Source: Candidatus Moranbacteria bacterium UBA4824
Lineage (GTDB): Bacteria > Patescibacteriota > Minisyncoccia > Moranbacterales > UBA2206
DNA length: 64,000 bases
Reading direction: 5' to 3'
Assembly (NCBI GenBank): GCA_002400405.1
Contig: DHFM01000046.1
Coordinates: 11,722 to 75,721 of the forward strand
Positions 1 through 64,000 of the stretch are shown piece by piece (the stretch's first letter is position 1; the number at the start of each line of letters is the position of its first letter). The position numbers and the translations under genes were made by a program. The notes beneath the pieces are model-generated. The model searched no databases. It was not told the DNA's origin and was given only the letters and a program-made list of their open reading frames with translations.

Positions 1-31
1 TCATTTTCTGTGGTATAATTTATTTGCAATT

Positions 32-1063
32 ATGAAACTAAAAAACATCAACGCGACTCTACTTATATTAGTGGGCTTATTATGTTTAAGCTTAGCTTTT
101 TTTGTGAACGCCACTGAAAACTCCAATGGTACAAAAAACATTTTTCTTGACTCTGATCAAGATGGACTCACTGACGCGGAAGAAAAAACCTATGGCACTA
201 ATCCACAAAAAGCCGACACAGACGGTGATGGATACACGGATGGAGCCGAAGTTAAAGCTGGTTATGACCCGCTAAAAAAAGCCCCCGGTGATAAACTTTC
301 CACTTCTCAAACAGCTAGCGTTAAAGGTGAAAGTGTTTCTGAAAAACAAGTTGTAAGCGAAGAAAAACCCAATCTAACTCAAGAAACAGCGCAAAAAATA
401 TCCACCCTCACAAATGAATCTGCTATCCAAAATCAAGAAATTGGCACAGAAGAAATTCAAACACTTCTCGATTCTATTATGAACGGCGAAGATTTCAAAA
501 ATGAACTACCAGAAATTTCTCCAGATGAGATAAAAATTTTGAAACAAAATTATAGCAGTCTAAGCAAAGAAAAAGCCCAAGAAAAAATGAAAGAAGACGC
601 CGTTAACTATTCTGTGGCCATTCTCTATATTTTTGCCAGCAATTCTCCAGAACCACTCACATCTTCTACTGATGCGATTTCAATTCTAAATAAAACCGTT
701 CAAAAAATTATAACTTCTTTTGCCTCTGGCAATCCGGATGTTCTTAATGATTTAAGCATAAGTGGCGAAAAAATTTATGAACAATTAAAGGAAGTAAAGG
801 TACCGGAAGATATGGTTGATACCCAAATAAAAGCTTTGCAATATGCCTCTTATGCTCAAGATTTGAAAAATTTAATCAAGCTTGATCCGACTGATCCACT
901 GGCTAATTTGTCCAACTATTCCAAAATTTCAACTTTCGTAGGCAGTCTAAATGAATTTTATGATGAAATAAAAAGTAAGTTGGAAAGTTATGGTGTCGAT
1001 TATGGCGAAGTGCAAGATAAATTGGAAGACAAAGGAATTTCCGGAGATATTTTCGGAAGCTAA
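32..1063 (+). CDS. Secreted Asp-rich protein with thrombospondin-type-3-like calcium-binding repeats
   Basis: Long ORF. N-terminal signal peptide (MKLKNINATLLILVGLLCLSLAFFVNA). DxDxDG-type motifs (DSDQDGLTDAEE, DTDGDGYTDGAEV). Otherwise hydrophilic. Confidence 0.5.
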   Translation: MKLKNINATLLILVGLLCLSLAFFVNATENSNGTKNIFLDSDQDGLTDAEEKTYGTNPQKADTDGDGYTDGAEVKAGYDPLKKAPGDKLSTSQTASVKGESVSEKQVVSEEKPNLTQETAQKISTLTNESAIQNQEIGTEEIQTLLDSIMNGEDFKNELPEISPDEIKILKQNYSSLSKEKAQEKMKEDAVNYSVAILYIFASNSPEPLTSSTDAISILNKTVQKIITSFASGNPDVLNDLSISGEKIYEQLKEVKVPEDMVDTQIKALQYASYAQDLKNLIKLDPTDPLANLSNYSKISTFVGSLNEFYDEIKSKLESYGVDYGEVQDKLEDKGISGDIFGS

Positions 1064-1115
1064 GGTATGGCTACAAAATTACAAATTTTTACAAAAATAC
1101 AAAAGTACAAAAAAT

Positions 1116-2129
1116 ATGTTGTTTCGTTTTAGAAATAAACTCTCAAAAATAATATTCACCTTTCTAATATTGGGATTTTTTTGCTTTTCCGGCGCACCAA
1201 AATCTCAAGCAGCTTTTTGGCCAGCAGTTGACCCCGGAATTACCTCCGGTTTGCAAAAAATATTAGATATGGTTAATGGTCTTATCGTTGGCACCCTAAA
1301 ACAGCAAGCTGTGCGAATGCTCAGTATGCAAGTTGATATGTTAGCGGGGAATGGTTCCGGAGGTGAAGCATCTTTTATTGTCCATTGGGAAACTTATTTA
1401 AAAGATGAACCACAAAATGCCACCAACATCTATATGAATGACTACCTCAGTCAAATGACTCTGGGAAGAAACACCTCTTCACTCTATTCTGCCGAAGGTT
1501 TTTCTGGTGGCGCTGGCGGTAGTTATGCGTCACAACTAGGACAACTTAATCAAGTCCTAGCTAATGCAAAAAATCCCAATTCAGTTCCTAAATTGACCTA
1601 TGAAGGCGAACCCTCACAAATGCTTCAAAGTGGCAATTTCAAAAATATGGAACTCTATCTTTCCGGCGTAAATAATCCTTGGAGCTTCAAAATTGCGGTT
1701 AAAAGTGAACAACAAAAAATATACAAAGAAAAACAAAACGAAGCTATGGTAAAAGCTATGGCCTACCAAGGTTTTCGCGGAACTTTAAGCGATGCCAATG
1801 GCTCCATTTCCAATCCCGGAAGTTTAGTCAAGTCGGCTTTGGAAAATGCTCAAGATATGCCTAACAGAATCCTGCAAAGTGCTTCCACCATTCCCGAAGT
1901 AGCCACCGCTCTCGTCACTCAGATGATCAATCAAACCATCACCCAAGGTTTTGTGAGCGTTCGCAATAAAACCGCCAAATCCACCGCCAATGTCACCAAA
2001 TATACCAATGCTACTAATCAAGCTATGAATCAATACGGTCCGGCTGTGAGATTTGGAGCAAATACTGCTCAAGACATTCAAAATAAACAAGCTCAAAAAG
2101 CCCAAGATGACGCAGTGGCGAATCAATAG
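1116..2129 (+). CDS. Hypothetical secreted/membrane-anchored Gly-rich protein (T4SS-locus associated)
   Basis: ORF track gives 990..2129. The internal ATG at 1116 (MLFRF...FLILGFFCFSGAPKSQA) yields a signal peptide and avoids overlap with the upstream gene. Gly-rich segments present. No recognisable family. Confidence 0.4.
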   Translation: MLFRFRNKLSKIIFTFLILGFFCFSGAPKSQAAFWPAVDPGITSGLQKILDMVNGLIVGTLKQQAVRMLSMQVDMLAGNGSGGEASFIVHWETYLKDEPQNATNIYMNDYLSQMTLGRNTSSLYSAEGFSGGAGGSYASQLGQLNQVLANAKNPNSVPKLTYEGEPSQMLQSGNFKNMELYLSGVNNPWSFKIAVKSEQQKIYKEKQNEAMVKAMAYQGFRGTLSDANGSISNPGSLVKSALENAQDMPNRILQSASTIPEVATALVTQMINQTITQGFVSVRNKTAKSTANVTKYTNATNQAMNQYGPAVRFGANTAQDIQNKQAQKAQDDAVANQ

Positions 2130-2139
2130 AATCAAATAA

Positions 2140-2180
2140 TTTTCAAGTTTCAATTCTCAATTTTCAGTGAATTTTCAAAA
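2140..2180. repeat. Repeat family C half-copy (ttttcaagtttcaattctcaattttcagtgaattttcaa)
   Basis: Left arm of family C only. Immediately 5' of the four-helix-bundle gene. Confidence 0.5.
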
Positions 2181-2197
2181 ATAAAATTTTCAAAAAA

Positions 2198-2572
2198 ATG
2201 CCTGATAATAAAAATAAAACATATGATTTAGAAGAAAGAACGGCACTGTTTTCGGAAGAAGTAATAAAACAAATAAAAACAATTCCAATTACTCCAATTA
2301 ATAAATCCATATTATCCCAAATAGTCAGATCAGCAACATCAGTCGGAGCAAATTATTGTGAAGCCAACAATGCCAGCTCTAAAAGTGATTTTAGAAATAA
2401 AATATATATTTGCAAAAAAGAAATTAATGAAACAAAATATTGGCTAAGAATTCTGTCCAACACTAATCCTGAATTTAAAGAAAAAGCCAGAGAACTCTGG
2501 CAAGAAGCGCAAGAATTAAATTTGATTTTTCAGTCAATAGTAAATACGCTAAATGGGAAGAAGAAGAGCTAG
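2198..2572 (+). CDS. Four-helix-bundle protein (23S rRNA intervening-sequence protein family)
   Basis: 124 aa. Hallmark motifs of the family (RSATSVGANYCEAN..S..DF..K..I..KE..ET.YWLRIL). Flanked on both sides by copies of repeat family C. Confidence 0.7.
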   Translation: MPDNKNKTYDLEERTALFSEEVIKQIKTIPITPINKSILSQIVRSATSVGANYCEANNASSKSDFRNKIYICKKEINETKYWLRILSNTNPEFKEKARELWQEAQELNLIFQSIVNTLNGKKKS

Positions 2573-2573
2573 T

Positions 2574-2673
2574 TTGCAATTTTCAAGTTTCAATTTTCAA
2601 TTACCAATGTTTCTAGTTTGAAAATTTATTTATTGAAAATTCATTGAAAATTGAAACTTGTGAATTGAAAATT
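2574..2673. repeat. Repeat family C copy (inverted repeat arms ttttcaagtttcaattttcaat ... attgaaaattgaaacttgtgaattgaaaatt)
   Basis: Arms reverse-complementary over about 20 bp. Half-copy at 2140..2180 on the other side of the four-helix-bundle gene. Full copy at 13386..13503. Confidence 0.6.
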
Positions 2674-2686
2674 TTTTATAATACAC

Positions 2687-4807
2687 ATGCCCCAACAAAC
2701 ACAAAAAAAAACAAATCCCCGCAAAATTTTCCTAACTATCATTTTCATCTTAGTGATTGGTTTTGGTTTTGGGTTTGGGAAAGGAACTGAAGCACTGGCT
2801 GAAAATCTTGGAAGTCCGATACAAGATATCAACACTCTTAAAGAGGCAACTGGTGATGGTAATGCCGATTCCTGTGATTTTTTGTTTCATCCTATAGATT
2901 GCACTCTACTTGCTCTTTTAGATCTTTTTGTAAAGCTAACAACCTTAGCCAGCACTCTTTTCAAATGGATAATGGGACCTAATAATATTTCTTCTATTCT
3001 TAGTAGTAAAGCCATCTATGAAGGCTGGGCTTTGGTACGCGACGCTCTCAATGTTTCATTTATTATGTTTTTGCTTTTTTCCGCGTTTGCTACTGTTTTT
3101 CAAATTGACAAATATAGCTACAAAAAAACTCTTCTCACTATCGTCATTATGGCCTTGCTGGTCAATTTTAGTTTTCCTATTTCTCGTTTCATTATTGATG
3201 TTTCCAATATGATGATGTATTATTTTGCCGATACTCTAAGTATTGGCTCTGACAAAAAAGACATCATTGTTGGTTTTGCCGATATCGCCGATTTACCAAA
3301 CATACTGCATCCAAAAGTAGGCAATGACACAACCAGTCTTTTGGCAGCGGTCGTTTTTGCTTTTATCTTTATGATAACTATGCTCACTATTTCCGTTCTT
3401 TTTGTGATTCGTACTCTCGCCTTGGCAGTTTTGATTATTTTTTCTTCCTTGGCTTTTGTCGGCACGGCTGTTCCACCCCTAGCCAAACATTCCGGCGATT
3501 GGTGGAAAAAACTTTTCGACTATTCTTTTTTTGGTCCGATTATGCTTTTTATGATGTATATCGCCTCTTCTCTTATGAATGAAATTCAAAAAGATGGACT
3601 TATAAATATGACAGAATTATCTATTCAAAATACCAAATCGGGAGCTTATGTTGCTTCGCTGGCCTTTTTCTTTCTTCCAATTATTATCCTTTGGATCGGT
3701 CTCGGCATTGCTAAAGAAATGAGTGGCTCCGCCGGAAGCGCCATCGTCGGCAAAGCACAAGGGTTTATGAAAGGGGCAGGGAAGTGGACGGCGAGTCCAA
3801 TTACTAGTGCATATAAGGCTGGAAAATTTGGTGCTGGCGCATTGGTTAAAAAAATTGATCGTGATCACATCGGCGTTAGAGGATTTATCAAGGCTTGGAA
3901 AGATAGGTCAAGTGAAATCGATACAGATAAAGTTGCTACTCAAGCAGCTAAATCAAGAGATCGCATTAGTAATTTTCCTTTATTTTTCGATAAAGACAAA
4001 AGAGATCCTAATTATTATCGTGATGTTGATGATGCAAATAAAATCGCAAAATACAAAAAAGAACAAGATCTTTATTCCACAACTGATGTTGATTTGGTTG
4101 AAGGTATAAGAAAATTATCTGGGAAAAAAGATACCGAATCTGGACAAAGAATGCAGGCATTTTTTCAGACTTTGGCTGGAAACAAGGATCTTAATGAATT
4201 TGGAAAACTAAAATATGGTTATTTCGATCCAAATTTAACGAAAAACGATATCGCTAACACACTCAGAGAAAGTTTAAATGAAGAAGATGTTGTATCGGCA
4301 ATGCATGACCTTGAAGATATTAATATTATGAATGGTGTTTATTCTATGTATGGATTAACAACAATCGATAAAGAAACAGGAAAAAGAAGATTGACTAAGA
4401 GTAGCACGGAACAGGAAGAAGCTGTTATGGGAAAACTTAAAAATATTGACTATCAGAAGTTTATGATAAATTTCCACCCAGATTCAGTTATAACTGAAGC
4501 TAAGGATGGCAGTCCAACTGGTATTAGTAATATCGGAAAATCTATTTTAGAATATGTAGAATCAAGAGATGCTGAATTTGTATCTAGACTTCGAGGTGAT
4601 GCTAGAGATAAGATAAAAGAAGCCATCAGAATACACGATGAAAAAGCTGAGCCTGCAGATAAAATATCCACAAAAAATCCTGTGCTTATGTTTGAATTAA
4701 GCGGAGGGAAAAAAGGACAAGAGGCTAGAAAAGCAGCTATTTTAGCTAGAGAAGAAGTAAAACAAAAAGAAACTGAGCCTGTAGTTAAGATCAATAGCAA
4801 AAAATAA
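2687..4807 (+). CDS. Polytopic membrane protein, VirB6/TrbL-like candidate, with long hydrophilic C-terminal domain
   Basis: 706 aa. N-terminal signal/TM followed by at least 6 hydrophobic helices in the first ~350 aa, then a charged C-terminal half. Position is in a locus with VirB3/VirB4/pilin homologs. The family assignment is an inference. Confidence 0.35.
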   Translation: MPQQTQKKTNPRKIFLTIIFILVIGFGFGFGKGTEALAENLGSPIQDINTLKEATGDGNADSCDFLFHPIDCTLLALLDLFVKLTTLASTLFKWIMGPNNISSILSSKAIYEGWALVRDALNVSFIMFLLFSAFATVFQIDKYSYKKTLLTIVIMALLVNFSFPISRFIIDVSNMMMYYFADTLSIGSDKKDIIVGFADIADLPNILHPKVGNDTTSLLAAVVFAFIFMITMLTISVLFVIRTLALAVLIIFSSLAFVGTAVPPLAKHSGDWWKKLFDYSFFGPIMLFMMYIASSLMNEIQKDGLINMTELSIQNTKSGAYVASLAFFFLPIIILWIGLGIAKEMSGSAGSAIVGKAQGFMKGAGKWTASPITSAYKAGKFGAGALVKKIDRDHIGVRGFIKAWKDRSSEIDTDKVATQAAKSRDRISNFPLFFDKDKRDPNYYRDVDDANKIAKYKKEQDLYSTTDVDLVEGIRKLSGKKDTESGQRMQAFFQTLAGNKDLNEFGKLKYGYFDPNLTKNDIANTLRESLNEEDVVSAMHDLEDINIMNGVYSMYGLTTIDKETGKRRLTKSSTEQEEAVMGKLKNIDYQKFMINFHPDSVITEAKDGSPTGISNIGKSILEYVESRDAEFVSRLRGDARDKIKEAIRIHDEKAEPADKISTKNPVLMFELSGGKKGQEARKAAILAREEVKQKETEPVVKINSKK

Positions 4808-4812
4808 AATTT

Positions 4813-6081
4813 ATGATTTCATCTATTCTAGAACAACAAATAAAAAACTTTTCACAACTTTCTAATGAAGAATGTGCTTTGATAATTAAAAATAATTTAT
4901 TAGAAGCGTTAGAAAGTGATTTATATATCGACTGGGAAATCGTTGCTAAATTTATTATGACTCCCTATGCTGATAGAGAAGCACTTTGCAAAATTTTAAA
5001 TTCCTCTATTAGAAAAAACATTCAACTAATCGGTAATTTTACCATAAGCGACTGGATTAGAAAATATCAAGATCAGTATTTAGGAAAAGAGAGAAATCCA
5101 AATACATTTTTTGAATATGTTAATAATAATCCTGAGGTTAAAAAATTATCAAAAAAAGATCAATTAAAACTTGCTAGAATTCTAAGGATCTATGATTATC
5201 TTTTAGTTATTCCTATTGCTGACCTTGATGGTCCAGTATCAAATATTTTAAGATTTTCAATGCAATCAGAATCTACGCCTGAAGAAAAATTAGCACAGAG
5301 TAAATCTGAAAACCTAGACCAATTTATTCCGCAAAAAATAACTCTTGAAAAACTATCAATTTCTGAAGCGCTGAAAAAATTCCCTGAAATCGGCGAACAA
5401 CTTATCACCTCAACACATATCAAACTCAAAAGTTTTCCAGAGCCTGTTCGACCATCAATCAATAATTGGCTTTCTGACTACACTTTCAATCTAGGTTTTG
5501 AATCACATAGCGCCATGGATCGCGGGACATATTTGTTCCGCAATGAAAATGCCAAAGTTTTGAACTCAACTGACCGCGAAAAAATTTCCTATATTTTAAA
5601 AGCCTACGATGAAAATTCGTTGGTAGATGTGAATGTCAACACTAAACAAGTTGTTTTTCCAAAACGCGAGCAAGCTAAAATAATTTCCAATTTCTCCGCC
5701 AAAGGCGGATCCGCCTCGGGCGGACAATATCCAATATCCAATAAAATTTCTAATAATGAAATTTCCAATATCAAAACTCCTACAAAAAGTCAATTCCAAG
5801 AAATATATAATGCAAAAAAACAAACAGAACAACCAAAAGATATCTTCAAAGAAGAAAGAATTGCCACAGAAAACAGAAATGCAGGCAATATAAATTTCAG
5901 CTCTCCACAAAGAATGCCCTATGAAAAACAAACCATCCAGCCAATTCAACCCCAAAAACCAGCCCCAGCCCCCCAACCAATGCGAATTTCCTCGCAAAAC
6001 CTCCGAAATAATAGTGATAAACCCCGAACCAATCCTAATGTGCCAACAGGAAACATAGTTAATTTAAAAGACAAACAATAA
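4813..6081 (+). CDS. Hypothetical protein with Pro/Gln-rich C-terminal tail (T4SS-locus associated)
   Basis: 422-aa ORF 6 nt after the VirB6-like gene stop. No TM segments. C-terminal low-complexity region (QPIQPQKPAPAPQPM). Confidence 0.4.
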   Translation: MISSILEQQIKNFSQLSNEECALIIKNNLLEALESDLYIDWEIVAKFIMTPYADREALCKILNSSIRKNIQLIGNFTISDWIRKYQDQYLGKERNPNTFFEYVNNNPEVKKLSKKDQLKLARILRIYDYLLVIPIADLDGPVSNILRFSMQSESTPEEKLAQSKSENLDQFIPQKITLEKLSISEALKKFPEIGEQLITSTHIKLKSFPEPVRPSINNWLSDYTFNLGFESHSAMDRGTYLFRNENAKVLNSTDREKISYILKAYDENSLVDVNVNTKQVVFPKREQAKIISNFSAKGGSASGGQYPISNKISNNEISNIKTPTKSQFQEIYNAKKQTEQPKDIFKEERIATENRNAGNINFSSPQRMPYEKQTIQPIQPQKPAPAPQPMRISSQNLRNNSDKPRTNPNVPTGNIVNLKDKQ

Positions 6082-6187
6082 TCAGAACCACTGATTATCA
6101 CATGAGCTCACTTGATTTCACTGAACAGAAATTTCATTCATGTGTAATCAGTATAATCAGTGCTAATCAGTGGTTCAGACATTTATG
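6079..6187. repeat. Repeat family D copy 1 (about 105-bp structured intergenic leader 'cagaaccactgattatcac...taatcagtggttcagacatttATG')
   Basis: Near-identical to 6584..6693, with 2 substitutions. Fills the whole intergenic space from the stop codon to the ATG of the next gene. Internal inverted repeats (aaccactgatta / taatcagtggtt). Confidence 0.7.
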
Positions 6188-6583
6188 CTATTTAATGTGC
6201 CACAATTCATCGACATCGAAGACAAGATTGTCGGTCCGCTCACAGCCAAACAACTTGGCTGGCTTGGAATTGCTGGTGTTTTACTCTTGATTTTTTGGAG
6301 CACTCTGGTTTTTTCAACTTTTGTCCCTGTCGCTCTCATCACCTTGGCAATTTTTGGCGCCTTGGCCTTCTACCGACCCTACAACCAACCCCTTTTAAAT
6401 TTTCTAATGTCTGGTGTTAATTTTTTTATGAAGCCCAAGGTCTATGTTTGGAAACGATTTTATGATAATATAAAAACAGTCAACCGAACACCACAAAAAC
6501 CTAAAGAAGAAATTATCGTTAAGAGAAAAGTTTTAGATAATGAAAAAATTAGAGAATTGACGGAAAGACTAAATAGAAAATAA
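6185..6583 (+). CDS. PrgI family / VirB3-like small membrane protein
   Basis: About 132 aa. Motif F.VP..I...DKI.GPLTAKQL followed by two TM helices, typical of PrgI/VirB3-like proteins. The ORF-track GTG start at 6170 lies inside repeat D, so ATG 6185 is preferred. Confidence 0.55.
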   Translation: MLFNVPQFIDIEDKIVGPLTAKQLGWLGIAGVLLLIFWSTLVFSTFVPVALITLAIFGALAFYRPYNQPLLNFLMSGVNFFMKPKVYVWKRFYDNIKTVNRTPQKPKEEIIVKRKVLDNEKIRELTERLNRK

Positions 6584-6693
6584 ATAATCAGAACCACTGA
6601 TTATCACATGAGCTCACTTGATTTCACTGAACGGAAATTTCGTTCATGTGTAATCAGTATAATCAGTGCTAATCAGTGGTTCAGACATTTATG
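6584..6693. repeat. Repeat family D copy 2
   Basis: Direct repeat of 6079..6187, again running from a stop codon to the next ATG. Confidence 0.7.
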
Positions 6694-7377
6694 GAAATAT
6701 TACACTCAAAAAAACTCTCCACCGAACCATCATCTTCGCCAACGCAGAAGTATTTGGATGTGGCGGAGGTTAAAGATGATACGATTATCTTGAAATCAGG
6801 CGCGCTTCGCTCTGTTTTAGCTGTGTCAGCCATCAATTTTGATTTGAAATCCACCGATGAACAAACAGCCATCATCAACCAATACCAAAATTTTCTCAAT
6901 TCTGTGGATTTTCCCATTCAAATACTTGTGAGCTCGCGAAAACTGGATATGCGAACTTATTTCGACTATATAACCAGCAAAGAAAAAACCCAACACAGTG
7001 AATTGCTTCGGATGCAGTTGGCAGAATACAAAAATTTCATTGAACAACTCGTGAGTGGTTCCAATATTATGGAAAAAAATTTCTATATTATCGTGCCTTT
7101 TTCTCCGATTGAGAATAAGGATAAAGGATTTTTTTCTAATATCGGGAGTCTAATGAATCCGCAAAAAAATATTATTGAAAAAAACACCAATTTTGAAACT
7201 TACAAAAACCAGCTTTTTCAAAGAGTTGACCATATCATCGCCGCTCTTTCCGGCATTGGACTACGCATCGCCCCGCTCAAAACCGAAGAACTGATTGAAC
7301 TATTATTCAATTCATATAACCCGGAAATTTTCAACGCATCAGAATTGAAGGATGTGGAGAAATTAGAATTACAATAA
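6691..7377 (+). CDS. virB4: VirB4/TrbE-family protein, N-terminal fragment (split gene, part 1)
   Basis: DDTIILKSGALRSVLAVSAINFDLKSTDEQ matches the conserved N-terminal segment of Gram-positive-type VirB4 (PrgJ/TcpF-like). Ends at a stop 92 nt before the ATPase-part ORF. Confidence 0.55.
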   Translation: MEILHSKKLSTEPSSSPTQKYLDVAEVKDDTIILKSGALRSVLAVSAINFDLKSTDEQTAIINQYQNFLNSVDFPIQILVSSRKLDMRTYFDYITSKEKTQHSELLRMQLAEYKNFIEQLVSGSNIMEKNFYIIVPFSPIENKDKGFFSNIGSLMNPQKNIIEKNTNFETYKNQLFQRVDHIIAALSGIGLRIAPLKTEELIELLFNSYNPEIFNASELKDVEKLELQ

Positions 7378-7379
7378 AA

Positions 7380-7445
7380 TTTACGAAAATACGAATCTAG
7401 CGAAAGTACGAATTCGTAATTTAGTTTAATTCGTATTTTCGTAAA
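7380..7445. repeat. Repeat family A copy (66-bp element with perfect 17-bp terminal inverted repeats tttacgaaaatacgaat/attcgtattttcgtaaa and central palindrome tacgaattcgta) separating the two VirB4 ORFs
   Basis: Terminal inverted repeats confirmed by reverse-complementing. Near-identical copy at 63549..63614. Related TACGAAT arrays at 21939, 37855 and 52368. Confidence 0.65.
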
Positions 7446-7468
7446 TAATAAAACACAAAAAAACATCC

Positions 7469-9286
7469 ATGTTTAATTTTCTTAAAAAAAACCCAACCAC
7501 CCAAGCCAAGACCAATGAAATTCTTGAGGGTGAAAAATACTATCAAGAAGGTGTTTCGCGACTCAATGATCTTTTGGCTCCCTCTGCGATAAAAATAATG
7601 CCGAAATTTATCCGTGTGGGAGAAACACTGGCGCAAACTATTTTTGTGGTGGCTTATCCGAGATTTCTCAATAGCAATTGGTTCTCTCCGATTATAAACA
7701 TTGATTTACCAATTGACATTTCGATGTTTATCCACCCAATTGAAACTTACGACATCTTGAAAGATCTCAAAAAAAATGCCACCAGAGTTGAATCACAAAT
7801 TCATATCGAACAAGAAAAAGGTATGATTCGCGATCCCGCCCTTGAAACTGCCATCCAAGATATTGATGAACTGCGAAGCAACTTACAACAAGGCACCGAA
7901 AAATTCTTTCGTTTTGGACTCTATATCACTGCTTACGGCGAAAATGAAAAAGAACTTTCTGATATTACTCGCTCAATCGAAGCAATTCTAGAAGCCCAAT
8001 TAGTCTATGTAAAACCAGCAATTTTCAAGTCTGAACAAGGCTTTAATTCAACTTTGCCGTTAGCTAACGACGAACTAGACATAGGATCGAGCATGAACAG
8101 CGCTCCGCTTTCCACCACTTTTCCTTTTGTTTCTTCCACTCTATCTTCCAATGAAGGAATTCTTTATGGAATAAATCGTCACAACAACAGTTTGATTATT
8201 TTTGACCGCTTCAAAATGGAAAATGCCAATATGGTGGTTTTTGCCAAATCCGGTGCTGGAAAAAGTTATACTATAAAGCTGGAAGTTTTGCGCTCTTTGA
8301 TGATGGGCACTGATGTGATTATTATCGACCCAGAAAATGAATATAAGCATCTTTGTGAAACAGTGGACGGAACCTTTGTTAAAATTTCTCTTAATTCCAA
8401 CAATCACATCAACCCTTTTGACTTGCCTCACATCAAAGAAGATGAGGATCCGGAAGATGTACTGCGAAACAACATTGCCAATTTACTTGGATTGCTTCAC
8501 ATCATGCTGGGCAACATTACTCCTGAAGAAGATTCCATTTTAGGTCGAGCTATCAAAGAAACCTATGCTGTTCGTGATATCTCCGCTGAAACTAATTTCA
8601 ATTCTCTTAACAAAGAATCCTACCCAACAATGTCTGATCTCTATCAAATCTTGCGCAGTATGGATGGTGGAGAAAACTTGGCTATTCGCATGGAAAAATA
8701 TACCGAGGGAATTTTTTCCGGCTTCTTGAATAATTCTACTAATGTGAGCGTTGACAATCCAATGATGGTTTTCAATATCCGCGATATGGAAGAGGAACTT
8801 CGACCGATTGCTATGTATATGGTAATGCAATTTATCTGGAATGAAATGAGAACTACGCTCAAGCGAAGATTAGTTTTGGCTGATGAAGCTTGGGTAATGA
8901 TGAAATATGATGACGCCGCTTCTTTTCTTTTTGGAATTGCCAAACGATGTCGAAAATATTATACCGGGCTCACTACCGTCACTCAAGATGTGAATGACTT
9001 TTTGAGCTCTCGTTATGGCAAGGCCATTGTCACCAACTCCTCTATTCAATTACTTTTAAAACAATCTCCCGCAGCTGTGGATGTAATTAGCGAAACATTC
9101 TATCTCACCGACCAAGAAAAATTTCTTCTCTTGGAATCAAATGTGGGAGAAGGAATTTTTTTCGCCGGCACCAACCACGTTGCCATCAAAGTTGTAGCTT
9201 CCTATTCCGAAGATCAAATCATCACCACTGATCCAGCCCAGATGCTGGAAATTGAAAAAGCGAAGAAAGAATTTAGTGAAGAATAA
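7469..9286 (+). CDS. virB4: VirB4/TrbE/CagE-family conjugation ATPase, central and C-terminal part (split gene, part 2)
   Basis: 605 aa. Walker A (VVFAKSGAGKSYT), Walker B (RLVLADEAWVMM). The N-terminal region (YPRFLNSNWFSPIINIDLPIDISMFIHP) is typical of VirB4. Confidence 0.8.
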   Translation: MFNFLKKNPTTQAKTNEILEGEKYYQEGVSRLNDLLAPSAIKIMPKFIRVGETLAQTIFVVAYPRFLNSNWFSPIINIDLPIDISMFIHPIETYDILKDLKKNATRVESQIHIEQEKGMIRDPALETAIQDIDELRSNLQQGTEKFFRFGLYITAYGENEKELSDITRSIEAILEAQLVYVKPAIFKSEQGFNSTLPLANDELDIGSSMNSAPLSTTFPFVSSTLSSNEGILYGINRHNNSLIIFDRFKMENANMVVFAKSGAGKSYTIKLEVLRSLMMGTDVIIIDPENEYKHLCETVDGTFVKISLNSNNHINPFDLPHIKEDEDPEDVLRNNIANLLGLLHIMLGNITPEEDSILGRAIKETYAVRDISAETNFNSLNKESYPTMSDLYQILRSMDGGENLAIRMEKYTEGIFSGFLNNSTNVSVDNPMMVFNIRDMEEELRPIAMYMVMQFIWNEMRTTLKRRLVLADEAWVMMKYDDAASFLFGIAKRCRKYYTGLTTVTQDVNDFLSSRYGKAIVTNSSIQLLLKQSPAAVDVISETFYLTDQEKFLLLESNVGEGIFFAGTNHVAIKVVASYSEDQIITTDPAQMLEIEKAKKEFSEE

Positions 9287-9292
9287 TATTCT

Positions 9293-9784
9293 ATGTACGA
9301 TACCCAAAAAAAACAAGAGTTAGAAAATAATCAGCAAGAAGCTCGTGAGCAAAAAGAAGCCCAGAAAAAAGAACAAGCCGAAAAAAATGCCTTGTCTTTT
9401 GAAAATTTAAAAAAACCGAAAAAAAAATCTCGCTTTTCTCAAATTAAAAAATCCGATCCGGTTTTTGCTGTTGCCTTTATGGCCGCAGGACTAAAGGACT
9501 TGCTTGACCTTTTTCAAGCCACAGGAGTGGGGTATGCTATAGTGATTATTATGACTATTTTGATTTTTATCTTTATCGGATTTATGATAATGATCGGGGT
9601 TTCTATGGGCGGAGGTGGGGGGATAAATATACTGCTGATGCTTTTTGGCGGAACCGCCGTGGAAATTCTCCCTGGGATAAGTTTTTTGCCAATGACTATG
9701 GGATTAGTAGCTATGATATATTTATCAGTTTTGAAAAAAAGAAAAAAGAATGCTCAAAAAATTCAAGAACAAAACTACGCCTAA
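9293..9784 (+). CDS. Small membrane protein (charged N-terminus, C-terminal TM helices), T4SS-associated
   Basis: 163-aa ORF 7 nt after virB4. K/E/Q-rich N-terminus, then 2-3 hydrophobic helices with a Gly-rich loop. Confidence 0.4.
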   Translation: MYDTQKKQELENNQQEAREQKEAQKKEQAEKNALSFENLKKPKKKSRFSQIKKSDPVFAVAFMAAGLKDLLDLFQATGVGYAIVIIMTILIFIFIGFMIMIGVSMGGGGGINILLMLFGGTAVEILPGISFLPMTMGLVAMIYLSVLKKRKKNAQKIQEQNYA

Positions 9785-9945
9785 ATAGTGGACTTACACA
9801 TTTTCCTGAAAATCTATTTACATAGCCAGTGCAATGCTAGGATTACAACTAAGTAACCTCTGTCTTTAATCTTAGTTTTATCTTTTGGTAATTTCAGCGA
9901 ATAATAGATTTGAAGGAAGATGCGTAAGTCCTATAACAATAAATA

Positions 9946-10614
9946 ATGCGCTATTATCACAAAAGAAAATTGTCCACTCGCTTAGTCGAGAATAAAGAAA
10001 CTGCCATTACTTTCTTGGTGATTGTTTTTTGCCTGTTTTTGTCTATTTTTTTCCCTGCACAAAACTCTATTCAACTTATTACTAAAAACATTTTCTTTCT
10101 AATTATCGTTCCAATTCTTTATTATAAGCTAATCCTCAAAAAAAATATTTCTGATTTCGGTCTAACTTTGGGCGACAAAAAATCCGGAATTTTTTGGGGA
10201 GTATCGATGTTTTTAGTCACCATTTTGACTTTTTTTCTACTCTATTCCTATACGGATTTCAAAAAAAATTATCTACTTTCATCTTATGTCGTCCATAATT
10301 TCTGGATTTTTTTGCTTTATGAGCTTATTGTCGCCAATTTATTTGTTTTTATTCAAGAATTTTTTTGGCGAGGATTTATTTTGCTTTATTTTTCCAAAAA
10401 AATCAACTCTCTTGCAATTTTTTTGCAATTTATTATTTTCATATTAATTGCAATTCCAATAGAGAATTCCTTTTGGCAGATGGCGCCGACTCTCGTAATT
10501 TCTCTATTTTCTGGTATAATAGTTTATAAGAGTCGCTCTATTTTCTATTCTTGGCTCTCAGCTCTGTTTTCACTGATAATTTTAGACAGTTTTATAATTT
10601 ATCATCTAAAATGA
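9946..10614 (+). CDS. CPBP-family (CAAX-protease-like) intramembrane metalloprotease
   Basis: 222 aa, multi-TM. Motif QEFFWRG (EExxxR-like) and FIIYH (FxxxH). Stop overlaps the ATG of the next gene (ATGA). Confidence 0.45.
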   Translation: MRYYHKRKLSTRLVENKETAITFLVIVFCLFLSIFFPAQNSIQLITKNIFFLIIVPILYYKLILKKNISDFGLTLGDKKSGIFWGVSMFLVTILTFFLLYSYTDFKKNYLLSSYVVHNFWIFLLYELIVANLFVFIQEFFWRGFILLYFSKKINSLAIFLQFIIFILIAIPIENSFWQMAPTLVISLFSGIIVYKSRSIFYSWLSALFSLIILDSFIIYHLK

Positions 10615-13379
10615 AAAATCAAAAGTTCAAAAAAAATCAATTTTTCTTCAATATTATACTTGTTGCTGTTTTCTTTTTTTCTCAAACTGGAATAGTTCAA
10701 GCAATTTCCGTTGACAATGTTATGGGAGTTAAATCTCCTCCTAATTTTTTGGATTCTATACTGGATGGTTATGGGATAGATAAAAATAAAGTCAAACAAC
10801 AAGCTCAAATTCTTAATTATGAAGATCAAAAAAAAGCTGCGCCCCAAGTTTCACTTTTCTTTGTTCCTGCTAATCCGGATGAGGGAGAAAAAATAACCGT
10901 AACCGCTTCGCCAACATATTTCATGAATGATCCCAAAGATCTATATTACACTTGGTTTTTAAAAAGCAAAGATTGCACTGACAAAAAATCAGATGATGAA
11001 AAATATTCCTATAATTCAAATTGCGACCTAAATAACGATGGGGAAGTTGATATAAAAGATTATAAAATAAAAGCCACAAGAATCATTGTTAATGGAGGCT
11101 TTATTATAAGTTCCGATGATATCTATAAATCATCCTCTGATAACGACGGCTATACGGCTTCTTCTGGTGGTAATGATCAAAAAGAAAAAATTCCTCATTG
11201 TTATATTCGCAATATAACCTCAGGCAAGGAATATGAGATTGATTGTACCAACGAAGAAGATAGTCATTTGTTTCCTCGTGCTGAATTTGAAAATTTTGTT
11301 GATTATAAGGGAAACGAAATAGATCTAGATAAACCAACCGGTGATGGAGATTTTGGCAGAGATGAAGAAAAATTTTGGCATACTGATCCTAACAGCAATG
11401 ATACGGCCAATCTGGGTCATCCTGACGAAGCTAATGTAACCGGTTTAGGAGTTACTAGTTTTACTTGGAGTTACCAAAAAGGCGACAAAGTTGGAGTAGC
11501 GGTAGAGGGAGTTTCCACTGAACCACCACCAACAGATGATTCTTCTTATAAAACCACCTGGGCAATGAATGAGGTAGTAGGTGATTTTGATGCTGATTTT
11601 ACTAATGATGATTATCCACAAACAACTGATGAAATTATCTCTACCACAATTGATCCATCTGAACCTACGCAAACGATTTATTTAACCAAAACAACTCTCC
11701 GAGAAATTGATGGCGAGGTTATTGATGGCATAGGCAATATCAAAATTACTGAAACAATGCACAATGTCGTGAGAGTCACTGCTACTCAAGTTTTGGTAAG
11801 TGACACTAATGTAGCTGAAACTGAAGAAACTCCCAATCCAATTATCACTTATTCTACGGCTTCCTTTTCCTCTGACGATTTTGAACTTGATGATGGCAAA
11901 ATAGAAAAACCATCCGATCTTGATGAATTTTTATACGACTCATTGGTTTCTCCCCAAGAAAACAGTGCTGGAAGCAACAAGCTTGATATTAACCTTTCTT
12001 TTTATCCTAACAACCCCATGAATGATCCGGCTGGAATTTCTGGAGATGGGGACATACTTACCATCCATTCTTCCATTTCCAATGCTAAAGACACTAATTA
12101 TCTACAATACGATTGGAAAGTTTTTGCTGGAGCGGATATTAGTTCTGATGTGTGGGGTGAACCCCTTCTAAAAAAAGATCTATTAGAATCAACTCAATCA
12201 GTTGGCTTAGGAATTGATACTTTTAAATTCAAATTAGGCTTTTCTGATCCTGATACAGTCAAGTTTCTCAAGGTTGTTTTAACTGTCACGGAAAACACCG
12301 GAGAAGAGCATCCTCGTAAAAACACTCAGGATGTTATTATACCGATTAATTCCACTACGGAAAAAATTAAAGTGTCTAATGTTTCAATGACAGACTTAAC
12401 CGACCCCGCTGTTGATCCAAATAATTTATCTCGAGTAAAACTTACTCAAGGAGATGAAATTTGCAACTCTAATGATTTGGAAAAAGCTCTTTGCGCTGTG
12501 GCTAAAAATCAAATTATCGCAATTTCTGTTCCAAAAGATAATTTTGAAGACACTGCCGCTAATAATCCCGATTTTCTTTGGACAATTGACGGCAAACCCT
12601 TTTCCTATCCCTATTGTTTTTTTGAAGATTGTAAGGAGGAAAAGCAAACTTACGTGGCGTATTTCCCAATTCTCAAGGAAGTTGGTGAACAATATTCTAT
12701 AAATTTAACCGCTACCAATGAAGATGGAGAGAAAATAAATTTAACCCGAAATTTCAAAGTAGTTGATCCGGAAATTACCATTATTTCCGACGACACAAAA
12801 AATTGCGATCAAGTTATGCTAGGGGAGTATTTTGATGTCAATGGTCAATCATTTCCTGATTTAAGTCAACTTAATTTTTGGGCTTATACTAATTCCCCTA
12901 TAAAATTGCGAGTTGCCCTGACCGGTTTTTCTGTTTTACCGGAAAATTTAAGTTGGCAAGTTGATAATAACTCTATAAATTCATCCAATGCTGGTGTTTA
13001 TAATTTTAATATTGATAATACTGGAATTCTAACTTTACCTCCCAAAGAAAAACAAGGGGAAAGCTATAATATCTCAGTTGGTACGCTTTATACGCAAAAT
13101 AATTTAGCCAAAAAAGCCCTTAACGCTATTTGGGGAGTGACGTACAATCAATTTTATGAAAAAATCGTCTCTGATGATGCTATTATCACCATGCAAGACG
13201 CCCCAACCACCACTGCTAGTAAAAAATCAAAAAAAATATTCGCCACTATCTATTCATCCACTCCCGCCTATCTAGCTTTTCTTCTGCGAATAGTTCTCAC
13301 AATTTCTCTGATTCTGTTTATAACTAAATTGATTTTTTCATTTTCTCCGGAGACTATTTCGAGAGAAGAAGACTACTAA
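10611..13379 (+). CDS. Large secreted Asp-rich surface protein with C-terminal membrane anchor
   Basis: About 922 aa from ATG 10611. Signal peptide (FFFNIILVAVFFFSQTGIVQA). Many D/N/T-rich and Cys-pair segments. C-terminal hydrophobic anchor (AYLAFLLRIVLTISLILFITKLIF). Confidence 0.45.
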   Translation: MKNQKFKKNQFFFNIILVAVFFFSQTGIVQAISVDNVMGVKSPPNFLDSILDGYGIDKNKVKQQAQILNYEDQKKAAPQVSLFFVPANPDEGEKITVTASPTYFMNDPKDLYYTWFLKSKDCTDKKSDDEKYSYNSNCDLNNDGEVDIKDYKIKATRIIVNGGFIISSDDIYKSSSDNDGYTASSGGNDQKEKIPHCYIRNITSGKEYEIDCTNEEDSHLFPRAEFENFVDYKGNEIDLDKPTGDGDFGRDEEKFWHTDPNSNDTANLGHPDEANVTGLGVTSFTWSYQKGDKVGVAVEGVSTEPPPTDDSSYKTTWAMNEVVGDFDADFTNDDYPQTTDEIISTTIDPSEPTQTIYLTKTTLREIDGEVIDGIGNIKITETMHNVVRVTATQVLVSDTNVAETEETPNPIITYSTASFSSDDFELDDGKIEKPSDLDEFLYDSLVSPQENSAGSNKLDINLSFYPNNPMNDPAGISGDGDILTIHSSISNAKDTNYLQYDWKVFAGADISSDVWGEPLLKKDLLESTQSVGLGIDTFKFKLGFSDPDTVKFLKVVLTVTENTGEEHPRKNTQDVIIPINSTTEKIKVSNVSMTDLTDPAVDPNNLSRVKLTQGDEICNSNDLEKALCAVAKNQIIAISVPKDNFEDTAANNPDFLWTIDGKPFSYPYCFFEDCKEEKQTYVAYFPILKEVGEQYSINLTATNEDGEKINLTRNFKVVDPEITIISDDTKNCDQVMLGEYFDVNGQSFPDLSQLNFWAYTNSPIKLRVALTGFSVLPENLSWQVDNNSINSSNAGVYNFNIDNTGILTLPPKEKQGESYNISVGTLYTQNNLAKKALNAIWGVTYNQFYEKIVSDDAIITMQDAPTTTASKKSKKIFATIYSSTPAYLAFLLRIVLTISLILFITKLIFSFSPETISREEDY

Positions 13380-13385
13380 AAAATT

Positions 13386-13503
13386 TCCAAGTTTCAAGTT
13401 TCAATTTTCAATGAATTTTCAATATAAAAATTTTCAAAATTAAAGATATTGTAAATTGAAAATTAATCATTCACTGAAAATTGAGAATTGTAAATTGAAA
13501 ATT
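13386..13503. repeat. Repeat family C copy (inverted-repeat element, arms 'caagtttcaattttcaat' / 'attgaaaattga')
   Basis: Same arms as 2574..2673 and the half-copy at 2140..2180. Intergenic between the surface protein and the pilin gene. Confidence 0.6.
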
Positions 13504-13517
13504 AAAATAAAATTCCC

Positions 13518-14492
13518 ATGAAATTCACAAAAACAAAAATAATATTTCTACTTTTATTATTCATCAATTTGATTCCTGTTTTTTGTTTGGCTCAAACTTA
13601 TAAGCCAATGGAAGGAATTCCGGGGTTTATTACTCCCGGTCAAGATGTTAATTTTCCAGATTATTTAATGGCGATCTATAAATTCGGTCTTTGGGCGATT
13701 GGAATTTCGGCCGTTTTTATGATTATGATCGGTGGCTATATGTATCTCACTTCCGCTGGCAATAACGCCCAAACCGGCAAAGCCAAAGGAATCATCACCG
13801 ACGCTATTGCGGGAGTTATCTTAGCGCTAGTGTCCTATCTTCTTCTCTACACCATCAATCCAGAACTGGTTCAATTCAAACCGCTTAATGGAATAACCTC
13901 ATCTACGTCTTCATCTTCTGGAACAGGTACAGGAGGCAGTGGAGGCAGCACTGACGGCACAGATAAATACTACAAAAAAGCTTGTCCAGATACATCTTCA
14001 ACCTCTCCAATTGTTTTTTCTGGAGCTACTGATATTAACTTAAATCATGATTGTGATAAATATGATTCTCTTTTTAATTCTTATGGACAACAATATCAAA
14101 TTGATCCTAAAATATTAAAAACAATCGCTCAAATAGAGTCGATTTGCGGAAAATTAACAAAAAGCGACGCCGGAGCCTGTGGATTAATGCAACTCATGGA
14201 AGATACCGCACATAAAACTTGCGCTGAATTACTAGCCAGCGACGCTTTATCCGTAGAATCAGCCGCCAAATACATAAGCAATAACAAATCTGCGCACGGA
14301 GGAAATGTTGAAAAAATTCTAGCTGGATATAATAGTGGTTATGCAACAACCGGAACTGGAGGGCTTGCACCAAGCGAAGATTGCAAAAGCACGCCCGGAA
14401 CCCTAAAATATCAATGTTGCGTAAAGCCCGACGAACTCGATGAAACAATTGGATATGTTTGGAAAGGTATGGGAGTAATGAAAAAACAATAA
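13518..14492 (+). CDS. CPR-type T4SS pilin (TrbC/VirB2-like) fused to a C-terminal lytic transglycosylase (SLT/VirB1-like) domain
   Basis: Signal peptide. Pilin core (LWAIGISAVFMIMIGGYMYLTSAGN...AKGIITDAIAGVILALVSYLLLYTINP). Ser/Gly-rich linker. C-terminal segment with family-1 lytic transglycosylase motifs (IAQIES, GLMQL, AGYNSGY). Confidence 0.6.
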   Translation: MKFTKTKIIFLLLLFINLIPVFCLAQTYKPMEGIPGFITPGQDVNFPDYLMAIYKFGLWAIGISAVFMIMIGGYMYLTSAGNNAQTGKAKGIITDAIAGVILALVSYLLLYTINPELVQFKPLNGITSSTSSSSGTGTGGSGGSTDGTDKYYKKACPDTSSTSPIVFSGATDINLNHDCDKYDSLFNSYGQQYQIDPKILKTIAQIESICGKLTKSDAGACGLMQLMEDTAHKTCAELLASDALSVESAAKYISNNKSAHGGNVEKILAGYNSGYATTGTGGLAPSEDCKSTPGTLKYQCCVKPDELDETIGYVWKGMGVMKKQ

Positions 14493-14510
14493 TTTTTTAA
14501 AAAATTTATT

Positions 14511-14987
14511 ATGCTCACTAAATTAAAAATCACAATTTTTTTGTTATTCATCGGAATCTTTTTGCCAATTTTTTCTGCCAATGCCGGCCTTGTTCCTTGC
14601 GGACTAAGCAATGATGATTCATCAACTCCAAATATTAAAGAGGATCAGCCTTGCACGCTTTGTCATTTGATTATTGGGATACAGAATATCGTTTCCTTTG
14701 GCTTGAAATTGCTCATCACTGTGGCCGCGGTGGGAATTTTCATTTCCGGAGTAATGTATATCATTTCTTCCGGTAGTGAAGAAATGATGAAAAATGCTAA
14801 AGCCTTTCTCACTGCCAGCCTCACAGGTTTCACCATCACGCTAATGGCTTGGTTTTTTGTTTATACCGTAATGTGGATTCTTTCCGCCGATCCGGAATCG
14901 ATAACCGATCCTAATGAAAAAGTTCTCATAGAACGCAAAGCTTGGAATAAGTTCGAATGTAGCACAGAAAGTTCCGCCCTAAAATAA
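14511..14987 (+). CDS. CPR-type T4SS pilin (TrbC/VirB2-like)
   Basis: 158 aa. Signal peptide, conserved LVPCG and C..C motifs, two hydrophobic helices (VAAVGIFISGVMYIISSG / ASLTGFTITLMAWFFVYTV). Confidence 0.6.
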   Translation: MLTKLKITIFLLFIGIFLPIFSANAGLVPCGLSNDDSSTPNIKEDQPCTLCHLIIGIQNIVSFGLKLLITVAAVGIFISGVMYIISSGSEEMMKNAKAFLTASLTGFTITLMAWFFVYTVMWILSADPESITDPNEKVLIERKAWNKFECSTESSALK

Positions 14988-15003
14988 TAAACAAATAGAA
15001 AAA

Positions 15004-16161
15004 ATGTCTACTCTCAAGAAAATATTCTTTCTTTCCCTTTTTATCTTTTTTCTTTCCCTGCTTTTTTGGGGAATTTATGTTTTGTCTTTTAAAAAAACCG
15101 AACCGACTAAAAATACTATTCTCCCGCTAAATAATTCCAATAGTAATTTAACTTTACCAGAAAAAATTTCCCCTGCCTCAAGCACACAAAAAATTTCCTT
15201 AGTCTCAAAGGAGCCTGTTATTTCCCCAACAATTTCATCTAATGGAGGAAATATTCGATACTACTCAACTTCCGGAGAACTGAAAGAAACTGATTTTTCC
15301 GGCAGTACTTCAAAAAAAATAACTGATAAAACTATTTTTGGCCTAATAAGCGGAGTTTGGTCACCGGACAAATCAAAAATTCTCCTAAAAACCAAAAAAG
15401 GCGCTAGTCCATATTTTTTGCTTTTTGACACCAAAACCAATCAGCTCACTATGCTCAACAGTAATATCAATGAAATTTCTTGGCAGACCATATCCTCTAA
15501 AATATTCTATAAGTATTTTGATTCAAATGGAAAAAAGAGCTCTCTAAATGTTTCTGATGCCAATGGGGAAAATTGGAAAAAAATAATTGACTTGCCTCAT
15601 GAAAAAATATCCTTTGCTCAAATTCCTCGTTCAGGACTGGTTTCTTTTTGGAATAATGGCGATGCTAATTATCAAACCAATCTTCAAACAGCCTCCCTTA
15701 TCGGAGAAGATATTAAAACTATCTACCAGAGCGGTTTTGGCGCTGATTATCTTTGGGATAATTCCGGCAATCATTGTTTGGTGAGTCAAACGGACACTAA
15801 GGGTGGCACAAAATTACAGCTTGGCATTATAAATTATAACGGCGAAGGCTACAAAATTCTTGGATTGCCTACGATTGTTTCAAAATGTACTTGGTCAAAA
15901 GACAATGCAACCATTTATTGTGCTCTTCCAGGAAACATTCCCGAAAATTCAATCTTGCCCAATGATTATAAGACTGGAAAATTTACCACTGTCGATACTT
16001 TTTGGAAAATTAACACTGATACTGGCGAAAAAACTCGTTTAGTAGAAACCAGCGACATCTCCCAAGACTTTGATGCTTCTGAATTTTTTCTCAATACCGA
16101 CGAAAGCTTGCTATTTTTTGTGAATAAAATAGATAAGAAGTTATATAAAATAATCCTTTAG
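15004..16161 (+). CDS. Membrane-anchored protein with TolB-like beta-propeller-like repeats
   Basis: 385 aa. N-terminal TM. Repeated segments reminiscent of TolB/WD-like blades (SWSPDKSKILL; SDANGENWKKI). Weak assignment. Confidence 0.3.
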   Translation: MSTLKKIFFLSLFIFFLSLLFWGIYVLSFKKTEPTKNTILPLNNSNSNLTLPEKISPASSTQKISLVSKEPVISPTISSNGGNIRYYSTSGELKETDFSGSTSKKITDKTIFGLISGVWSPDKSKILLKTKKGASPYFLLFDTKTNQLTMLNSNINEISWQTISSKIFYKYFDSNGKKSSLNVSDANGENWKKIIDLPHEKISFAQIPRSGLVSFWNNGDANYQTNLQTASLIGEDIKTIYQSGFGADYLWDNSGNHCLVSQTDTKGGTKLQLGIINYNGEGYKILGLPTIVSKCTWSKDNATIYCALPGNIPENSILPNDYKTGKFTTVDTFWKINTDTGEKTRLVETSDISQDFDASEFFLNTDESLLFFVNKIDKKLYKIIL

Positions 16162-16222
16162 CTTAACCTAAAAGAGAGCTTGCGCATTTGGATATATCGA
16201 GAGCTTACGTAGTTGACTCCAG

Positions 16223-16308
16223 CAGGTTCAATCGTCTCGATTGAAACGCATAGTTCTGATAATTTTTATATTCTGCCAGAAAATAAAAGTTCAGGCGAGA
16301 CGCCTGAA
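16223..16308. repeat. Repeat family B copy 1 (two hairpins ttcaatcgTCTCgattgaa and ttcaggcgAGACgcctgaa)
   Basis: Reverse complement of the copy at 21990..22081. Lies downstream of the 3' end of the glycosylation gene cassette. Confidence 0.65.
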
Positions 16309-16331
16309 ATTGCAAAGTACAAGCCCCGAAT

Positions 16332-17555
16332 TTATTTCAAAACCAAGAAATTCAACCAAAAAATAATCGCTAGATCATTCTTAAAATAAGTTGTGTCAAA
16401 AATTCCATGAATTAGAATGATTAGCATTATCCCAAGAGCCACGAATAAAACATCGTTAGGCTCTTTTTTTACCCTATGGAATAAATTTTGCTTTGTAAAA
16501 TTATCCCGCATAGCGGGATATTCCATAGGGTGAACCTCCCTGGAGACATCTCGCAAAAAGAAAAATGCCAAACCTAAAAAACCAACCATACCCATAATTC
16601 CGCCATAAAGCCACCAAGTTAAATATAAATTATTTGGATGTGGTACTGCCCATTCCAGATAGGGCGGATAGAATTTTTGATATTCCAGATATGTCTTTTG
16701 AAAATTCCCCGGTCCAATACCGAAAATAAAATTATCTTCAATTATTTTTACTGAAGCTTTCCAAATCATCATTCGAGAAGCTAATGAAGACCGAGAATTG
16801 GCTGTTAATAGATCAATCATCTTTTTGTTATTTAACTGCGAAAGAAAAAGCGCCAAAATTATTATTCCTATTATGGCTATTTTCTTGGAAATATTTTTAT
16901 TTTTTATTAAAACCAGAATTATAAGCGATGTTAGAATTGAAAACCAAGCCGAATAAGAGTAGGTAAGAAACAATACCATCACTATTGGAACAAAAAACAA
17001 AAAATATCCACTCTTAACTTTATTTTTTTGAAAAATGAAAATAACAATTGCCGGCGCCAAATACATTGCCAGATAATTTGGAGAGTTAAATATTCCAGCT
17101 AATCGATTATCATAAGTAAGAAAATTAGCCAAATAATATCCGCAAGAAATCAGTGCCACAAAAAACGCGGAAAAAAAATACGCCATAAAAATTCGATTTA
17201 TTTTCTCTTTTTCTATCACCTGCCAAGCGAGAAAAAATAGGATTAATGGCACTAAAAACCAACTTTTCACTATTCCCCAAGAAACTAAACTGTTTCCACT
17301 GAGAAAAGTTGAAAGCAATGTTCCAAAAAGCATTAAACTGCCAAAAATTATATAATTTTTATATCTAGAAAAAAATTCTTTGATTTTGATTTTTATTTTT
17401 TCCCTGTCAGTAAAAAACCAAAATAAAAAAATTACTCCGATTATTATTTCCAAAACATTAGTCGGCAAAAACCATAATTTTATCTTCACTAAATACAGCG
17501 GGATAAAAAACACCACCAAATAAATTAAATTTTCTAATATATTATTCTTTTTCAT
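16332..17555 (-). CDS. O-antigen ligase (Wzy_C) family membrane protein
   Basis: Polytopic. Motif PHPNNLYLTWWLYGGIMG matches the Wzy_C H.hN.yL...G signature. The ORF track extends to 17606. Internal ATG at 17555 preferred, giving a 14-nt overlap with the upstream gene. Confidence 0.55.
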   Translation of the reverse strand: MKKNNILENLIYLVVFFIPLYLVKIKLWFLPTNVLEIIIGVIFLFWFFTDREKIKIKIKEFFSRYKNYIIFGSLMLFGTLLSTFLSGNSLVSWGIVKSWFLVPLILFFLAWQVIEKEKINRIFMAYFFSAFFVALISCGYYLANFLTYDNRLAGIFNSPNYLAMYLAPAIVIFIFQKNKVKSGYFLFFVPIVMVLFLTYSYSAWFSILTSLIILVLIKNKNISKKIAIIGIIILALFLSQLNNKKMIDLLTANSRSSLASRMMIWKASVKIIEDNFIFGIGPGNFQKTYLEYQKFYPPYLEWAVPHPNNLYLTWWLYGGIMGMVGFLGLAFFFLRDVSREVHPMEYPAMRDNFTKQNLFHRVKKEPNDVLFVALGIMLIILIHGIFDTTYFKNDLAIIFWLNFLVLK

Positions 17556-18912
17556 AATGAGAAAAACGCGTAAGTCCGAAAAGCATAAGTAAAAGCGAAA
17601 GAACAATCGGAGAATAAAGACCAGTTTCCACCATTGAATGAGCTGAAAAGATAATCACACTTGTAAATATTCCAGCATAGATCATATCCTCCTTAGCCAA
17701 AATCCAAAAATTCCAAAGAGTTACGAGTAAAATAAAAATCCAAACTAAACTAGCTAAGATGCCTTGCTCAACAGCGATATCCAAATAAGTATTATGTGCA
17801 TAAATAGGATTACGATAATCAATCTTACCATCCACCGCCAAAGAAAAATTACCAATCCCTGTGCCAAACAAAGGCTTATGCTTGATTGTTTCTAAAGATT
17901 TTTGCCAAATGCTAATTCGTCCGGCGTTTGATCCTTCTTGCAAATCAAAACTAGAGTCAAATCGCTGTGAGACTGGCCCCGGGATAGTGAGCATTAAAAA
18001 AAGAAATATCACTGCCAAACTCGCCATTATTTTATGTTTTGTTTGTGTTTTATTCCAAAAAACAAGAATAAAAATTGTAATACCCGCTATAATCGCCAAA
18101 TATCCCCCTCGAGCAAAAGTCAATATATTTGCCAAAAAGATAGTCACAAAAGAAAGACCCCCGATAATTTTATTCTTTGAAATAAAAAACAATATCACCG
18201 AAATTGGTAGAATCATTCCCAAAAACAACGAGAAAGAGTGCGGATCAGGAAATGTTCCAATGGCACGAAAATAATTTTGTCCGGAAACGCCCACCAACCA
18301 ACTCGGATAATTCCTTACCATTTGCGTCAAATTTTCTCCCCAAAAAACCGGCCCGATAAAACTTAAATAGACTTTGAAAATTTCTTCATAATTCCAAATA
18401 AATTGCGAAAAAAATTGCACAATTCCGATAATTGCCACTATGGCACCAGCCCAAACCAAACTCGCTAGAGTCTTTATAACTTTTTCTTTGCTATTTAAAA
18501 TATCCTTGGTTATAAAATAAAGCGGGAAAATGGAGAATAAATAGGCTAGTTTTCTTACTGACCAAAAATAATTTTGAGCAAAAAACAAAGAAATGAAACT
18601 TAGAAACAAAAAAAACAAGATCAATTTTGTTTGCACATCAAAAATAAAGATGTTTTTTTTACCCCCACACCAACTAAACCAATTTCTTTCTTTTTTATCA
18701 AATTGTTCTTGCTCATCAATATTACTTAAATCATCGATTTTATTTTTGTTTAGTTGGTGTGGGGGTTTATTTTTAATTCTATCATAAACCCAAACAGAAA
18801 AAAGGATTAGAATAAAAATCCTTAAAGAAGCTAGATCAACCCCCTGCGCCGGATTAAGCGCAATTTGAAAAGGTAGATAAAAACATAACAATAAGAAAAA
18901 ATTAGATATCAT
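17542..18912 (-). CDS. O-antigen ligase (Wzy_C) family membrane protein
   Basis: 456 aa, polytopic. Motif YAHNTYLDIAVEQGILASL matches the Wzy_C signature. Confidence 0.6.
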   Translation of the reverse strand: MISNFFLLLCFYLPFQIALNPAQGVDLASLRIFILILFSVWVYDRIKNKPPHQLNKNKIDDLSNIDEQEQFDKKERNWFSWCGGKKNIFIFDVQTKLILFFLFLSFISLFFAQNYFWSVRKLAYLFSIFPLYFITKDILNSKEKVIKTLASLVWAGAIVAIIGIVQFFSQFIWNYEEIFKVYLSFIGPVFWGENLTQMVRNYPSWLVGVSGQNYFRAIGTFPDPHSFSLFLGMILPISVILFFISKNKIIGGLSFVTIFLANILTFARGGYLAIIAGITIFILVFWNKTQTKHKIMASLAVIFLFLMLTIPGPVSQRFDSSFDLQEGSNAGRISIWQKSLETIKHKPLFGTGIGNFSLAVDGKIDYRNPIYAHNTYLDIAVEQGILASLVWIFILLVTLWNFWILAKEDMIYAGIFTSVIIFSAHSMVETGLYSPIVLSLLLMLFGLTRFSHYEKE

Positions 18913-18916
18913 TATT

Positions 18917-19651
18917 TTATTTTTTAAACTGTCTTTTTATTAGATAATAAAAGGATGATTTAAAAAATTGAATTTTTTGTTTAATTAAGCTCTTTCTGCT
19001 CTTGCCTCCACTATGCAAAATAGTGAGCTCTGGGGAATATAAAATATCATACCCTAGCTCTCTTGCTTGAGCACACAAATCCATATCCTCTCCATACATA
19101 AAAAAATTTTCATCAAATCCTCCTATCTTGTCAAAAATATCCTTTTTGATAAACATCGCTGCTCCACTCACCCAATCAACGAAGATATCTTTTTTGCTTT
19201 CCCAAAAATATCGACTTTCTGTTATCCATAGATTATTTTTTATTATTTGAGTAAAGGTTGTTTCTTTGCCAGTACTCCATTCTTGCGTTTTTCCAGCATC
19301 AGTTACCAGCCTTGGACCTATTATAATAACCTTTTTATATTGTTTTATTTTAATTAGAATTTCTTTTATATAATTATCCATAAATTGAGTATCCGGATTC
19401 AAAAATAGGAAATTCTCTCCTTGAGCTTTTTGTGCCCCAAGATTACAAGCAGAACCAAATCCAATATTTTTTTTATTTTTATATAGTTTAACCCTTGAAT
19501 ATTTATCAACTAAGTCCGTCAAGTCCTCTTTTTGATCATTATTAACAATAATGATTTCAAAATCCTCATCAAAAGAATACTTGCTTATTGAAAACAAACA
19601 CTTATCTAAATATGCCTTACTGCGATAATTAACAATTATAATTGAGACCAT
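18917..19651 (-). CDS. Family-2 glycosyltransferase
   Basis: MVSIIIVNYRSKAYLDKCL...EIIIVNNDQKED...NIGFGSACNLG. GT2 DxD-type fold motifs. Confidence 0.7.
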   Translation of the reverse strand: MVSIIIVNYRSKAYLDKCLFSISKYSFDEDFEIIIVNNDQKEDLTDLVDKYSRVKLYKNKKNIGFGSACNLGAQKAQGENFLFLNPDTQFMDNYIKEILIKIKQYKKVIIIGPRLVTDAGKTQEWSTGKETTFTQIIKNNLWITESRYFWESKKDIFVDWVSGAAMFIKKDIFDKIGGFDENFFMYGEDMDLCAQARELGYDILYSPELTILHSGGKSRKSLIKQKIQFFKSSFYYLIKRQFKK

Positions 19652-19657
19652 TAAAAA

Positions 19658-20515
19658 TTAATTTATCTCTTTAAAATCTCTATATGCTTTTTGCACTGCT
19701 TCATTGATAGAATTTTTTTCTTTTTTTATATCTTTTCTATTTTTTATTTTTCTAAGTAATACATAGAAAAAAATCCAAGGACGAAGATACGCCGGAGAAT
19801 TTTTTTTGAAAAAAATCAGTCCTGACAACACCAACCAATAAATTTTATTAGTCTTTTTTTCTTGGCTTTTTTCAAGATGCCTAATTCGACTGCCCGCGCA
19901 AACTGCTAATTTATATCCAACCCTCTTAACTCTAACACTGAAATCCGCGTCCTCCCAGTATAAAAAATAATCTTCATCTAACAAGCCTACCTTCCTAAAA
20001 ACTTCTTTTCTAATTATCATCGCGCAACCCGTAATATAATCTGAATGAAAATAGTTTTCCTTTAGTTTATCTTTTTTATGCTCAGTTTTCATTTTAAACC
20101 AATTAATCTTTCCGCCCGAAAACCAGACATTCGAACTTTCTCCTTTTAAAATAATAGGACTAGCAATGCCAATTTTTTTGTCGTCCTCCATCATCTTAAC
20201 TAATGGCCAAAGAAAATCTTTTTCGACTATTGTGTCGTAATTTAAAAGTAAAATGTAGTCCGCCGAGCGCTCCAACGCATACTCAATGCCAATATTATTC
20301 CCAGCGGAAAAACCAAGATTCTCACTGTTTTTTATGCAAACTATTTTAGGAAAAACTCTGCGAACTAATTCCAGAGAGCCATCCTTGGAATTGTTATCCA
20401 CTAAAACTATTTCAAAATTAGGATAATCCACCTGAAAAACACTGGCGAGTGTTTTTCTTAAAAATTCTTGCCCGTTATAATTTAGAATTATTATAAAAAC
20501 TTTTGGTGTGCTCAT
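19658..20515 (-). CDS. Family-2 glycosyltransferase
   Basis: IIILNYNGQEFLRKTLASV...EIVLVDNNSKDGS...NLGFSAGNNIG. Canonical GT2 N-terminal domain. Confidence 0.75.
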   Translation of the reverse strand: MSTPKVFIIILNYNGQEFLRKTLASVFQVDYPNFEIVLVDNNSKDGSLELVRRVFPKIVCIKNSENLGFSAGNNIGIEYALERSADYILLLNYDTIVEKDFLWPLVKMMEDDKKIGIASPIILKGESSNVWFSGGKINWFKMKTEHKKDKLKENYFHSDYITGCAMIIRKEVFRKVGLLDEDYFLYWEDADFSVRVKRVGYKLAVCAGSRIRHLEKSQEKKTNKIYWLVLSGLIFFKKNSPAYLRPWIFFYVLLRKIKNRKDIKKEKNSINEAVQKAYRDFKEIN

Positions 20516-20518
20516 TTA

Positions 20519-21934
20519 TTATTTTTTACTGATTATACTGGCAATTTCCTCAATCTTAACTGCTTTAAATAACCAGATAAAAAGAATATAGACGGCTGTT
20601 GCTGAAAAAGCTAATAGAAAAAAATTGATCTTGGAAAAAATGAAAAAATAAATTGCCATAATAATTCCGGAAAAAACAATCGCCCAAAACTTTTCCACTT
20701 TTGGAAAATATTTTAAATCCTTAATTATCACATACAAAGTAGCCAGCGTTACAAAAAGCTCCGTCCCAACAGAAATTAAAGCTGAGGCCATATAGGAAAA
20801 CATTGGGATAAAAATTAGATTAGCGCTCACATTAAAAATCGCCGCTATCGCCATAATAATCATTAATTTTTTTTGCTTATTACCGGAAATTAAAACAATA
20901 TTAAAAAGATTACTAAAAAATATACAGCTCAAGGAAAAAACAAGGATTTGAAGAACCGTACTGGATGCAGAAAACCCCTTCCCACCAATAAGTTCTACAA
21001 TACCATCAGCAAGAAACATCGTTCCTACTATGAGAGGAATAACAAATAACCAAAAAACCTTGAAAGTCTTATTGGAGATATCCCAGAAACGCTTTCTGTC
21101 CGAAAAAATATTTTTTGATATAATTGGAAAAACCAATCCTACAATCATCGCCGGAAAGAAAGTGATATTTTCAATTACCTTGTAGGCTACGTTATATACT
21201 CCCACTTCTGCGCCAGTTTTCAAAACAGACAAAAGGATTGTATCTATTTTAAAGTAAATAAAACTAATGATTGCCGCAATTCCCAATGGATAAGACTCTT
21301 TTATGAATTTTTTCCAATAAGCTGTATCGAATTTCAAAGAAAAAGAAATATATTTTTTAGAAAAAAAGTATATTAAAGAAAAACTAATTATCATATTAAT
21401 AAGAAGCGAAACAATTATCCAAAGAAAGCTTAGGTTAAACTTTATAGCAAAAAAAATAAACAGCACCTGAATAACTTTTCCGGTTAATTCGGAAATTGCC
21501 ACTCGGTCCATAGCTAGATTTTTTTGAAATACCCCATTTAATACTTGATAGGAGGAAGAAAAAAGGAAAGCCAAGGCCACTATCATAATTGCTTGTTTAA
21601 CTTCCGTTGGATATGGAAAGAAAAAAACAATTATCGGCGATAATAACAAAACAATACTTGAAATAATTATACGTAAAGTAAAAATATTACCAATTATTTT
21701 CTTTTCATCAGCTCCTTCGCGAGAAATCTCCCGAGTAACTGTAGAATAAAGCCCAAGATCAGCAATGGCGGTGAAAAAAGATAAAAACGCCAACACTGTG
21801 GCGTAATTTCCAAATCCAACCTGTCCTAAATATCGAGTAATAAGCCCGATTGAAACTAAAGCTAAAATAGTTGAAAGAATTTTAGAAAAACTGCTAACTA
21901 AAACATTGTACGCGATTTTTCTTGCAATAACCAT
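20519..21934 (-). CDS. Wzx-like polysaccharide flippase (MOP superfamily)
   Basis: 471 aa with about 12-14 hydrophobic helices. Position is in the glycosyltransferase/ligase cassette. Confidence 0.6.
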   Translation of the reverse strand: MVIARKIAYNVLVSSFSKILSTILALVSIGLITRYLGQVGFGNYATVLAFLSFFTAIADLGLYSTVTREISREGADEKKIIGNIFTLRIIISSIVLLLSPIIVFFFPYPTEVKQAIMIVALAFLFSSSYQVLNGVFQKNLAMDRVAISELTGKVIQVLFIFFAIKFNLSFLWIIVSLLINMIISFSLIYFFSKKYISFSLKFDTAYWKKFIKESYPLGIAAIISFIYFKIDTILLSVLKTGAEVGVYNVAYKVIENITFFPAMIVGLVFPIISKNIFSDRKRFWDISNKTFKVFWLFVIPLIVGTMFLADGIVELIGGKGFSASSTVLQILVFSLSCIFFSNLFNIVLISGNKQKKLMIIMAIAAIFNVSANLIFIPMFSYMASALISVGTELFVTLATLYVIIKDLKYFPKVEKFWAIVFSGIIMAIYFFIFSKINFFLLAFSATAVYILFIWLFKAVKIEEIASIISKK

Positions 21935-21938
21935 ACAC

Positions 21939-21978
21939 TTACGAATTACGAATTAGTACGAATGTACGAATTACGAAT
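21939..21978. repeat. Repeat family A copy (tandem TACGAAT units: ttacgaattacgaattagtacgaatgtacgaattacgaat) immediately 5' of the wzx start
   Basis: 33 of its bases are identical to 52368..52400. Begins 5 nt from the wzx start codon. Confidence 0.6.
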
Positions 21979-21989
21979 AATACACATTA

Positions 21990-22081
21990 CAGGTTCAGGC
22001 GTCTCGCCTGAATCGCATAGCTCTTACTAATAAAATTATTTTTTCAGAAACATCACGGTTCAATCGAGACGACTGAACCTG
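21990..22081. repeat. Repeat family B copy 2 (inverted orientation relative to 16223..16308)
   Basis: Reverse complement of copy 1 matches hairpin for hairpin. Confidence 0.65.
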
Positions 22082-22128
22082 CATAATAATTCGAGTTAAT
22101 TTCGAAAAAAATAATTCTTTAATCGGCG

Positions 22129-22617
22129 CTAAGCCAAGTTAGCTGGCTTAATTACCACCCGCCTATCTTCTCCTTCGCCGATACTTTCAGTTTGAATTTG
22201 ATCATTTTTAGCCAGTTCCATATGCACAAGCCTTCTTTCATAGGGCGACATTGGTCGCATCACGATTGCACGTCCTTCGCGAAGAGCTGTTTCGGACATA
22301 TTTTTTGCCAGAGCAAAAACAGATTCATTTTTTTCTTGTCGATAAGAATTAACATCTAAGGTAAAATTGGCTTTGTTTTCCGTTTTTCCACGAAAAATTA
22401 TTCTGGCCATATGTTGCAAGGCCTGAAGATTCACTCCATATTGTCCGATTAGATAACTTGATTCTTCTGTTTTAATATTAAAAACTAATTCTTCCTGCTC
22501 TTGATTTTGGGTTTCTATAATCTCAACCTCACAAGAAAATCCCATTTTTAAAACTAATTCTTCAATAGCTTTTTTTATCTCTTCTTTTATTTCTGGCGTT
22601 ATATTCTCGTTTTCCAT
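22129..22617 (-). CDS. jag: Jag/KhpB RNA-binding protein (KH + R3H domains)
   Basis: Conserved Jag N- and C-terminal motifs (LIGQYGVNLQALQHMARII; ERRLVHMELAKNDQIQTES). Position downstream of yidC. Confidence 0.75.
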   Translation of the reverse strand: MENENITPEIKEEIKKAIEELVLKMGFSCEVEIIETQNQEQEELVFNIKTEESSYLIGQYGVNLQALQHMARIIFRGKTENKANFTLDVNSYRQEKNESVFALAKNMSETALREGRAIVMRPMSPYERRLVHMELAKNDQIQTESIGEGEDRRVVIKPANLA

Positions 22618-22631
22618 ATTATTTAAAAATA

Positions 22632-23393
22632 TTAACTATTAGTCTTTTCTTTTTCTAATACTTTCGTCTGCTGAATTATAGCAAAAATCGTTGAAACAAG
22701 CCAATAGAGAGCCAGGCCGGCCGGAAATTTTATCCCAATAAACAAGGTCAGAATCGGCCCAAGATACATCATTTGTTTTGACATTATCTGCGACATATCC
22801 GGCTGAGCATTTTTATTTTGCACAGCCATCTTAGGTATCATCATCTTTATTTGCACATATTGAGCCAGAGCTGCCAAAACAATAAGAATTATTTGAGGAA
22901 CAACTCTAATATTTAACTGACTAAAGTCAATAGTTTTGGAAAGATCAATAATTCCCAAGAAATATTGATTAATTTGTCCTGGGTTTGAAATAAATGAATA
23001 TAATTCTTTTGGATCTACCAGTAATCCTGCCTTAGAAATATTAAATAATACTTGGTAGATAGCAATTAGAAAAATAAGTTGGAAAATTGTGGGCAAGCAA
23101 CCAGAAAAAGGGTTAGTTTTATTTGTTTTATAAAATTCCATCAAGGCTCGGCTTTGCTTTTCCTTATCATTTTTATGTTTTTCTTGAATTTCCTTGATTT
23201 TTGGTTGCATTTCCTGCATTTTTTTCTGCGACTGAATTTGCTTTTTACTCAGTGGGATTAAAAGAAACTTCAAAACCAAAGTCACCACAATGATCGCTAT
23301 GCCGAAATCATGTAGTGGGATAATATTATAAATAAAGATAAGAAAGTTATAAATTGGCCTATAAACAGTTTCCCCAAATAAAAAAGATATCAT
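22632..23393 (-). CDS. yidC: YidC/Oxa1-family membrane protein insertase (short form)
   Basis: KKMQEMQPKIKEIQEKHKNDKEKQSRALMEFYKTNKTNPFSGCLP is the canonical YidC loop. Polytopic. Confidence 0.8.
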   Translation of the reverse strand: MISFLFGETVYRPIYNFLIFIYNIIPLHDFGIAIIVVTLVLKFLLIPLSKKQIQSQKKMQEMQPKIKEIQEKHKNDKEKQSRALMEFYKTNKTNPFSGCLPTIFQLIFLIAIYQVLFNISKAGLLVDPKELYSFISNPGQINQYFLGIIDLSKTIDFSQLNIRVVPQIILIVLAALAQYVQIKMMIPKMAVQNKNAQPDMSQIMSKQMMYLGPILTLFIGIKFPAGLALYWLVSTIFAIIQQTKVLEKEKTNS

Positions 23394-23411
23394 ATATACT
23401 GTGCAAATTAA

Positions 23412-23753
23412 TTATATTAGTTTTGCTTTTTTTAATACTTCCAAAAGACTGTTTTTCAACTCTTGACTGGAAAATTCTTTTTTAGTCTTTTTTTTCACAG
23501 AAATCACCGCGTCATAACCTTTTTTGATATTTTTTATCTCTTTTCTGACTATTTCTCGTAATTGACGCTTTATTCTGTTTCTTACTACAGCCTTAGGGGA
23601 GAATTTAATTCCAATAGAAAAGCCTATTCGGGTTTTTTTAAGATTATTCTCCCTTATTTTCAAAAAAATATCCTCGGAAGAAAAAGAACCGCCAAAGCGA
23701 TAGACTAATTCAAAATCTTTTGCTTCTAAGAGTCTGTTTTCAACAGGAAGCAT
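23412..23753 (-). CDS. rnpA: Ribonuclease P protein component
   Basis: MLPVENRLLEAKDFELVY...RNRIKRQLRE signature. The shorter start at 23753 avoids overlap with rpmH. The ORF-track long form to 23816 was rejected. Confidence 0.75.
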   Translation of the reverse strand: MLPVENRLLEAKDFELVYRFGGSFSSEDIFLKIRENNLKKTRIGFSIGIKFSPKAVVRNRIKRQLREIVRKEIKNIKKGYDAVISVKKKTKKEFSSQELKNSLLEVLKKAKLI

Positions 23754-23757
23754 AAAT

Positions 23758-23892
23758 TTATACTGATAGTTTTTTTCGACCAGCCTGTCTTCTTCTTTTG
23801 AGGACAGCTTTCCCATTTTTAGTGCTGTTTCTTTCGATAAAACCGTGTCTTTTTTTTCTTCGACCTGCTTTTGGTTGGTATGTTACGCTCAT
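23758..23892 (-). CDS. rpmH: 50S ribosomal protein L34
   Basis: [44 protein letters not shown] is near-consensus L34. Internal ATG of ORF 23758..23949. Confidence 0.8.
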
Positions 23893-23949
23893 TTTATTAT
23901 TATTAGTTAATTCAATTAAAATTCTAACAGTTAAAAGACTATAAGTCAA

Positions 23950-24045
23950 TCTATTTATCCCACCCCTATTTACATTTTTTTTGTTTTATATTATATGTTA
24001 ATTATAGTCATCCACAGTTTGTCAACATCTTTATCCACTTTTTCC
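23950..24045. other. DnaA-box cluster upstream of dnaA (oriC left part)
   Basis: ttatcccac (23955), tcatccaca (24009), ttatccact (24031). AT-rich. Confidence 0.5.
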
Positions 24046-24115
24046 CTTAGACTAGCTTTTGTGACTATGTTATACTTTTTTTAGTGAAACTTTCTTTATT
24101 AATTTAATTAAAAAA

Positions 24116-25492
24116 ATGACCAACGAGGAACTTTGGCAAACAGCCCTTGGAGAAATAGAGCTTTCTATTTCTAAGGCTAATTTTATCACTTGGTTTAAAA
24201 ACACCTCTATTCTTTCCCTTAAGGACGGCCATGTAGTTATTGGTGTTCCTAATGGTTTTGCCAAAGAATGGCTAGAAAACAAATACGATCTCTATATTTT
24301 ACGCGCCCTAAAAAATATTCAGGGTGATATCAAGTCTGTTTCTTGTATAATTTCCTCCGAACAAATTCAAAATTTTCCACAAACCACTAAGGAAATCACC
24401 GTGGATGCAGTGCAAGCGCCAAAAAAATCAACTGTTTTTTATGAAAAAAAGCCTCTGATAAGCCAAGAAAATAATTTAAATCAAAAATATACCTTTGAAA
24501 ATTTTGTTATCGGGGGTAGTAATGAACTAGCTCGCGCCGCTTGCTATGCTGTCTCAAAAAGCCTTGGTAATGTCTATAATCCGCTATTTATCTATGGTGG
24601 AGTAGGATTAGGAAAAACTCACCTCATTCAATCTATTGGCAATGAAGCCCTAAAAATAAACCCTCAAACTCGAGTGAAATATATTTCTTCTGAAAGATTT
24701 ACCAGTGATTTGATAAATTCGATAAAAACTCAAAAAATTCAAGAATTTAAAGAATATTATCAAAAAATAGACCTACTTATTATTGATGATATTCAATTTA
24801 TCTCAGGAAAAGAGAAGACTCAAGAGGAGTTTTTCCATATTTTCAATTATCTCTACCAACTTAATAAACAAATAGTCCTTTCTAGTGATCGTGCCCCAAA
24901 AGCCATTCAAATTCTTGAAGAGAGACTACGCTCACGCTTTGAAGGAGGGATGATTGCTGATGTTTCTAAGCCCGATCTTGAAACAAGACTTGCTATTCTT
25001 AAGATAAAAGCCGCCCAAAATAGAGTAGAGATCACTGAAGAAGCCCTGGAATTTATCGCTACTAACATTAAAAATAATATACGCGAGCTTGAAGGAGCCT
25101 TAAATAGAGTATCCGTGAGTGCCCAACTTACTAAAAAATCTCTAGATTCAGCTTATACAAAGCAAATTTTATCCGATATTATCTCAAGTGGCAAGAAAAA
25201 AGGAGTTAATTATAAACATATACTAAAGGCCGTTTCTGATTTTTATGAAATATCTCCCGCTGATTTAGTAGCTAAAAACAGAAAAAGAGAGGTAGTAAAA
25301 CCCCGTCAAATAGCGATGTTTCTTATGAGAACTGAACTTTCTTTCTCTTACCCAGGAATTGGCGATAAATTAGGTGGGCGAGATCATACTACCGCTATTC
25401 ATGCTTATGAGAAAATTTCTGAAGCTCTAAAATTTGATGAAAGGCTCAATGAAGAATTAGTTCAAATTAAAGATATTCTACACACTATATAG
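24116..25492 (+). CDS. dnaA: Chromosomal replication initiator DnaA
   Basis: AAA+ Walker A (GGVGLGKTHL). Box VII. C-terminal DNA-binding domain (RQIAMFLMRTELSFSYPGIGDKLGGRDHTTAIHA). Confidence 0.95.
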   Translation: MTNEELWQTALGEIELSISKANFITWFKNTSILSLKDGHVVIGVPNGFAKEWLENKYDLYILRALKNIQGDIKSVSCIISSEQIQNFPQTTKEITVDAVQAPKKSTVFYEKKPLISQENNLNQKYTFENFVIGGSNELARAACYAVSKSLGNVYNPLFIYGGVGLGKTHLIQSIGNEALKINPQTRVKYISSERFTSDLINSIKTQKIQEFKEYYQKIDLLIIDDIQFISGKEKTQEEFFHIFNYLYQLNKQIVLSSDRAPKAIQILEERLRSRFEGGMIADVSKPDLETRLAILKIKAAQNRVEITEEALEFIATNIKNNIRELEGALNRVSVSAQLTKKSLDSAYTKQILSDIISSGKKKGVNYKHILKAVSDFYEISPADLVAKNRKREVVKPRQIAMFLMRTELSFSYPGIGDKLGGRDHTTAIHAYEKISEALKFDERLNEELVQIKDILHTI

Positions 25493-25779
25493 TTAATTTC
25501 CTGCATAACCTGTGGATAAATATACTATAAACATCCTTATAACTATGTGCCTAGAATATTAAGAATCCTGTTTTTAATCTGAAATATTTCTAAAATATAT
25601 TTTTATTAAATAAATTATACCCCCTATAAAACACTCCATAAAAACACTTATCCAGTTATTATCCACACATATTTAGTTTTATATAAAGCAAAAAACAAGC
25701 TTATCCACTATTATTTTACTCTCTAATAATAGTAATAACATTATATTATTAATAATAAATTAAATACTAAATAAAAAAT
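25493..25779. other. oriC: dnaA-dnaN intergenic DnaA-box cluster plus AT-rich unwinding region
   Basis: tgtggataa (25511, reverse-complement box), ttatccagt (25648), ttatccaca (25658), ttatccact (25701). Then an AT-only stretch at 25741-25779. Gene orientation switches here (minus to the left, plus to the right). Confidence 0.7.
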
Positions 25780-26937
25780 ATGAAATTAATTTGTACAGGA
25801 GAAAATTTAAAGAAAGCAGTTTTTAATTGTGAAAGAGTAGTTTCAAAGAAAAATACTCTTCCTATACTAAATAATATTCTTTTTGAAACAGAAAAAGGAG
25901 GGTTAAAATTATCTGCGACTAATTTAGAAATTGGAGTTTCTTCTAAAATTGGAGCAAAAATAGAAAAAGAAGGGCGAATAACTATTCCCGCAAAACTAAT
26001 TAGTAATTTTTCTAATAATCTTTCGGGTAATGAAAATATCTCCCTTGAACTTGTAGATAATAATTTAAAAATAAAAAGTGGGATAAATAAAGCTATAATA
26101 AAAGGAATTTCTGCAGAAGATTTTCCTCTTTTACCTCTTCGAAAAACCGAATATCTATTAGATATACCTATATTAAATTTAAAAATGGCTATTTTAAAAG
26201 TTATGCCAGCAGTAGCTTTTAATGAATCACGTCAAGAACTTACCGGAATTAATCTTATTTTAAGAGAAAAAGAACTCATTTTTGCTGCTACAGATAGTTT
26301 TCGTCTTTCAGAATGTCAGATTAAGTTAAATGAAATTGATAAAAATATTGAAAATTACAATATTTTTATTGAAAAAAATGAAAATGTTATTATTCCCGCA
26401 AATGTTTTAGTGGAGTTAAATCGGATATTAGCGTCGGATGCAAATAATAAAGTAAAAATAACTATTGAAGAGGGACAAATATTTTTTGAAGTAGATGGTA
26501 TTAAATTAGTCTCACGGCTTATAAATGGGAAATATCCTGAATATAAACATATAATGCCGGCGGAATATAAAACGAGAATAGTGGGAGAAAAACAGATTTT
26601 GCAAAATGCTATTAGGATGGCAAGTGTTTTTTCCTTAAGTGGATCAAATGAGATAACGCTCAAAATTAACCAAGAAGAAGGAAAAATTTTTATACTATCT
26701 TCCAGTGCTGAAGTTGGGGAAAACTCAACTGAACTTAAATTTGACATTACAGGACCATCTCAGGAAGTTGTTTTTAATGCTAAATATCTTTTAGATGGAA
26801 TTAATGCTACTACCACTTCCCAAGTGGCAATTTTGCTAAACAGCGAAGCTACGCCTGTGGCAGTTCGTGAAATAAATGAAAAATCCGGAGAGGTTTTGGA
26901 AGATTTTACCTATATTGTGATGCCGATAAAAAACTAA
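25780..26937 (+). CDS. dnaN: DNA polymerase III beta sliding clamp
   Basis: 385 aa, three-domain beta-clamp pattern. Conserved position after dnaA. Confidence 0.9.
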   Translation: MKLICTGENLKKAVFNCERVVSKKNTLPILNNILFETEKGGLKLSATNLEIGVSSKIGAKIEKEGRITIPAKLISNFSNNLSGNENISLELVDNNLKIKSGINKAIIKGISAEDFPLLPLRKTEYLLDIPILNLKMAILKVMPAVAFNESRQELTGINLILREKELIFAATDSFRLSECQIKLNEIDKNIENYNIFIEKNENVIIPANVLVELNRILASDANNKVKITIEEGQIFFEVDGIKLVSRLINGKYPEYKHIMPAEYKTRIVGEKQILQNAIRMASVFSLSGSNEITLKINQEEGKIFILSSSAEVGENSTELKFDITGPSQEVVFNAKYLLDGINATTTSQVAILLNSEATPVAVREINEKSGEVLEDFTYIVMPIKN

Positions 26938-26940
26938 AAA

Positions 26941-26970
26941 CATGAAACATATAGCATGAAACATGAAACA
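26941..26970. repeat. Repeat family F half-copy (catgaaacatatagcatgaaacatgaaaca) overlapping the trxB start
   Basis: Same catgaaacatgaaaca core as 44197..44275 and 54430..54503. Encodes the MKHETE N-terminus of trxB. Confidence 0.5.
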
Positions 26971-27903
26971 GAAGGTAAAATTCTTGATTTAATAATAATT
27001 GGTGCGGGGCCGGCGGGGCTTAGTGCTTCAATTTATGCTTCGCGTTATGGAGTGCAACATAAAATTGTGGGCGCGCTTTTAGGTGGACAAATTAGTGAGA
27101 CACATAAAATTGACAATTATCCAGGAATGGAAGATATGAGCGGATTTGAATTTAGTCAAAAATGGGGAAATCACGCTAAAAAATATGGGGTGGAAATTTT
27201 GCCAAACATGGTGGAAAAAATAAACAAAGAAGAGGATACTTTTTCTATAACTCTCGCGGATAAAAATATTTTGCGCTCAAAAACAATTCTTTTGGCTACT
27301 GGGACAAAAAAAAGAAAATTAAATATTATTGGCGAAAAAGAATTTATTGGAAAAGGTGTGTCATATTGCGCTACTTGTGATGGATTTTTTTATAAAAATA
27401 AAATCGTGGGCGTAATTGGTGGATCAGATAGCGCGGCGACCGCTACATTATATCTAGCGGATTTAGCGCAGAAAGTTTATTTAATTTATCGAAAAGCTGA
27501 ATTACGTGCTGAACCATTTTGGGTAAATTTAATTTTAAAAAATCCAAAAATAGAAGTGCTTTATGAAATAAATGTGGTGGAAATTTTAGGCCAACAAAAA
27601 TTGGAAAAAGTAAAACTAGACCGAGAATATAAAAACTCAAAAGAGCTAAATTTGGATGGACTTTTTATCGAAGCTGGCTCAGATCCGGCGACGGAATATT
27701 TTAGTGAACTAAGAATTGAATTAGATGAAAGCGGTTATATTAAAATTCAAAAAAATGGTGCGACAAATGTGGCAGGAGTTTTTTCAGCCGGCGACATCAC
27801 AGATGGTTCCGACAAATTCCGCCAAGTCATCACCGCTGCTTCCGAGGGTGCAATCTCCGCGCGCGCTATTTATGATTTTCTTAAGAAAAATAAAATGCAA
27901 TAA
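26956..27903 (+). CDS. trxB: Thioredoxin-disulfide reductase
   Basis: FAD motif IIGAGPAGLSASIYASRYG. Redox-active CATCDG. NADPH-binding GGSDSAATATLYLA. C-terminal GDITDG. Confidence 0.85.
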   Translation: MKHETEGKILDLIIIGAGPAGLSASIYASRYGVQHKIVGALLGGQISETHKIDNYPGMEDMSGFEFSQKWGNHAKKYGVEILPNMVEKINKEEDTFSITLADKNILRSKTILLATGTKKRKLNIIGEKEFIGKGVSYCATCDGFFYKNKIVGVIGGSDSAATATLYLADLAQKVYLIYRKAELRAEPFWVNLILKNPKIEVLYEINVVEILGQQKLEKVKLDREYKNSKELNLDGLFIEAGSDPATEYFSELRIELDESGYIKIQKNGATNVAGVFSAGDITDGSDKFRQVITAASEGAISARAIYDFLKKNKMQ

Positions 27904-28080
27904 AATTTTTATGATGCAATATTATTAACAAAAATGTTAACAATTATGCATCATTAAAATAATTTGCAATAATCAATATTATATACACATAGAAAGTGGT
28001 TATGGGGTTTGAATATTTTTTTGATTTTTTCTTCGTATAGAAGTTATTGGCTTAATTGAGCCTGTTTTGATGAAAAAAGA

Positions 28081-28109
28081 TTGACAAAAAAGTTGGTGTT
28101 TGATATAAT
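28081..28109 (+). promoter_or_regulatory. Sigma70-like promoter (TTGACA-17-TATAAT) upstream of the abiEi-like gene
   Basis: ttgacaaaaaagttggtgtttgatataat. Exact consensus hexamers with 17-nt spacer. Confidence 0.45.
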
Positions 28110-28145
28110 AATGTCATAAATCATAAAAATTTATGAATTACGACA

Positions 28146-28775
28146 ATGAATTATATTGAATTTAGGCAAAAAATGGAGGAATTTCCGCTTTTTAGCACAA
28201 AAGAATTGCGATTAATTTTGGGAGCTGAATTTAAGCGGTCATTTCTGAATAATCTGGAAAATTGGAAGAAAAAAGAGTATCTTTTGCAACTCAGAAAAGG
28301 CTTATATTTACTGGGTTATCTAAAACATGCAGTCGATCCAATGATTTTGGCTTCAAAGATTTATGCGCCTTCCTATGTGAGCCTAGAAACGGCCTTGGGG
28401 TATTATGGAATTATTCCAGAAGCGGTTTTCACCACCACCTGCGTGACCAGTCGAGAAACAAAAGATTTTTTCAATGATTTTGGAAAATTTACTTTTCGCA
28501 AAATTAAAAAAACAGCTTTTGGTGGATATGAAACAATTCAAAAAAGAGAATTCGGAATTTCATTTAATTTGGCTTTGCCGGAAAAGGCCTTGGTGGATTT
28601 TTTTTATCTGAATAAGAATATTTTAGATGGTAGTCAGCTTCAATTTGAGAGTTATCGATTCAGTGATGATTTTAGATATGATAAAAATAAACTGATGAGA
28701 TTTGCCAAAGCTTTTGAGAATAAAAAAGTTTTGGAATTAACTAATAATTTTATTAAATTTTATGTTGCCGGATAA
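28146..28775 (+). CDS. AbiEi-like antitoxin / transcriptional regulator (wHTH)
   Basis: 209 aa. The LRKGLYLL motif resembles the AbiEi R-G-Y signature. Immediately upstream of, and overlapping, an AbiEii-like nucleotidyltransferase. Confidence 0.5.
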   Translation: MNYIEFRQKMEEFPLFSTKELRLILGAEFKRSFLNNLENWKKKEYLLQLRKGLYLLGYLKHAVDPMILASKIYAPSYVSLETALGYYGIIPEAVFTTTCVTSRETKDFFNDFGKFTFRKIKKTAFGGYETIQKREFGISFNLALPEKALVDFFYLNKNILDGSQLQFESYRFSDDFRYDKNKLMRFAKAFENKKVLELTNNFIKFYVAG

Positions 28776-29559
28776 AAAATATTTTAGGGATTATTGTCAA
28801 GAGAAAAACATTCCTTGGCGAGAAAGAGATATTCTGAGAGAATATTTGCAAACGCAAATTCTCAAAGTTCTTTCAATGAGTGAATTTAATGACGCAGTTT
28901 CTTTTCTAGGCGGGACTAGTCTGCGTTTTATTCATAATATCGAAAGATTCTCTGAGGATTTGGATTTTGATTTATTGAAAAAAGAAAATTTTGATATCAA
29001 TCAAATGGGCAAAGAGATTGCTGGAAAGCTGGAGCTTTTAGGATTTAGTTTGGATACAAAAATCAAGACGACAGACAATATTTATATTATTTATTTTAAA
29101 TTTAAGAACGTTTTGCAAGAATTTGGGTTTAATGTTCAGGAGAATGAAAAAATAACTATCAAATTCGAAATTGATTTTGATCCATATAAAAATATCAAAT
29201 TTGAAACAAAATTTGTGGATAGTTTTGGAGAAAGATTTCCAATTTTGATTAATACTTTACCCACGCTTTTTGCGCAAAAAATTATCGCTCTGAAATTTAG
29301 ACCCTATCAAAAAGGGCGGGATTTCTATGATCTAGTTTGGTTTTTGGCGCAAAAAAACATCGAGCCAAATTATGCAATTTTTAAGGAGAAAAATATCGAT
29401 GTAAAAAACAAAAAAGAATTAATTATTGAGCTTGAAAAAATTATTTCCGCTTCTAATTTAGAACAAGCGATTAAAGATGTTTCACCTTTTATTTTCCAAA
29501 GCGAACAAGCTAAATGGATTTTAAGTTTACCAGAATTTATGAAAAATTTTAAAGAGTAA
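28762..29559 (+). CDS. AbiEii/AbiGii-family nucleotidyltransferase toxin (DUF1814)
   Basis: LGGTSLRFIHNIERFSEDLDFDL nucleotidyltransferase motif. C-terminal region (RPYQKGRDFYDLVWFL). Confidence 0.65.
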   Translation: MLPDKKYFRDYCQEKNIPWRERDILREYLQTQILKVLSMSEFNDAVSFLGGTSLRFIHNIERFSEDLDFDLLKKENFDINQMGKEIAGKLELLGFSLDTKIKTTDNIYIIYFKFKNVLQEFGFNVQENEKITIKFEIDFDPYKNIKFETKFVDSFGERFPILINTLPTLFAQKIIALKFRPYQKGRDFYDLVWFLAQKNIEPNYAIFKEKNIDVKNKKELIIELEKIISASNLEQAIKDVSPFIFQSEQAKWILSLPEFMKNFKE

Positions 29560-29564
29560 TTATT

Positions 29565-29846
29565 ATGAAATCCCTAAAAAACCTTTTATACAAAAGAAAA
29601 GAGACTAAAAAAATATCCTTAACGGATAAAGATTTTTTCTATATTTTTAATCGAGTTATAAAGGAAGAATTTGGTAATGTCGGTGCGTCGCGTCTTCAGG
29701 CGGATTATTACAAGAATGGGACTATTTTTATAAAACTCACTAGCTCCGCCTGGGCGAGTGAGCTTTTTATGAATAGAAATACGATCATTAAAAAAATAAA
29801 TAAGGAGTTGGGAGAGGGCGCGATAAAAGAAATAAAAATAAAATAG
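29565..29846 (+). CDS. DUF721 / DciA-like protein (putative helicase-loader family)
   Basis: 93 aa. NGTIFIKLTSSAWASELFMNRNTIIKKINKELG fits the DUF721 C-terminal pattern. DUF721 genes are typically origin-proximal. Confidence 0.4.
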   Translation: MKSLKNLLYKRKETKKISLTDKDFFYIFNRVIKEEFGNVGASRLQADYYKNGTIFIKLTSSAWASELFMNRNTIIKKINKELGEGAIKEIKIK

Positions 29847-29891
29847 GGTTTTTTTTATGGTTCTTTAACGAATAGTGTGTTGAATTTTTAA

Positions 29892-30035
29892 TTGTCATTC
29901 TGAGCGGAATCGAATCCGTTTAGGATGAGATGTAGTCGAAGAATCTGCTTTGTGGCTTAATTACGTTGACTTACTAAGTAGATCCTTCGACTGCGTTCGT
30001 CGCCTAATCGGCGACTCACTTCGCTCAGGATGACA
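29892..30035. repeat. Repeat family G element (144 bp, terminal inverted repeats ttgtcattctgagcg / cgctcaggatgacaa, nested internal stems). MITE-like or structured ncRNA.
   Basis: Ends are reverse complements with 1 mismatch. Internal stems gtcgaagaatctgc/tagatccttcgac and gtcgcc-taat-cggcgac. A related 78-bp element with the same terminal inverted repeats lies at 54755..54832. Confidence 0.5.
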
Positions 30036-30291
30036 AACTTCTGTGTTTTTGTGGAAAATCATAAAGGAACTTTTAATTAAAGCAAAAATTAAACTTATCC
30101 ACCACACTATTTATTGTAGAGCCTTTTTATTTTGCTGATTTTAAAAAATATTGTATAATAAAAAAAGAAAAAAACAACCCCATGGAATACGGATGTGTAA
30201 AATAATGATAAATAAAAATAAATTCAATTTACAAAATCATTTTATATACATTGTAAAATTATTCCACGGGGTAAAAAATAAAAAATTTATT

Positions 30292-30738
30292 ATGAAAAAG
30301 AAAATAAAAACTAAGGATTGGCAAATTGCTCTAATTTATTGGATGCTGGCGGGAATTTTTGCGCCATTTCTATTTAGTGCAATTTTTGGTCATATCGTAA
30401 AAGGTATAGCTAATAATTTTGGAATGATTGTTTGGTTGGCAATCATTGGAGAAACATTGAAATTTTTTCTTGTTTGGATAAGTATAATTTATTCAGCAAG
30501 ATTTATAACCAAAACTTTTATTATAAAAAACAATATAAATATTGTGAGAATTTCCACTTTTATTTTGTGTTTATCTTTGGTTAGTTTTAGAATATTTTTC
30601 TTCGATTCAAGTGATTTAATGGGATATATTTTTTCCCTAATGCATATAATTTCTCTGCTTGTTATAACTCCATTTTTCTATTTTTTTAGCAAAAAACAGA
30701 TTGGCAGTACGGACAAATTGATTGAAAATGAGCCTTAG
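30292..30738 (+). CDS. Hypothetical polytopic membrane protein
   Basis: About 148 aa from ATG 30292 (MKKKIKTKDWQIALIYWMLAGIF...). 4-5 hydrophobic helices. Confidence 0.4.
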   Translation: MKKKIKTKDWQIALIYWMLAGIFAPFLFSAIFGHIVKGIANNFGMIVWLAIIGETLKFFLVWISIIYSARFITKTFIIKNNINIVRISTFILCLSLVSFRIFFFDSSDLMGYIFSLMHIISLLVITPFFYFFSKKQIGSTDKLIENEP

Positions 30739-30754
30739 GATGAAAACTTGAAAA

Positions 30755-30794
30755 CAAAAAACTTCGGAAATCTTCCGAAGTTTTTTGTTTTTTT
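30755..30794. terminator. Bidirectional rho-independent terminator
   Basis: aaaaaa-cttcggaa-atc-ttccgaag-ttttttgttttttt. Sits between convergent genes 30292..30738 (+) and 30815..33370 (-). Confidence 0.65.
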
Positions 30795-30814
30795 AAAACC
30801 TACATGTTTGCTTT

Positions 30815-33370
30815 TTAAGAATTTATTTTCACTGAAACGCTATCGGAATCACTATCTCCATTTTTATCTTTGACGGTGGCTTCGATTGAAAGAGTGGTGT
30901 TTTTCTTGGAATCAGAAACGGAATAAACAAAACTAAAAGAAGATTCGGAAGATGATTTAACCTCCTTTCCATCAACAGACAAAGTTATCTTATCCACCCC
31001 AAATGGCGCGTCTGCCTTTATTTTTATAGTAAAAGAAGAAGCACTAGTGCTAGAAGGGGCGGAGATTTTTATGCTTGGGTCAAAATTATCAAAATCATCT
31101 GAGCGACATTCTTTTTCTGGAGTTGGCCGAGAAGAATAACCTTCTTTTTTGTCCAACCACTTCTCGATAGCTTTTTCCCAATTTTTAAATTGCGGGTCGT
31201 CTTCGGGTTTTTCTGGTTTATCTCCGCGGGGATCATCTTTTTGGACATAATATAAGATAGAATGTGCATCGGCAAATTTCTTTTTCTCTCTTTCAGATTC
31301 TGGGCAATTATCATTAGCTAGGCAATAATCATCCGAGTCGGGAATTTTGCAAACGCGGATTTCTTTTTTATCATCAAGTTTTCCATCCAACACATCCTTG
31401 CCAGTTTCCTCCTCGTCTTTTTTGTATTCTGGAAATTTTTCAATATCATAATTAACTAAAGATTTTTCTATAAATTCACGCCAAATCGGCGCAGCGACAT
31501 AGGAACCATCTGCCCCTTCGGCCATTATAGAATTGTCATTGTTCCCTGCCCAAACACCCGCGACTAAAGATGGAGTATACCCCATTGTCCAACCATCGCG
31601 CCATTCATTGGTGGTGCCAGTTTTAGCCGCTACAGGACGGTTGTCAAATTTAAGTGGATTGTTTTCTCCAAATACGGGAGCACGAAGTTCATTGGTGGAT
31701 AGAACGTAGTCTATCATGGCAATGTGTTTTTCTTCAATTACTCTTTGTCCGTCGCTCGGTTTATATTCTTCTAAGATTTCACCTGATCCACTTTCAACTT
31801 TTAAAACAGAAACAGTAGAGTGATGAATTCCACCTGTGGCAAAAGTAGAAAAAGCATTAACATGATCAAGTAATTTTACTTCGCCTCCACCTAAAACCAA
31901 AGATAATCCATAATCAGCAGTTTTATTGAGGGTTGTGATGCCCATCTTGTGAGCAGTGTCAATTGAATTTTGTACTCCGGCGAGGTAGAGCGTTTTCACT
32001 GCAGGAACATTCAGCGACATTGCCAGTGCATCTTTCATTTTCAAAAGACCCTGGTTCTTTCCGTCATAATTTTTTGGATTATAGTCTTTTCCATCATCAG
32101 TGGAAAAATTAGTGTCCACATCCCAAAGGTTGGTTTCTGGAGTGTAGCCTTTTTCAAAAGCGGTGAGATACACATAAGGTTTAAAAGATGATCCTGGTTG
32201 ACGAAGGGCAGTAGCCACATTGAAGTTGCCTTCAAATGTGCAATTTTTTCCAGACACACAACCAGTAGGAACGGCTTTGCCAAAATAATCCTTTGAACCT
32301 ACCATGGCTAAAATTTGGCCTGTTTTTGGATCCATTGCCACGAGCGCTTGATTATTAGCCTTGTAAGTAGTGGCATTTTTTTCGCTGTGATTTCGAATAG
32401 CTTCCTCGGCAATTTTTTGTTTATCCCAGTCAAGCGTGGTATAAACTTTTAGCCCGCCTTGTTCAACCGCTTCAGCTCCATATTTTTTTTCCAAAGATTC
32501 CTTGATATACATCACAAAATGGGGAGCGCTAATGTTATCGGAAAAGGTTTTTATCTTGGAAAAAATATCTACTGCTTTTGCTGTTTCGGCTTGTTCCTCT
32601 GTAATGTAGCCTAAGCGAGCCATTTGACTCAGGGCATATTCTTGACGAGCCTTGAGATTTTCGGTGTGCGTTCCATAGGGTGAATAGCGAGAAGGGGCTT
32701 GAGGTAGCGAGGCTAAAATAGCGGATTCGTCTAGTGTGAGCTCACTGGCATGTTTGCCAAAAAAAGTTTGGGCGGCCGCTTCAATTCCATAAGCATTGGA
32801 TCCATAGGGAATTTCATTAAGATACATTGCTAAAATTTCATCCTTAGAAAATTTCTGTTCCAATTCGATGGCCAAAATAACCTCCTTTATTTTCCTTGTG
32901 AAAGTTTTTTCTGAGGTCAAAAGTGATTGCTTGATAAGTTGCTGGGTGATAGTTGAGCCACCCTGAGAGGCACCTAATTTGAAAACATCCTTAAGAGCAG
33001 CCCGTAAAATACTTTTTGGCTGAATGCCGATATGATCATAGAAGCTTTGATCTTCCAATGCGATAGTGGCGTAGCGCAAACTTTCTGGCATTTGGGAAAA
33101 GGGGATTTCCGTTCTTTTTTCTTCTCCGTGAACTTCATAAAGGATATGATTTCCGGTGCGGTCATAAATTTTGGTCGATTGAATAACCACGCGATTTTTC
33201 AGATTTCCAGGACTTGGAAGATCCTTGGCAAACCAAGCAAAAACCGCGATAACAAAAAGTAAAATAGCGCCAAAAAAAATCAAAGCTGATTTTTGTAGGA
33301 GCTTCCAATTAATCTTAAAACGTTTTTTGCCAGATGACCCGGTAGAATTTTTAGGGTTGAAAATATACAT
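30815..33370 (-). CDS. Class A penicillin-binding protein 1A (GT51 transglycosylase + transpeptidase) with C-terminal Ser/Asp-rich extension
   Basis: N-terminal TM. GT51 motifs (EDQSFYDHIGI; GGSTITQQLIK; RKIKEVILAIELE). Transpeptidase SxxK (GSSFKP), SLN, KTG (AKTGTT). Confidence 0.85.
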   Translation of the reverse strand: MYIFNPKNSTGSSGKKRFKINWKLLQKSALIFFGAILLFVIAVFAWFAKDLPSPGNLKNRVVIQSTKIYDRTGNHILYEVHGEEKRTEIPFSQMPESLRYATIALEDQSFYDHIGIQPKSILRAALKDVFKLGASQGGSTITQQLIKQSLLTSEKTFTRKIKEVILAIELEQKFSKDEILAMYLNEIPYGSNAYGIEAAAQTFFGKHASELTLDESAILASLPQAPSRYSPYGTHTENLKARQEYALSQMARLGYITEEQAETAKAVDIFSKIKTFSDNISAPHFVMYIKESLEKKYGAEAVEQGGLKVYTTLDWDKQKIAEEAIRNHSEKNATTYKANNQALVAMDPKTGQILAMVGSKDYFGKAVPTGCVSGKNCTFEGNFNVATALRQPGSSFKPYVYLTAFEKGYTPETNLWDVDTNFSTDDGKDYNPKNYDGKNQGLLKMKDALAMSLNVPAVKTLYLAGVQNSIDTAHKMGITTLNKTADYGLSLVLGGGEVKLLDHVNAFSTFATGGIHHSTVSVLKVESGSGEILEEYKPSDGQRVIEEKHIAMIDYVLSTNELRAPVFGENNPLKFDNRPVAAKTGTTNEWRDGWTMGYTPSLVAGVWAGNNDNSIMAEGADGSYVAAPIWREFIEKSLVNYDIEKFPEYKKDEEETGKDVLDGKLDDKKEIRVCKIPDSDDYCLANDNCPESEREKKKFADAHSILYYVQKDDPRGDKPEKPEDDPQFKNWEKAIEKWLDKKEGYSSRPTPEKECRSDDFDNFDPSIKISAPSSTSASSFTIKIKADAPFGVDKITLSVDGKEVKSSSESSFSFVYSVSDSKKNTTLSIEATVKDKNGDSDSDSVSVKINS

Positions 33371-33444
33371 ACAATTTATTTAGCTTATTTATAAAGCATC
33401 TTATATTCTATTATAAAAGAGAAAAGATATCAAGGCAAAAAAAA

Positions 33445-34716
33445 TTATTTCACGAAAGATGCTTTAAAATATTTCTTAATATAACTAATTGTTTTTTTGT
33501 GATCGTCTCCACAAATAATAATAACAGTATCTCCTGGATTAGCAATTTCAGCAGCTTTTTTGATAGCATTTTCTTCTATGATAATCCGAACAGCATTTTT
33601 TTTGCTTTGCTTTGATAAAATTCCTTGTAAAAATAATTTTGAAACATCACCCTTTTCTCTTGTTGGCGTAAGACCAGTAGAGACATATCTCTTTTTAGAA
33701 ATTCCATCAATTTTATCATAAACAATAAAAGAATCAAAACTATCAGCTATAAATTGACCAGTTTCTACTATCATTTTATCTGTTCGATCAGGTGCTAGAC
33801 GTACTACTCCAATAGTTTTACCGTTGCTATTTTTTTTTACTAGGGTAGCTACTTCATTTAGGGAATATTTTTCATGAGCATAGTCAACCATAATCTTTAC
33901 ACCTTGTTTATTTTCCAGAAGAGTTAACCTCCCACCATGTTTTGCAGGTTTATAATTTTTAAGCACAGTAATACATTTCTTGGTCTTAGGTAAATTTCCT
34001 TCATTAAAAGAATAAAGCCCTCCCAAGATTAACATCAAATTATAAATAGAAGGATTGAAATTTCCCTTAAATGTCCAATCTATATCATGAATGTCTAGTA
34101 AATTGATAGTTTTATTTTTTGATTTCAAGATTAAATAGTTATCTTTTTTTGTAATGACAATTCCATTATTATCTAAGTGTTTTTTTGTATTGAAAAAATT
34201 TAGATTATAGCCTACAGGCACAAGGGTTACTTTTCTTTTAGTTGAGATGCAATTTAATTGAGAGCAAACTAGCTTATCGTCTGCATTAAATACAGCATAG
34301 CCATTTTCTCCGCCTATAGCAGAAAAAATAAAATTTTTTGCCTTAGCTATATCTTTTCTTGTTTTTAATCTTTTGGATGCACCTAAGTGATCCTCAAAAA
34401 CATTTGAAAAAATACCTATATTGTGTTTTCGATATCCCAGTCCTCCTTTGCCACTACTACCAATAGCTGTTTCTAGGATTGCTGTGTAATTGGGGCAATA
34501 TTTTTTCATGGCCAGGAGATATTTTCCTGGACACACTGTCGGAACTAGTCCAAAAAGTTGTTTACTTTCTAAAAGAGTGCTTTTTTGTTTTTCATTTACA
34601 TAATGTCCATCAGTATCAACGCGGAGTGTATTTTCTCCATAATTTTTTAATGTATAACTTATAGCTCTGGTTATGGTTGTTTTTCCTTTAGTTCCAGTTA
34701 TCGATATGATTTTCAT
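33445..34716 (-). CDS. Mur-ligase-family amide ligase (cyanophycin-synthetase C-terminal-like / MurE-CapB-like)
   Basis: P-loop ITGTKGKTTIT at the N-terminus, typical of the Mur ligase central domain. 423 aa. Directly downstream (4-nt gap) of an ATP-grasp gene. Confidence 0.6.
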   Translation of the reverse strand: MKIISITGTKGKTTITRAISYTLKNYGENTLRVDTDGHYVNEKQKSTLLESKQLFGLVPTVCPGKYLLAMKKYCPNYTAILETAIGSSGKGGLGYRKHNIGIFSNVFEDHLGASKRLKTRKDIAKAKNFIFSAIGGENGYAVFNADDKLVCSQLNCISTKRKVTLVPVGYNLNFFNTKKHLDNNGIVITKKDNYLILKSKNKTINLLDIHDIDWTFKGNFNPSIYNLMLILGGLYSFNEGNLPKTKKCITVLKNYKPAKHGGRLTLLENKQGVKIMVDYAHEKYSLNEVATLVKKNSNGKTIGVVRLAPDRTDKMIVETGQFIADSFDSFIVYDKIDGISKKRYVSTGLTPTREKGDVSKLFLQGILSKQSKKNAVRIIIEENAIKKAAEIANPGDTVIIICGDDHKKTISYIKKYFKASFVK

Positions 34717-34720
34717 TAGA

Positions 34721-35677
34721 TTAATTTTCTTGATTAAGCTTTAAAATGAATTCAAGAATATCCTTAACTACATTTCTTGTTTTCCCATGAGTTGGATTGT
34801 AATGAATATACAGATCTGGTTTTCCATTTATTTCTAAAATATTAAATTTTTGCTTGGAAGGATCTTTGCTTATATCTTCACAGATAATATCAATTCCAGC
34901 TAGTAATTTACCAGTAGCTTTAGCAGCTCTTTCGCAAACTTTTTTAAGGGTAGGATTTATCAAGTCAGTCACATCTTTTGTTTCTCCTCCTTCAGCTAAG
35001 CAAGAATTTTTCTTTATAAATATTTCTTGATCTTTTTTAAGTATAGTGTTGAGCTTAACATTTTGTTCTTCTAGGATTTTCTTAAGATATTTATTGAATA
35101 TCGTTTTTTGTTTTTTGTTTAATTGTTTTTTTTCTATTAATTTTTTAACAGTGCTTTTCCCATCACCAAAAATTCTAGGAGGAATCATTTCAAGAACGCC
35201 GATAGCTTCTTTTGCTAAAATTAAAACACGATATTCTTTTCCAAATACCATTTCTTGAGCAATAAGAAAAGGGAAATTTTTAATTTCTTGGGTAAGGAGT
35301 TTTTTAGCCTCAGATAATGTTTCTATATTAGTGAAAACGCCTTTGCTATTAGATCCATTAGCATCTTTTAATACAATCGGGTAAGTAAGAGAGGCTAATT
35401 TTTTTGCTGAATCGTTTGTATTCAGGGTTTTTTTGTAAAAACAAACAGTTTTAGGTGTTGGAATATTATTTTCTTTTAGCGCTACGTAAGTAAGATCCTT
35501 ATATGCCGTAAGAGCTTTTCCAGAAAGAAAATCACTAGCGATTTGAAATTTTCTAGAAACAAAAATTTTCTCCCCCTTTAAATTAATAAGAAAGCACCCT
35601 CTTTCTGGGACTATTTTATCAATAGTTCCTCCCATTTCTTCAACAACGCGCTTTATTAGTGGTGGATTTTTTATCAT
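34721..35677 (-). CDS. ATP-grasp family ligase (cyanophycin-synthetase N-terminal-like / D-Ala-D-Ala-ligase-like)
   Basis: 318 aa. Pattern of an ATP-grasp fold (PIVLKDANGSNSKGVF..., EYRVLIL..., C-terminal ILEINGKPDL). The assignment is from motif resemblance only. Confidence 0.5.
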   Translation of the reverse strand: MIKNPPLIKRVVEEMGGTIDKIVPERGCFLINLKGEKIFVSRKFQIASDFLSGKALTAYKDLTYVALKENNIPTPKTVCFYKKTLNTNDSAKKLASLTYPIVLKDANGSNSKGVFTNIETLSEAKKLLTQEIKNFPFLIAQEMVFGKEYRVLILAKEAIGVLEMIPPRIFGDGKSTVKKLIEKKQLNKKQKTIFNKYLKKILEEQNVKLNTILKKDQEIFIKKNSCLAEGGETKDVTDLINPTLKKVCERAAKATGKLLAGIDIICEDISKDPSKQKFNILEINGKPDLYIHYNPTHGKTRNVVKDILEFILKLNQEN

Positions 35678-35681
35678 AATT

Positions 35682-37088
35682 TTATTTATTTACATCAATT
35701 AAAAATTTATTCAAATCTCTTCGCCCTATAAGTAATGGGTAAGACAATCCTTCTCGATTAGCGATGGAAAGTTTAGAAGATATTTGTTGTTCATCGATTA
35801 CGATAGGTAGTTTAATCTCGATTCGATAAGTTGCTCCATGGGAGGAAAAAGTTTTTGCTACGCCAACAATATCAGGATGTTTTTCTAATTCTTTCCATGT
35901 TTCATTTTGGCTCAATATTTTTATTTCTTCTTCAGTTAAAACTTTATCAAGGTGAAAATCTTCCCAAATTTTTACCGCCTCTCCGAAACCTAAATCTTTA
36001 GCAAGATTTTTATCAATTGCTGAGATGCCAGCTCCAGTATCTATGCGAGCTTCCACTTCAATTTCTTTTCCATCCTTTCCGATAAGTTTTACTTTTTCCA
36101 CGGTGCCGATAACTTTACGCCCAGAAATTTCTTCCAGTTCTTCTTCGATTTCCCCACCGAAAAGGTCTTTGCCTACGCGGATACCTTTTTCTACGGTTTT
36201 GATTTTTATCCCAGCAGCTTTTTTGAGTCGTTCTTTGAGACCAGATAGATTAGCTACCTGGATAGAAAGGCCAGGGCGAGCGTTTAGTTCAATGATAGTT
36301 GGGCCGTTGATTTTATCAATGGCAATGTCTGCCCCTAAAAAGCCAAGGCCGGAAATTTCTTGGGCGCGTACAGCTAATTTTAAAACATCATTCCAATAGG
36401 GAAGCTTAATTCCGGAAAGCAGAAGACGAGTACCAGGAATATATTCAATTATTCTATTTTTCCCAAGAACTGCAGTGGTGGTTGTGCCCGTGGCAATGTC
36501 GATGCCTACGCCAATAGCGCCTTGTTGCAAATTGGCTTTGCCTTCTGATGATTTGGTTGGCAGGCGAAGCATGGCCATCAGCGGAACCTTATTGAAAACA
36601 ATGACACGAATATCAGGAATACCTTTATATGAATAGGGTTTGAAAAGTTTCAAAAGTTGCAAACGCTCTTCAAAAAAAGCAATGTCGGGTGTGCCGGAAA
36701 GAGAAAAAGATCCATCTAGTATGTTTCGAATATGTGTTTTTAAATCTTCTGTAGAAATTAGAGATCGGTCAGCTTTTATCCAAATATTATCGAAATTCTT
36801 TTTTTTACCATAAACTACCACAATACCTTCACCACCAAAACCACGATTAGGTTTCAGCGCAAAACCTTCCGGCAAGCTTTGCCAATCAAAATTTTCCAGT
36901 TCTTCCACGGTGCGAATTTTTGCAATCAGTTTTGGAACAGAGATATCATTTTTAGCGAGAATTTTTTTGCTCAGTAGTTTATTGTCAGCTAGTTTTTTAG
37001 CGCGCGATCGATTAAATGGCCGGATATAATCCAGATTCCGCGCATTCATCCCGAGTATTTGCCGGCTTAATTTAAAAAATTCAAACAT
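35682..37088 (-). CDS. Fusion protein: RimK-like ATP-grasp amidoligase (alpha-L-glutamate-ligase-related) + C-terminal retropepsin-like ('ATP-dependent zinc protease') domain
   Basis: N-terminus MNARNLDYIRPFN...KPNRGFGGEGIVVV...ELNARPGLSIQ (ATP-grasp). C-terminus EVEARIDTGAGISAID...YPLLIGRRDLNKFLIDV matches the retropepsin-like domain known as a RimK partner. Confidence 0.6.
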   Translation of the reverse strand: MFEFFKLSRQILGMNARNLDYIRPFNRSRAKKLADNKLLSKKILAKNDISVPKLIAKIRTVEELENFDWQSLPEGFALKPNRGFGGEGIVVVYGKKKNFDNIWIKADRSLISTEDLKTHIRNILDGSFSLSGTPDIAFFEERLQLLKLFKPYSYKGIPDIRVIVFNKVPLMAMLRLPTKSSEGKANLQQGAIGVGIDIATGTTTTAVLGKNRIIEYIPGTRLLLSGIKLPYWNDVLKLAVRAQEISGLGFLGADIAIDKINGPTIIELNARPGLSIQVANLSGLKERLKKAAGIKIKTVEKGIRVGKDLFGGEIEEELEEISGRKVIGTVEKVKLIGKDGKEIEVEARIDTGAGISAIDKNLAKDLGFGEAVKIWEDFHLDKVLTEEEIKILSQNETWKELEKHPDIVGVAKTFSSHGATYRIEIKLPIVIDEQQISSKLSIANREGLSYPLLIGRRDLNKFLIDVNK

Positions 37089-37126
37089 AATGTTTTTTAC
37101 TCATTAATCGTTCGTAAAGCCACGCT

Positions 37127-37168
37127 ACCCGCCTCGCGTCGACAAGTGGTCTCCACGAGTCGAGGCGG
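37127..37168. repeat. Repeat family J: GC-rich hairpin (cccgcctcgcgtcgac...gtcgaggcggg) between the 7TM gene and the ATP-grasp fusion gene
   Basis: Perfect 9-bp outer stem. A related copy at 54668..54712 lies inside the tsaE 3' end. Confidence 0.45.
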
Positions 37169-37197
37169 GCGAATGTGGCACATGCGAATTAATTTAA

Positions 37198-37848
37198 TTA
37201 TAAGTTTTTCATTATCTTGCGAAAACGAAAGTATTCGCTAACGCGTAGCCCTGTCCATTTGCCAAGCATTACATTAATTGGAATGGTAAGAAATACTATC
37301 CAAGGATAAAGAGCTAAAAAGTGAATGAGGGTGCTGGAGCTGGCGATAAAAAAACCTAAAATAGAAATGATTAAAGTTTCAATGGCTAAAATTATTGCAG
37401 CTTTGTCTCCTTTTTCAATTTGCACGGTCACAAATTTTTCCACCAAGGTAATCATAATTAGAATTGGAAAAATTGATACCGATGCCAAGCCCGTTCTTTT
37501 GAATTCTCCACCAATAACTAGGATTCCCAAAATTAACATTGCCACCGCAGTGAGCATGATGGCCACGCGCGGAAGATAGAGCAAGCGAAAAGGTTTAAGA
37601 ACAAAACGCATCAGCATGCCAGAAAAGATAACGGTGACAAAAATTGCAATGCCGTATTTGAGTCCATTAGTGGCAAGAAAAGCAAAAGTCACGATCAGCG
37701 GAGCATAAATTCCAAAAGCTTTGATTCCGACTACTTGGCGCAAAAATGCGATGAAAGTAGCAATTATCGGAAGCATAAGAATCAAAATAACTGTGGCAAA
37801 AGGTACGCCTTGGCCGAGAAAGAAATCAATTATTGGACTAGTGTTCAT
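37198..37848 (-). CDS. 7-TM membrane protein (7TM domain of the '7TM-transglutaminase' family, which partners RimK-like/retropepsin-like systems)
   Basis: 216 aa with about 6-7 hydrophobic helices and no soluble domain. Directly upstream of the ATP-grasp::retropepsin gene. The family call is inferred from gene neighbourhood. Confidence 0.4.
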   Translation of the reverse strand: MNTSPIIDFFLGQGVPFATVILILMLPIIATFIAFLRQVVGIKAFGIYAPLIVTFAFLATNGLKYGIAIFVTVIFSGMLMRFVLKPFRLLYLPRVAIMLTAVAMLILGILVIGGEFKRTGLASVSIFPILIMITLVEKFVTVQIEKGDKAAIILAIETLIISILGFFIASSSTLIHFLALYPWIVFLTIPINVMLGKWTGLRVSEYFRFRKIMKNL

Positions 37849-37854
37849 AATTAT

Positions 37855-37950
37855 ACCGATTCGAATCTTCGAATGTATGCGAATTCTCGAATCTACGAAT
37901 TTTTATTTAGCTTATTCGTAGATTCGAATGCATTTGTAGATTCGAATCGC
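37855..37950. repeat. Repeat family A variant array (multiple ATTCGAAT / TACGAAT units in direct and inverted orientation)
   Basis: attcgaatcttcgaatgtatgcgaattctcgaatctacgaat...ttattcgtagattcgaatgcatttgtagattcgaatcgc. Lies 5' of the 7TM gene ATG and also encodes the C-terminal tail of ruvC. Confidence 0.55.
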
Positions 37951-38467
37951 GGTTAAGGTTATTAATTTTTCTACTATTAATGTGGCAAAGCGCAATTGCA
38001 ATCGCATCGGCTGTGTCATCCGGTTTTGGTAAATTTGCTAAATTCAAAATATTCTTAGTCATCAACTGCACTTGCTTTTTTTCCGCTCGGCCGTAGCCCG
38101 TTAGAGCTTGTTTGACTTGGAGTGGAGTGTAGCTAGCTACTCTAACATTATTTTGGCATAAAGTCAAGAGAATTGCCCCCCTGGCTTGGGCGACGGTGAT
38201 AACCGTTTTTTGATTTTTAAAGAAGAAGATTTCTTCTACGCCTGCTTCTTGGGGTTGATATTTTTCAATTATATCTTTCAAATCACGAGATATTTCAAAA
38301 ATTCTATCCTCGTCAGATTTTTCAGGAGAAGTGGCGATGTGGCCATATGCCAAAGGTTTCATTTCCCCATCTTTTTCTTCTAATATAGCCCAGCCAGTTG
38401 TAGCCGTCCCAGGATCAATTCCAAGTACTCGCAAAGTTTTTTTTGAAGTTTCAGCTTTCTTTTTCAT
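37907..38467 (-). CDS. ruvC: Holliday junction resolvase RuvC
   Basis: LGIDPGTATTGWAIL...PQEAGVEEIFFFKN...DDTADAIAIALCH. C-terminal 20 aa encoded by the repeat A array. Confidence 0.85.
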   Translation of the reverse strand: MKKKAETSKKTLRVLGIDPGTATTGWAILEEKDGEMKPLAYGHIATSPEKSDEDRIFEISRDLKDIIEKYQPQEAGVEEIFFFKNQKTVITVAQARGAILLTLCQNNVRVASYTPLQVKQALTGYGRAEKKQVQLMTKNILNLANLPKPDDTADAIAIALCHINSRKINNLNRDSNLQMHSNLRIS

Positions 38468-38606
38468 ATCTATATTATAGCTTAAAAGGAAATTTTTTTG
38501 AAGGGCTTGGATTTTTTTCGTCTGCTATGGACAAAATTCTACGAATATGATTAGATGTAGTATTCAGTAGTGATAGAATTTTTCACAACCAATAAGGAGG
38601 TGCACA

Positions 38607-39095
38607 TTGAAAAGAGGAATAGTGCCGTTTGCATTTGGAGTTCCATGGATGATTTTGTCGAATCATCGAATCGCCCTTATAGCCTCAAAAAAAGCTCACA
38701 AACTTGGGGCGCCGGTATATACTCAGCTTGATATTCGAATTGAGGCGGGTATCGAAGTTGAGTTTACCGAGGAACAGCCTGGCAATCCGCCACCAACTTT
38801 ACGATTTGCAAGAGGAGCGGTGCAGTGGGCTCTGCGCAAAAACCTCACAGATTTGTGGATTGTCGCCGCAAAACCTCACCTATGGCGTTGTGTTCGAGAC
38901 CTTACTTGCGCTATTCAGGAGGAGAAAGCGCAAATTAAAATTCATGTCTGTGAAGAAATAAATCAATATCCTGAAGATGAGTGGTTTTGTGCCGACTCGA
39001 TGCAGGAGTGGACACAATCGCGGAAGAATTGGCAAAGCAGGGAGCGAATCATAAAGATCATCCCGTTCTTTATTTACAAACTCATTGCAAGCTGA
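38607..39095 (+). CDS. Hypothetical protein encoded by a high-GC (about 50%) foreign-looking gene
   Basis: 162-aa ORF with TTG start, 7 nt after a perfect AAGGAGG Shine-Dalgarno (38594-38600). Composition clearly GC-richer than neighbours. No recognisable family. Confidence 0.5.
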   Translation: MKRGIVPFAFGVPWMILSNHRIALIASKKAHKLGAPVYTQLDIRIEAGIEVEFTEEQPGNPPPTLRFARGAVQWALRKNLTDLWIVAAKPHLWRCVRDLTCAIQEEKAQIKIHVCEEINQYPEDEWFCADSMQEWTQSRKNWQSRERIIKIIPFFIYKLIAS

Positions 39096-39368
39096 ACAGC
39101 AGAAGCCCCTTATGGAAAATTAATTCCATCGGGGGCTTCTTTATTTCCAAGAAATTCTCCATTAATTAAGTATTTTGAATTTATTATGCTGTATATATAA
39201 GTGCAGTAAAAATCAAAATCACAAAACAATCTCATATCTCGTCGCTTTGTCTTAGCTGATTTTTTATATCACATTTTTATCTATGTGAGTATATGGGAAT
39301 ATATGTGAGGAAGAATTAACAAAAAAACCGCCAGATGGCGGAATTTTGTTTATAGAAAGTGTAATAAA

Positions 39369-39551
39369 TTATTTTTTTAGCTTTCTTTTTTTTATGACTT
39401 TATTGATTAAAGAAAGTTGATCTTTATTGGCTAAATGAATGGCTTTTTTAATAACTTTCTTCTTTTCTCTTGCTGGTAAATCAAAAAACACAGTTGGAGT
39501 GGAGACCTTACCGTAATCGCAACCTATTAATTTTAGTAATTTAGTTACCAT
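39369..39551 (-). CDS. Small basic protein downstream of the zeta-like gene (possible antitoxin/partner)
   Basis: 60-aa K-rich ORF. 8-nt gap from the zeta-like gene stop. Confidence 0.25.
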   Translation of the reverse strand: MVTKLLKLIGCDYGKVSTPTVFFDLPAREKKKVIKKAIHLANKDQLSLINKVIKKRKLKK

Positions 39552-39559
39552 ATATTTAA

Positions 39560-40231
39560 TTATAACATTTTTTTAAGCGTTTGTGGAGTGTAGTCAATTC
39601 TTAGCAATTTGTCAATCGAAGGAATGTTTATTCGGAATTTCTCAACATCGTGCTTAAAATCTTTTTCTATTAAAAATAATATAACTTTATCGCCGAAATC
39701 TTTCTTTATAGCATTTACATTCTCTTTGGCTTTAAAGAAAGTATCTACAAAAACGTCTTTAGTTATTCGACGTCCTTCTATTTCTTCTCGTGCTTTTGTA
39801 AATTCCCAAGCGATTTTTGGATCTTGATAGAGATAGAAAATAGCTACAAGTCTATGATGATCAAGTGCGCGCGATATATTTTTTCTAGCAACACCAATAC
39901 TTGATAGAGTTCCATCTATAATGGCGTCATATTTTTTATGTATTATATGATCATATAAAATTTCAACACCCTTACTGCAAGCCGATTGAAATAGGTGCGA
40001 GTTTGATCCTGTGTAATCTGGAAATAATTCTCTGATTTCATCAGCATCAATTCTAACTAGAGGTTTCTTGAGTATTTCTATTAAGTTTTTTGAGAATTCT
40101 GTTTTTCCAGCACCAGGAGATCCAGCCATAAAAATAGTTGCAGGAATTTTTTTCGATTCGTAAATAGCCGGATTGGCAAATTTTTGAATCAAAATCTTTT
40201 TATTAGACTTGATATATTCAACGGGGTTCAT
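39560..40231 (-). CDS. Zeta-toxin-family P-loop kinase-like protein
   Basis: 223 aa. Walker A FMAGSPGAGKTEF. Layout RIDADEIR...DAIIDGTL consistent with zeta/UNAG-kinase-like fold. Confidence 0.5.
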   Translation of the reverse strand: MNPVEYIKSNKKILIQKFANPAIYESKKIPATIFMAGSPGAGKTEFSKNLIEILKKPLVRIDADEIRELFPDYTGSNSHLFQSACSKGVEILYDHIIHKKYDAIIDGTLSSIGVARKNISRALDHHRLVAIFYLYQDPKIAWEFTKAREEIEGRRITKDVFVDTFFKAKENVNAIKKDFGDKVILFLIEKDFKHDVEKFRINIPSIDKLLRIDYTPQTLKKML

Positions 40232-40273
40232 TTTTTAAGTAAAAATTTCTATAAATTATCAAAAATTTTTTAA

Positions 40274-40408
40274 TATCGCCCAGCCAGTCGTGGCCGTACC
40301 AGGATCGATCCCAAGAATTCGCAGAGTTGATTTTGAAGTTTCAGATTTATTTTTCATAACTATATTATAGCTTAAAGGGGAATTTTTTTGAAGGGCTTTG
40401 ATTTTAAA
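40274..40408 (-). pseudogene. Duplicated ruvC promoter + 5' fragment (first ~27 codons), about 88% identical to 38384..38520
   Basis: The two segments match along the same strand. The fragment encodes MKNKSETSKSTLRILGIDPGTATTGWAIL and then ends. It sits directly upstream of the zeta-like gene. Confidence 0.6.
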
Positions 40409-40482
40409 AAATAAAAAATAACCCAAGAGGGTTATTGATGAAAATTATAGCATAGCGCGCGACATTTCAAAAAACGGCTGTA

Positions 40483-40890
40483 TTATTTTTTGTAAATAAA
40501 TTTGTAAATAAAAAACATCAAAATTCCCCAAATGATAGTATCTGCGATTATTCCAAATGTTGAAATTTGGTTTACAACTTCACCATCTATACCATTAACA
40601 CCCCAATAGTAATATGCAAAGGGTGCACCTATTGTGTTGCAATCACCAGGGCAACCCACACAACAACCACCACATTGACAGTGTACCATATTTGATAATG
40701 AAATAGGTGATAAGAAAATAATCACAGCAACAATTACCACTATAAAAATTGAGATAATTAAATTTTTATTATTCATATGATTTTGATGTTTCTTTAAGGG
40801 TGTTAATTTTTTAATGATTTTAAATTTATTTGAATTACAGAGGTCTTTTTCTGAATATAAGATAAATATAGCATAATTTTTGTAAATCAC
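40483..40890 (-). CDS. Small Cys-rich membrane protein
   Basis: 135 aa. Central TM. Cys cluster HCQCGGCCVGCPGDC. C-terminal TM. Confidence 0.35.
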   Translation of the reverse strand: MIYKNYAIFILYSEKDLCNSNKFKIIKKLTPLKKHQNHMNNKNLIISIFIVVIVAVIIFLSPISLSNMVHCQCGGCCVGCPGDCNTIGAPFAYYYWGVNGIDGEVVNQISTFGIIADTIIWGILMFFIYKFIYKK

Positions 40891-40933
40891 AAAGCAACCT
40901 CATATCTCGTCGCTTTGCCTTCACTAATTTTTT

Positions 40934-42019
40934 TTATATTTTTTTATACCTCGTGCTTCTGCCTTGGCCTATTCTTTCTATTTTTTTCAACTTCAACAAC
41001 ACTTCCAGCGCCTGTTTGACTGTTGGTCGAGGAATATTTGTTTCGGTTGCAATTTTGCCTGTTCCGGCGACGTCAACTTGCTCGAAAAATTTCCAAACTG
41101 CAAGTTGTTTTTCTGATAGAATTTTTTCGATATTTTCTTTTGACAATAATTCAATAGCTGATTGGGATTGCTTTAGCAAAATCGTAAAAAAGAAATCAAG
41201 CCACGGTGCAATATTTTCATTTCTTGTGTGAAAAGTTTTTTGACTGCGTCTAAGCGCGAGATAATAATCAGTTTTGTTATCTTCAACTAATTTCTCATGT
41301 GAAACATAAGGCATATACAAATAGCCACTTTGAAGAAGTAGTAAATTTGTCAAAATTCTGGAAATTCTTCCATTTCCATCTTGAAAAGGATGGATGGCTA
41401 AAAATTCAACCAAAAAATTGGCGATTATGAGTAGGGGATGGTATTTTTTTTCAGTTAACAAAAAATTAGTCGATCCAATCAGTTCCATCATTTCTTTTGG
41501 CGTGAGATAGGGGGAAGTCGGATTGAAAATTATCCCAACTTCTTTTCCTTCTTGATCATAGGCAACAACTTTATTTTCACCGAATTTATAATCTCCCAAA
41601 TGTCCCTGATCTTTGTCCGAATATTTCAGAAGTTCTTTGTGAAAATGTTTAACGGAACTTTCATTGAATTTCAAACTTCCCCAAGAATTAAAAATATTTT
41701 CTAATAGTTCATAATATCCTTGGACTTCTTGCTTGTCGCGGTCGGCAAATTTTTGAATATTTATGCCTTGCATTACCTTTTCAATATCCTCGTCAGTTAG
41801 TTTCACGCCTTCAATGCGCGTCGATGCGCCAGTAGAAGTTATCAAAACAGATCGCTTGAGACGACCCAACGCTTGTGGGCTCAACTGGGCGCCAGTCACC
41901 CAATTGCCCTTTAATTCATCAATCTTGGCGATTTTCGAAATTATTCCAGCGGGAATATTACTAAGTCTTCTGGAGAACTTATCTGTAATGGTGCTATTTT
42001 TTTGTATTTTTGTAATCAT
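40934..42019 (-). CDS. Fic/Doc-family protein (AMPylase-type) with C-terminal wHTH
   Basis: Canonical Fic motif HPFQDGNGRISR. Confidence 0.8.
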   Translation of the reverse strand: MITKIQKNSTITDKFSRRLSNIPAGIISKIAKIDELKGNWVTGAQLSPQALGRLKRSVLITSTGASTRIEGVKLTDEDIEKVMQGINIQKFADRDKQEVQGYYELLENIFNSWGSLKFNESSVKHFHKELLKYSDKDQGHLGDYKFGENKVVAYDQEGKEVGIIFNPTSPYLTPKEMMELIGSTNFLLTEKKYHPLLIIANFLVEFLAIHPFQDGNGRISRILTNLLLLQSGYLYMPYVSHEKLVEDNKTDYYLALRRSQKTFHTRNENIAPWLDFFFTILLKQSQSAIELLSKENIEKILSEKQLAVWKFFEQVDVAGTGKIATETNIPRPTVKQALEVLLKLKKIERIGQGRSTRYKKI

Positions 42020-42119
42020 ATTATTTGGATATATTAACTATGTCCAATTATATCCAATTAAATCATTATAGTCAAGTATGCCCATTGACTAAAAACCTTA
42101 AGTTTGCTATACTGTACAT

Positions 42120-42707
42120 ATGAGTACAGTAAAAAATGACGTAAAAATAAATAAAGGCTCAAATAAGCAAAGATTTGCTGACTTGGCTAAAATAGGTATT
42201 TCAGTCTTTCACTGCGATGATTTGGCTAATTTATGGCAGATAAAAAACCCTAATACTTTGCATACTACGCTAAAGCGATATGCTAAAGAAGGGCTGATTA
42301 TACGAATTCAAAGAGGGTTATATTCTTTTCAGCCAGTAGAAAAAATTGATTTGTTTCTTTTGGGGGTGAAAATATTGCATCGGTATGCTTATATTAGCAT
42401 GGAAACTATTCTGGCTAGGAATGGGATAATTTTTCAAGAGATTCCAAAAACTTCCATTATCAGTTCTATTTCCAAGAATTTTTCTGTTGCCGGTCGAGAA
42501 TACCACTGCCGTCGTTTGGCGGATAAATATCTATATAATGACGCCGGAATTGTTTTGGAAAACGGAGTACAGGTCGCGTCAACAGAAAGGGCGGTGGCGG
42601 ATATCCTCTATTTCAATCCGCGCTATTATTTTGACGGCGATCGCTTGATTGATTGGAAAAAAGTCCGCGCTATCCAAAGAGAAATAGGTTATCCACAAAA
42701 TCGATAA
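42120..42707 (+). CDS. AbiEi-like antitoxin / transcriptional regulator
   Basis: 195 aa. IQRGLYSF motif. Upstream of and overlapping the frame of an AbiEii-like gene. Paralog of 28146..28775. Confidence 0.5.
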   Translation: MSTVKNDVKINKGSNKQRFADLAKIGISVFHCDDLANLWQIKNPNTLHTTLKRYAKEGLIIRIQRGLYSFQPVEKIDLFLLGVKILHRYAYISMETILARNGIIFQEIPKTSIISSISKNFSVAGREYHCRRLADKYLYNDAGIVLENGVQVASTERAVADILYFNPRYYFDGDRLIDWKKVRAIQREIGYPQNR

Positions 42708-42733
42708 AAATAATAATTAAAAAAAACAAAAAA

Positions 42734-43483
42734 ATGATTACTCCAACTCCAAAAGATGCTGAGCATAAAGCATGGATGTTTCGTCTACTAGGCGCGCTAT
42801 TTGATGACGCTTTTTTATCTAGCGTTCTATTTTTCAAAGGCGGAACTTGCGCAGCTATGCGCGAACTTCTAGATCGATTTTCAGTGGATCTTGATTTTGA
42901 TTATATTAGCGAAAAAGGAGAAATCAAAAAGGTTCAAGAAAAAATGGAAGAAATTTTTCAAAAACTCGGTTTGGAGATAAAAGACAAAAGTCGAAATGTT
43001 CCGCAATATTTTTTGAAATATCCAACCACTGCAGGTGGAAGAAATACGCTAAAAATAGACATCTGCTTTCCTGTACCGCAATTTAATCAATATGAAAGCG
43101 CACAACTTTCTGAGATTGATCGCATTGTGAATTGTCAAACAGTTGAAACGATGATGGCTAATAAGCTAATAGCGCTCATTAATCGATTTGAAAAAAACGG
43201 CCATATTGCTGGTCGAGATGTGTATGATGTCCATTATTTTTTTTGGAATGGTTTTCGTTATGACGCGAAAATCATAGAGGATATAAGAAAATGTTCGGTG
43301 GAAAAATTCTTCGAGAATTTGGTGGTTTTTGTTGCTGACAAAATAAATCAAGAAGTTATCGATCAAGATCTCAATATGCTTTTGCCCAACGACAAATTTC
43401 AAATGATGCGAAAAATTCTCAAGCAAGAAACTCTAATGATGCTCAAAGACGAGTTGGCAAGGATAAAGAATGGAAAGTTATAA
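42734..43483 (+). CDS. AbiEii-family nucleotidyltransferase toxin (DUF1814)
   Basis: FFKGGTCAAMRELLDRFSVDLDFD nucleotidyltransferase motif. ATG at 42734 preferred over the ORF-track start 42653. Confidence 0.6.
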   Translation: MITPTPKDAEHKAWMFRLLGALFDDAFLSSVLFFKGGTCAAMRELLDRFSVDLDFDYISEKGEIKKVQEKMEEIFQKLGLEIKDKSRNVPQYFLKYPTTAGGRNTLKIDICFPVPQFNQYESAQLSEIDRIVNCQTVETMMANKLIALINRFEKNGHIAGRDVYDVHYFFWNGFRYDAKIIEDIRKCSVEKFFENLVVFVADKINQEVIDQDLNMLLPNDKFQMMRKILKQETLMMLKDELARIKNGKL

Positions 43484-44191
43484 ATTATCAAAAATCTCCT
43501 CCACATCTTCTTGATCATCAAGAGTTTCGAGAAGTTTGTCGTAGCTTTCTTGGGTGGATGAGTCAATTTCGACAGTGGATTTTGGAATGAAAGTTAAGTT
43601 GGATTCGGAAATTTTAATATTTTTTTCTTCTAAATTATTTTGCACTTTTTGCAGGTCTTGCGGAGCAGTAAAAATAATTAAATTATTTTCTTCAATTTTG
43701 GTGTCTTTGGCGCCAGCTTCAATAGCGAGCATTTCCAATTCATCGGCATCTTTACCAGATAGATCAATTGTAATGGCGCCGACTTGCTCAAAATTCCACA
43801 TGGAACTGCCGGATTCGCCGAATTTTCCGCCGGCTTTAGTGAGAATGCTTTTAATTTCACTTACAGTACGATTTTTGTTATCGGTAGAAGTTTTGATGAG
43901 CATCATGATATTTCCAGGGCCTTTAGCTTCATAGATAATTTCAACAATTTCTGCGCCACTCATTTCACCTGTTCCTTTCTTGACTGCTTTGTCGATATTA
44001 TCTTTAGGCATATTAAACTCCTGGGCCTTTTTCATGGCCATTCGAAGTTTGAAATTTGTGTCTGGGTTGCCACCGCCTTCACGTGCGGCGATGACGATCG
44101 GCTTGGCAAGTTTAGTGAAAATCTTGGCGCGTTTAGCGTCATTTACCCCTTTTCTTTGTTTTATTCCCGCCCAATGTGAGTGTCCTGACAT
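43478..44191 (-). CDS. yebC: YebC/PmpR-family transcriptional regulator
   Basis: MSGHSHWAGIKQRKGVNDAKRAKIFTKLAKPIVIAAREGGGNPDTNFKLRMAMKKA is near-consensus YebC. The ORF-track N-terminal extension (to 44254) runs into repeat F and was rejected. Confidence 0.85.
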   Translation of the reverse strand: MSGHSHWAGIKQRKGVNDAKRAKIFTKLAKPIVIAAREGGGNPDTNFKLRMAMKKAQEFNMPKDNIDKAVKKGTGEMSGAEIVEIIYEAKGPGNIMMLIKTSTDNKNRTVSEIKSILTKAGGKFGESGSSMWNFEQVGAITIDLSGKDADELEMLAIEAGAKDTKIEENNLIIFTAPQDLQKVQNNLEEKNIKISESNLTFIPKSTVEIDSSTQESYDKLLETLDDQEDVEEIFDNL

Positions 44192-44196
44192 AAGAT

Positions 44197-44275
44197 CATG
44201 AAGCATGAAGCATAAAACATGAAGCAATCCGTATTTTTTTGTTTTATGTTTCATGTTGTATGTTACATGTTACAT
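44197..44275. repeat. Repeat family F copy (palindromic: catgaagcatgaagcataaaacatgaagca ... gttttatgtttcatgttgtatgttacatgttacat)
   Basis: Arms are reverse-complementary. Same catgaaaca/tgtttcatg core as 26941 and 54430. Confidence 0.55.
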
Positions 44276-44292
44276 AATTTAAGCTTAGCAGT

Positions 44293-46167
44293 TTAGATTG
44301 TAATTTTCAAGAGGATATGATTTAAGGAAGAATTTATTTTTAGCCAAAGCGAATCTGAAAAAACCACTATCCAATGTTTTTGAGTGGTTGGGGTGGTGAA
44401 AAGATAGTGATTGTCTTTAGAGACAGGTTTAAAACCTGTCATTACGCCTAAAACCCTTGAATTTTGAGGGATTAACTTTTCGGGAAAAGTTATAGTGGGG
44501 CTTGAATAAGCCAAATTATGGCGTGTTTGTTGCTTTTTTTGCCAAATAGGCGAGGAAGTATATTTTCCAAGGTTGGCTTGGATTTCGGAGTCGGGGATAA
44601 TGAGAATATCTTCTTCTGTTGTGGCGCTGGTTCCCTCATCCGCCCTACGGGCACCTTCTCCCAAAGGGAGAAGGGGATTTTCAGTATTATTCTGTGTTTC
44701 TATCCAGCTCCAGCCATCGTCATTTTTTCCATAAAGCTCATCTTCATTGATTTTGTTTTTTTTCCGATCATATTTAATTTTTTGCACAACTTTCCCAGAG
44801 GGGTCGCGCAGTTCAATTTTTGTTTTTTCATTTCCTAAAGTGAAAGCGCAAATTTTTTTGGTGAGCTTTTTGGTTTTGCCTTTTTTGATTTTGAAATCTT
44901 CACGGATCGGATGATTAATTAGTTTGTCTTTTCCAGTGGCGATTGACCAGCCCTTGAGATTGACTTTGTCCTTGGATTGATTTTTAATTTCGATCCATTC
45001 ATTTTTTGTGTCACTTCCTTTGGGATTGGGGGAAAGACTTATTATGCGAATTTTTGGCGCATTATATTTTTCCACCTTAACACTAAAGTCATAGGTTTTG
45101 TCTTCGCCATCCCCAGTAATTTTTAGACTGCCTTTGAATTTTCCAGTTTTTTCATATTTGTGTTTTGTGGATTTTAGATAGCTTTTGTGGCCATCGCCAA
45201 AATTCCAAGTGAATTTTTTAGCGTCTTTTTCAGCTTTCACACTGAAATAGGCATAGGTGTTTTTGTAGATTTTTTTTGGTAGAATTAGTTTTCCGGACAG
45301 TATTTTATCGAAATTATTTTCTCCGCCAGGAGTAGGCAAAGATGTCCACCGCCAATCCGTTCCAGAAAAAGAATAGGAATAGGCGCTTTTTCCATTGGAA
45401 TATTTTTGGCTAGCGATTAAGTTATCTTTTTTGTCATAAAGAAAAACTGTGTCGCCCTTAGAGTCATTATTAAACGAAAAAGAGCCATAAAAAACAATAA
45501 AATTTCCAGTTTTTTCTTTCTTAGTAATTTTTCCTTTGGCACTTTTGGAATCTTTGATGACATAATTGGAGAAGTCAATTTCTTCTCCAGTTAAATTAAT
45601 TATCTCGACAAACTCTTCCTCGTCATTTTTAGTGTCTGGCGCCGGATAAATTTCGTTGATTCTAATCCCCGAATAATCTTGTGTTTCTTCTTCTTCTTCT
45701 TCTTCTTCTTCTTCTTCTTCTTCTTCCCAATTCAAACTATCAATAATAACCCCAGAATTTGTGTCGCCAAGTATTATAGCAATGCCATTTCCTTCGGAAA
45801 TAACACTACTTTTACTAGTGTTAGTCCAAAGATAAATTCCTTTAGCGGGGACAATATCTTCATTTCCAAATGATTTGAAGCTTGTGCGTGTTCCTGTAGA
45901 GGTTTTTTTAACAAGCCTATAATCATCCAAATTAATTGTTTCATTGGTGGTATTAGTAATTTCGATAAAGTCTTCCTCTGTTTTGCCAGTTCCGCCACTG
46001 TATTGAATATCGGTAATTTTTAAAATCGGCTCAGCCAAGCAAATTTTTTCCCAAATAAAAAAGCTAGCTAAAATAACCAGCCCGAAAATAAAATAATAAT
46101 ATTTTTTATTTTTATTTTTCACCCTAAATTTATCCCCCACCACTTTTAGTCTGCGCCAAAGGCGCAA
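44293..46167 (-). CDS. Secreted surface protein with three lamin-tail-domain-like modules, a PKD-like module and a poly-Glu linker
   Basis: Signal/TM (YYYFIFGLVILASFFIW). LTD-like segments (INEIYPAPDTKNDEEEFVEIINLTGEEIDFSNY; ISLSPNPKGSDTKNEWIEIKNQSKDKVNLKGW). PKD-like WNFGDGHKS. Run of about 15 Glu. Confidence 0.5.
   Translation of the reverse strand: MRLWRRLKVVGDKFRVKNKNKKYYYFIFGLVILASFFIWEKICLAEPILKITDIQYSGGTGKTEEDFIEITNTTNETINLDDYRLVKKTSTGTRTSFKSFGNEDIVPAKGIYLWTNTSKSSVISEGNGIAIILGDTNSGVIIDSLNWEEEEEEEEEEEEEETQDYSGIRINEIYPAPDTKNDEEEFVEIINLTGEEIDFSNYVIKDSKSAKGKITKKEKTGNFIVFYGSFSFNNDSKGDTVFLYDKKDNLIASQKYSNGKSAYSYSFSGTDWRWTSLPTPGGENNFDKILSGKLILPKKIYKNTYAYFSVKAEKDAKKFTWNFGDGHKSYLKSTKHKYEKTGKFKGSLKITGDGEDKTYDFSVKVEKYNAPKIRIISLSPNPKGSDTKNEWIEIKNQSKDKVNLKGWSIATGKDKLINHPIREDFKIKKGKTKKLTKKICAFTLGNEKTKIELRDPSGKVVQKIKYDRKKNKINEDELYGKNDDGWSWIETQNNTENPLLPLGEGARRADEGTSATTEEDILIIPDSEIQANLGKYTSSPIWQKKQQTRHNLAYSSPTITFPEKLIPQNSRVLGVMTGFKPVSKDNHYLFTTPTTQKHWIVVFSDSLWLKINSSLNHILLKITI
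45685..45727. repeat. (GAA)n/(TTC)n trinucleotide microsatellite, about 14 units, inside the surface-protein CDS (encodes poly-Glu)
   Basis: Direct run ttcttcttc... on the plus strand. In-frame unit length permits length variation without frameshift. Confidence 0.8.
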
Positions 46168-46256
46168 AAAACTTTTATTTAAAAGTAATAAAAACCTTTT
46201 AAATATTGCAATTTATATAAAAAAATAAACTAAAAAAGACTAAAAGTGGTGGGGGA

Positions 46257-46850
46257 TTAAGTCGTTTCATGGTGAATTTTTTCTCGAAGCATTTCGCCGA
46301 ATTCATTTTCTTCTTTGCTTTCTAATTCGTTTTGCAGTTTCATAATAGTATCTTTGATTTTGTAGGGATCGGGAACATTTCGAAAGATAAAGCGTTCTCT
46401 TTCACCGGCAGTTTGAATAAGAAGATTGCCGTAATTAAGAAAGGTTGGGATAACTCCACGCACATCCGTTGTGACATCCTGAATTTTTTCCAGTTCTAAC
46501 TCGCTCACTACGCGAGTAAAAAGCCCTTTTTGTTCAATGTTAATAATTCTTTCACTAGTAACTATCCAAACATCAAAATAGTAGTCAATCCAGATGGCAA
46601 AAAACAACAGCCAAAGAAAAGTAAAAAAAAGACTGCGCATAAAAGCGGTGAGATCAAGCAGAAGTTGTTCGCTAAATTCATCAAAGAAAAAGGCGGTGAG
46701 GAAATAACTGCCGAAAAGAAAAAGTACCATAAAGAAAATTATGGAAAAGTGAGTGAGGATGTTGAACCAGTGGCGATGAATAACCATCAGAATTTCTTCG
46801 CCATTTTTTTGTCCGTCGAAATGATAGTGGGTAAAATTGTGTTGTTGCAT
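46257..46850 (-). CDS. Membrane protein with bacterial PH-like (YdbS/YdbT-type) domain
   Basis: 197 aa. Two N-terminal TM helices followed by a soluble domain (ERIINIEQKGLFTRVVSELELEKIQDVTT...GNLLIQTAG), resembling bPH_2. Confidence 0.4.
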   Translation of the reverse strand: MQQHNFTHYHFDGQKNGEEILMVIHRHWFNILTHFSIIFFMVLFLFGSYFLTAFFFDEFSEQLLLDLTAFMRSLFFTFLWLLFFAIWIDYYFDVWIVTSERIINIEQKGLFTRVVSELELEKIQDVTTDVRGVIPTFLNYGNLLIQTAGERERFIFRNVPDPYKIKDTIMKLQNELESKEENEFGEMLREKIHHETT

Positions 46851-46854
46851 AAAA

Positions 46855-47079
46855 TTAAAAAATAAGAAGTTTTGAAATTAGCGCATCCCAATCAACCGAA
46901 AAAAACAACATAATATTGGAAAGAAAAAGCAAAACGGAAACTACCACAAAAATGGGAAGCATTATTTTGTTAGTTTTAGCATTTATGGAATAACGAGCTA
47001 GATGATAGATGATAAAAAAGAAGAGAAAAAGATAGGTGATAAGGATGATGGCATAAAGAGCGAGGGCAATGTAGAACAT
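46855..47079 (-). CDS. Small two-TM membrane protein
   Basis: 74-aa hydrophobic ORF. 4-nt gap to the downstream bPH gene. Confidence 0.3.
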   Translation of the reverse strand: MFYIALALYAIILITYLFLFFFIIYHLARYSINAKTNKIMLPIFVVVSVLLFLSNIMLFFSVDWDALISKLLIF

Positions 47080-47258
47080 AAATTTTAGTTTATTTTTTAT
47101 TTAGGACTTATACATTTGCTTGCGTCAAGATATGCTTGTCGCGAAAGTGATTATAAAATGTAAGAATTTTCCAGTAATCAAGAATTGTTTATGTGAAATG
47201 TTTTTCTGGCGACTGCGTTAATATCTTTTCCACAATCAAATGCATAAGTCCTATATTT

Positions 47259-48266
47259 TTAAAATAATTTTTTCTCTCCAATATATTTTATTCCCAGATG
47301 ATTGTAGGCGCTTTCGGTGGCAATGCGACCGCGCGGAGTACGAGCTAAAAATCCGATTTGAATGAGATATGGCTCATAGACATCTTCGATGGTTTTTATT
47401 TCTTCCGAAGTAGCTGCGGCAACTGTGCCAAGACCGACGGGACCACCACCAAACTTTTCGATGATGACTCGCAAGATATGCTTGTCCGCCGGTTCAAGTC
47501 CAAGTGGATCAACATCAATCATTTCCAGTGCTTCAATTGCTACCGCTTCGTTTATAATATCATGATTTTTTATTTGAGAAAAATCTCGCACCCGTTTCAA
47601 AAGACGATTAGCTACGCGAGGAGTACAACGAGCACACTCGGAAATTTTGGAAAGTCCTGTTTCGTCAGCGACTACCCCCAAAATTTTGGCACTACGCTCA
47701 AGAATTTTTTTGATTTCTGGGTTGGTATAAAATTCCAAACGATGAATGGCGCCAAAACGATTGCGGAGGGGATTGGAAATTGAACCTAACTTAGTGGTAG
47801 CGCCAATCAGGGTGAATTTTGGTAGATCAAGTTGAATAGTTCTGGCAGATGGTCCTTTGCCGATTATAATGTCTAATTTATAATCTTCCATGGCTGGGTA
47901 GAGAATTTCTTCGATGGATTTGTTAAGCCTGTGAATTTCATCGATGAATAGAATGTCACCATCAGAAAGATTAGTGAGAATTGATCCAAAATCACCCACG
48001 CGCTCAATGGCTGGACCAGAGGTAGTTTTAATGTTGACTCCCATTTCTTTGGCGATGATGTTGGCGAGAGTGGTTTTTCCAAGCCCCGCGGGACCATAAA
48101 GCAAAACATGCTCAATAGATTCTTCGCGATGTTTGGCCGCTTGAATCAAAATGTCTAAATTTTTCTTAACCTTAACTTGCCCCACATAATCATTGAAATT
48201 TTGCGGACGCAAAGTGACATCAAAACTAATTTCGTCTGGTTGTTCTTTTGAGCTAGTAATGGTCAT
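47259..48266 (-). CDS. ruvB: Holliday junction branch-migration helicase RuvB
   Basis: [12 protein letters not shown]...[19 protein letters not shown]...[13 protein letters not shown]. Canonical RuvB. Confidence 0.9.
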
Positions 48267-48269
48267 AAT

Positions 48270-48378
48270 AATTTTTAATTTTGTAATTTTTAATTTTATA
48301 AATAAATCTAAAATCTAAATTTTTAAAAATTAGAAATTAAGAAATTATTTAAAAATTAAAAAATTAAAAATTGGAAAT
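48270..48378. repeat. AT-only ~110-bp direct repeat, copy 1 (family H)
   Basis: aatttttaattttgtaatttttaattttataaataaatctaaaatctaaatttttaaaaatta... recurs with a few changes at 49222..49333. Confidence 0.6.
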
Positions 48379-48403
48379 TCGAGTAAATTTAGTATACACC
48401 CAT

Positions 48404-48432
48404 TTGACAAAATTTCCAACTTATGCTATGCT
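48404..48432 (+). promoter_or_regulatory. Sigma70-like promoter (TTGACA-17-TATGCT) at the head of a ~450-nt structured leader
   Basis: ttgacaaaatttccaacttatgctatgct. Confidence 0.35.
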
Positions 48433-48633
48433 CCAAAGTCATCTTGAAACTTTATGTTTTTGAGATGATTAGCAGTAAATTGCAGGCAATTGGTGACTTC
48501 TATCTTTTGTCATCAATATAGAAACATTTTTCAAGATATGGGTAGCTGGGTTTCGGCTCGACTATGCCTCGATGTTGTTTCTTTTTTTGGGCTCTTAGCC
48601 CGAATTCTTGCCTGCAGATTATTGGAACTTCGC

Positions 48634-48680
48634 CATTTCAGAACCACTGATTATCACTGATTATACTGATTTCACTGAAT
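48634..48680. repeat. Repeat family D partial copy (cagaaccactgattatcactgattatactgatttcactgaat)
   Basis: Shares the 5' arm of the 105-bp element at 6079 and 6584. Confidence 0.5.
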
Positions 48681-48879
48681 AAAAAATTTAAAAATTCAAA
48701 GAAGGTATCCGAAAAGTTGAGCTTTAGGGTGGAGCCTAAACTTTTCAAAAAGCTCAACTTTAGAGGAGTAAAATTCTATCAAAGCTAAATGTTTTGTGGG
48801 AAAGTTTTTAGGAGATATTTAGTTTTAATGGAAGGGGAATAAATAAAACAAAAAATTCTTTAAAAAATAGGGAGGGAGT

Positions 48880-49131
48880 ATGAAAATTTCTAAAATAGTA
48901 CTTCGTTTTTTTGGTTATTTTTCAATTGAAGAGATTGAGGCAAAAATTAAATTTGCCGAATTTCAAATCAAAACAATAAAAGACGAAAGCAATTATTACA
49001 TAAATCTTATCAGAAAGGGGGAAGCAGGCACTGCAATATCTGATGATTTGCGTCATAATCGTGGGTTACTTCCTTATTATCAAAATGAGTTGAAATTGTG
49101 GACTAAAAAACTAAAGAAAATAAAAAAATAA
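48880..49131 (+). CDS. Small hypothetical protein (83 aa) with strong Shine-Dalgarno
   Basis: GGGAGGGAG 4 nt upstream of the ATG. N-terminal hydrophobic stretch. Lies inside the segment bounded by the family-H direct repeats. Confidence 0.3.
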   Translation: MKISKIVLRFFGYFSIEEIEAKIKFAEFQIKTIKDESNYYINLIRKGEAGTAISDDLRHNRGLLPYYQNELKLWTKKLKKIKK

Positions 49132-49221
49132 AACCAGGCGTGGAGGAGTATGGTGGGAAAAAGAAAAAGGGTTAGCTTGTCGATATAAGCGCCCTTTTTT
49201 TGTTGTCTGAACCACAAAACA

Positions 49222-49333
49222 ATTTTTAATTTTTGAATTTTTAATTTTATAAATAAATCTTAAATCTAAATTTTTAAAAATTAAAAATTGAAATTTATTT
49301 AAAAATTACAAAAATTATAAAATTAAAAATTTT
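49222..49333. repeat. AT-only ~110-bp direct repeat, copy 2 (family H), abutting the stop of the double-PilB gene
   Basis: See 48270..48378. Confidence 0.6.
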
Positions 49334-52300
49334 CTAAAGATCAGTGACTCGTTCCACTTCTTCAAGTGATGTCCCACCTTCCAAAACTTTCAAAATTCCA
49401 TCTTGTGTCATTGTGAGCATGCCGAGTTCGACGGCTTTTTCTTCTAGTTCGGCGGTGATGGCGCCACGGGTGACGAGGTCTTGAATTTCACGGGTTAGTT
49501 GGAAAACTTCACTAACAGTCATGCGACCTTTGTAACCTAGACCGTTGCATTTTTCGCAACCTTTTGGATGATAAATCTCTAAAACTTTGGGAATGTCCAC
49601 TCCCGCCTTTGGACTAATAGTGGCTAAAACTTTTTCAATCATTTCTTTTTCTTTTTCATTTGGCTGGACTTTTTCTTTGCAATCACAAAGGCGACGCACG
49701 AGGCGTTGCGCCATAAAGGCATTGACGGCGGTGGCGATGTCGGACGGGGAAACGCCCATATTGATCATTCGCGCCACTGCTCCGGCGGCGTTGTTGGTGT
49801 GAATTGTAGAAAGCACCAGATGTCCTGTGAGTGAAGCTTGCACGGCTACTTGGGCAGTTTCATCGTCACGAATTTCACCAATCATCATGATATCCGGATT
49901 TTGACGAAGCAGAGCGCGCAGAGCGGTGGCGAAAGTATAGCCTTCTTTGTCGTTGACTGGAGTTTGCAAAATTCCTGGGAGTTGATATTCGATTGGATCT
50001 TCTACGGTGATTATTTTTACTTCCGGTTTATTAAGCATACTGAGAACACTATAGAGTGTGGTAGTTTTTCCACTGCCTGTTGGGCCGGTGTTTAAAATTA
50101 CACCATTAGGTTTTTTTATTTCTGAAATTATTTTGTCTAAGTTTTGTTGTCTAATACCAAGCTTAGTAAGATCCAATTCCATCGATGAACCGCGGAGGAG
50201 TCGCATCACAATTGTTTCACCATAACCACCCAGGATGATCGAAACACGCACATCAATATTTTTTTCGGAGATTGTGATGTCGTCATCAAATTTTATACTA
50301 AAGCGACTGTCAATCACTCCTTGGCGCACTTCAGTTTTCACACCGGAAAGAATTTTAATTTCGCCAAGTAAGGCCGGATATTCATTGAGTGGAAGAGTGG
50401 CAACATTTTGCAAAATTCCATCAATGCGAAAACGAATTTTGACATCATCTTTTTCTGGTTCGATATGAATGTCGCCAACATTGAGAATGGTAGCGGCTGA
50501 AAAAACAATTTTGTTAATATCAGTAGTTTTGGCTGAGCGTAAAATTTCTTCCAGTTTTTTGAAATCCGCTATATTTTCTTGAGCCGAGGTATATTGACTA
50601 TTTTCAATAAGAATTTTTTTGCCCAAAGTTTGGGACATTAATTTCTCATAAATACTTTCCAAAAATTCTCCTTGTCCTGTCGCACTTTCCACTTCATCAA
50701 TGGAAGTGACTCCGGCAATAGCTTTCAAAATTCCATCTTGAAGCATAGTGATCATTCCGGATTCCAAAGCGGCCATAGCTAATTCTGTTTCGCCGGCCAT
50801 TTCTAAAATTAATTTTTCGATATCTTCATTAATCGTGAGTACTTCAAAAATTCCTACGCGACCCTTATACCCCAAACCATTGCATTTCGGACAACCTTTT
50901 GGGCGATAGAGTTTTTCAATGTCTTTGGGAATTTCTACTTTAGCTTTAGGCGAAATAATGGAGAGAATTTTTTTGATAGATTCTATTGATTCTTTTGCTG
51001 GAACATAGGCTTCCTTGCAATCACAAAGTTTTCGCACCAGCCTTTGACCGATAACAGCATTCATAGCGGGGGACATCAAAGTTGGTTTTACTCCAAGCTC
51101 AATAAATCTTGGAATAGCCCCGACAGCATTATTAGTGTGGAGTGAAGACAAAACTAAATGCCCCGTAAGTGCAGAATTAACCGCGATATCAGCCGTTTCA
51201 TCATCGCGAATTTCACCCACTAAAATAACATCTGGATCCTGACGGACAATAGCGCGCAGGCCTTGAGCGAAAGTATAACCTCGTCCTTTTTCTATTTGAG
51301 TTTGAGAAATGCCGGATAATTCATATTCAATCGGATCTTCAATAGTAATGATTTTTTTGTCCGGAGTGTTGAGTTTGTTGATGATTGAATATAGGGTAGT
51401 AGTTTTTCCCGAACCGGTTGGTCCGGTGTTTAGAATCATTCCATTAGGTGAGAGCATTTGTTTTTGCACAGTTTCATAGGCTAAACCTTGGAGACCTAAA
51501 TTTTCCACGCTTACTTTGATTGAATCAGGATCTAGAAGGCGCATTACAACTGACTCACCAAAATTACCAGGGATAATACTCACACGCAAAGCAATTTTTT
51601 TCTCTGCTAGATTTATCTCAAAAGTTCCGTCTTGGGCGATATCGCGAAGATTGAGTTTCATCTTGGACATCAATTTTATGCGCGAGATGATTGTGTTGAA
51701 AACATTGAGAGGTAAAAAGGCGACATCTTGCAAATTGCCATCAATTCGATAACGCAGACGAATTTCTTTTTCTTGCGGTTCAATGTGGACATCGCTGGCA
51801 CCAAGCTTGTAGGCTCCGGCTAGCATAATATTTAGAACTTGAGTAGTGGGAAGTTCTTTAATACGTTGTTTTAGGGTGATCAAATCTTTCATTTCTTCCT
51901 CAAACTTATTCAAATCATCTCCACTAAGACTCAAACTCATTTGATCAAGGATATCTACAAAAACAATCTGTTTATATTTTTCCCAAACGCGATTGATATT
52001 TGAGGTGGAAACGACAAAAAGTTTTATCTGCCAACCTTTTTCAGTTTTTAGATTTTCTATAAAATCATGAGTTTCTTGATTTCTTGGATCGCGAGATATG
52101 ATAGTGACGACTTTGCCACTTCTGTGAATTAGGGCAATGCCGAATTTTCGCGCTTCCTCCTCGGTTAGGAGACGAATATCATCTTTGGAAATTGGGATTA
52201 GATTAGTGTCGACATAGGGAAGATTAAGTTCGGCTGCTAAGGCGCTAGCCATTTCCTCCTCCTCTTTTTTTCTAAATGTAGAAAGAATTTTGGCGGTTTT

Positions 52301-52363
52301 ATTTTCCTGTTGAATTTCATCAGGTTTTACATTTTGAACTTTTGGTTTGAGAATTTTGATCAT
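49334..52363 (-). CDS. Tandem-fused double PilB/GspE-family secretion ATPase (two complete ATPase units in one 1009-aa polypeptide)
   Basis: Two Walker A sites (both NTGPTGSGKTTTLYS). Two Asp boxes and His boxes. Two tetracysteine motifs (CDCKE...CPKCNGLGYKGR and CDCKE...CEKCNGLGYKGR). Two C-terminal MLQDGILK/MTQDGILK motifs. N-terminal GspE_N-like region before each. Confidence 0.8.
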   Translation of the reverse strand: MIKILKPKVQNVKPDEIQQENKTAKILSTFRKKEEEEMASALAAELNLPYVDTNLIPISKDDIRLLTEEEARKFGIALIHRSGKVVTIISRDPRNQETHDFIENLKTEKGWQIKLFVVSTSNINRVWEKYKQIVFVDILDQMSLSLSGDDLNKFEEEMKDLITLKQRIKELPTTQVLNIMLAGAYKLGASDVHIEPQEKEIRLRYRIDGNLQDVAFLPLNVFNTIISRIKLMSKMKLNLRDIAQDGTFEINLAEKKIALRVSIIPGNFGESVVMRLLDPDSIKVSVENLGLQGLAYETVQKQMLSPNGMILNTGPTGSGKTTTLYSIINKLNTPDKKIITIEDPIEYELSGISQTQIEKGRGYTFAQGLRAIVRQDPDVILVGEIRDDETADIAVNSALTGHLVLSSLHTNNAVGAIPRFIELGVKPTLMSPAMNAVIGQRLVRKLCDCKEAYVPAKESIESIKKILSIISPKAKVEIPKDIEKLYRPKGCPKCNGLGYKGRVGIFEVLTINEDIEKLILEMAGETELAMAALESGMITMLQDGILKAIAGVTSIDEVESATGQGEFLESIYEKLMSQTLGKKILIENSQYTSAQENIADFKKLEEILRSAKTTDINKIVFSAATILNVGDIHIEPEKDDVKIRFRIDGILQNVATLPLNEYPALLGEIKILSGVKTEVRQGVIDSRFSIKFDDDITISEKNIDVRVSIILGGYGETIVMRLLRGSSMELDLTKLGIRQQNLDKIISEIKKPNGVILNTGPTGSGKTTTLYSVLSMLNKPEVKIITVEDPIEYQLPGILQTPVNDKEGYTFATALRALLRQNPDIMMIGEIRDDETAQVAVQASLTGHLVLSTIHTNNAAGAVARMINMGVSPSDIATAVNAFMAQRLVRRLCDCKEKVQPNEKEKEMIEKVLATISPKAGVDIPKVLEIYHPKGCEKCNGLGYKGRMTVSEVFQLTREIQDLVTRGAITAELEEKAVELGMLTMTQDGILKVLEGGTSLEEVERVTDL

Positions 52364-52367
52364 TTCC

Positions 52368-52400
52368 TTACGAATTACGAATTAGTACGAATGTACGAAT
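52368..52400. repeat. Repeat family A copy (ttacgaattacgaattagtacgaatgtacgaat) 5 nt upstream of the double-PilB start codon
   Basis: 33/33 identical to 21939..21971. Confidence 0.6.
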
Positions 52401-52446
52401 AAGAATTATTTTAAAAATCACATCATTATATTACCATAAAAATGAC

Positions 52447-52474
52447 AAATAAAAAAATCCGCTTTGAAGCGGAT
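52447..52474 (-). terminator. Rho-independent terminator of the DHH gene
   Basis: Hairpin atccgctt-tgaa-gcggat followed on the minus strand by a T7 run. Confidence 0.55.
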
Positions 52475-52494
52475 TCAAATAGGAGAAAATTAAA

Positions 52495-53628
52495 TTATTT
52501 TGTCAGCAGATTTTTTATTTTTTCAGCGATAATTTGGCCAACCTCAATAATATTTGGGTTTTCAATCTTAATCTCTAAAAATCCATAGTTAGATTTTCCG
52601 GGAATTTCTGAAAGTATTTTGGTGGTTGTTTCTGGCGTGGAAACTTTTATAATAGCAACAGAACTTTGGGGAGTATCATTATAGACAGCCATAAAAATTT
52701 TTCCTTCGCTATAATTTTCTTCAAGCTTTGAAATGATAATTGGCAAATCATCACTAGTAGAACGACTTTGGACAAAATCTTCCACACTTAAAGTTGACCA
52801 AACTAATTTACTAGTTTCATCCCAATTTATTTTTGCCATCGCCCTTCCCCAAAGCTTCAAAATATGCAGGGGTTGAGTTTTATACATCCAGCGGATAATT
52901 TCTTGTTGATCAGCTCCCTTATCCATAAGAGAAGCGCTAGCCAGGAGAGCTTTGGGCGTGGTATTTTTTTTCTGAAAACTATCCGTGGCGCCAATAAGAC
53001 CCGCTAGAAGACAAGTGGCAATTTTTTTGTCAATTAATTCTGGGTATATTTCTTTAAACGTTTGAGCTAGGATTTCGCAGGAAGAGGAGGCGGTGATATC
53101 AGTGAGATTAATTTGCCCGAAATTATCATTGTCGCTTTTGTGATCAATGTTTATTACAGGCACTTCAAAAAATAGATCTGTGTTTTCTAGGTAAAGCTGG
53201 CCAAGTTTTTCCAAATCAGAGCAATCAATCACAATCACTAAATCATACTTGAATTTAGCTAGGATAAAAGAAAAATCTCGTGGATCAACCGAGCCTTTTT
53301 CCGGTGTAACTAAGATATTGAAAGTGTCACCTTTTTCTTCGTGGCGAACCTGCATTATTTTGTTTTGGGCGGTATTAAAAGAAAGAACAAAATCACGTGC
53401 GCCGGAAATTTCTGAGAGAATATTCTCGGGTCTCGGCAAAAAATTGAATTTTTCTGATAGATGATTAGAGAAAGCAATAGTTGGCAAAATGTTTAATTTT
53501 TCTAAAAAATAATAAAGACCCCAAGCTGAGCCTACCGCGTCAGCCGAAGGATTTTCCGGAATAAGAATCAAAACTTCTTTGGAATTTTCCAGAATTTTTT
53601 TGAATTGTTCTTGAGGATTTAGGGACAT
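52495..53628 (-). CDS. DHH-family phosphoesterase (NrnA-like, DHH + DHHA1)
   Basis: N-terminal LILIPENPSADAVGSAWGLYYFL. DHH-type motif NIDHKSDNDNFG. C-terminal DHHA1-like region. Confidence 0.5.
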   Translation of the reverse strand: MSLNPQEQFKKILENSKEVLILIPENPSADAVGSAWGLYYFLEKLNILPTIAFSNHLSEKFNFLPRPENILSEISGARDFVLSFNTAQNKIMQVRHEEKGDTFNILVTPEKGSVDPRDFSFILAKFKYDLVIVIDCSDLEKLGQLYLENTDLFFEVPVINIDHKSDNDNFGQINLTDITASSSCEILAQTFKEIYPELIDKKIATCLLAGLIGATDSFQKKNTTPKALLASASLMDKGADQQEIIRWMYKTQPLHILKLWGRAMAKINWDETSKLVWSTLSVEDFVQSRSTSDDLPIIISKLEENYSEGKIFMAVYNDTPQSSVAIIKVSTPETTTKILSEIPGKSNYGFLEIKIENPNIIEVGQIIAEKIKNLLTK

Positions 53629-53676
53629 AGAAAATATATTTTAAGTTAGTTAAATAAGGTAGCACTTAGAAATTAT

Positions 53677-53693
53677 ATTGTCAACATTTGACA
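53677..53693. promoter_or_regulatory. Palindromic operator-like site TTGTCAA-cat-TTGACAA in the divergent promoter region
   Basis: Perfect 7-bp inverted repeat between divergently oriented genes 52495..53628 (-) and 53780..54136 (+). Confidence 0.3.
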
Positions 53694-53779
53694 AAAAAGG
53701 AGTTTTTGGAGTATTTTCTTGATATGTATAGTTCTTTGTTTTCACGTTTTATAACCCTTATTAGAAAAAGGAGAAAAGA

Positions 53780-54136
53780 ATGAAAAAGAACGAAGAAGCA
53801 AAAAAGATAAGAAAATTGATTTATATTCTTGAATGCTTAAGAAAAAATCAATTTTGTTGTCTTGAAGATGGGAAAGACTGTTCCGATGAGGAAATTCACA
53901 AGGAGATTTTTAGGATTGGGATAAAAAATTTCCTCATTTCAAAATCCGGACGCAAAGTTAAGAAAGTCGTTAAGGCATTTAAAACGTTGAATAACGGATT
54001 TGAAAAATTCAAAGGAGATATGATAACCCCGCAAATTTTTAATAAAGTCAATGAATTTATGCAGGGATATTTTCCTCAAGATGAATTTTTCAATATGAAG
54101 TTCACAGAACTTCGTGGACCAGAATCACAAAACTAG
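53780..54136 (+). CDS. Hypothetical protein (118 aa)
   Basis: ORF with AAAGGAG Shine-Dalgarno. Followed by two hairpins plus a T-run (54133..54177). Confidence 0.35.
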   Translation: MKKNEEAKKIRKLIYILECLRKNQFCCLEDGKDCSDEEIHKEIFRIGIKNFLISKSGRKVKKVVKAFKTLNNGFEKFKGDMITPQIFNKVNEFMQGYFPQDEFFNMKFTELRGPESQN

Positions 54137-54177
54137 CCGATAAATTTTCTGGCTAGTCGCGGTCGATGTGTTTTTTT
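54133..54177 (+). terminator. Tandem hairpin terminator
   Basis: ctagcc-N12-ggctag followed by gcggtcgatg-T7-aacattgaccgc. Confidence 0.45.
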
Positions 54178-54224
54178 AACATTGACCGCTTTTAATTTTC
54201 CCAAAATCCAGTTAGAATAAAATT

Positions 54225-54749
54225 ATGCAAAAAGAATTTATTACAATTAACTCTAAACAAACCCAAAAATTAGGCGAGCTTTTGGCGCGGGAATTACGAG
54301 GAGGAGAAATTATATGCTTGGATGGTGAATTGGGTGCTGGAAAAACAACTTTCACCCAAGGACTTTTGAAAGGTTTGAAAATTAAGGGGCCGTATACTAG
54401 TCCGACGTTTCTCATTATGAAGCAATATCATATAGCATGTAACATGAAACATGAAACAAAAGAAAAAAAAATGCTTCATGCTTCATGCTGCATGTTTCAT
54501 GACGTTTATCACTTTGATGCGTATCGTGTGGAGGCGCAGGATATTTTGAATTTAGGTTTCGAAGAAATATTGTCGAATAAGAAAAATATTATTATAATAG
54601 AATGGGCGAGTAGAATAGAAAAAATTATTCCAAAAGATAGTTTACGAATAAATTTTGAGTGGTTAGACCCGCCTTGCGTCGATGAGCGAACATCTTCGCA
54701 AGTCGAGGCAGGTGAAAATAAAAGAAAAATAATTTTTAATTCAAAATAA
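54225..54749 (+). CDS. tsaE: tRNA t6A37 biosynthesis protein TsaE (YjeE), carrying two in-frame repeat insertions
   Basis: LGELLARELRGGEIICLDGELGAGKTTFTQGLLKGL...TSPTFLIM. Repeat F (54430..54503) adds about 20 aa between the TSPTF and HFDAYR motifs. Repeat J (54668..54712) forms the C-terminal tail. Confidence 0.8.
   Translation: MQKEFITINSKQTQKLGELLARELRGGEIICLDGELGAGKTTFTQGLLKGLKIKGPYTSPTFLIMKQYHIACNMKHETKEKKMLHASCCMFHDVYHFDAYRVEAQDILNLGFEEILSNKKNIIIIEWASRIEKIIPKDSLRINFEWLDPPCVDERTSSQVEAGENKRKIIFNSK
54430..54503. repeat. Repeat family F copy inserted in-frame in tsaE
   Basis: catatagcatgtaacatgaaacatgaaaca...atgcttcatgcttcatgctgcatgtttcatgac. Encodes HIACNMKHETKEKKMLHASCCMFH. Confidence 0.55.
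54668..54712. repeat. Repeat family J copy (GC-rich hairpin) inside the tsaE 3' end
   Basis: cccgccttgcgtcga...gtcgaggcagg. Ends shared with 37127..37168. Confidence 0.45.
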
Positions 54750-54754
54750 AATTT

Positions 54755-54832
54755 TTGTCATCCTGAACAAGTTTTCAGGATCTCTAGTGCTGATAATTAA
54801 TTAAGATGCTGAAACAAGTTCAGCATGACAAA
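54755..54832. repeat. Repeat family G short element (78 bp, terminal inverted repeats tttgtcatcctgaac / gttcagcatgacaaa, two hairpins)
   Basis: Terminal inverted repeats match those of the 144-bp element at 29892..30035. Confidence 0.5.
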
Positions 54833-54844
54833 TTGCATAAGTCT

Positions 54845-55558
54845 ATGAAAAAGACAATGAGTATAATTTTTTTAGTAAGTACGGTATTTATATTCAGTGC
54901 TTGCTCGCAGAAAAAGGACACTATTTCAGATCCTATTAGTGATCCGGGTGGCTATGTTTCTGATATGGTGGACATTAATAAAAAAGCAGCCCAAGATATT
55001 CAAAGCGCAGTAGACAAAGAAAACGAAAAATTAACTAACGCCTTAAACGAAAACAATATGAATGAAGAAAAAACACAACTCGTGCTAATTAAAACAAACT
55101 TAGGCGATATTAAGGTAGAATTATTCGACAGCGCGCCTAAAACTGCCAAGAATTTTTCCGATCTTGCGCAAAAAGGATTCTACGATGGCACGAAATTTCA
55201 TCGAGTGATCAAAGGTTTTATGATTCAAGCCGGCGATCCACTTTCTAAGGATGATTCGCAAAAATCCATGTGGGGAACTGGTGGACCGGGATATAAATTT
55301 AATGATGAACTGACTGGTAAAGAAAAATATCTTCAAGGAACACTAGCGATGGCCAATTCCGGCCCAAACACTAATGGTAGTCAATTTTTCATCGTTACTG
55401 CGAGTCCCGGCGCGCAACTTCCGCCAGCTTATACGGTTTTTGGCAAAGTAGTTTCGGGAATGGACATCGCCCTAAAAATCGAAAATGTCCAAACCGCTCC
55501 CAATGATCAGCCGATTGAGGATGTGGTGATTGAAAATGTAACGGTTTTGGAGAAATAG
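54845..55558 (+). CDS. Cyclophilin-type peptidyl-prolyl cis-trans isomerase (lipoprotein)
   Basis: Lipobox FIFSAC. KFHRVIKGFMIQAGDP...LAMANSGPNTNGSQFFI. ATG 54845 preferred because the ORF-track start lies in repeat G. Confidence 0.85.
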   Translation: MKKTMSIIFLVSTVFIFSACSQKKDTISDPISDPGGYVSDMVDINKKAAQDIQSAVDKENEKLTNALNENNMNEEKTQLVLIKTNLGDIKVELFDSAPKTAKNFSDLAQKGFYDGTKFHRVIKGFMIQAGDPLSKDDSQKSMWGTGGPGYKFNDELTGKEKYLQGTLAMANSGPNTNGSQFFIVTASPGAQLPPAYTVFGKVVSGMDIALKIENVQTAPNDQPIEDVVIENVTVLEK

Positions 55559-55659
55559 GAAAGCAAGAAAAGTATGATATAATAGAATAAAGATTTGACA
55601 TTTATCATAAAATTTGATATAAATTCAAGTCCTATTGGTATTAATAGTATAAAAAATAT

Positions 55660-55986
55660 ATGTCGATTACAAAAAAAACTAAGGATTATTTGTTGAAAGC
55701 AATTAGTGGAAAAGATTTCGCGCCACAAGGACTTGTTGATATAAACAGGTATTTTAGGCTTTATGGTCCGATTAATTTTGAATTTAAAAAAGAAGGCGAT
55801 GCTATTGTTGGCATAAGTACAAATTTTAGATTTGGTTCTATTGTCACCTCAGGAAAAGATGCCAAAGAATTGGACAAAAATATTAAAGATGCTATTTTGA
55901 CTTCTTTTGAAATTCCTTCTTCGTACGCCAAAGAAGCTAATATAAAAAATATTAACGAACACAACCAAGAATATGCCCTCGCGTAG
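55660..55986 (+). CDS. hicB: HicB-like (UPF0150, RNase-H-fold) antitoxin candidate
   Basis: FEFKKEGDAIVGISTNFRFGSIVTSGKDAKELDKNIKDAILTSFE resembles HicB/UPF0150. Overlaps the HicA-like gene by 14 nt. Confidence 0.45.
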   Translation: MSITKKTKDYLLKAISGKDFAPQGLVDINRYFRLYGPINFEFKKEGDAIVGISTNFRFGSIVTSGKDAKELDKNIKDAILTSFEIPSSYAKEANIKNINEHNQEYALA

Positions 55987-56218
55987 TCAACTTCCGGGAA
56001 ATATAAAAAGAAAGAAGTTTATAAGGGCATTGATGCGTTGTGGATTTAAAATAGACTTAAGCGGTGGAGACGGAAGTCACTACAAAGCAACTTGGCCAGC
56101 GAATCAAAAATCAATCACTATTCAATCGGATATAAGAAAAGATGTTCTATATTATCTGTTGAAAGAGATTGAAAAATATAGTGGCGTCACTTGGGAAGAA
56201 ATTAGAAAAAAAATGTAG
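55973..56218 (+). CDS. hicA: HicA-family mRNA interferase toxin
   Basis: KFIRALMRCGFKIDLSGGDGSHYKATWP fits the HicA (YcfA-like) G-x-GSH pattern. Confidence 0.55.
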   Translation: MPSRSQLPGNIKRKKFIRALMRCGFKIDLSGGDGSHYKATWPANQKSITIQSDIRKDVLYYLLKEIEKYSGVTWEEIRKKM

Positions 56219-56368
56219 AAAAACTATTTTTGAAACAAAAAAAACAGGCAGGGTCGAAATTCTCGACGCCTGCCTTTTTATATCTCGCTTTTTTTAAGAT
56301 TATAGCGATCATTTGAAATTTATAAAAATTTCAAAGGGTCAAAGAATCAAAGAGTCAGAGTTTCAACT

Positions 56369-56908
56369 CTAAGATTCAGAGAGATTACGGAAGAAGAAAC
56401 GATCGCCAGCCTTCCACGCAAGATAAGGATTAGTCCCGTAAGTTTTCCACCAAAGATTGTCGAGAGAAGCGGCTTCCACGCGCCAACCCTCCCGGTCCCA
56501 CATGCAATACACTGCCCAGAGCACTCTGCTCTTGTCGCGAATATAAAAAATATTATTATGATATTCATCAACAAGGAGAGCGCCTTTCTCGCCATTGGGT
56601 TGTTTCTTTAGAGTTGCCCAAAACTCAGCGAGAGTGGTTTCGGTCTTAACTTCACCATCGAGCTCGGCAATGATTCGCCTGTCAAATGCGTCTTCCTTGA
56701 GGTTCCCATAGTGGAGTGTACTGCCAGTAAACAAGTCTTCTTCTTTGTCAAGAAAATATTTACGAAAGCGATTCATCACATAACTGATTTTTACTTTTGC
56801 GTCATCACTAGTGTTAACAATGAAATTTTCACAAGCAATGAATGGTTTTGTGGTTGCCGGCACAACAAAAGTGCCAATAAAATCAATCCAATCATTTTTC
56901 ATCTTCAT
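56369..56908 (-). CDS. Hypothetical protein encoded by a GC-elevated (about 45%) orphan gene
   Basis: 179-aa ORF with W-rich C-terminal half (WAVYCMWDREGWRVEAASLDNLWWKTYGTNPYLAWKAGDRFFFRNL). Composition differs from neighbours. No family recognised. Confidence 0.4.
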   Translation of the reverse strand: MKMKNDWIDFIGTFVVPATTKPFIACENFIVNTSDDAKVKISYVMNRFRKYFLDKEEDLFTGSTLHYGNLKEDAFDRRIIAELDGEVKTETTLAEFWATLKKQPNGEKGALLVDEYHNNIFYIRDKSRVLWAVYCMWDREGWRVEAASLDNLWWKTYGTNPYLAWKAGDRFFFRNLSES

Positions 56909-57128
56909 TCTCCTTATTTTGAGTTTTGTAGCCCGTTAGTGGGCGCTTTGGAATTGTTAATGTGCATTGTTAAGATTTTTATTTTCTGATTTTTATCCTA
57001 ACAAAGCATTATATATTAAATTTCATAAATTGTCATTAATAAAGACTTGCTTATTGTATAAGCATAAACTATTTGCTTTATTTCAAGCAATATGCTACAA
57101 TAATAATGTTGACATAATTGACGACACT

Positions 57129-57872
57129 ATGAAAAATGAACTACAAAAAGAGCTTTTAGCAACAGGACTAAGCGAAAATGAATCGGCTATATATTTATCT
57201 GCTTTGGAGATGGGCGAGACAACCGTGAGTCGACTGGCGAAAAAGGCTGGAGTTAAGCGAACCACGGCCTATTTAGTGCTTGAATCTTTGAAGGAAAAAG
57301 GCTTAATCAGTTCACTCAAAAAAGAATCGGCCTCAGTTTTCTTTGCCGAAGATCCAAAAAAACTTCACGATATCCTAGAAGAACGCCAAGAAAAAATTGA
57401 CAAAATAATGCCACAACTCTTAGCGTTTACAAATATGATTGATAAGAAACCAGAAATCCGCTATTTTGATGGGGATGAAGGAATCAAAGAGGTGTATCGT
57501 GATTCACTAAAATATCCTGATTCAGAGATACTAACTTGGTATGCCCAAAATTTTTTCACTCATTTTGAGGAAAATTTTTTCTTGGAAGAATATATTCCCA
57601 AAAGATTGAAAAAGAAAATTTGGGTGCGCGCGATTTTGCCAGATAGCAAGCTTATTCGCGAATGGATCAAGAATGATCAAGAGCATCTTCGAAAATCAAA
57701 ATTAATATCAGCAGAAAAATATCCAATTTCAATTGAATTAAACGTTTACGGAAAAAATAAGGTAGGAATTGTATCTTATGAAGAAGAATTTGCCATCATA
57801 ATTGAAAGTCAAAAAATTCACAGCAGTCTAAAGAGTATTTTTGAGGCTATGTGGGATTCATGGCCGGAATAA
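57129..57872 (+). CDS. TrmB-family transcriptional regulator
   Basis: N-terminal wHTH (LSENESAIYLSALEMGETTVSRLAKKAGVKRTTAYLVLESLKEKGLI) plus C-terminal TrmB-like domain. ATG 57129 preferred over ORF-track 56967. Confidence 0.6.
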   Translation: MKNELQKELLATGLSENESAIYLSALEMGETTVSRLAKKAGVKRTTAYLVLESLKEKGLISSLKKESASVFFAEDPKKLHDILEERQEKIDKIMPQLLAFTNMIDKKPEIRYFDGDEGIKEVYRDSLKYPDSEILTWYAQNFFTHFEENFFLEEYIPKRLKKKIWVRAILPDSKLIREWIKNDQEHLRKSKLISAEKYPISIELNVYGKNKVGIVSYEEEFAIIIESQKIHSSLKSIFEAMWDSWPE

Positions 57873-57915
57873 TTCTAATTTTGTAATATTTTATACTTAG
57901 CGATATACTAATACT

Positions 57916-60627
57916 ATGTTAAACAAACCAAAAAAACTCATTCTAATTGACGGCAATGCGATCATTCATCGGTCATATCATGCGCTTCCGCCACTAACGA
58001 CCAAAAGTGGGGAATTGGTCAACGCAGTTTATGGATTTGCGTCCACAATGCTCAGTGTCATTTCCAAATTCCAGCCGGACTATATTCTGGCGACTTTTGA
58101 TTTGGCGGGACCGACTTTTCGTCATGAGGAATATAAGGAATATAAGGCGACACGAACAAAAGCGCCAGATGAACTTTATGCGCAAATTGAGCGAGTAAAA
58201 GAAGTGGTGCGGGCGATGGGCATTCCAATTTATGAAAAGGCGGGGTTTGAGGCGGATGACGTGATTGGGACGATGATTAGAAAATCAGAAAATGAACATG
58301 AAGACATTGAAAATATAATCGTGACGGGGGATCTGGACACAGTGCAACTAGTGAGTCCGAAAACTCAAGTGTACACCATGCGTCGAGGGCTCACGGATTC
58401 GGTGATGTATGATGAGGCGAAAGTTTTTGAAAGATATGGACTGAAACCTAATCAGATTATTGATTATAAAGGTCTGCGCGGAGATCCGTCGGATAATATT
58501 TTAGGTGTCAAAGGGATTGGAGAAAAAACCGCTTCCTCTTTGCTTCAAAAATATGGGACAATTGAGGGAGTGTATGAAAATATTGCTGAAATCAAAGGGT
58601 CAGTCAAAGAAAAATTGGAACGGGACAAAATGCAAGCTATTCAAAGTAAACGCTTAGCAACAATTCGCACGGATGTTCCAGTGGAATTGAACTTGGAAGA
58701 AGCGAAAACGCATGAATTTGATCGAACAAAACTAATTAGGCTTTTTCAAGAATTGACTTTCTACTCGCTAATAAAACGTATCCCAGAGTCGAAAGATTTT
58801 AATACTACAAATTTACAAATCAATTACAAATCTACAAATAATTCCGGAATTAAGGATTTTAAATATGAACTGATTACGGATGATAAGGCGGAAGAATTTT
58901 TCAAGAATTTAAATGCGCAAAAAGAAGTTGCGATTACACTCAGAACCTCACCCCAACCCTCTCCTTATCAAGGAGAGGGGGTTAAAGGCATAGCATTTTC
59001 TTGGAAAACTGGGCGAGCCGGATATATAGAAAAAGTCGAAAGTCAGAAGTCGAAAGTCAAAAGTATTTTAGAAAATAATGGAATCAAAAAAATTGGGTAT
59101 GATTTGAAAAATAGTATAAAAATTTTAAAAGAAAATGATATTGAGCTAAAAGGTGAATTGTACGATGTAATGCTTTCAGCTTATGTGCTAAATCCGGGGG
59201 CAAAAATGGATCTTGCGAGATTAGTTTTAGAGCAATTGGGCGAGGAGGTGCATGAAGAAAAAAAGAAGGGACAGCTGGGATTGGATATGGAAACACAAGA
59301 AGAAATTGCCAACAAGGAATGCAAAGTAGCTGATTATATTTTTAAGTTAAAAGAAATTTTTTCAGAAAAAATTGAAAAAATTTCTGGGGATCAAGGTAAG
59401 GATAATAATTTGGAAAATGTTTTTTCAAAAATTGAAATGCCACTCGTTGAAATTTTAGCAGAAATGGAAATTCATGGAGTAAAACTAAATACAGTTATTT
59501 TTAAAGGTATTGTAGAAAAGATAAATGCGCGGATAATTAATTTGGAAAAAAGTATCTATGCCTTAGCTGGAATTGAATTTAATATCAATTCTCCTAAACA
59601 ATTGGCGGAAATTCTTTTTGTGAAACTTAAAATTTCAACGGATAACATTAAGAAGGGAAAGACTGGATATTCAACTGCATCAGCGGAATTACAAAAAATT
59701 AAGGGGGAATATAAAATTGCGGAAAAAATTGAAGAATACCGAGAAATTTTCAAATTGAAAACTACCTATCTAGATGCGCTACCGCTGTTAGTGGATGAAA
59801 AATCACGCATTCACACCACTTTCAACCAAGCCGTCACCGCTACAGGGCGTTTGTCCTCTTCGGAACCTAATTTGCAAAACATTCCAATTCGTACTGATCT
59901 TGGACAACTTTTGCGCGTCGCTTTTGAAGCCGAACAAGGATATAAATTAGTAGCGGCTGACTATTCACAAATTGATCTTCGCGCCGTGGCCCATGTTTCG
60001 GGGGATAAAAAAATGATTGAACTTTTTCATGTTGGGTCTGATATTCATACTGCTACCGCTTCTGAAATCAACAAGGTTTCAATTTCGCAAGTGACTCAGA
60101 AAATGCGAAGTTCGGCCAAAGCTTTGAATTTTGGTGTGATATATGGGATGAGCGTTTTTGGTTTTTCTGTCTCAGCTGGAATTTCCAGAGATGACGCCAA
60201 AAAATTTATCGACGCATATTTTGAAAAATTTACCGGTGTGGCGCAGTATATGAAATCAACCAAAGAATTTGCGAAAATTAATGGTTATGTCGAAACCGAA
60301 ATGGGTCGCCGTCGTTATATCCCAGAGATAAATTCTTCAAATTTTATGGTGCAAAATTCAGCTGAGCGAATGGCAATTAATATGCCGATTCAAGGCATGT
60401 CAGCTGATATCGTGAAGCTCGCAATGCTCGCGGTTGCCCAAGTTTATAAAAATAATCCAGATGTAAAAATAATTTTACAAGTGCATGATGAAATAATTTT
60501 GGAAGTAAAAGAAAATTTAGCGCAGGAAGTGGCCAAAAAAGTCAAAGAAATTATGGAAGGTGTTTATAAACTTAAAGTCCCGCTAGTGGTGGATGTGAAG
60601 GTGGGGGATAATTGGGGGGAAATTTAA
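57916..60627 (+). CDS. polA: DNA polymerase I
   Basis: 5'-3' exonuclease N-terminus (LILIDGNAIIHRSYHA). Polymerase motifs A/B/C (DYSQIDLRAVAHVS; RSSAKALNFGVIYG; QVHDEIILEV). Confidence 0.95.
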   Translation: MLNKPKKLILIDGNAIIHRSYHALPPLTTKSGELVNAVYGFASTMLSVISKFQPDYILATFDLAGPTFRHEEYKEYKATRTKAPDELYAQIERVKEVVRAMGIPIYEKAGFEADDVIGTMIRKSENEHEDIENIIVTGDLDTVQLVSPKTQVYTMRRGLTDSVMYDEAKVFERYGLKPNQIIDYKGLRGDPSDNILGVKGIGEKTASSLLQKYGTIEGVYENIAEIKGSVKEKLERDKMQAIQSKRLATIRTDVPVELNLEEAKTHEFDRTKLIRLFQELTFYSLIKRIPESKDFNTTNLQINYKSTNNSGIKDFKYELITDDKAEEFFKNLNAQKEVAITLRTSPQPSPYQGEGVKGIAFSWKTGRAGYIEKVESQKSKVKSILENNGIKKIGYDLKNSIKILKENDIELKGELYDVMLSAYVLNPGAKMDLARLVLEQLGEEVHEEKKKGQLGLDMETQEEIANKECKVADYIFKLKEIFSEKIEKISGDQGKDNNLENVFSKIEMPLVEILAEMEIHGVKLNTVIFKGIVEKINARIINLEKSIYALAGIEFNINSPKQLAEILFVKLKISTDNIKKGKTGYSTASAELQKIKGEYKIAEKIEEYREIFKLKTTYLDALPLLVDEKSRIHTTFNQAVTATGRLSSSEPNLQNIPIRTDLGQLLRVAFEAEQGYKLVAADYSQIDLRAVAHVSGDKKMIELFHVGSDIHTATASEINKVSISQVTQKMRSSAKALNFGVIYGMSVFGFSVSAGISRDDAKKFIDAYFEKFTGVAQYMKSTKEFAKINGYVETEMGRRRYIPEINSSNFMVQNSAERMAINMPIQGMSADIVKLAMLAVAQVYKNNPDVKIILQVHDEIILEVKENLAQEVAKKVKEIMEGVYKLKVPLVVDVKVGDNWGEI

Positions 60628-60628
60628 T

Positions 60629-60654
60629 CTTTCCTAAAGCGAAGCTTTAGGAAG
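60629..60654. repeat. REP-like palindrome copy 1 (ctttcctaaagcgaagctttaggaag)
   Basis: Perfect hairpin. Starts 2 nt after the polA stop. Copies at 61896, 62128 and 62602. Confidence 0.65.
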
Positions 60655-60676
60655 GTAAAATAGCAGAAGCATATTT

Positions 60677-61417
60677 TTACGGTTCTATAATCTTACCACT
60701 GTTCCAAATTATTTCAAAAATTTGTTTCTGCACTCTGGCAACTTCTTTATCTTCAATTACCATTCCAAATTCATCTTTGTAATTAACAATATAAACTTTT
60801 TCAGCTCCGATTATCATTTCTATTTCAGAATGAAATGTATCTTTGGGTAATATTCTGGTTTCTCTTAATTCATTTTTATCTTTTTTCTTTATTTCTAGTA
60901 TCTCATTACTCATTTCTCCAATAACCCTCACTTTTTTTCCAATATCCTTTCTTCTTTTGATATAATCATCACTAAGTTTTTTCTCGTCCGCTGAAATAAA
61001 ACGAGGAGTAGTAAAGCCGACCAATTCCGATTCGCTTGTTCTAAGCGTAGCATTATTTATTTCCTCAATCCCTCTTTTGCCTTCATAATAATATACTTTT
61101 GGCTTTTTTTCTTTTAAATTATTTATGGCGTTTAATTCTGGAATAGATTTCTTCAATTCATCAATTTTCTGTTCTTCCATTTTTAAAATTTTTTCAGGTG
61201 CCTCGGCAGAAAAATAAGTCTTCCTTCCTTTTTTTGATTGTTTAATAAAGCCTTTTTGTATGAGGTCTTTAACGATATCATAAAAATATGTTCGGTGCAG
61301 TCCTGTTTTCTCAGTTATTTGACTAGCTGTGGACACGCCTAATTCCAAGGAAGCTAAATATATATCTGCTTCTTTTTGATTTAATCCAATTTTCTCAAAA
61401 ATATTTCGCATGCTCAT
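60677..61417 (-). CDS. TrmB-family transcriptional regulator (paralog of 57129..57872)
   Basis: wHTH (LNQKEADIYLASLELGVSTASQITEKTGLHRTYFYDIVKDLIQKGFI) plus C-terminal domain. Same architecture as the other TrmB gene. Confidence 0.6.
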   Translation of the reverse strand: MSMRNIFEKIGLNQKEADIYLASLELGVSTASQITEKTGLHRTYFYDIVKDLIQKGFIKQSKKGRKTYFSAEAPEKILKMEEQKIDELKKSIPELNAINNLKEKKPKVYYYEGKRGIEEINNATLRTSESELVGFTTPRFISADEKKLSDDYIKRRKDIGKKVRVIGEMSNEILEIKKKDKNELRETRILPKDTFHSEIEMIIGAEKVYIVNYKDEFGMVIEDKEVARVQKQIFEIIWNSGKIIEP

Positions 61418-61521
61418 ATTTGTCGTAAATTATAATACTAAACTTATTTTAACATAGTGGCTTAAATAAGTCAATAAATGCTTAGTTAGTTAATATATCC
61501 TAAAATTTTTGTCTTTAAATA

Positions 61522-61550
61522 TTGACTATGAATATTGATAGTGTTATATT
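61522..61550 (+). promoter_or_regulatory. Sigma70-like promoter (TTGACT-17-TATATT) for the 62-aa mini-gene
   Basis: ttgactatgaatattgatagtgttatatt. Confidence 0.35.
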
Positions 61551-61632
61551 TTTTGAAACTTAGATAGGTTCTATTAACTAAGTTTTCTTGTTCCTTAGAA
61601 AATGACATTAAATCAAAAAAAGGAGAATTAAA

Positions 61633-61821
61633 ATGAAGAAATTCAAGATTAGCATCAGTGTTTACAATTCGGAAGCGGACAAGTTTTTCTCATGCTCCGA
61701 AGTTGTGGAGGCGAATGATCTTAAGGATGCGAGAATGAAGGGGGGTGAGGCGATAGAACGTCTCAAGAAAGAAAATCCCGCTCGCCATTGCACAATAGGT
61801 CAGATAGCGCCTCAAAAATAG
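61633..61821 (+). CDS. Small hypothetical protein (62 aa) in a self-contained promoter-SD-ORF-terminator unit
   Basis: AAGGAG Shine-Dalgarno 8 nt upstream. GC elevated (about 43%). Canonical terminator follows. Confidence 0.35.
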   Translation: MKKFKISISVYNSEADKFFSCSEVVEANDLKDARMKGGEAIERLKKENPARHCTIGQIAPQK

Positions 61822-61846
61822 CTTTATTCCCCGTCTGGTATTTAGT

Positions 61847-61883
61847 GGCCTCTTTGAAAAGTAATATCAAAGAGGCCGTTTTT
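61847..61883 (+). terminator. Rho-independent terminator
   Basis: ggcctctttga-aaagtaatatc-aaagaggcc followed by gttttt. Confidence 0.65.
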
Positions 61884-61895
61884 AAATTTTGTAAT

Positions 61896-61919
61896 CTTTC
61901 CTAAAGCTCGGCTTTAGGG
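61896..61919. repeat. REP-like palindrome copy 2 (divergent: ctttcctaaagctcggctttaggg)
   Basis: Sits 13 nt upstream of the RAYT gene. Confidence 0.55.
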
Positions 61920-61931
61920 TACAATTGCATT

Positions 61932-62600
61932 ATGAGAAAAATAGAATTTGCTAATGAGGAATATTATCATATATTTAATCGCGGAGTAGATAAGCGCGAA
62001 ATATTTTTAAGCTCTCAAGAATACGAGAGATTTATTTTGGCGATGCAATTATTAAATGATAAAGAAGGCGGACTAATGATCAAATGGAGGGATTACAAAA
62101 AAGCCAATCCAACCGCTAAATTAGAGTCTTTCCTAAAGCGAAGCTTTAGGAAGAGGGAACCGCTGGTTGAGATTATTGCATATTGTCTAAATCCAAATCA
62201 TTATCATTTTATTTTGAAACAAATTGAAGATAATGGTATTGAAAGGTTTATGCATAAAATTGGGACAAGTTATACAAAATATTTTAATAAGAAAAATAAG
62301 CGAAGCGGAGTTTTGTTTCAAGGAGTTTTCAAATCAGTTCATATTGATTCCAATGAATACTTATTGTATCTTTCGGCTTATGTGAATAAAAATAATTTTA
62401 TTCACAGATACAATAAAAATGATGACTGGTCATATTCCAGTTTATTGGATTATTTAGGTAAGAAAAAAAGCGGATTTTTAAATATGAATGCAGTTTTAGG
62501 ACAATTTAAAAGTATAAATGAATATGAAGAATATTTGAAAAATAATGCTTTATATATGAAAGAAAAAAAGGAAATGGAGGAATATTTAATTGAAGAATAA
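61932..62600 (+). CDS. IS200/IS605-like Y1 (HuH) transposase of the REP-associated (RAYT) type
   Basis: N-terminal YHIFNRG motif. HuH motif HYHFIL. Downstream Tyr region (YLSAYVNKNN). Flanked by, and internally carrying, the REP-like palindrome. Confidence 0.6.
   Translation: MRKIEFANEEYYHIFNRGVDKREIFLSSQEYERFILAMQLLNDKEGGLMIKWRDYKKANPTAKLESFLKRSFRKREPLVEIIAYCLNPNHYHFILKQIEDNGIERFMHKIGTSYTKYFNKKNKRSGVLFQGVFKSVHIDSNEYLLYLSAYVNKNNFIHRYNKNDDWSYSSLLDYLGKKKSGFLNMNAVLGQFKSINEYEEYLKNNALYMKEKKEMEEYLIEE
62128..62153. repeat. REP-like palindrome copy 3, in-frame inside the RAYT CDS (encodes SFLKRSFRK)
   Basis: Identical 26-mer to copy 1. No stop codon introduced. Confidence 0.65.
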
Positions 62601-62601
62601 C

Positions 62602-62627
62602 TTTCCTAAAGCTTCGCTTTAGGAAGA
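62602..62627. repeat. REP-like palindrome copy 4 (loop inverted, i.e. opposite orientation) between the RAYT stop and the mutM start
   Basis: ctttcctaaagcttcgctttaggaag. Confidence 0.65.
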
Positions 62628-62632
62628 AAAAT

Positions 62633-63529
62633 ATGCCGGAATTACCTGAGGTACAAACAGTCGTAAGTGACTTAAATGAAAAAATAAAGGGCGACACAAT
62701 TATGGGTTTTTGGAGTGAGTGGGGAAAAGCGATTAAGAATAAGAGCTTAGAGAAATTTAAAAAAGAAATTCAAAACAGAAAAATTTTGGGGGCGAGGAGA
62801 ATTGGAAAAAATATTTTTATTGATCTGTCAGGTGGAAAAACTTTGTATATACATTTGAAGATGACAGGGCATCTTCTAATCAAGGAACAAGAAACAAGAG
62901 ACAAGGAACAAAAAAATCACAAATTACAAAATCCAAAATCAAAAATACAAAATTATTTTTCTGATCGAGTTAATCAATATATTCGACATAAGTTTTATCT
63001 TAAATCTGGACGAACACTGGAATTTTCGGATATGAGGAAGTTTGCGAAGATTGTTTTGAATGATACAGAAAAAATAAATAATTTGAAAGAAATAAAAAAC
63101 TTAGGAATTGATGCACTCGATCCGAAATTTACTTTTAAAAAGTTTCAAGAAATTTTAGGAAAAAAACCCAATTCAAAAATAGGAATAATTTTGATGGATC
63201 AGAACATAATTTCCGGTATTGGTAATATCTATCGCAGTGAAATTTTGTTCGATGCGAAAGTTTTACCAGAAAGAATAGTGAAGTCAATCTCAAAAAAAGA
63301 TTTAGAAAAAATATACAAAGCGATGATAAAAATCCTAAAAAAAGCTGTGAAAATGCGAGGAACTTCCGACTCGGATTATCGTGACACTTCTGGCGCTCCG
63401 GGGAATTTCCAAAAAGTTTTAATGGTGTATAATAAAGAAAAGCAGGAATGCAAAGTTTGTGGTACAATAATTAAAAGAGAAACGCTGGGACAGAGAAGTG
63501 TTTTTATTTGCTCAAGTTGTCAGAAGTAA
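62633..63529 (+). CDS. mutM: Formamidopyrimidine-DNA glycosylase (Fpg/MutM) with low-complexity insert
   Basis: MPELPEV N-terminus. H2TH region. C-terminal zinc finger CKVCGTIIKRETLGQRSVFICSSCQ. K/Q-rich insert KEQETRDKEQKNHKLQNPKSKIQ. Confidence 0.85.
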   Translation: MPELPEVQTVVSDLNEKIKGDTIMGFWSEWGKAIKNKSLEKFKKEIQNRKILGARRIGKNIFIDLSGGKTLYIHLKMTGHLLIKEQETRDKEQKNHKLQNPKSKIQNYFSDRVNQYIRHKFYLKSGRTLEFSDMRKFAKIVLNDTEKINNLKEIKNLGIDALDPKFTFKKFQEILGKKPNSKIGIILMDQNIISGIGNIYRSEILFDAKVLPERIVKSISKKDLEKIYKAMIKILKKAVKMRGTSDSDYRDTSGAPGNFQKVLMVYNKEKQECKVCGTIIKRETLGQRSVFICSSCQK

Positions 63530-63548
63530 TTTTTTATAAATAATTTTA

Positions 63549-63614
63549 ATTTACTAAAGTACGAATCGAGCGAAAGTACGAATTCGTAATTTAGTTTAAT
63601 TAGTATTTTCGTAA
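63549..63614. repeat. Repeat family A copy (near-identical to 7380..7445), ending 1 nt before the next ATG
   Basis: agcgaaagtacgaattcgtaatttagtttaatt(a/c)gtattttcgtaaa shared with the copy at 7380. Confidence 0.65.
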
Positions 63615-63615
63615 A

Positions 63616-64000
63616 TATGACTAAAAAACAAAAAATAATTATTGCTGTTCTTGCGATAGCAATCGTGGCGGGGGGATTTTATTTTTTCAAAAAAACAAAT
63701 ACTTCCAATGTTAAACAAATAGATCTAAATAACACAAAGTCAAATTCAGGCCCAACTAATACTGGGCCAGTGAGTCCAATTTCGGGGTTAAATTGTGAAG
63801 ATTGGAATCGCCGTCCCGTAGCGGTGATGCAACCATCAGACGTGCAAGCTCGTCCGGCCGCTGGTTTTTCCGAGGCGGATATGGTGATTGAACTTCCTGC
63901 TTATACATCTTCCAATACGCGTCTTTTAGGTGTTTATATTTGTAATATTCCTAAAGAAGTCGGCGCCATTAGAAGTGCTCGCCATGATCACATTGCTTTA
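63616..64000 (+). CDS. DUF3048 (YerB-like) lipoprotein/membrane-anchored protein, 5' partial (continues beyond window)
   Basis: N-terminal TM (IIIAVLAIAIVAGGFYFF). RRPVAVMQPSDVQARPAAGFSEADMVIELPAYTSSNTRLLGVYICNIPKEVGAIRSARHDHIAL matches the DUF3048 N-terminal domain. No stop before the window end. Confidence 0.5.

What the first reader, a model, noticed from the sequence alone, without database searches (positions are those of the whole stretch)
32..16161. Type-IV-secretion/conjugation-like envelope locus with two CPR-type pilins, one fused to a lytic transglycosylase domain
Co-directional plus-strand genes encode the following:
- secreted Asp-rich Ca-binding-like proteins;
- a VirB6-like polytopic protein;
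- a PrgI/VirB3-like protein;
- split VirB4;
- a CPBP protease;
- a ~920-aa anchored surface protein;
- two TrbC/VirB2-type pilins with the LVPCG / two-helix architecture.

The first pilin (13518..14492) carries a C-terminal SLT-type lytic transglycosylase domain (ES, GLMQL, AYNSGY motifs). Pilin and VirB1-like cell-wall hydrolase functions are normally separate genes. A covalent pilin-muramidase fusion would place peptidoglycan-cutting activity on the secreted or pilus subunit itself. No VirD4 coupling protein, relaxase or VirB8-11 homologs are visible in the window. The locus may therefore be a minimal uptake/attachment apparatus rather than a conjugation machine.
Basis: partly seen in the sequence, partly recalled or inferred. 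Interest (0 to 1): 0.65.

Follow-up and report, generated by a model that had tools for sequence, protein, structure and literature searches.

The report
Pilin-like protein fused to wall-cutting enzyme
In a known kind of type IV secretion gene cluster from an uncultured ultrasmall bacterium (Candidatus Moranbacteria), one pilin-like membrane protein is permanently fused to a cell-wall-cutting enzyme, and relatives carry other wall-cutting enzymes on the same module, a design not described in the papers I could search.

Summary
Window 32-16161 is the chromosomal type IV secretion (T4SS) locus typical of Patescibacteria. It holds a VirB6-like gene, PrgI/VirB3, TrsD, VirB4, a CPBP protease, a ~920-aa surface protein and two pilin paralogs, about 8 kb from dnaA. 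No relaxase or VirD4 is in the window. This locus type was published in 2023-2025, and the "split VirB4" is the known TrsD + VirB4 pair.

The gene at 13518-14492 is a real fusion:
- a signal peptide;
- a two-helix T4SS_pilin-like hairpin;
- a disordered Ser/Gly linker;

The same gene appears in two independent assemblies and in over 70 homologous protein clusters.

The wider pattern is new. Across about 80 Moranbacteria species, the pilin module at this syntenic slot nearly always carries a C-terminal peptidoglycan hydrolase. The type varies: SLT, SLT_3, LAS zinc peptidase or NlpC/P60.

Most likely these proteins supply the missing VirB1 function, docked to the machine by a pilin module. Display on a pilus to attack a host cell wall is not excluded.

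Verdict: a new variant of a known kind, of moderate interest.

The parts
32..1063 (+). Secreted protein with bacterial thrombospondin type-3 (Asp-rich, Ca-binding) repeats, at the upstream edge of the locus.
   Evidence: Pfam TSP3_bac 9.9e-15 with two stretches. A homolog lies upstream of the VirB6-like gene in the distant relative L031.
990..2129 (+). Secreted or anchored protein of unknown family. The probable start is the ATG at 1116, in front of a hydrophobic signal.
   Evidence: ORF and sequence. No Pfam or NCBIfam hit. An ortholog sits at the same position in L031 (3e-28).
2687..4807 (+). VirB6-like polytopic membrane protein with a long hydrophilic C-terminal region.
   Evidence: No direct Pfam hit. 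Orthologs were linked by phmmer in 23 loci. One ortholog hits TrbL/VirB6 PF04610 at 2.6e-8 and another hits TrbL_3 weakly.
4813..6081 (+). Conserved locus protein of unknown function (422 aa, no TM segment).
   Evidence: Found in 37 related loci between the VirB6-like gene and PrgI. No Pfam or PDB sequence match.
6170..6583 (+). PrgI / VirB3-like small membrane protein (gene call 6185-6583, 132 aa).
   Evidence: Pfam PrgI 8.4e-10, 39.5 bits against a cut-off of 27. Gene call.
6676..7377 (+). TrsD / TraC-like protein. It is the separately encoded homolog of the VirB4 N-terminal domain (gene call 6691-7377, 228 aa).
   Evidence: NCBIfam VirB4_plasma 2.1e-11, TrsD 1.3e-7, CD1110 positions 19-120. 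Precomputed PF26593 TraC-like. A 226-244-aa gene directly before virB4 is present in all related loci. Described in PMC12102498.
7379..7446 (.). 68-nt palindromic repeat element that fills the trsD-virB4 gap. It is not a frameshift scar.
   Evidence: Hairpin of -27.9 kcal/mol, z -8.6. A second copy at 63549-63616 is about 94% identical.
7469..9286 (+). VirB4 ATPase of the monoderm/CD1110 type, lacking the N-terminal domain.
   Evidence: NCBIfam conju_CD1110 1.8e-107, 360.5 bits against a cut-off of 325, positions 186-734 of 752. Pfam P-loop_TraG 8.3e-31.
9293..9784 (+). Conserved small polytopic membrane protein of unknown role (163 aa).
   Evidence: Sequence. Orthologs directly after virB4 in 30 loci. 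No family hit.
9946..10614 (+). CPBP / Rce1-like intramembrane protease.
   Evidence: Pfam Rce1-like 1e-7, 32.6 bits against a cut-off of 22.4. Conserved at this position in related loci, including one where it was not called.
10611..13379 (+). A ~922-aa surface protein with an N-terminal signal peptide and a C-terminal TM anchor. The ORF list starts it at TTG 10551.
   Evidence: Sequence. Gene call of 922 aa. Orthologs directly upstream of the pilin-hydrolase gene in 48 loci. No Pfam hit.
13518..14492 (+). The pilin-lytic transglycosylase fusion (324 aa). Residues 1-25 are the signal peptide (13518-13592). Residues 46-113 are the two-helix pilin hairpin (13653-13856). Residues 119-150 are the S/G/T linker (13872-13967). 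Residues 151-324 are the Cys-rich GH23 domain (13968-14489). The catalytic Glu207 codon is 14136-14138.
14511..14987 (+). Stand-alone GLVPCG-type T4SS pilin (158 aa) and candidate major pilin. It is a paralog of the pilin module of the fusion.
   Evidence: Pfam T4SS_pilin 3.4e-4. hhalign against the fusion family gives 97.5%, E 6e-12. The ortholog alignment shows that 8 of 17 species extend it with a LAS-type peptidase domain.
15004..16161 (+). Membrane-anchored extracytoplasmic beta-propeller (TolB-like fold). It is the most constant neighbour of the pilin-hydrolase gene.
   Evidence: AF2 pLDDT 87.5, with a TM helix at 3-29 and a propeller at 64-385. Foldseek matches TolB and S9/tricorn propellers at about 1e-10. 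It follows the pilin-hydrolase gene, directly or after further pilin genes, in about 69 loci, even where virB4 is not adjacent.

Best explanation
Window 32-16161 is the chromosomal, origin-proximal T4SS locus of a Candidatus Moranbacteria (Patescibacteria, class Paceibacteria) genome. It is of the published type related to the monoderm MPF-FATA class.

The product of 13518-14492 is a bimodular protein. A Sec signal peptide is removed after Ala25. A VirB2-like two-helix hairpin then inserts with its N-terminus outside, a short Lys-rich loop (TSAGNNAQTGKAKG) in the cytoplasm and helix 2 leading back out. A flexible Ser/Gly/Thr linker of about 30 residues follows. The C-terminal disulfide-rich GH23 lytic transglycosylase is therefore held outside the membrane, within reach of the cell's own peptidoglycan.

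I propose that it is the VirB1 equivalent of this system. Its pilin module is a paralog of the neighbouring GLVPCG pilin, so it should be recruited to the same VirB6/PrgI/TrsD-VirB4 assembly platform. There the enzyme opens the wall exactly where the pilus or channel must pass. It may also be incorporated as a minor subunit.

Related species fill the same slot with a LAS zinc peptidase, an SLT_3 lysozyme-like domain or an NlpC/P60 domain. They often have one glycosidase-pilin and one peptidase-pilin side by side. That reproduces, on two pilin modules, the glycosidase-plus-peptidase design of the wall hydrolases of Gram-positive T4SSs (PrgK, TraG of pIP501, CwlT).

Shown here: domain composition, intact catalytic residues, conservation and synteny. 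Inferred: topology, target wall, docking and co-assembly.
For: Fusion and fold:
- SLT 7.7e-16 and T4SS_pilin 2.4e-4.
- AF2 gives a hairpin, a disordered linker and a confident C-terminal domain.
- PDB profile hits to MltC, Slt70 and MltE, with E207 aligned to the catalytic Glu.

Conservation:
- E207, G222, M224, Q225, Y271 and several Cys are invariant in 35 homologs.
- Two independent assemblies.

Synteny:
- The order VirB6L, unk422, PrgI, TrsD, VirB4, mem163, CPBP, surface protein, pilin-hydrolase, (pilin), propeller holds in about 45 species.

Swappable hydrolase domains on the same pilin module:
- Among species representatives: 27 SLT, 27+5+3 LAS-like, 13 SLT_3 and 3 other LT-like.
- Pfam finds SLT, SLT_3, NLPC_P60, Phage_lysozyme2 and HH_signal.
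- The LAS assignment rests on invariant H, H, D, H, H residues and profile hits to the Hedgehog N-domain (3e-4) and to DD-carboxypeptidase 1lbu (0.12).
- 112 of 138 single-module representative clusters have a C-terminal extension of at least 120 aa. Of these, 99 match one of my six hydrolase-type profiles.
- Several loci hold two such genes side by side: a glycosidase-type plus a LAS-type in L026, L039 and L034, and two SLT-type in L044.

Other points:
- The pilin modules are paralogs.
- The pilin module is more conserved (56% mean pairwise identity) than the enzyme (45%) or the linker (27%). This fits a module that contacts conserved machinery.
- The organism makes its own peptidoglycan: a class A PBP and a Mur ligase are in the window.
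- PMC12102498 notes that most Patescibacteria with VirB2 lack a recognisable VirB1, and that monoderm VirB1 homologs combine SLT and peptidase domains.
Against: - There is no experimental datum for any member.
- In more distant Moranbacteria, the pilin-hydrolase and propeller pair sits next to ribonucleotide reductase genes with no virB4 within 10 kb. In another lineage a pilin-SLT gene lies away from any T4SS gene. Linkage to the T4SS is therefore not obligatory.
- The variety and exchange of hydrolase types is more than one would expect for a housekeeping hole-puncher. It resembles the pattern of polymorphic effectors.
- Nothing shows which wall, the cell's own or a host's, is the substrate.
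Confidence: 0.5

Rival explanations
1. The fusion is a true pilus subunit, probably a minor one polymerised together with the GLVPCG pilin. It displays the hydrolase on the outside of an extracellular T4SS pilus. The enzyme attacks the cell wall of the host or prey bacterium to which the ultrasmall cell attaches. The interchangeable glycosidase and peptidase domains are host-directed warheads.
For: - The pilin module is a paralog of the neighbouring pilin.
- The C-terminus of a two-helix pilin hairpin is extracytoplasmic (model).
- C-terminal domains are exchanged among at least 5 hydrolase families on one conserved module, as in polymorphic effectors.
- The domain is Cys-rich, which fits extracellular stability.
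- The profile and fold searches also find cell-wall-penetrating proteins of phages (T7 gp16, a tape-measure protein) and the T6SS effector Tse3.
- Lytic transglycosylases have been proposed to damage host envelopes in Patescibacteria (PMC11665869).
- The T4SS and its pilins are essential for epibiotic growth in a Saccharibacterium (PMC10633639).
Against: - No pilus has been seen in Moranbacteria.
- A 17-kDa domain on every subunit would crowd a VirB2-type filament. This is my own estimate and was not computed.
- Glycosidase-plus-peptidase is also the normal composition of self-directed T4SS hydrolases in monoderms.
- No immunity gene is evident next to the fusion.
- The linker of 14-36 residues is short.
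Confidence: 0.27
2. The proteins are ordinary envelope autolysins for growth, division or envelope turnover. They use a pilin-like hairpin simply as a membrane anchor and work with the beta-propeller and the neighbouring polysaccharide genes. Adjacency to the T4SS is inherited gene order without functional coupling.
For: - The pilin-hydrolase, propeller and Wzy block persists where no virB4 is nearby (L054-L085).
- The propeller is TolB-like in fold. TolB belongs to the Tol-Pal cell-envelope system and binds the peptidoglycan-associated lipoprotein Pal.
- Downstream genes are O-antigen-ligase-like, GT2 and flippase genes.
Against: - 80 of 86 orthologs match the T4SS_pilin family.
- A bare pilin paralog sits next door.
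- In about 45 species the gene lies inside an uninterrupted co-directional T4SS array.
- PF18895 proteins are the pilins that the published T4SS surveys count.
Confidence: 0.12
3. The fusion is a precursor. A protease, possibly the CPBP enzyme encoded in the locus, cuts in or near the linker. This releases a mature pilin of about 95 residues for polymerisation and a free secreted lytic transglycosylase. The process would be analogous to C-terminal trimming of TrbC or to release of VirB1*.
For: - The linker is disordered and of low complexity.
- Bare members of the same pilin clade end 6-18 residues after the conserved INPxL motif, which is where the linker starts.
- A CPBP protease is conserved in the locus.
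- C-terminal processing of RP4 TrbC and of VirB1 is established knowledge and was not tested here.
Against: - No conserved cleavage motif exists in the linker: 27% identity and lengths of 14-36 residues.
- CPBP proteases are not known to process pilins.
- There are no proteomic data.
Confidence: 0.1
4. The fusion is an artefact: a frameshift, an assembly error, or two adjacent genes joined by sequencing error.
For: None found.
Against: - The identical ORF occurs in two independent assemblies.
- Of the 120 listed homolog clusters, 72 carry the SLT domain and 108 the pilin module.
- In 80 species loci the module and an extension lie in one frame.
Confidence: 0.01

Closest known systems
Patescibacteria (CPR) T4SS as described by Quinonero-Coronel et al. 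2025 (PMC12102498) and Wang et al. 2023 (PMC10633639)
   Same: - A monoderm-type VirB4 with a separately encoded TrsD directly upstream.
- PrgI/VirB3, a VirB6-like protein and VirB2-like PF18895 pilins in tandem.
- No relaxase and no nearby coupling protein.
- A chromosomal position next to rnpA, rpmH, dnaA and dnaN.
   Different: Those papers treat VirB1 and VirB2 as separate components. They state that most genomes with VirB2 lack VirB1, and they do not mention any pilin-hydrolase fusion. Here the hydrolase is part of a pilin-like protein, and the fused domain type varies between species.
VirB1 of Agrobacterium and other specialised T4SS/T3SS lytic transglycosylases (for example EtgA)
   Different: VirB1 and EtgA are soluble periplasmic proteins encoded by their own genes. 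Here the domain is covalently tethered to a two-helix pilin-like membrane module in a monoderm.
Membrane-anchored two-domain wall hydrolases of Gram-positive T4SSs (PrgK of pCF10, TraG of pIP501, CwlT of ICEBs1, Tn916/CTn1 Orf17-type)
   Same: - They belong to a monoderm T4SS.
- The hydrolase is held at the membrane.
- Glycosidase and peptidase activities are both supplied (described in PMC12102498).
   Different: Those enzymes carry both activities on one polypeptide with a single N-terminal TM helix. Here each activity sits on its own pilin-type hairpin. The window's locus has only the glycosidase, and the peptidase partner appears in relatives.
FlgJ of beta- and gamma-proteobacterial flagella (rod-cap domain fused to a peptidoglycan hydrolase)
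   Different: It belongs to a different machine, a different structural module and a different glycosidase family (GH73). The analogy is one of design, not of descent.
Modular type IV pilins (for example Streptococcus sanguinis PilB and PilC; from my own knowledge, not checked in the paper library)
   Same: A pilin module carries a grafted functional domain that the filament would display.
   Different: Those are type IV pili (T4P) pilins with adhesin modules. Here the module is a VirB2-like T4SS pilin and the grafts are enzymes.
Phage penetration proteins with lytic transglycosylase domains (T7 gp16, tape-measure proteins)
   Same: A GH23 domain is fused to a structural protein that crosses a cell wall. 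Both are detected by the family profile (2.4e-5 and 1.3e-4).
   Different: They act on the target cell's wall from outside during infection. There is no pilin module and no T4SS context.

Membership tests
Patescibacteria-type T4SS (MPF-FATA-related) | A VirB4 ATPase of the monoderm (CD1110/FATA-like) type | tested here: met
   NCBIfam conju_CD1110 scores 360.5 bits against a cut-off of 325, E 1.8e-107. The phylogenetic placement used in PMC12102498 was not repeated.
Patescibacteria-type T4SS (MPF-FATA-related) | A TrsD gene (homolog of the VirB4 N-domain) encoded next to virB4 | tested here: met
   6676-7377 hits TrsD at 1.3e-7 and VirB4 N-terminal positions. PF26593 TraC-like is on record. 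The gene is conserved in all related loci.
Patescibacteria-type T4SS (MPF-FATA-related) | VirB3/PrgI and VirB6 membrane components near virB4 | tested here: met
   PrgI scores above the Pfam cut-off. VirB6 is supported only through orthologs: TrbL 2.6e-8 in one ortholog and a weak TrbL_3 hit in another.
Patescibacteria-type T4SS (MPF-FATA-related) | No relaxase or coupling protein in the cluster, and a chromosomal position near dnaA | tested here: met
   Neither was found among the window ORFs that were scanned, which include every ORF of at least 400 aa. dnaA is at 24116-25492 and dnaN at 25780-26937. The rest of the genome was not available.
T4SS_pilin (PF18895) / VirB2-like pilins | A match to the family model at the curated threshold | tested here: inconclusive
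   The window proteins score 21.5 and 21.1 bits against a gathering score of 26.6 (E 2.4e-4 and 3.4e-4). Of the orthologs, 80 of 86 match at E<0.01, best 1.3e-9.
T4SS_pilin (PF18895) / VirB2-like pilins | A signal peptide followed by two hydrophobic helices joined by a short polar loop | tested here: met
   The sequence and the AF2 model, with helices 5-23, 46-78 and 83-113. The alignment shows the conserved loop SAGN...GKAKG.
T4SS_pilin (PF18895) / VirB2-like pilins | Detectable homology to experimentally established VirB2, TraA or TrbC pilins | tested here: not met
T4SS_pilin (PF18895) / VirB2-like pilins | Polymerises into an extracellular filament | not testable with these tools
   This needs microscopy or biochemistry.
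GH23 / SLT family lytic transglycosylases | The SLT domain model at the curated threshold | tested here: met
   PF01464 scores 58.2 bits against a cut-off of 21.3, E 7.7e-16.
GH23 / SLT family lytic transglycosylases | A catalytic Glu in the E-S motif, plus the GLMQ and AYNxG motifs | tested here: met
   E207-S208, G222-L-M-Q and A269-G-Y-N-S-G-Y. E207, G222, M224, Q225 and Y271 are invariant in 35 homologs. E207 aligns with the Glu of the E-S motif in Slt70 and MltC.
GH23 / SLT family lytic transglycosylases | The goose-lysozyme/SLT fold | tested here: met
GH23 / SLT family lytic transglycosylases | Forms 1,6-anhydroMurNAc products from peptidoglycan | not testable with these tools
   An enzyme assay is required.
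VirB1-type T4SS-dedicated hydrolase | [quoted passage not shown] | tested here: met
   The gene is co-directional and lies 4.2 kb downstream of virB4. Its position is conserved in about 45 species.
VirB1-type T4SS-dedicated hydrolase | A separate, soluble (diderm) or single-TM-anchored (monoderm) protein | tested here: not met
   It is anchored by a pilin-type hairpin fused in the same polypeptide.
LAS zinc peptidases (the domain on pilin paralogs of related species, not in the window) | The H-x(n)-D and H-x-H zinc ligands in the SxHxxGxAxD ... HxH pattern | tested here: met
   H73, H81, D88, H130 and H132 are invariant or nearly invariant in 27 sequences. Profile hits to Hedgehog N-domains reach 3e-4 and to DD-carboxypeptidase 1lbu 0.12. 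Pfam HH_signal hits one member.

The most novel reading that the evidence does not exclude
Moranbacteria use VirB2-like pilins as a modular display platform. A conserved pilin module polymerises into a T4SS pilus. Its C-terminus carries interchangeable peptidoglycan-degrading warheads: lytic transglycosylase, lysozyme-like, LAS peptidase or NlpC/P60 domains. The pilus itself then becomes an enzymatic drill that breaches the wall of the host bacterium during episymbiosis. This would be a mode of T4SS action without translocated effectors.
Probability: 0.22. Interest if true: 0.85.

Novelty: new variant of a known kind. Interest (0 to 1): 0.55.

Why it matters
Patescibacteria T4SSs are essential for the epibiotic life of the one species tested. 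They are unusual among monoderm systems in having VirB2-like pilins, and their function is unknown (PMC10633639, PMC12857230, PMC11665869). The 2025 survey concluded that pilus biogenesis in these bacteria seems not to need a VirB1 homolog, because most genomes lack one (PMC12102498).

The present analysis shows that, at least in Moranbacteria, wall-degrading enzymes are present but hidden inside pilin-like proteins. It also shows that the same pilin module carries glycosidases or peptidases of at least five families.

This gives three things:
- a concrete and testable candidate for how the wall is opened, or how a host wall is attacked;
- an annotation rule, since these proteins are currently labelled either "pilin" or "SLT domain protein";
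- a first example, to my knowledge, of modular VirB2-type pilins.

It remains a computational finding in uncultured organisms.

Tried and rejected
- Frameshift or assembly artefact: rejected.
- VirB4 pseudogenised by a split: rejected. TrsD + VirB4 is conserved in all relatives and is published. The 91-nt gap holds a repeated palindromic element.
- Lipoprotein anchoring of the fusion: the Cys23 context (P-V-F-C) does not fit a lipobox and is not conserved.
- A conserved processing site in the linker: none found.
- Direct sequence link of the pilin module to solved pilins: none.
- PDB profile searches for the VirB6-like protein and the 422-aa protein: nothing usable.
- Profile search for the propeller gave only weak TolB hints. 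Structure prediction was needed.
- The first attempt to scan genomes with the 35-sequence alignment failed for lack of conserved stretches. A 12-sequence alignment worked.
- The afdb50 fold library was unavailable. I could therefore not check how UniProt or the AlphaFold database represent the architecture outside this clade.
- Literature searches for PF18895, PF18896, SLT_3 or a pilin-hydrolase fusion found only the general T4SS papers.
- The held part of that paper's supplement lists PF18895 proteins as VirB2 and has no SLT entry.
- The promoter and terminator scan was not above chance.
- tRNA and Rfam scans of the window were empty.

Full report
**What is in the window**

Fifteen co-directional plus-strand ORFs fill 32-16161. 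Family searches identify the following:
- a secreted protein with bacterial thrombospondin-type Ca-binding repeats (32-1063, TSP3_bac 9.9e-15);
- PrgI/VirB3 (6170-6583, 8.4e-10);
- a CPBP/Rce1-like protease (9946-10614, 1e-7);
- a VirB4 ATPase (7469-9286; P-loop_TraG 8.3e-31; NCBIfam conju_CD1110 360.5 bits against a cut-off of 325).

The VirB4 match starts at position 186 of the 752-position model. The missing N-terminal part is matched by the preceding ORF 6676-7377 (VirB4_plasma 2e-11, CD1110 positions 19-120, TrsD 1.3e-7). The 706-aa polytopic protein at 2687-4807 has no direct hit. One of its orthologs matches TrbL/VirB6 at 2.6e-8 and another matches TrbL_3 weakly.

The genes at 13518-14492 and 14511-14987 both hit T4SS_pilin PF18895 (2.4e-4 and 3.4e-4, below the gathering score). 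The first also hits SLT PF01464 at 7.7e-16 over residues 185-278. No ORF of 400 aa or more anywhere in the window is a VirD4-type coupling protein. None of the mid-sized ORFs that were scanned is a relaxase. dnaA and dnaN lie at 24.1-26.9 kb, and a class A PBP and a Mur ligase further on show that the organism makes peptidoglycan. The window has no tRNA or Rfam match.

**Origin and reality of the fusion**

The fusion protein is identical to a protein on a 79.6-kb ENA metagenome contig. It is also identical to one on an independently assembled Logan contig from run SRR5324142. A protein search gave 141 homologs. Of the 120 listed clusters, 72 carry the SLT domain and 108 the pilin module. The named ones come almost entirely from Candidatus Moranbacteria/Moraniibacteriota. 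The fusion is therefore a real, conserved gene and not a frameshift or a chimera.

**Anatomy of the fusion**

An alignment of 35 full-length homologs shows four parts:
1. a signal peptide;
2. a conserved mature N-terminus Y-x-P-M-E-x-I-P-G-F (not the LVPCG motif);
3. two hydrophobic helices joined by the loop SAGN...GKAKG and ending in a nearly invariant INPxL;
4. a Ser/Gly/Thr/Pro-rich linker, then a Cys-rich domain in which E207, C221, G222, M224, Q225 and Y271 are invariant.

Across the 35 homologs, the pilin module is the best conserved part (56% mean pairwise identity). The enzyme is at 45% and the linker at 27%. The linker is 14-36 residues long in all but two divergent homologs and has no conserved cleavage motif. 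The pilin module of the fusion and the neighbouring GLVPCG pilin are homologous (hhalign 97.5%, E 6e-12). A profile of the module finds no solved pilin by sequence, so "VirB2-like" rests on architecture, on the Pfam family and on genomic context.

**The locus type is already known**

Quinonero-Coronel et al. 2025 (PMC12102498) describe the Patescibacteria T4SS in these terms:
- a VirB4 clade related to the monoderm MPF-FATA class;
- TrsD, a homolog of the VirB4 N-terminus and the commonest associated component, encoded next to virB4;
- PrgI/VirB3, VirB6 and arrays of VirB2-like pilins detected with PF18895;
- almost no relaxases;
- frequent location near dnaA and dnaN.

Wang et al. 2023 (PMC10633639) showed that the T4SS and its pilins are essential in a Saccharibacterium. 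A 2025 review repeats this (PMC12857230). The window matches this description point by point, and the "split VirB4" is the TrsD + VirB4 pair. The 2025 paper also states that most genomes with VirB2 lack VirB1, and that pilus biogenesis therefore seems not to need it. It mentions fusions only for VirB3-VirB4. I found no paper in the searchable library that describes a pilin-hydrolase fusion.

**Synteny**

Contigs carrying homologs at 57%, 46% and 36% identity show the same gene order. A scan of one genome per species returned 80 loci, almost all labelled Moranbacteria. phmmer with the window's proteins found the following conserved order in about 45 of them:

VirB6-like, 422-aa protein, PrgI, TrsD, VirB4, 163-aa membrane protein, CPBP, ~900-aa surface protein, pilin-X, optional GLVPCG pilin(s), 385-aa protein.

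It is a TM-anchored beta-propeller with a TolB-like fold (AF2 pLDDT 87.5; Foldseek about 1e-10). It is the most constant neighbour of pilin-X. In a more distant group of loci (L054-L085), only pilin-X and the propeller are found. In L066 the upstream genes are ribonucleotide reductase and peroxiredoxin.

**The wider pattern**

Among 86 pilin-X proteins (one per species locus, plus the window), 80 have a C-terminal extension of at least 60 residues. The extensions fall into these clusters:

| Cluster | Type | n |
|---|---|---|
| 0 | SLT/GH23 | 27 |
| 1 | LAS-type zinc peptidase | 27 |
| 2 | SLT_3 lysozyme-like | 13 |
| 3 and 5 | further LAS-like | 5 and 3 |
| 4 | another lytic-transglycosylase-like | 3 |

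The cluster 1 domain has invariant H, H, D, H, H residues in the pattern SxHYxGxAxD ... HIH. Its profile hits Hedgehog N-domains at 3e-4 and a DD-carboxypeptidase at 0.12. Pfam on the same set finds T4SS_pilin in 80, SLT in 22, SLT_3 in 7, and single NLPC_P60, Phage_lysozyme2 and HH_signal hits.

Some loci have two such genes side by side, for example SLT + LAS in L026 and L039. The GLVPCG pilin is bare in the window. In 8 of 17 aligned species it also carries a LAS-type domain.

An exhaustive search of 1.84 billion representative proteins with the 99-residue mature pilin module gave 18,263 hits at E of 1e-3 or better and 2,579 at 1e-10 or better. Of the best 150:
- 138 have one module;
- 112 of these have a C-terminal extension of at least 120 residues;
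- 99 of the 112 match one of my six hydrolase-type profiles;
- of the 13 left over, about six have an NlpC/P60-like pattern and two a VanY-like pattern by eye, and two more resemble the SLT and LAS types.

Two other pilin subtypes fused to the same SLT family also exist (P0054, with LVPCG, and P0072/P0107). One of them lies far from any T4SS gene.

**Interpretation**

The robust conclusion is that a clade of T4SS_pilin-like modules in Moranbacteria serves as the N-terminal carrier of interchangeable peptidoglycan hydrolases. The window's gene is the lytic-transglycosylase version. It sits in the T4SS array next to a bare pilin paralog.

With the signal peptide removed and a Lys-rich loop between the helices, the enzyme should be extracytoplasmic. 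This is an inference from the positive-inside rule and from VirB2 topology.

I consider a T4SS-dedicated VirB1 equivalent most likely (about 0.5). In this reading the pilin module docks the enzyme at the assembly platform, and the enzyme cuts the cell's own wall. Four observations support it:
- glycosidase plus peptidase is exactly the composition of monoderm T4SS hydrolases;
- the carrier module is more conserved than the enzyme;
- the organism has its own wall;
- the reading removes the apparent lack of VirB1.

The main rival (about 0.27) is display on a pilus to breach a host wall. The modular exchange of warheads and the parasitic biology of the phylum favour it. The remaining readings are weaker: a T4SS-independent autolysin role together with the propeller (about 0.12), and a precursor that is cleaved in the linker (about 0.1). 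None of these can be decided without experiments.

**Verdict**

The locus itself is already known. The pilin-hydrolase architecture and its family-wide modularity appear to be undescribed, and they count as a new variant of a known kind.

Noticed in passing
window 7379-7446 and 63549-63616: A 68-nt near-perfect palindromic element (RNA hairpin of -27.9 kcal/mol, z -8.6) fills the gap between trsD and virB4. It recurs about 94% identical at 63.5 kb. It looks like a small repeated hairpin element (REP/MITE-like or a shared terminator).
   Followed up: partly
window 2198-2572; L004 2321-2683; L005 2356-2748; L029, L043, L048: A 23S_rRNA_IVP-family four-helix-bundle gene (with a bAvd hit in L005) sits inside the T4SS array, but at different positions in different species. 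In the window it lies before the VirB6-like gene. Elsewhere it lies between the 422-aa gene and prgI. This suggests an independently inserted or mobile small gene.
   Followed up: partly
window 15004-16161 and about 69 related loci: A TM-anchored beta-propeller (TolB-like fold) lies just downstream of the pilin-hydrolase gene, directly or after further pilin genes. It stays there even where virB4 is not within 10 kb (for example L066, next to ribonucleotide reductase). Its role is unknown.
   Followed up: partly
proteins P0241, P0242, P0247, P0365 and 8 others: Twelve of the best 150 representative hits carry 2 to 6 tandem copies of the pilin module in one polypeptide of 460-890 aa. Such poly-pilin proteins would be odd for a polymerising subunit.
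   Followed up: no
proteins P0055, P0071, P0101, P0102, P0002: Some members of the pilin clade carry Cys-rich N-terminal insertions between the signal peptide and the Y-x-P-M-E motif, with repeats of the form C-x-C ... C-x-x-x-C ... GA-x-YY. These may occur with or instead of a C-terminal enzyme.
   Followed up: no
L003/L011 11053-11931; L016, L025, L028, L037, L043, L048: The GLVPCG-type pilin next to the fusion, which is bare in the window, carries in many relatives a C-terminal domain with the motifs SCHYGG ... AVD ... NH-x-H. This looks like a LAS-type peptidase, and Pfam does not recognise it.
   Followed up: partly
window 49334-52363 (minus strand): A 1009-aa ORF contains two T2SSE (PilB/GspE-type) ATPase stretches plus an MshEN domain. 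It appears to be a tandem-fused secretion ATPase of the type IV pilus kind, not VirB11.
   Followed up: no
window 40934-43483: A Fic/DOC-domain protein with a C-terminal HTH (40934-42019, minus strand) and an AbiEii nucleotidyltransferase toxin (42653-43483, plus strand) lie close together. They may be toxin-antitoxin or defence genes.
   Followed up: no
window 33445-37088 (minus strand): A Mur-ligase-like gene, an ATP-grasp gene and a fused 'sugar-transfer ATP-grasp + Zn protease' gene lie next to the class A PBP gene. This may be a cell-wall peptide modification cluster.
   Followed up: no
L018, L031, L032, L042, L044, L045 and others: Many contigs with full Moranbacteria-type T4SS synteny are titled 'uncultured Bdellovibrionales bacterium' in their records. 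This looks like mislabelled taxonomy in those submissions.
   Followed up: no
window 13481-13508: A sigma-70-like promoter match (TTGAGA-16-TAAAAT, 10 of 12) lies 10 nt upstream of the pilin-SLT start, in the only sizeable gap of the downstream half of the array (138 nt). The scan as a whole is not above chance.
   Followed up: partly

Follow-up and report, generated by a model that had tools for sequence, protein, structure and literature searches.

Palindromic hairpins that fill stop-to-start junctions in a T4SS-like operon of a Moranbacteria (CPR) bacterium probably belong to a dispersed, MITE-like family of intercistronic cassettes

The Correia (NEMIS) elements of Neisseria and the ERIC (IRU) elements of enterobacteria are MITE-like intergenic palindromes of 100-150 bp, imperfect and bounded by conserved terminal inverted repeats. 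Correia and ERIC elements are found in operons and are co-transcribed with their neighbours, and Correia hairpins have been reported as RNase III substrates that alter mRNA stability. The RNase III sites in the early region of phage T7 are intercistronic hairpins of a polycistronic mRNA, where cleavage yields separate messages and leaves a protective 3' stem. Hairpins are also inserted in rRNA: Coxiella burnetii carries an intervening sequence (IVS), a selfish hairpin that bears tandem heptamer repeats, holds an S23p ORF in its loop and is removed by RNase III without re-ligation (PMC4990558), and the rRNA genes of CPR bacteria contain short ORF-less insertions that are not introns, as well as 23S_rRNA_IVP ORFs (PMC11270868). 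Our literature searches found no description of intercistronic hairpins in CPR bacteria.

Here we describe such hairpins from a 64-kb stretch of DNA (henceforth the window) of a Moranbacteria (CPR) bacterium, where they occupy six junctions of a T4SS-like operon (Table 1). Two of these junctions, 6082-6184 and 6584-6690, hold one and the same element (copies A and B), each copy spanning the distance from a stop codon to the next ATG, as an initial annotation made from the sequence alone had proposed. The two differing positions that it recorded were also recovered: the copies align over 106 gap-free columns (6079-6184 against 6585-6690) with mismatches only at columns 49 and 58, each an A in copy A where copy B has G. 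In a repeat search of the window the pair extended to 122 nt at 95% identity, flanks included. Copy A lies directly 3' of the TAA (6079-6081) of a 422-aa ORF and ends at the ATG of the PrgI-family gene (6185), while copy B begins 0-3 nt past the stop codon of that gene (6581-6583) and ends at the TraC-like ATG (6691). The GC content of the element is 34-36%, and its 3' tail, CAGACATTT, is followed by the ATG. A Shine-Dalgarno motif is absent from most genes of the window. We also observed that gene annotation calls start codons inside the element, which probably explains PrgI calls of 139 aa.

Table 1. Coordinates of the hairpin cassettes and associated genes within the 64-kb window.
Feature	Coordinates	Strand	Remarks
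ORF-bearing hairpin cassette	2130..2572	+	TTTCAA-family 5' arm 2130-2197, then PF05635 (23S rRNA IVS protein) gene 2198-2572
TTTCAA-word hairpin cassette	2573..2686	+	Downstream of 23S_rRNA_IVP gene
Upstream ORF, 422 aa	4813..6081	+	No Pfam match; TAA stop abuts copy A
Copy A, AATCAG-word hairpin cassette	6082..6184	+	Hairpin 6082-6179, tail CATTT 6180-6184; covariance model 126.5 bits
PrgI-family (VirB3-like) gene, 132 aa	6185..6583	+	Copies A and B on either side
Copy B, AATCAG-word hairpin cassette	6584..6690	+	Hairpin 6588-6685, tail CATTT; covariance model 131.8 bits
TraC-like N-terminal part of VirB4, 228 aa	6691..7377	+	PF26593; start directly after copy B
TACGAA-word hairpin cassette, distinct from AATCAG type	7378..7468	+	Hairpin 7379-7446; separates two VirB4 ORFs
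Intercistronic hairpin, 161 nt	9785..9945	+	Same operon; -46.7 kcal/mol
TTTCAA-word hairpin cassette without ORF	13380..13517	+	Arms match those flanking the IVP gene
Half element, 5' arm only (TCAG-AACCACTGATTA-TCACTGATTA-TACTGATTTCACTGAA), then A-rich run	48638..48679	+	Non-coding stretch

Folding agreed with the extended stem-loop expected from the internal inverted repeats. Each copy forms a single long imperfect hairpin with a stem of ~40 bp, at -35.9 kcal/mol for copy A (6082-6179; z -4.66, with none of 200 shuffles as good) and -43.1 kcal/mol for copy B (6588-6685; z -7.67). Within the apical stem the A-to-G differences give copy B C-G and G-C pairs in place of A.C mismatches, and this part is better paired there than in copy A. 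The complementarity of the arms was reached by none of 500 shuffles, and slid controls were 25-43% paired. In relatives the structure is kept, with 92.8% of cells paired and both sides changed in 38 of 39 pairs, counted on an alignment that was fitted to the structure and mixes both strands. A plain MAFFT alignment with RNAalifold recovered the invariant basal stem alone and no covariation, and was replaced by the covariance-model alignment. Sense and antisense strands folded without bias (mean -38.6 vs -40.4 kcal/mol; 21 vs 27 G.U pairs), and since both fold equally well, nothing shows selection on RNA rather than on a DNA palindrome.

Across the whole window no Rfam family reached its gathering threshold, and a scan near the element with permissive settings (E up to 10) gave only sub-threshold chance matches (e.g. 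SNORD103, 18 bits vs a threshold of 45). An intrinsic terminator or attenuator was rejected, as the scan found nothing at either copy and there is no U-tract; canonical terminators do occur elsewhere in the window (e.g. 30739-30814). Promoter predictions were not enriched at the element, the tRNA/tmRNA scan returned none, and neither BLAST against phages and plasmids nor an IMG/VR pattern scan gave a match. The location of the element, between protein-coding genes and not in 23S helix 25 or 45, is not that of an rRNA IVS. In TIGR systems, box C/D motifs form K-turns that surround spacers of 8-12 nt, in a long tandem array neighbouring a Tas gene with a Nop domain (PMC12045711); copies of the element are single and dispersed between housekeeping genes, the window has no Nop-domain match, and the CUGA and UGAU words of the stem are fully Watson-Crick paired, against a box C/D reading, so that a TIGR array or box C/D guide RNA was also discarded.

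The family is widespread. Both basal arms are present in at least 66 metagenome contigs, and copies were also located in several CPR genomes (MAGs), where a 15-mer scan of the genome contigs was too unspecific (116 matches, mostly chance) and the CPR loci alone were kept. A covariance-model search gave 142 matches, both strands counted, including three copies within 10 kb in each of two loci (L163 and L175). The flanking genes are diverse (infB/rbfA, eno/gpmI, gyrB, PFOR gamma/delta, ABC ATPase/permeases, atp, pilB/pilC, recG), and of the gene pairs around copies 40 are co-directional, 12 convergent and two divergent. All share one layout: stop codon, TCAG, AACCACTGATTA ... TAATCAGTGGTT, CAGACAnnn and ATG, the distance from the stop to the stem being 0-5 nt and that from the GGTT of the 3' arm to the ATG 6-14 nt. 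Conserved terminal inverted repeats, as in MITEs, are present, TCAGAACCACTGATTA and TAATCAGTGGTTCAGA being invariant in 24 aligned copies and in the retrieved loci. The 16-nt terminal inverted repeats did not vary in any retrieved copy, although the metagenome search pattern preset the inner 12 nt of each arm, so that the evidence is independent for the outer bases alone. The interior varies yet remains self-complementary and consists of ~10-nt words, of the form CACnTGATTn in one arm and nAATCAnGTG in the opposite one.

Only the 5' arm is present in some cases. What had been noted as a third partial copy at 48634..48680 does exist and is better described as a half element, confined to the 5' arm (48638-48679). 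The half form also recurs in other genomes; half elements are found directly after stop codons, and these solo 5' arms amount to three direct words.

Several of these properties might be taken to indicate an element acting at the level of DNA, in which the ~10-bp words would be protein sites on duplex or cruciform (for a nucleoid protein, a recombinase or a nuclease) and transcription would be irrelevant. The words have a period of 9-10 nt, near one helical turn, pairing is strand-symmetric, some copies have an interior that is flipped with respect to their termini, and solo 5' arms recur. The polarity of the termini, though, is strictly tied to the direction in which the upstream gene runs, each of the 23 distinct asymmetric copies reading stop-TCAG...CAGAC(A)nnn-ATG; in the window, copies on either side of the origin share the + orientation, so that polarity is not set by replication; and no candidate binding protein was identified. 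We regard a purely DNA-level role as highly improbable.

At orthologous junctions the coding sequences are collinear up to the stop and again from the ATG onward, and the spacer between them differs wholesale. More distant relatives (L191, L192 and L193) have T4SS-like operon junctions of 0-30 nt with no hairpin, in the tight form TAA, 0-4 nt, ATG, and in sister strains the hairpins at these junctions are of unrelated families. The element's own family sits in stop/start junctions that were formerly tight, with a constant polarity relative to the upstream gene. At the junction of copy A, two sister strains have a TACGAA hairpin; at that of copy B (PrgI/TraC), strain L007 has the same element at 85% identity, for which reason copy B appears to be the older. 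By sequence comparison, copy A (98% identity) is probably a recent short-range copy of copy B placed in the neighbouring junction. Other families also recur within loci: the TACGAA hairpin of the window has a second copy at 63548-63636 and occurs three times in L002, while L003 and L190 each contain three copies of a family of their own, L190 with an ORF-bearing copy in addition. TACGAA hairpins are 92-98% identical between strains and their flanking genes 82-88%, and this greater likeness of the hairpins fits recent spread. The strain tree is star-like, and copy A may either have displaced an earlier hairpin or have entered a vacant junction. A separate idea, that VirB4 has been split by the TACGAA hairpin, was rejected, as the two-ORF layout is kept even where the gap is 4 nt. 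The target-site duplication that a MITE may leave was not seen when filled and empty junctions were compared (TAA-element-ATG vs TAA-T-ATG or TAAATG); the TCAGA...TCAGA repeat is constant across loci and hence part of the element, not a target duplication.

These comparisons bear on the role first suggested for the spacer, that of a cis-acting RNA or cassette junction that organises the T4SS genes. The spacer is indeed structured, fills the entire stop-to-start interval and recurs as a cassette junction would; a leader or attenuator it does not seem to be, and organisation of the T4SS genes does not hold, given that the same family sits at unrelated gene pairs, distant relatives lack the spacer and sister strains use hairpins of unrelated families. 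A dedicated cis-regulatory RNA (leader, attenuator or riboswitch-like) controlling the PrgI and VirB4 genes would account for the strong structure and for the 5' side of both genes being filled exactly to the ATG. It would not account for the same family beside unrelated genes, for orthologous junctions without the element in L191-L193 or for the unrelated hairpins of sister strains; moreover, no Rfam gathering score was reached and no alternative pairing, terminator/antiterminator layout or U-tract was found. We give this possibility hardly any credence; the comparative data already largely refute it.

A broader role for the host is conceivable, in which hairpins were selected as operon punctuation that sets the relative expression of cistrons (by stabilising the 3' end of the upstream gene or partially terminating its transcription, in the manner of REP elements, or by serving as a processing site) and their spread was secondary. 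The element is invariably found 3' of a gene and hardly ever within divergent promoter regions, hairpins sit at six junctions of one operon, half elements directly follow stops and the termini are strongly conserved, all of which would suit this role. Relatives nevertheless manage with junctions of 0-4 nt, families are interchangeable at a single junction, the U-tract is absent although canonical terminators occur in the same window, and pairing has no sense-strand bias, which makes host-selected punctuation unlikely. The fixed geometry of stop, stem and ATG, the ancestral junctions of the form TAA(0-4 nt)ATG or TAAATG and the few Shine-Dalgarno sites could also speak for a translational-coupling bridge, in which the stem joins stop and ATG, or masks the start until a terminating ribosome melts the stem base. 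Other families of the same operon have tails of 10-22 nt before the ATG, however, and copies at convergent ends have no downstream gene, so that we consider such a bridge decidedly unlikely.

Some hairpin cassettes carry genes, and ORF-bearing and ORF-less forms have common arms, as is seen for a PDDEXK_3 gene in L190 and for the PF05635 gene of the window's TTTCAA family. The latter family displays the architecture of an IVS, a terminal stem with or without an S23p (PF05635) ORF in the loop. Flanking arms were also found around the PDDEXK_3 genes of L003 and L006 and around GIY-YIG ORFs; our screen for genes between complementary arms, confounded by GC-rich non-CPR contigs and by brackets of two palindromes, serves only as a pointer to the GIY-YIG ORFs. 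Among the retrieved loci no AATCAG arms enclosed an ORF (an autonomous or S23p form), and no copy was inside an rRNA gene, the weak motif matches in L145 and L171 being chance, with no rRNA there. The 64-kb window contains no transposase, RAYT or RNase III gene, and Y1_Tnp had no match among the ~50 window ORFs scanned (all but a few long ones).

Taken together, we think it probable that the element belongs, as a copy lacking an ORF, to a dispersed family of palindromic hairpin cassettes of CPR bacteria (Paceibacteria/Moranbacteria), which are intercistronic in position, MITE-like in their spread and IVS-like in their architecture. Such a cassette might persist because it is nearly harmless: once co-transcribed, the ~40-bp stem would fold 100 nt out of the polycistronic mRNA, which would be why it is tolerated, and would place the downstream ATG next to the upstream stop at the base of the stem. 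By analogy with rRNA IVS stems and the intercistronic hairpins of phage T7, the stem would probably be cut by RNase III, splitting the operon mRNA at gene borders and leaving the downstream cistron a 5-10 nt A/U leader. Mobilisation would probably be in trans, by small nucleases; the loops of sister cassettes contain PDDEXK_3 and GIY-YIG genes, and S23p-type genes as well.

A more speculative extension, possible but rather doubtful, is a CPR class of intercistronic IVS comprising autonomous forms (with a nuclease or S23p ORF in the loop) and ORF-less forms, which would home into stop/start junctions and rRNA and be removed by RNase III, so that operons would routinely become near-leaderless monocistronic mRNAs. 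Were this so, it would assign the S23p/PF05635 and PDDEXK_3 families both a function and a mechanism of mobility, and would account for where rRNA intervening sequences come from. Beyond that extension, CPR genomes are ~1 Mb and densely packed, yet this lineage tolerates hairpins of 100-160 nt at many junctions. The hairpin elements mark junctions that were once translationally coupled, their families appear to evolve by rapid copying and swapping among close strains, and they link ORF-less hairpins with small unexplained families (S23p/PF05635, PDDEXK_3, GIY-YIG) and with rRNA intervening sequences. Should the stems be RNase III sites, they would offer insight into operon mRNA processing and translation where Shine-Dalgarno sequences are mostly absent, in organisms not yet grown alone. 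On the practical side, such repeats can mislead annotation and confuse assembly and motif-discovery pipelines.

How does the element compare with known systems? With Correia/NEMIS and ERIC/IRU it shares size, an imperfect palindrome, terminal inverted repeats and a position within operons, where it would be co-transcribed with its neighbours. A TA target is duplicated by Correia elements, which are found in either orientation, whereas the element has a fixed orientation and no target duplication was seen; also unlike Correia, it fills the stop-to-ATG spacer, tandem words make up its arms and several families, unrelated to one another, alternate at a single site. The REP/BIME and REPIN sequences, which PMC3116915 and PMC3333891 treat, are similarly extragenic palindromic repeats, often 3' of genes in operons, and REPINs, ~100-nt hairpins of two inverted REPs, are like the element in being non-autonomous. 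REPs, in contrast, are short and GC-rich and rely on a REP-flanked RAYT gene, while the element is AT-rich and word-structured and has no RAYT in the window. The T7 sites are also hairpins between cistrons, and their cleavage is the proposed way in which the element would be tolerated; they differ in being unique, non-repeated and shorter, with a defined internal loop, and are not mobile repeats. From the 23S rRNA IVS of Coxiella burnetii, Leptospira and Salmonella the element is set apart by its location between protein-coding cistrons and not in helices 25/45, by the lack of an S23p ORF seen with AATCAG arms, by a cleavage that is here only presumed, and by its stop/start-codon polarity, which has no counterpart in the IVS. 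The likeness lies in the construction: both are hairpin insertions whose ends pair as a long stem, with a small S23p/PF05635 ORF that is optional in the IVS and in the sister TTTCAA family, and with tandem word repeats of variable copy number in the arms, and both sit at sites where loss of RNA continuity is harmless.

Two spacers flanking the PrgI-family gene, initially annotated as duplicates of one structured sequence, align without gaps over 106 positions (6079-6184 with 6585-6690), two of which differ, A in copy A (upstream) and G in copy B; repeat detection lists the same pair (repeat D4). They run from stop to start as described, copy A filling the space between the TAA that ends the 422-aa ORF and the ATG (6185) that opens the PrgI-family gene, copy B beginning 3 nt past the PrgI stop and abutting the ATG (6691) of the TraC-like ORF, which encodes the N-terminal part of VirB4. 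The stem-loop proposed for them is borne out by prediction as a single long imperfect hairpin per copy (6082-6179 in A, -35.9 kcal/mol, z -4.7; 6588-6685 in B, -43.1 kcal/mol, z -7.7, both against dinucleotide shuffles). Where copy A has two A.C mismatches in its apical stem, the two differences give copy B a C-G and a G-C pair. The arms consist of tandem words of 9-10 nt (5' arm: ACCACTGATTA, TCACATGAGCT, CACTTGATTT, CACTGAA; 3' arm: TTCATGTG, TAATCAGTA, TAATCAGTGC, TAATCAGTGG), and the base of the stem, where TCAG-AACCACTGATTA pairs with TAATCAGTGGTT-CAGA, holds one A.A mismatch, so that the two ends can be distinguished. The reported third, partial copy was also recovered, and is the 5' arm alone followed by an A-rich run. 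There is no U-tract 3' of the element and a terminator scan there was empty, canonical terminators (stem plus T-run) being present elsewhere in the window. The suggested Rfam/Infernal search reached no family's gathering score.

The contig belongs to a Candidatus Moranbacteria (CPR) bacterium, the name given to the closest PrgI proteins. Long hairpins occupy six junctions of this T4SS-like operon. They fall into at least three unrelated word families, start 1-4 nt past the stop and end 5-22 nt short of the next ATG. The origin region has jag/khpB, yidC and rnpA on its minus and dnaA and dnaN on its plus strand, and cumulative GC skew reaches a minimum near 25 kb; the operon is therefore transcribed head-on to replication.

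Hairpins, ORFs and repeats in the window
Feature	Position	Strand	Remarks
T4SS-like operon	32-16161	+	
Operon hairpin	2573-2686	+	fills gene junction
Operon hairpin (copy A)	6082-6184	+	fills gene junction
Operon hairpin (copy B)	6584-6690	+	fills gene junction
Operon hairpin (TACGAA)	7378-7468	+	fills gene junction, between VirB4 ORFs
Operon hairpin	9785-9945	+	fills gene junction
Operon hairpin	13380-13517	+	fills gene junction
AATCAG 5' arm	48638-48679	+	
Second TACGAA copy	63548-63636		56 kb off, 93% identical
PF05635 gene	2198-2572		within TTTCAA-word arms, 2130-2686
TraC-like VirB4 ORF	6691-7377		228 aa
VirB4 ATPase ORF	7469-9286		605 aa
Origin region	22129-26937		
Canonical terminator	30739-30814		example
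CTTACGAATTACGAATTAGTACGAATGTACGAAT	21938-21971		5' of gene 20519-21934 (-)
CTTACGAATTACGAATTAGTACGAATGTACGAAT	52367-52400		5' of gene 49334-52363 (-)
AT-only repeat	48264-48377		AATTTTTAATTTT words
AT-only repeat	49215-49328		AATTTTTAATTTT words
83-aa ORF	48880-49131		strong Shine-Dalgarno site
GC-rich mini-hairpin	37089-37197		
GTCATCCTGAACAAGTTTTCAGGAT hairpin	54750-54805		between tsaE and cyclophilin gene
Toxin-antitoxin cluster	28146-29559, 38378-43483		
138-nt repeat	38378-38515, 40268-40405		
54-nt repeat	39216-39269, 40884-40937		

Five strains with DNA identities of 82-90% in the three genes keep their coding sequence collinear up to the stop and again from the ATG, and each fills the spacer with another cassette. 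All three junctions of L002 hold a TACGAA hairpin. In L003 an AT-only hairpin is followed by three copies of its own TTACGAA hairpin. L007 carries a TACGAA hairpin, an AATCAG element that has diverged (85% identity with copy B) and another TACGAA variant, and L006 has TGATCATTG-word hairpins, with a PF05635 gene at junction 1 and just 4 nt at junction 3. A further family occupies three junctions in L190. Since the more distant relatives lack hairpins at these junctions (TAA-T-ATG, TAAATG, TAA-ATTC-ATG and TAA-ATT-ATG in L191; 7-30 nt in L192 and L193), the hairpins are derived insertions into tight, presumably coupled junctions, which is why they seem to span 'exactly' stop to ATG. Around the insertions no duplicated target sequence is seen. 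Hairpins of one locus are far more alike than those of one junction across strains, and between strains with 82-88% identity in the flanking genes the TACGAA hairpins reach 92-98%, a difference in sequence identity that points to recent spread over vertical drift. Of the two window copies, B is probably the older, since L007 shares it, and A probably a recent short-range copy of it; on the star-like strain tree, A may have taken the place of a TACGAA hairpin or gone into a junction that was empty.

The TACGAA hairpin of the window itself has near-identical (92-98%) copies in L002 and L007, where coding DNA is 82-88% identical, besides its second copy in the window. It was considered as the cause of the split of VirB4 into two ORFs and rejected, because every relative examined has the two-ORF layout, even where the ORFs are just 4 nt apart. 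Three PrgI homologues (P0006, P0008, P0010; 139 aa) have an N-terminus 7-8 aa longer, and the L006 PrgI has its annotated start upstream of the conserved ATG, within spacer sequence; such longer calls are probably start codons called in inserted spacer.

The AATCAG family is widespread and without tie to the T4SS. A pattern demanding both basal arms, and hence retrieving conserved arms, matched 66 metagenome contigs; genuine copies were also found in Paceibacterota, Parcubacteria and Moranbacteria MAGs, and a covariance model derived from copies A and B gave 142 matches (both strands counted), including copies that the pattern missed and, at each of two loci (L163, L175), three copies inside 10 kb. 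Neighbouring genes are ordinary and varied (IF-2/RbfA, enolase/phosphoglycerate mutase, membrane protein/GyrB, PFOR gamma/delta, ABC ATPase/permease/permease, ATP synthase genes, PilB/PilC, RecG). The element that the initial annotation took for a leader or similar device of the T4SS is real, but that role is too narrow for a family found between unrelated genes, and a T4SS-specific leader is essentially excluded by the comparative data. The viral contigs, phage records and plasmids searched contained no similar element, and our literature searches found no paper describing these CPR hairpins.

The covariance check called for initially was made on a model-guided alignment, with the caveats that it was fitted to the structure, includes both strands and has a basal stem that the search pattern had fixed. 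Pairing holds in 92.8% of cells, and both sides have changed in 38 of 39 pairs, as against none of 500 shuffles as good and just 25-43% pairing in slid controls. Self-complementarity of the element is maintained. Sense and antisense fold equally (-38.6 vs -40.4 kcal/mol; 21 vs 27 G.U pairs) and several copies score higher on the antisense strand with the window-derived model, their interior as if flipped, so nothing marks the sense RNA as the selected molecule. A protein-binding array acting at the DNA level is one reading of such symmetry, to which we give little credence.

Polarity is strict nonetheless. All 23 distinct copies with an asymmetric base read stop (TAA/TAG), 0-5 nt, TCAG-AACC...GGTT-CAGAC(A)nnn-ATG along the direction of the upstream gene, and the flanking pairs of all matches (40 co-directional, 12 convergent, only 2 divergent) place the element always 3' of a gene. 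Even where no gene follows, the tail CAGA(C/T)nTTT is present, which makes it part of the element. Solo arms, six in different genomes, are all 5' arms, and the five outside the window each lie directly past a stop codon. Host-selected punctuation or a 3' stabiliser would make use of this position, and we consider it unlikely, if the least so of the alternatives. A translational coupling bridge between stop and ATG seems somewhat less probable still. A Shine-Dalgarno motif is missing from most window genes, whose leaders are rich in A/T, and that none follows the hairpin is thus nothing special; GGAG-like sites occur at only a handful of genes (e.g. minus-strand 38607, 53780 and 56908; also 48880).

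We favour, with some reserve, a non-autonomous hairpin cassette that would spread by short-range copying and between strains and survive only at stop/start junctions; the observed family features that it builds on are near certain. It may be harmless there because the stem would fold the element out of the message, bringing stop and ATG side by side, and would then probably be clipped by RNase III, RNA steps that we put forward only tentatively.

The window contains further repeats. The 34-nt CTTACGAATTACGAATTAGTACGAATGTACGAAT, present twice at 100% identity and each time directly 5' of the ATG of a minus-strand gene, matches one L003 hairpin-family arm, i.e. a solo arm beside a start codon. 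AT-only palindromic repeats (82% alike), of the family that fills junction 1 in L003, flank a 0.85-kb island with the AATCAG half element, the 83-aa ORF and ~500 nt in which there is neither an ORF nor a match to Rfam. A GC-rich mini-hairpin of the CCCGCCTCG...CGAGGCGGG type, nested in AT-rich word hairpins here and in L003 (9094-9243) and L190 (7169-7249), looks like a second, smaller mobile palindrome inserting into bigger ones. The toxin-antitoxin/abortive-infection-type cluster (two AbiEii, AbiEi, zeta toxin, Fic) holds two repeats.

Some cassettes carry an ORF. A TTTCAA-family 5' arm, almost the same as that of an ORF-less operon hairpin (13380-13517), precedes the PF05635 (23S rRNA IVS protein/bAvd-like) gene of the window, and a full TTTCAA hairpin follows it. 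A PDDEXK_3 gene in L190 sits between arms matching the ORF-less hairpins of that locus, PDDEXK_3 genes of L003 and L006 have GCGAAT-word arms on either side, and small GIY-YIG ORFs have GTCATCCTGA arms. PF05635/PDDEXK_3 ORFs occur at other junctions of this operon in L003, L006, L190 and L192, and the GTCATCCTGAACAAGTTTTCAGGAT motif recurs in further CPR loci (L023, L174, L127) as the arms around small GIY-YIG ORFs.

The main interest lies in the stop-to-start behaviour of these cassettes, the swapping of families between closely related strains and the connection with IVS-type ORFs. Pfam scans and published TIGR features led us to reject a TIGR or box C/D element, and the lack of target duplication sets the element apart from MITEs. 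Its working is similar to that of Correia/ERIC-type intergenic palindromes and of rRNA IVSs, although it does not lie in rRNA. The Coxiella IVS has been described as a selfish hairpin whose loop holds an S23p ORF, with a variable number of tandem heptamer repeats, and as being excised by RNase III (PMC4990558). Short ORF-less insertions other than introns occur at the IVS sites of CPR rRNA genes, which hold 23S_rRNA_IVP ORFs too (PMC11270868); the ORF-bearing cassettes described here share with the classical 23S rRNA IVS the architecture of an ORF between hairpin arms.

What the first reader, a model, noticed from the sequence alone, without database searches (positions are those of the whole stretch)
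6691..9286. VirB4 conjugation ATPase split into two ORFs by a 66-bp palindromic repeat element
6691..7377 encodes the conserved VirB4 N-terminal segment (DDTIILKSGALRSVLAVSAINFDLKS) and stops. 92 nt later, 7469..9286 resumes with the next conserved VirB4 region (YPRFLNSNWFSPIINIDLPIDISMFIHP) and the full Walker A/B ATPase. Together they make about 838 aa, which is normal VirB4 length.

The gap is occupied by a 66-bp element with perfect 17-bp terminal inverted repeats and a central 12-bp palindrome. The same element recurs at 63549 and as TACGAAT arrays elsewhere. Three readings are possible:
- a repeat insertion that split virB4 into two translated polypeptides;
- a recent inactivating insertion;
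- a programmed split.

Each has consequences for whether the T4SS locus is functional.
Basis: partly seen in the sequence, partly recalled or inferred. Interest (0 to 1): 0.7.

Follow-up and report, generated by a model that had tools for sequence, protein, structure and literature searches.

The report
Ancestral two-gene VirB4, palindrome in spacer
The "split" secretion ATPase is the normal, already published two-gene form (TrsD plus VirB4) of the type IV secretion system of these ultra-small bacteria, and the 68-bp palindrome is a dispersed intergenic repeat that landed in the gap between two genes that were already separate.

Summary
The sequence observation holds. ORF1 (6691-7377, 228 aa) and ORF2 (7469-9286, 605 aa) match consecutive parts of VirB4 models. 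The 91-nt gap holds a 68-bp palindrome (7379-7446), with a second copy at 63549-63616.

The causal reading fails:
- ORF1 is a TrsD-like protein. All 120 listed close homologues and all 150 listed cluster representatives, down to 35% identity, lack the ATPase.
- Two relatives (87% and 92% identical) have trsD-TAA, 4 nt, ATG-virB4 with no repeat.
- Other relatives carry different palindromes at the same junction.
- The stop codon lies outside the element, and the two ORFs are in different frames.
- Both genes are under strong purifying selection (dN/dS 0.02-0.05).
- Bacillota plasmids show the same TrsD-like plus roughly 620-aa VirB4 pair.
- A 2025 paper already reports TrsD as the commonest type IV secretion component in Patescibacteria.

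The element is one of many palindromes filling stop-to-start spacers in this Moranbacteria genome. It occurs at 8 or more intergenic sites in 6 related genomes. Orthologous copies differ far less than their flanks. Its function is unknown. Interest is low.

The parts
6185..6583 (+). prgI (VirB3-like) gene, directly upstream of trsD in the type IV secretion operon
   Evidence: PF12666 PrgI, E = 8e-10. The same species' contig calls a 132-aa product. The order prgI-trsD-virB4 holds in every related locus.
6588..6685 (.). 98-bp palindromic repeat of a different family (TCAGAACCACTGATTA...TAATCAGTGGTTCAGA) filling the prgI/trsD spacer
   Evidence: Inverted repeats found. A copy at 6082-6179 is 96/98 identical, and a half copy lies at 48638. 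The spacer folds with z = -8.1.
6691..7377 (+). trsD-like gene (228 aa): a free-standing homologue of the VirB4 N-terminal domain
   Evidence: - NCBIfam hits: TrsD/TraD E = 1.2e-7; N-terminal parts of VirB4 models, E = 2.9e-11, 1.4e-6 and 1.5e-4.
- There are 1343 homologues; the best 120 are all 227-244 aa.
- There are 2206 cluster representatives; none of the best 150 carries the ATPase.
- The 14 best Foldseek matches are all TrwK/VirB4, from a low-confidence model.
- dN/dS is 0.03-0.05.
7379..7446 (.). 68-bp palindromic intergenic repeat ('type A'), starting 1 nt after the trsD stop and ending 22 nt before the virB4 ATG
   Evidence: - Anatomy.
- An identical copy sits at the same spacer in L005/L010.
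- An identical copy sits at a different spacer in L001.
- The genome scan found 11 stretches in 6 Moranbacteria-type genomes, giving 8 or more distinct sites in all.
- L006 and L022 have no element at this junction.
- No terminator or promoter was called here, and there is no Rfam match.
7469..9286 (+). virB4 ATPase gene (605 aa), lacking the N-terminal domain
   Evidence: - NF045971 CD1110-family VirB4 scores 360.5 bits against a cut-off of 325, over model positions 186-734/752.
- Pfam P-loop_TraG, AAA_10 and DUF87 match.
- PDB 4ag5 (VirB4 C-terminal domain) matches at E = 2.4e-49. ORF2 residues 121-553 align with TrwK 299-735.
- dN/dS is about 0.02.
8243..8266 (+). Walker A motif AKSGAGKS (residues 259-266 of VirB4)
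   Evidence: Read from the translation.
8870..8893 (+). Walker B motif LVLADEAW (residues 468-475)
   Evidence: Read from the translation.
63549..63616 (.). Second type A copy, between the fpg stop (63529) and the ATG (63617) of a DUF3048 gene
   Evidence: It is 64/68 identical to the copy at 7379-7446. The same site-specific variant is present at the orthologous site in L009 and L018. Neighbouring genes were identified.
21939..21978 (.). Direct array of five TACGAAT units, equal to one arm of the 'type C' palindrome, next to the start of the minus-strand flippase gene 20519..21934
52368..52399 (.). Direct array of four TACGAAT units (one type C arm), next to the start of the minus-strand 1009-aa T2SSE ATPase gene
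37852..37950 (.). CGAAT-unit palindrome between a 7TM_transglut gene and ruvC, overlapping the 3' end of the ruvC ORF
6082..6179 (.). Copy of the 98-bp TAATCAGT-unit palindrome, filling the spacer between the 422-aa gene and prgI
   Evidence: The spacer folds with z = -5.3.

Best explanation
The window is from a Moranbacteria-type (Patescibacteria/CPR) chromosome and carries the type IV secretion locus typical of that phylum.

**The two genes.** In this system the VirB4 function is encoded by two genes. trsD encodes a roughly 228-aa homologue of the VirB4 N-terminal domain. virB4 encodes roughly 605 aa holding the middle region and the ATPase. This architecture is old. It is shared with a subclass of monoderm conjugation systems (pGO1 type) and predates the palindrome.

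**The spacer.** The likely original junction is compact: stop, 4 nt, start. That spacing would allow translational coupling, which is an inference.

**The element.** In this lineage a 68-bp palindromic repeat occupies the spacer. It is built from TACGAA(A/T) units. It starts 1 nt after the trsD stop codon and leaves an A-rich 22-nt stretch in front of the virB4 ATG. It did not interrupt any coding sequence, and both genes remain intact and constrained.

**What the element is.** It belongs to a set of palindromes and half-palindromes of short repeated units that fill stop-to-start spacers in this genome and its relatives. Occupancy varies between close relatives. I infer that it is transcribed as part of the operon mRNA and forms a stable hairpin. 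It is tolerated there, or it modestly adjusts the ratio or stability of the flanking cistrons, as REP-type elements do in other bacteria.
For: **The halves.** ORF1 and ORF2 cover consecutive, non-overlapping parts of three VirB4 models.

**The split is ancestral.**
- ORF1 has 1343 homologues, and the best 120 are all 227-244 aa.
- There are 2206 cluster representatives. The best 150 are 132-597 aa, down to 35% identity.
- The gene order prgI-trsD-virB4 is identical in every related locus.
- Bacillota plasmids have a TrsD-like gene (hhalign E = 1.3e-34 and 8.4e-18) overlapping the start of a 617-621-aa VirB4/TraE gene.
- PMC12102498 reports 2272 TrsD homologues in Patescibacteria, 1664 of them next to virB4.

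**The element did not cause the split.**
- L006 and L022 have 4-nt spacers and no element.
- The stop codon and both conserved protein termini lie outside the element, and the frames differ.

**The genes are functional.** dN/dS is 0.02-0.05 at dS 0.8-1.4, and the Walker A and B motifs are intact.

**The element is a dispersed repeat.**
- Identical 68-mers sit at non-orthologous spacers in different genomes.
- The scan found 11 stretches in 6 genomes.
- Different palindromes occupy the same junction in L001, L007, L023 and L002-4.
- 16 of 31 spacers of 35-300 nt in the window fold with z < -3. This includes all six long spacers of the secretion cluster.
Against: - No expression data exist, so co-transcription and translation of both genes are inferred.
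- My own Pfam scan gave no hit for ORF1, although the stored annotation of the identical protein lists PF26593 TraC-like.
- The NCBIfam TrsD score is 31.7 bits, far below that model's cut-off of 200 bits.
- The AlphaFold model of ORF1 is poor (pLDDT 59), so the VirB4 fold matches are weak.
- The mode of spread of the element is unknown. No target-site duplication is evident, and no transposase was linked to it.
- Orthologous copies are about ten times more conserved than their flanks. A purely selfish or neutral element does not explain that.
Confidence: 0.9

Rival explanations
1. A palindromic repeat inserted into a once continuous virB4 gene and split it into two translated polypeptides.
For: The two ORFs correspond to consecutive parts of VirB4, and a repeat lies exactly between them.
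Against: - Relatives keep two genes 4 nt apart with no repeat.
- None of the listed ORF1 homologues is fused to the ATPase.
- The same gene pair occurs on Bacillota plasmids.
- The stop codon lies outside the element, and deleting 66 or 68 bp does not restore a common frame.
Confidence: 0.01
2. The repeat is a recent polar insertion that blocks virB4 expression and inactivates the secretion locus.
For: A -29 kcal/mol hairpin lies between the cistrons. No promoter-like site was called between it and virB4.
Against: - virB4 is intact and 96.5-98% identical to relatives, with dN/dS about 0.02.
- The identical element at the same site in another species (L005, dS about 1) shows that the insertion is old and tolerated.
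- The hairpin has no T-run, so it is not a canonical terminator.
- Most relatives also carry a hairpin at this junction.
Confidence: 0.03
3. The palindrome is a selected cis-acting element, not a passenger. It could be a protein-binding site made of TACGAA units. It could instead be an mRNA hairpin that sets stability, processing or the TrsD:VirB4 ratio. This reading is compatible with the ancestral split.
For: - Orthologous copies differ at 6 of 612 positions, against 503 of 2738 in the 150-nt flanks.
- Site-specific variants are shared between species.
- The same three spacers of the operon are filled by different palindrome families in different genomes.
- The elements sit precisely between stop and start codons.
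Against: - Two relatives lack any element at this junction.
- Changes among copies show no more covariation than shuffled controls.
- There is no Rfam match.
- The conservation estimate is inflated, because 31 of the 68 positions were fixed by the search pattern. Outside the pattern the count is 6 of 333.
Confidence: 0.3
4. The two ORFs are joined during expression, by frameshift or read-through, into one full-length VirB4.
For: None beyond the adjacency of the two ORFs.
Against: - The gap is 91 nt and contains stop codons, and the ORFs are in different frames.
- Spacer length ranges from 4 to 178 nt among relatives, with unrelated sequences.
- The ORF2 start codon and N-terminus are conserved.
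Confidence: 0.01
5. The junction is an assembly artefact caused by a repeat.
For: Repeats can cause misassemblies.
Against: Two independent assemblies of the same species have the identical junction (L020 and L021). So does another species in two separate records (L005 and L010).
Confidence: 0.01

Closest known systems
Chromosomal type IV secretion system of Patescibacteria (Microb Genom 2025, PMC12102498)
   Same: It has the same components in the same neighbourhood: PrgI/VirB3-like, TrsD, VirB4, a VirB6-like protein, an SLT/VirB1-like protein, a pilin-like protein, and KsgA nearby. TrsD is encoded separately from VirB4 and next to it.
   Different: Nothing essential differs. The paper passages I read do not mention intergenic palindromes in the operon.
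TrsD-TrsE (TraD-TraE) pair of staphylococcal pGO1/pSK41-type conjugative plasmids (MPF-FATA subclass), and the equivalent pairs on Pontibacillus and Bacillus cereus plasmids
   Same: A roughly 200-270-aa protein homologous to the VirB4 N-terminus lies directly upstream of a roughly 620-aa VirB4 ATPase.
   Different: - On those plasmids the two genes overlap; here they are 91 nt apart.
- Those systems are on plasmids and serve conjugation. This one is chromosomal, and per the paper most such clusters lack a relaxase.
- The match of ORF1 to the NCBIfam TrsD model is far below its cut-off.
Full-length VirB4 (TrwK of R388; CD1110 family; Mycoplasma ICE VirB4)
   Same: ORF1 and ORF2 together cover the whole model length in order. 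ORF2 residues 121-553 align with TrwK 299-735. The best fold matches of ORF1 are TrwK.
   Different: Those proteins are one polypeptide of about 750-900 aa. Here there are two.
REP/BIME and REPIN elements, and bacterial MITEs such as Correia or RUP
   Same: The elements are short, palindromic, confined to intergenic DNA and present in several copies per genome. They are lineage-specific in sequence and polymorphic for presence between relatives. They often lie within operons just after stop codons.
   Different: - The arms are not themselves palindromic, and there is no GTAG head as in REPs.
- No RAYT or other transposase has been identified, and no clear target-site duplication is seen.
- The element is built from tandem 7-10-nt units, and half elements occur as direct arrays.
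Rickettsia palindromic elements (RPE), which insert in frame inside genes
   Different: Here the element lies wholly in an intergenic spacer and interrupts no reading frame.

Membership tests
TrsD / TraC-like family (stand-alone VirB4 N-terminal-domain homologue) - ORF1 | Significant match to the family model | tested here: inconclusive
   NCBIfam NF041427 TrsD gives E = 1.2e-7 but only 31.7 bits, against a cut-off of 200. The stored annotation of the identical protein P0001 and of all listed homologues gives PF26593 TraC-like. My own scan of the local Pfam copy returned nothing.
TrsD / TraC-like family - ORF1 | Homology to the N-terminal part of VirB4 | tested here: met
   - NF045975, positions 91-233/894, E = 2.9e-11.
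- NF045971, positions 19-120/752, E = 1.4e-6.
- TIGR00929, positions 5-169/792, E = 1.5e-4 (all).
- The 14 best Foldseek matches are TrwK/VirB4 chains, E from 5e-3, from a low-confidence model.
TrsD / TraC-like family - ORF1 | Free-standing protein of about 200-270 aa encoded directly upstream of virB4 | tested here: met
   Bacillota plasmid counterparts match the ORF1 profile at E = 1.3e-34 and 8.4e-18.
VirB4 ATPase (CD1110-type / monoderm MPF-FATA-like) - ORF2 | Score above the curated cut-off of the family model | tested here: met
   NF045971 scores 360.5 bits against a cut-off of 325. The match covers only model positions 186-734/752, so the N-terminal part is missing from this polypeptide.
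VirB4 ATPase - ORF2 | Walker A and Walker B motifs; similarity to a solved VirB4 ATPase domain | tested here: met
   AKSGAGKS at residues 259-266 and LVLADEAW at 468-475. PDB 4ag5 matches at E = 2.4e-49.
Gene disrupted by a mobile-element insertion | An uninterrupted gene at the empty site in relatives | tested here: not met
   The empty sites in L006 and L022 still hold two genes, with a stop codon and a 4-nt spacer.
Gene disrupted by a mobile-element insertion | Removing the element restores one reading frame | tested here: not met
   The TAA stop lies upstream of the element. The frames differ with or without the 66 or 68 bp.
REP / REPIN elements | Short intergenic imperfect palindromes in many copies, specific to a lineage | tested here: met
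   - There are 2 type A copies in 64 kb, and at least 4 per related genome with a strict pattern.
- All copies examined are intergenic.
- The scan found the element only in Moranbacteria-type genomes, and found none in viral contigs.
REP / REPIN elements | Conserved GTAG head; each REP unit is itself a palindrome; an associated RAYT (Y1 transposase) gene | tested here: inconclusive
   There is no GTAG head, and the arms are not self-palindromic (read from the sequence). RAYT presence could not be tested, because only 64 kb of the genome is available.
MITE | Terminal inverted repeats | tested here: met
   Perfect 17-nt termini.
MITE | Target-site duplication and a parent insertion sequence with the same termini | tested here: inconclusive
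   Flanks at 8 sites show no consistent duplication, only A/T-rich context, often AATAA. I did not search for a parent element.
Intrinsic transcription terminator | G+C-rich stem followed by a T-run | tested here: not met
   No terminator was called at 7379-7446. The stem is A/T-rich and is followed by AATAATAAAACAC. A canonical terminator exists elsewhere in the window, at 30751-30791.
Known structured RNA family (Rfam) | Match at the gathering threshold | tested here: not met
   No match in the whole window. Covariation among copies is no higher than in shuffled controls.

The most novel reading that the evidence does not exclude
The spacer-filling palindromes made of short repeated units (TACGAAT, TAATCAGT, TTTCAAT and others) could be an undescribed class of conserved cis-acting elements in Moranbacteria operons. 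Three observations point that way:
- They sit exactly between a stop codon and the next start codon.
- Orthologous copies change roughly ten times more slowly than the flanking genes.
- Different families replace one another at the same junctions of the secretion operon.

This suggests selection for a hairpin or a protein-binding array that sets the relative output of neighbouring cistrons, in an organism that hardly uses Shine-Dalgarno sites.
Probability: 0.2. Interest if true: 0.5.

Novelty: already known. Interest (0 to 1): 0.2.

Why it matters
- **Practical.** A short virB4 preceded by a small "hypothetical" gene in Patescibacteria should not be annotated as a pseudogene or a disrupted gene. 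It is the normal TrsD + VirB4 architecture. The locus here looks functional.
- **Open question.** The function of TrsD is unassigned (PMC12102498). Its homologue is listed there as essential in the one Patescibacteria strain tested.
- **Small possible novelty.** This clade has a rich set of intergenic palindromes whose sequences are unusually conserved. Their mode of spread and any regulatory role are unknown. I found no description of them in the paper library.

Tried and rejected
- **Sequence search of ORF1 against solved structures.** A 43-sequence ORF1 profile gave no meaningful match. The link to the VirB4 N-terminal domain therefore rests on the NCBIfam models and on weak fold matches.
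- **Structure prediction of ORF1.** The alignment of close homologues was shallow, and the model was poor (pLDDT 59). The fold matches are only supportive.
- **Terminator or promoter reading of the element.** Nothing was called at 7379-7446.
- **Known RNA family.** No Rfam match.
- **RNA-structure covariation among nine distinct copies.** No better than shuffled controls.
- **Shine-Dalgarno sequestration.**
  - The idea was that the type C stem (CCTTA...TAAGG) hides a ribosome-binding site for translational coupling.
  - I dropped it because only 7 of 58 genes in the window have any such motif.
- **Common regulon.** The genes downstream of TACGAAT arrays are a flippase, a PilB-type ATPase, a DUF3048 protein and VirB4. 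They share no obvious function beyond the cell envelope.
- **Viral origin.** No copy was found in viral contigs.
- **Literature.** Searches for REP or MITE elements in CPR/Patescibacteria found nothing relevant.
- **One script timed out** and was rerun with fewer shuffles.
Full report
**1. The observation**

ORF1 (6691-7377, 228 aa, TAA stop) and ORF2 (7469-9286, 605 aa) are present as described. The gap is 91 nt. It contains a palindrome with these features:
- Perfect 17-nt termini at 7380-7396 and 7429-7445.
- The centre TACGAATTCGTA at 7407-7418.
- One more complementary base on each side, which gives 68 bp (7379-7446).

As RNA the spacer folds at -29 kcal/mol, z = -7.2. A second copy lies at 63549-63616 and is 64/68 identical. 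TACGAAT arrays lie at 21939-21978 and 52368-52399. A related CGAAT-unit palindrome lies at 37852-37950. Two independent assemblies of the same species carry the identical junction, so it is not an assembly artefact.

**2. What the two ORFs are**

ORF2 passes the curated cut-off of the CD1110-type VirB4 model (360.5 bits against 325), but it covers only model positions 186-734 of 752. ORF1 matches positions 19-120 of that same model. The two ORFs also cover consecutive parts of two other VirB4 models.

Further evidence on ORF2:
- It matches the solved VirB4 ATPase domain 4ag5 at E = 2.4e-49.
- Its residues 121-553 align with TrwK 299-735.
- Walker A (AKSGAGKS, residues 259-266) and Walker B (LVLADEAW, residues 468-475) are intact.

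Further evidence on ORF1:
- It matches the NCBIfam TrsD/TraD model at E = 1.2e-7, which is below that model's cut-off.
- A low-confidence AlphaFold model (pLDDT 59) has TrwK/VirB4 chains as its 14 best structural matches.
- A sequence profile of ORF1 found nothing in the PDB.

So the statement that these are two consecutive halves of VirB4 is right at the level of homology.

**3. The element did not cause the split**

ORF1-like proteins are a very large family of free-standing proteins.
- The first search found 1343 homologues, and the best 120 are all 227-244 aa.
- The exhaustive search found 2206 cluster representatives. The best 150 are 132-597 aa, down to 35% identity, and none carries the ATPase.

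Related loci all have the gene order prgI, trsD (228-229 aa), virB4 (605-612 aa). The junction between trsD and virB4 differs among them:

| Locus | ORF1 identity to window | Spacer | Content |
|---|---|---|---|
| L006 | 92% | 4 nt | TAA-GTCT-ATG, no repeat |
| L022 | 87% | 4 nt | TAA-ATTC-ATG, no repeat |
| L005/L010 | 93% | 92 nt | the identical 68-bp element |
| L001 | 92-93% | 97 nt | a different palindrome of TACGAA units |
| L007 | 91% | 92 nt | a different palindrome of TACGAAT units |
| L023 | 87% | 116 nt | a different palindrome of TACGAAA/TACTAAA units |
| L002-4 | 72% | 178 nt | unrelated G+C-rich hairpins |

Other points against causation:
- The trsD stop codon and the conserved C-terminus (...KLELQ) lie upstream of the element.
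- The virB4 ATG and the conserved N-terminus lie downstream of it.
- The two ORFs are in different frames, and removing 66 or 68 bp does not change that.
- Outside the phylum, the best plasmid matches of ORF2 (Pontibacillus, Bacillus cereus) have a 216-274-aa gene overlapping the start of a 617-621-aa VirB4/TraE gene. Those small proteins match the ORF1 profile at E = 1.3e-34 and 8.4e-18.

The arrangement is published. PMC12102498 describes TrsD as a remote homologue of the VirB4 N-terminus. It reports 2272 TrsD homologues in Patescibacteria, 1664 of them next to virB4. It also notes that the TrsD homologue of Ca. S. epibionticum ML1 is listed as essential.

**4. The locus is not decaying**

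Between the window and four relatives, dS is 0.8-1.4. Over the same comparisons dN/dS is 0.03-0.05 for trsD and about 0.02 for virB4. The element is identical in a species that has diverged this far, so the insertion is old and tolerated.

**5. What the element is**

*Distribution.*
- A genome scan with a 31-base core pattern found 11 stretches in 6 Moranbacteria-type genomes. It found none in viral contigs.
- Together with the window and the protein-derived loci, the element occupies at least 8 different intergenic sites. Its ends are sharp (ATTTAC...GTAAAT), and there is no consistent target-site duplication.
- The identical 68-mer lies at the trsD/virB4 spacer in the window, but at the spacer upstream of prgI in L001.
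- UBA2206 (L005) carries copies in three consecutive spacers.
- The TACGAAT arrays of the window equal one arm of the palindrome found at the trsD/virB4 and prgI/trsD spacers of L007. A metagenome scan found 14 more stretches holding full or half forms. Most of those start a few bases after a stop codon.

*Conservation.*
- Orthologous copies differ at 6 of 612 positions. Their 150-nt flanks differ at 503 of 2738.
- The search pattern fixed 31 of the 68 positions, so that comparison is biased. Outside the pattern the count is 6 of 333. The site 1 pair (window and L005) was found through the protein search, independently of the pattern, and shows 0 of 68.
- Site-specific variants are shared between species, which points to old insertions that have stayed conserved.
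- The changes among copies do not covary. The window has no Rfam match, and no terminator or promoter was called in the element.

*Context in this genome.* The element is not special here.
- The two spacers upstream of trsD hold 98-bp palindromes of another family (6082-6179 and 6588-6685).
- Other unit-repeat palindromes lie at 2573-2671, 13382-13496, 48267-48379 and 49207-49344.
- 16 of 31 spacers of 35-300 nt fold with z < -3, including all six long spacers of the secretion cluster.

**6. Mechanism**

*Shown.*
- The two-gene architecture is ancestral.
- The element sits in a pre-existing spacer.
- The element is dispersed, and its presence varies between relatives.
- Both genes are constrained.

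*Inferred.*
- The compact 4-nt junction is the original state and couples translation of the two proteins.
- The palindrome is transcribed within the operon mRNA and forms a hairpin that leaves an A-rich, unstructured 22 nt before the virB4 ATG. That would suit an organism in which only 7 of 58 genes have a Shine-Dalgarno-like motif.
- The element is either a tolerated REP- or MITE-like passenger, or it modestly tunes mRNA stability or the cistron ratio. I put about 0.3 on a selected cis-acting role.

**7. Verdict**

The homology reading is right and the causal reading is wrong. The split is already known, and the finding rates low interest. The only possibly new item is the family of conserved spacer-filling palindromes in this clade. 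I found no description of it in the paper library.

Noticed in passing
window 6082-6179 and 6588-6685 (half copy near 48638-48680): Two 98-bp palindromes of another repeat family (TCAGAACCACTGATTA...TAATCAGTGGTTCAGA) are 96/98 identical. Each starts right after a stop codon and is followed by the same CATTT-ATG. They fill the two spacers upstream of trsD.
   Followed up: partly
window 2573-2671, 13382-13496, 48267-48379, 49207-49344, 44197-44262: Further intergenic palindromes are built from other short units (TTTCAAT, AATTTTTAA, CATGAAG). Overall, 16 of 31 spacers of 35-300 nt fold far better than shuffled sequence.
   Followed up: partly
window 49334-52363 (minus strand): A 1009-aa protein has two matched stretches of the T2SSE (PilB-type secretion ATPase) family plus an MshEN domain. 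It looks like a tandem double ATPase. Its start lies next to a TACGAAT array.
   Followed up: no
window 37907-38467 (minus strand) and 37852-37950: The RuvC domain ends at residue 162 of a 186-aa ORF. The last roughly 15 codons and the stop codon lie inside a CGAAT-unit palindrome, so the repeat may have supplied the end of the reading frame.
   Followed up: no
whole window (58 provisional genes): Only 7 of 58 start codons are preceded by a Shine-Dalgarno-like motif. The upstream regions are A/T-rich instead.
   Followed up: partly
L006 9089-9481; L006 4930-5313 and L007 5259-5642; L023 5225-5611: Small genes come and go inside the otherwise syntenic secretion locus of close relatives. One is a 130-aa bAvd / 23S_rRNA_IVP-type gene between the 453-aa gene and prgI. 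PDDEXK_3 genes appear at two different positions.
   Followed up: no
window 6691-7377 (ORF1): The stored annotation of the identical protein lists Pfam PF26593 (TraC-like). My hmmscan against the local Pfam copy returned no family at E <= 0.1. This may be a difference in library versions, which I did not check.
   Followed up: no
L006 1072-1140 and 5325-5420; L007 1169-1240; L006 9890-10000: Relatives carry further unit-repeat palindromes with other units (ATGCGAAT/ATTCGCAT; CAATGAAC/TTGATCA) in intergenic spacers. Each genome seems to have its own mix of repeat families.
   Followed up: no
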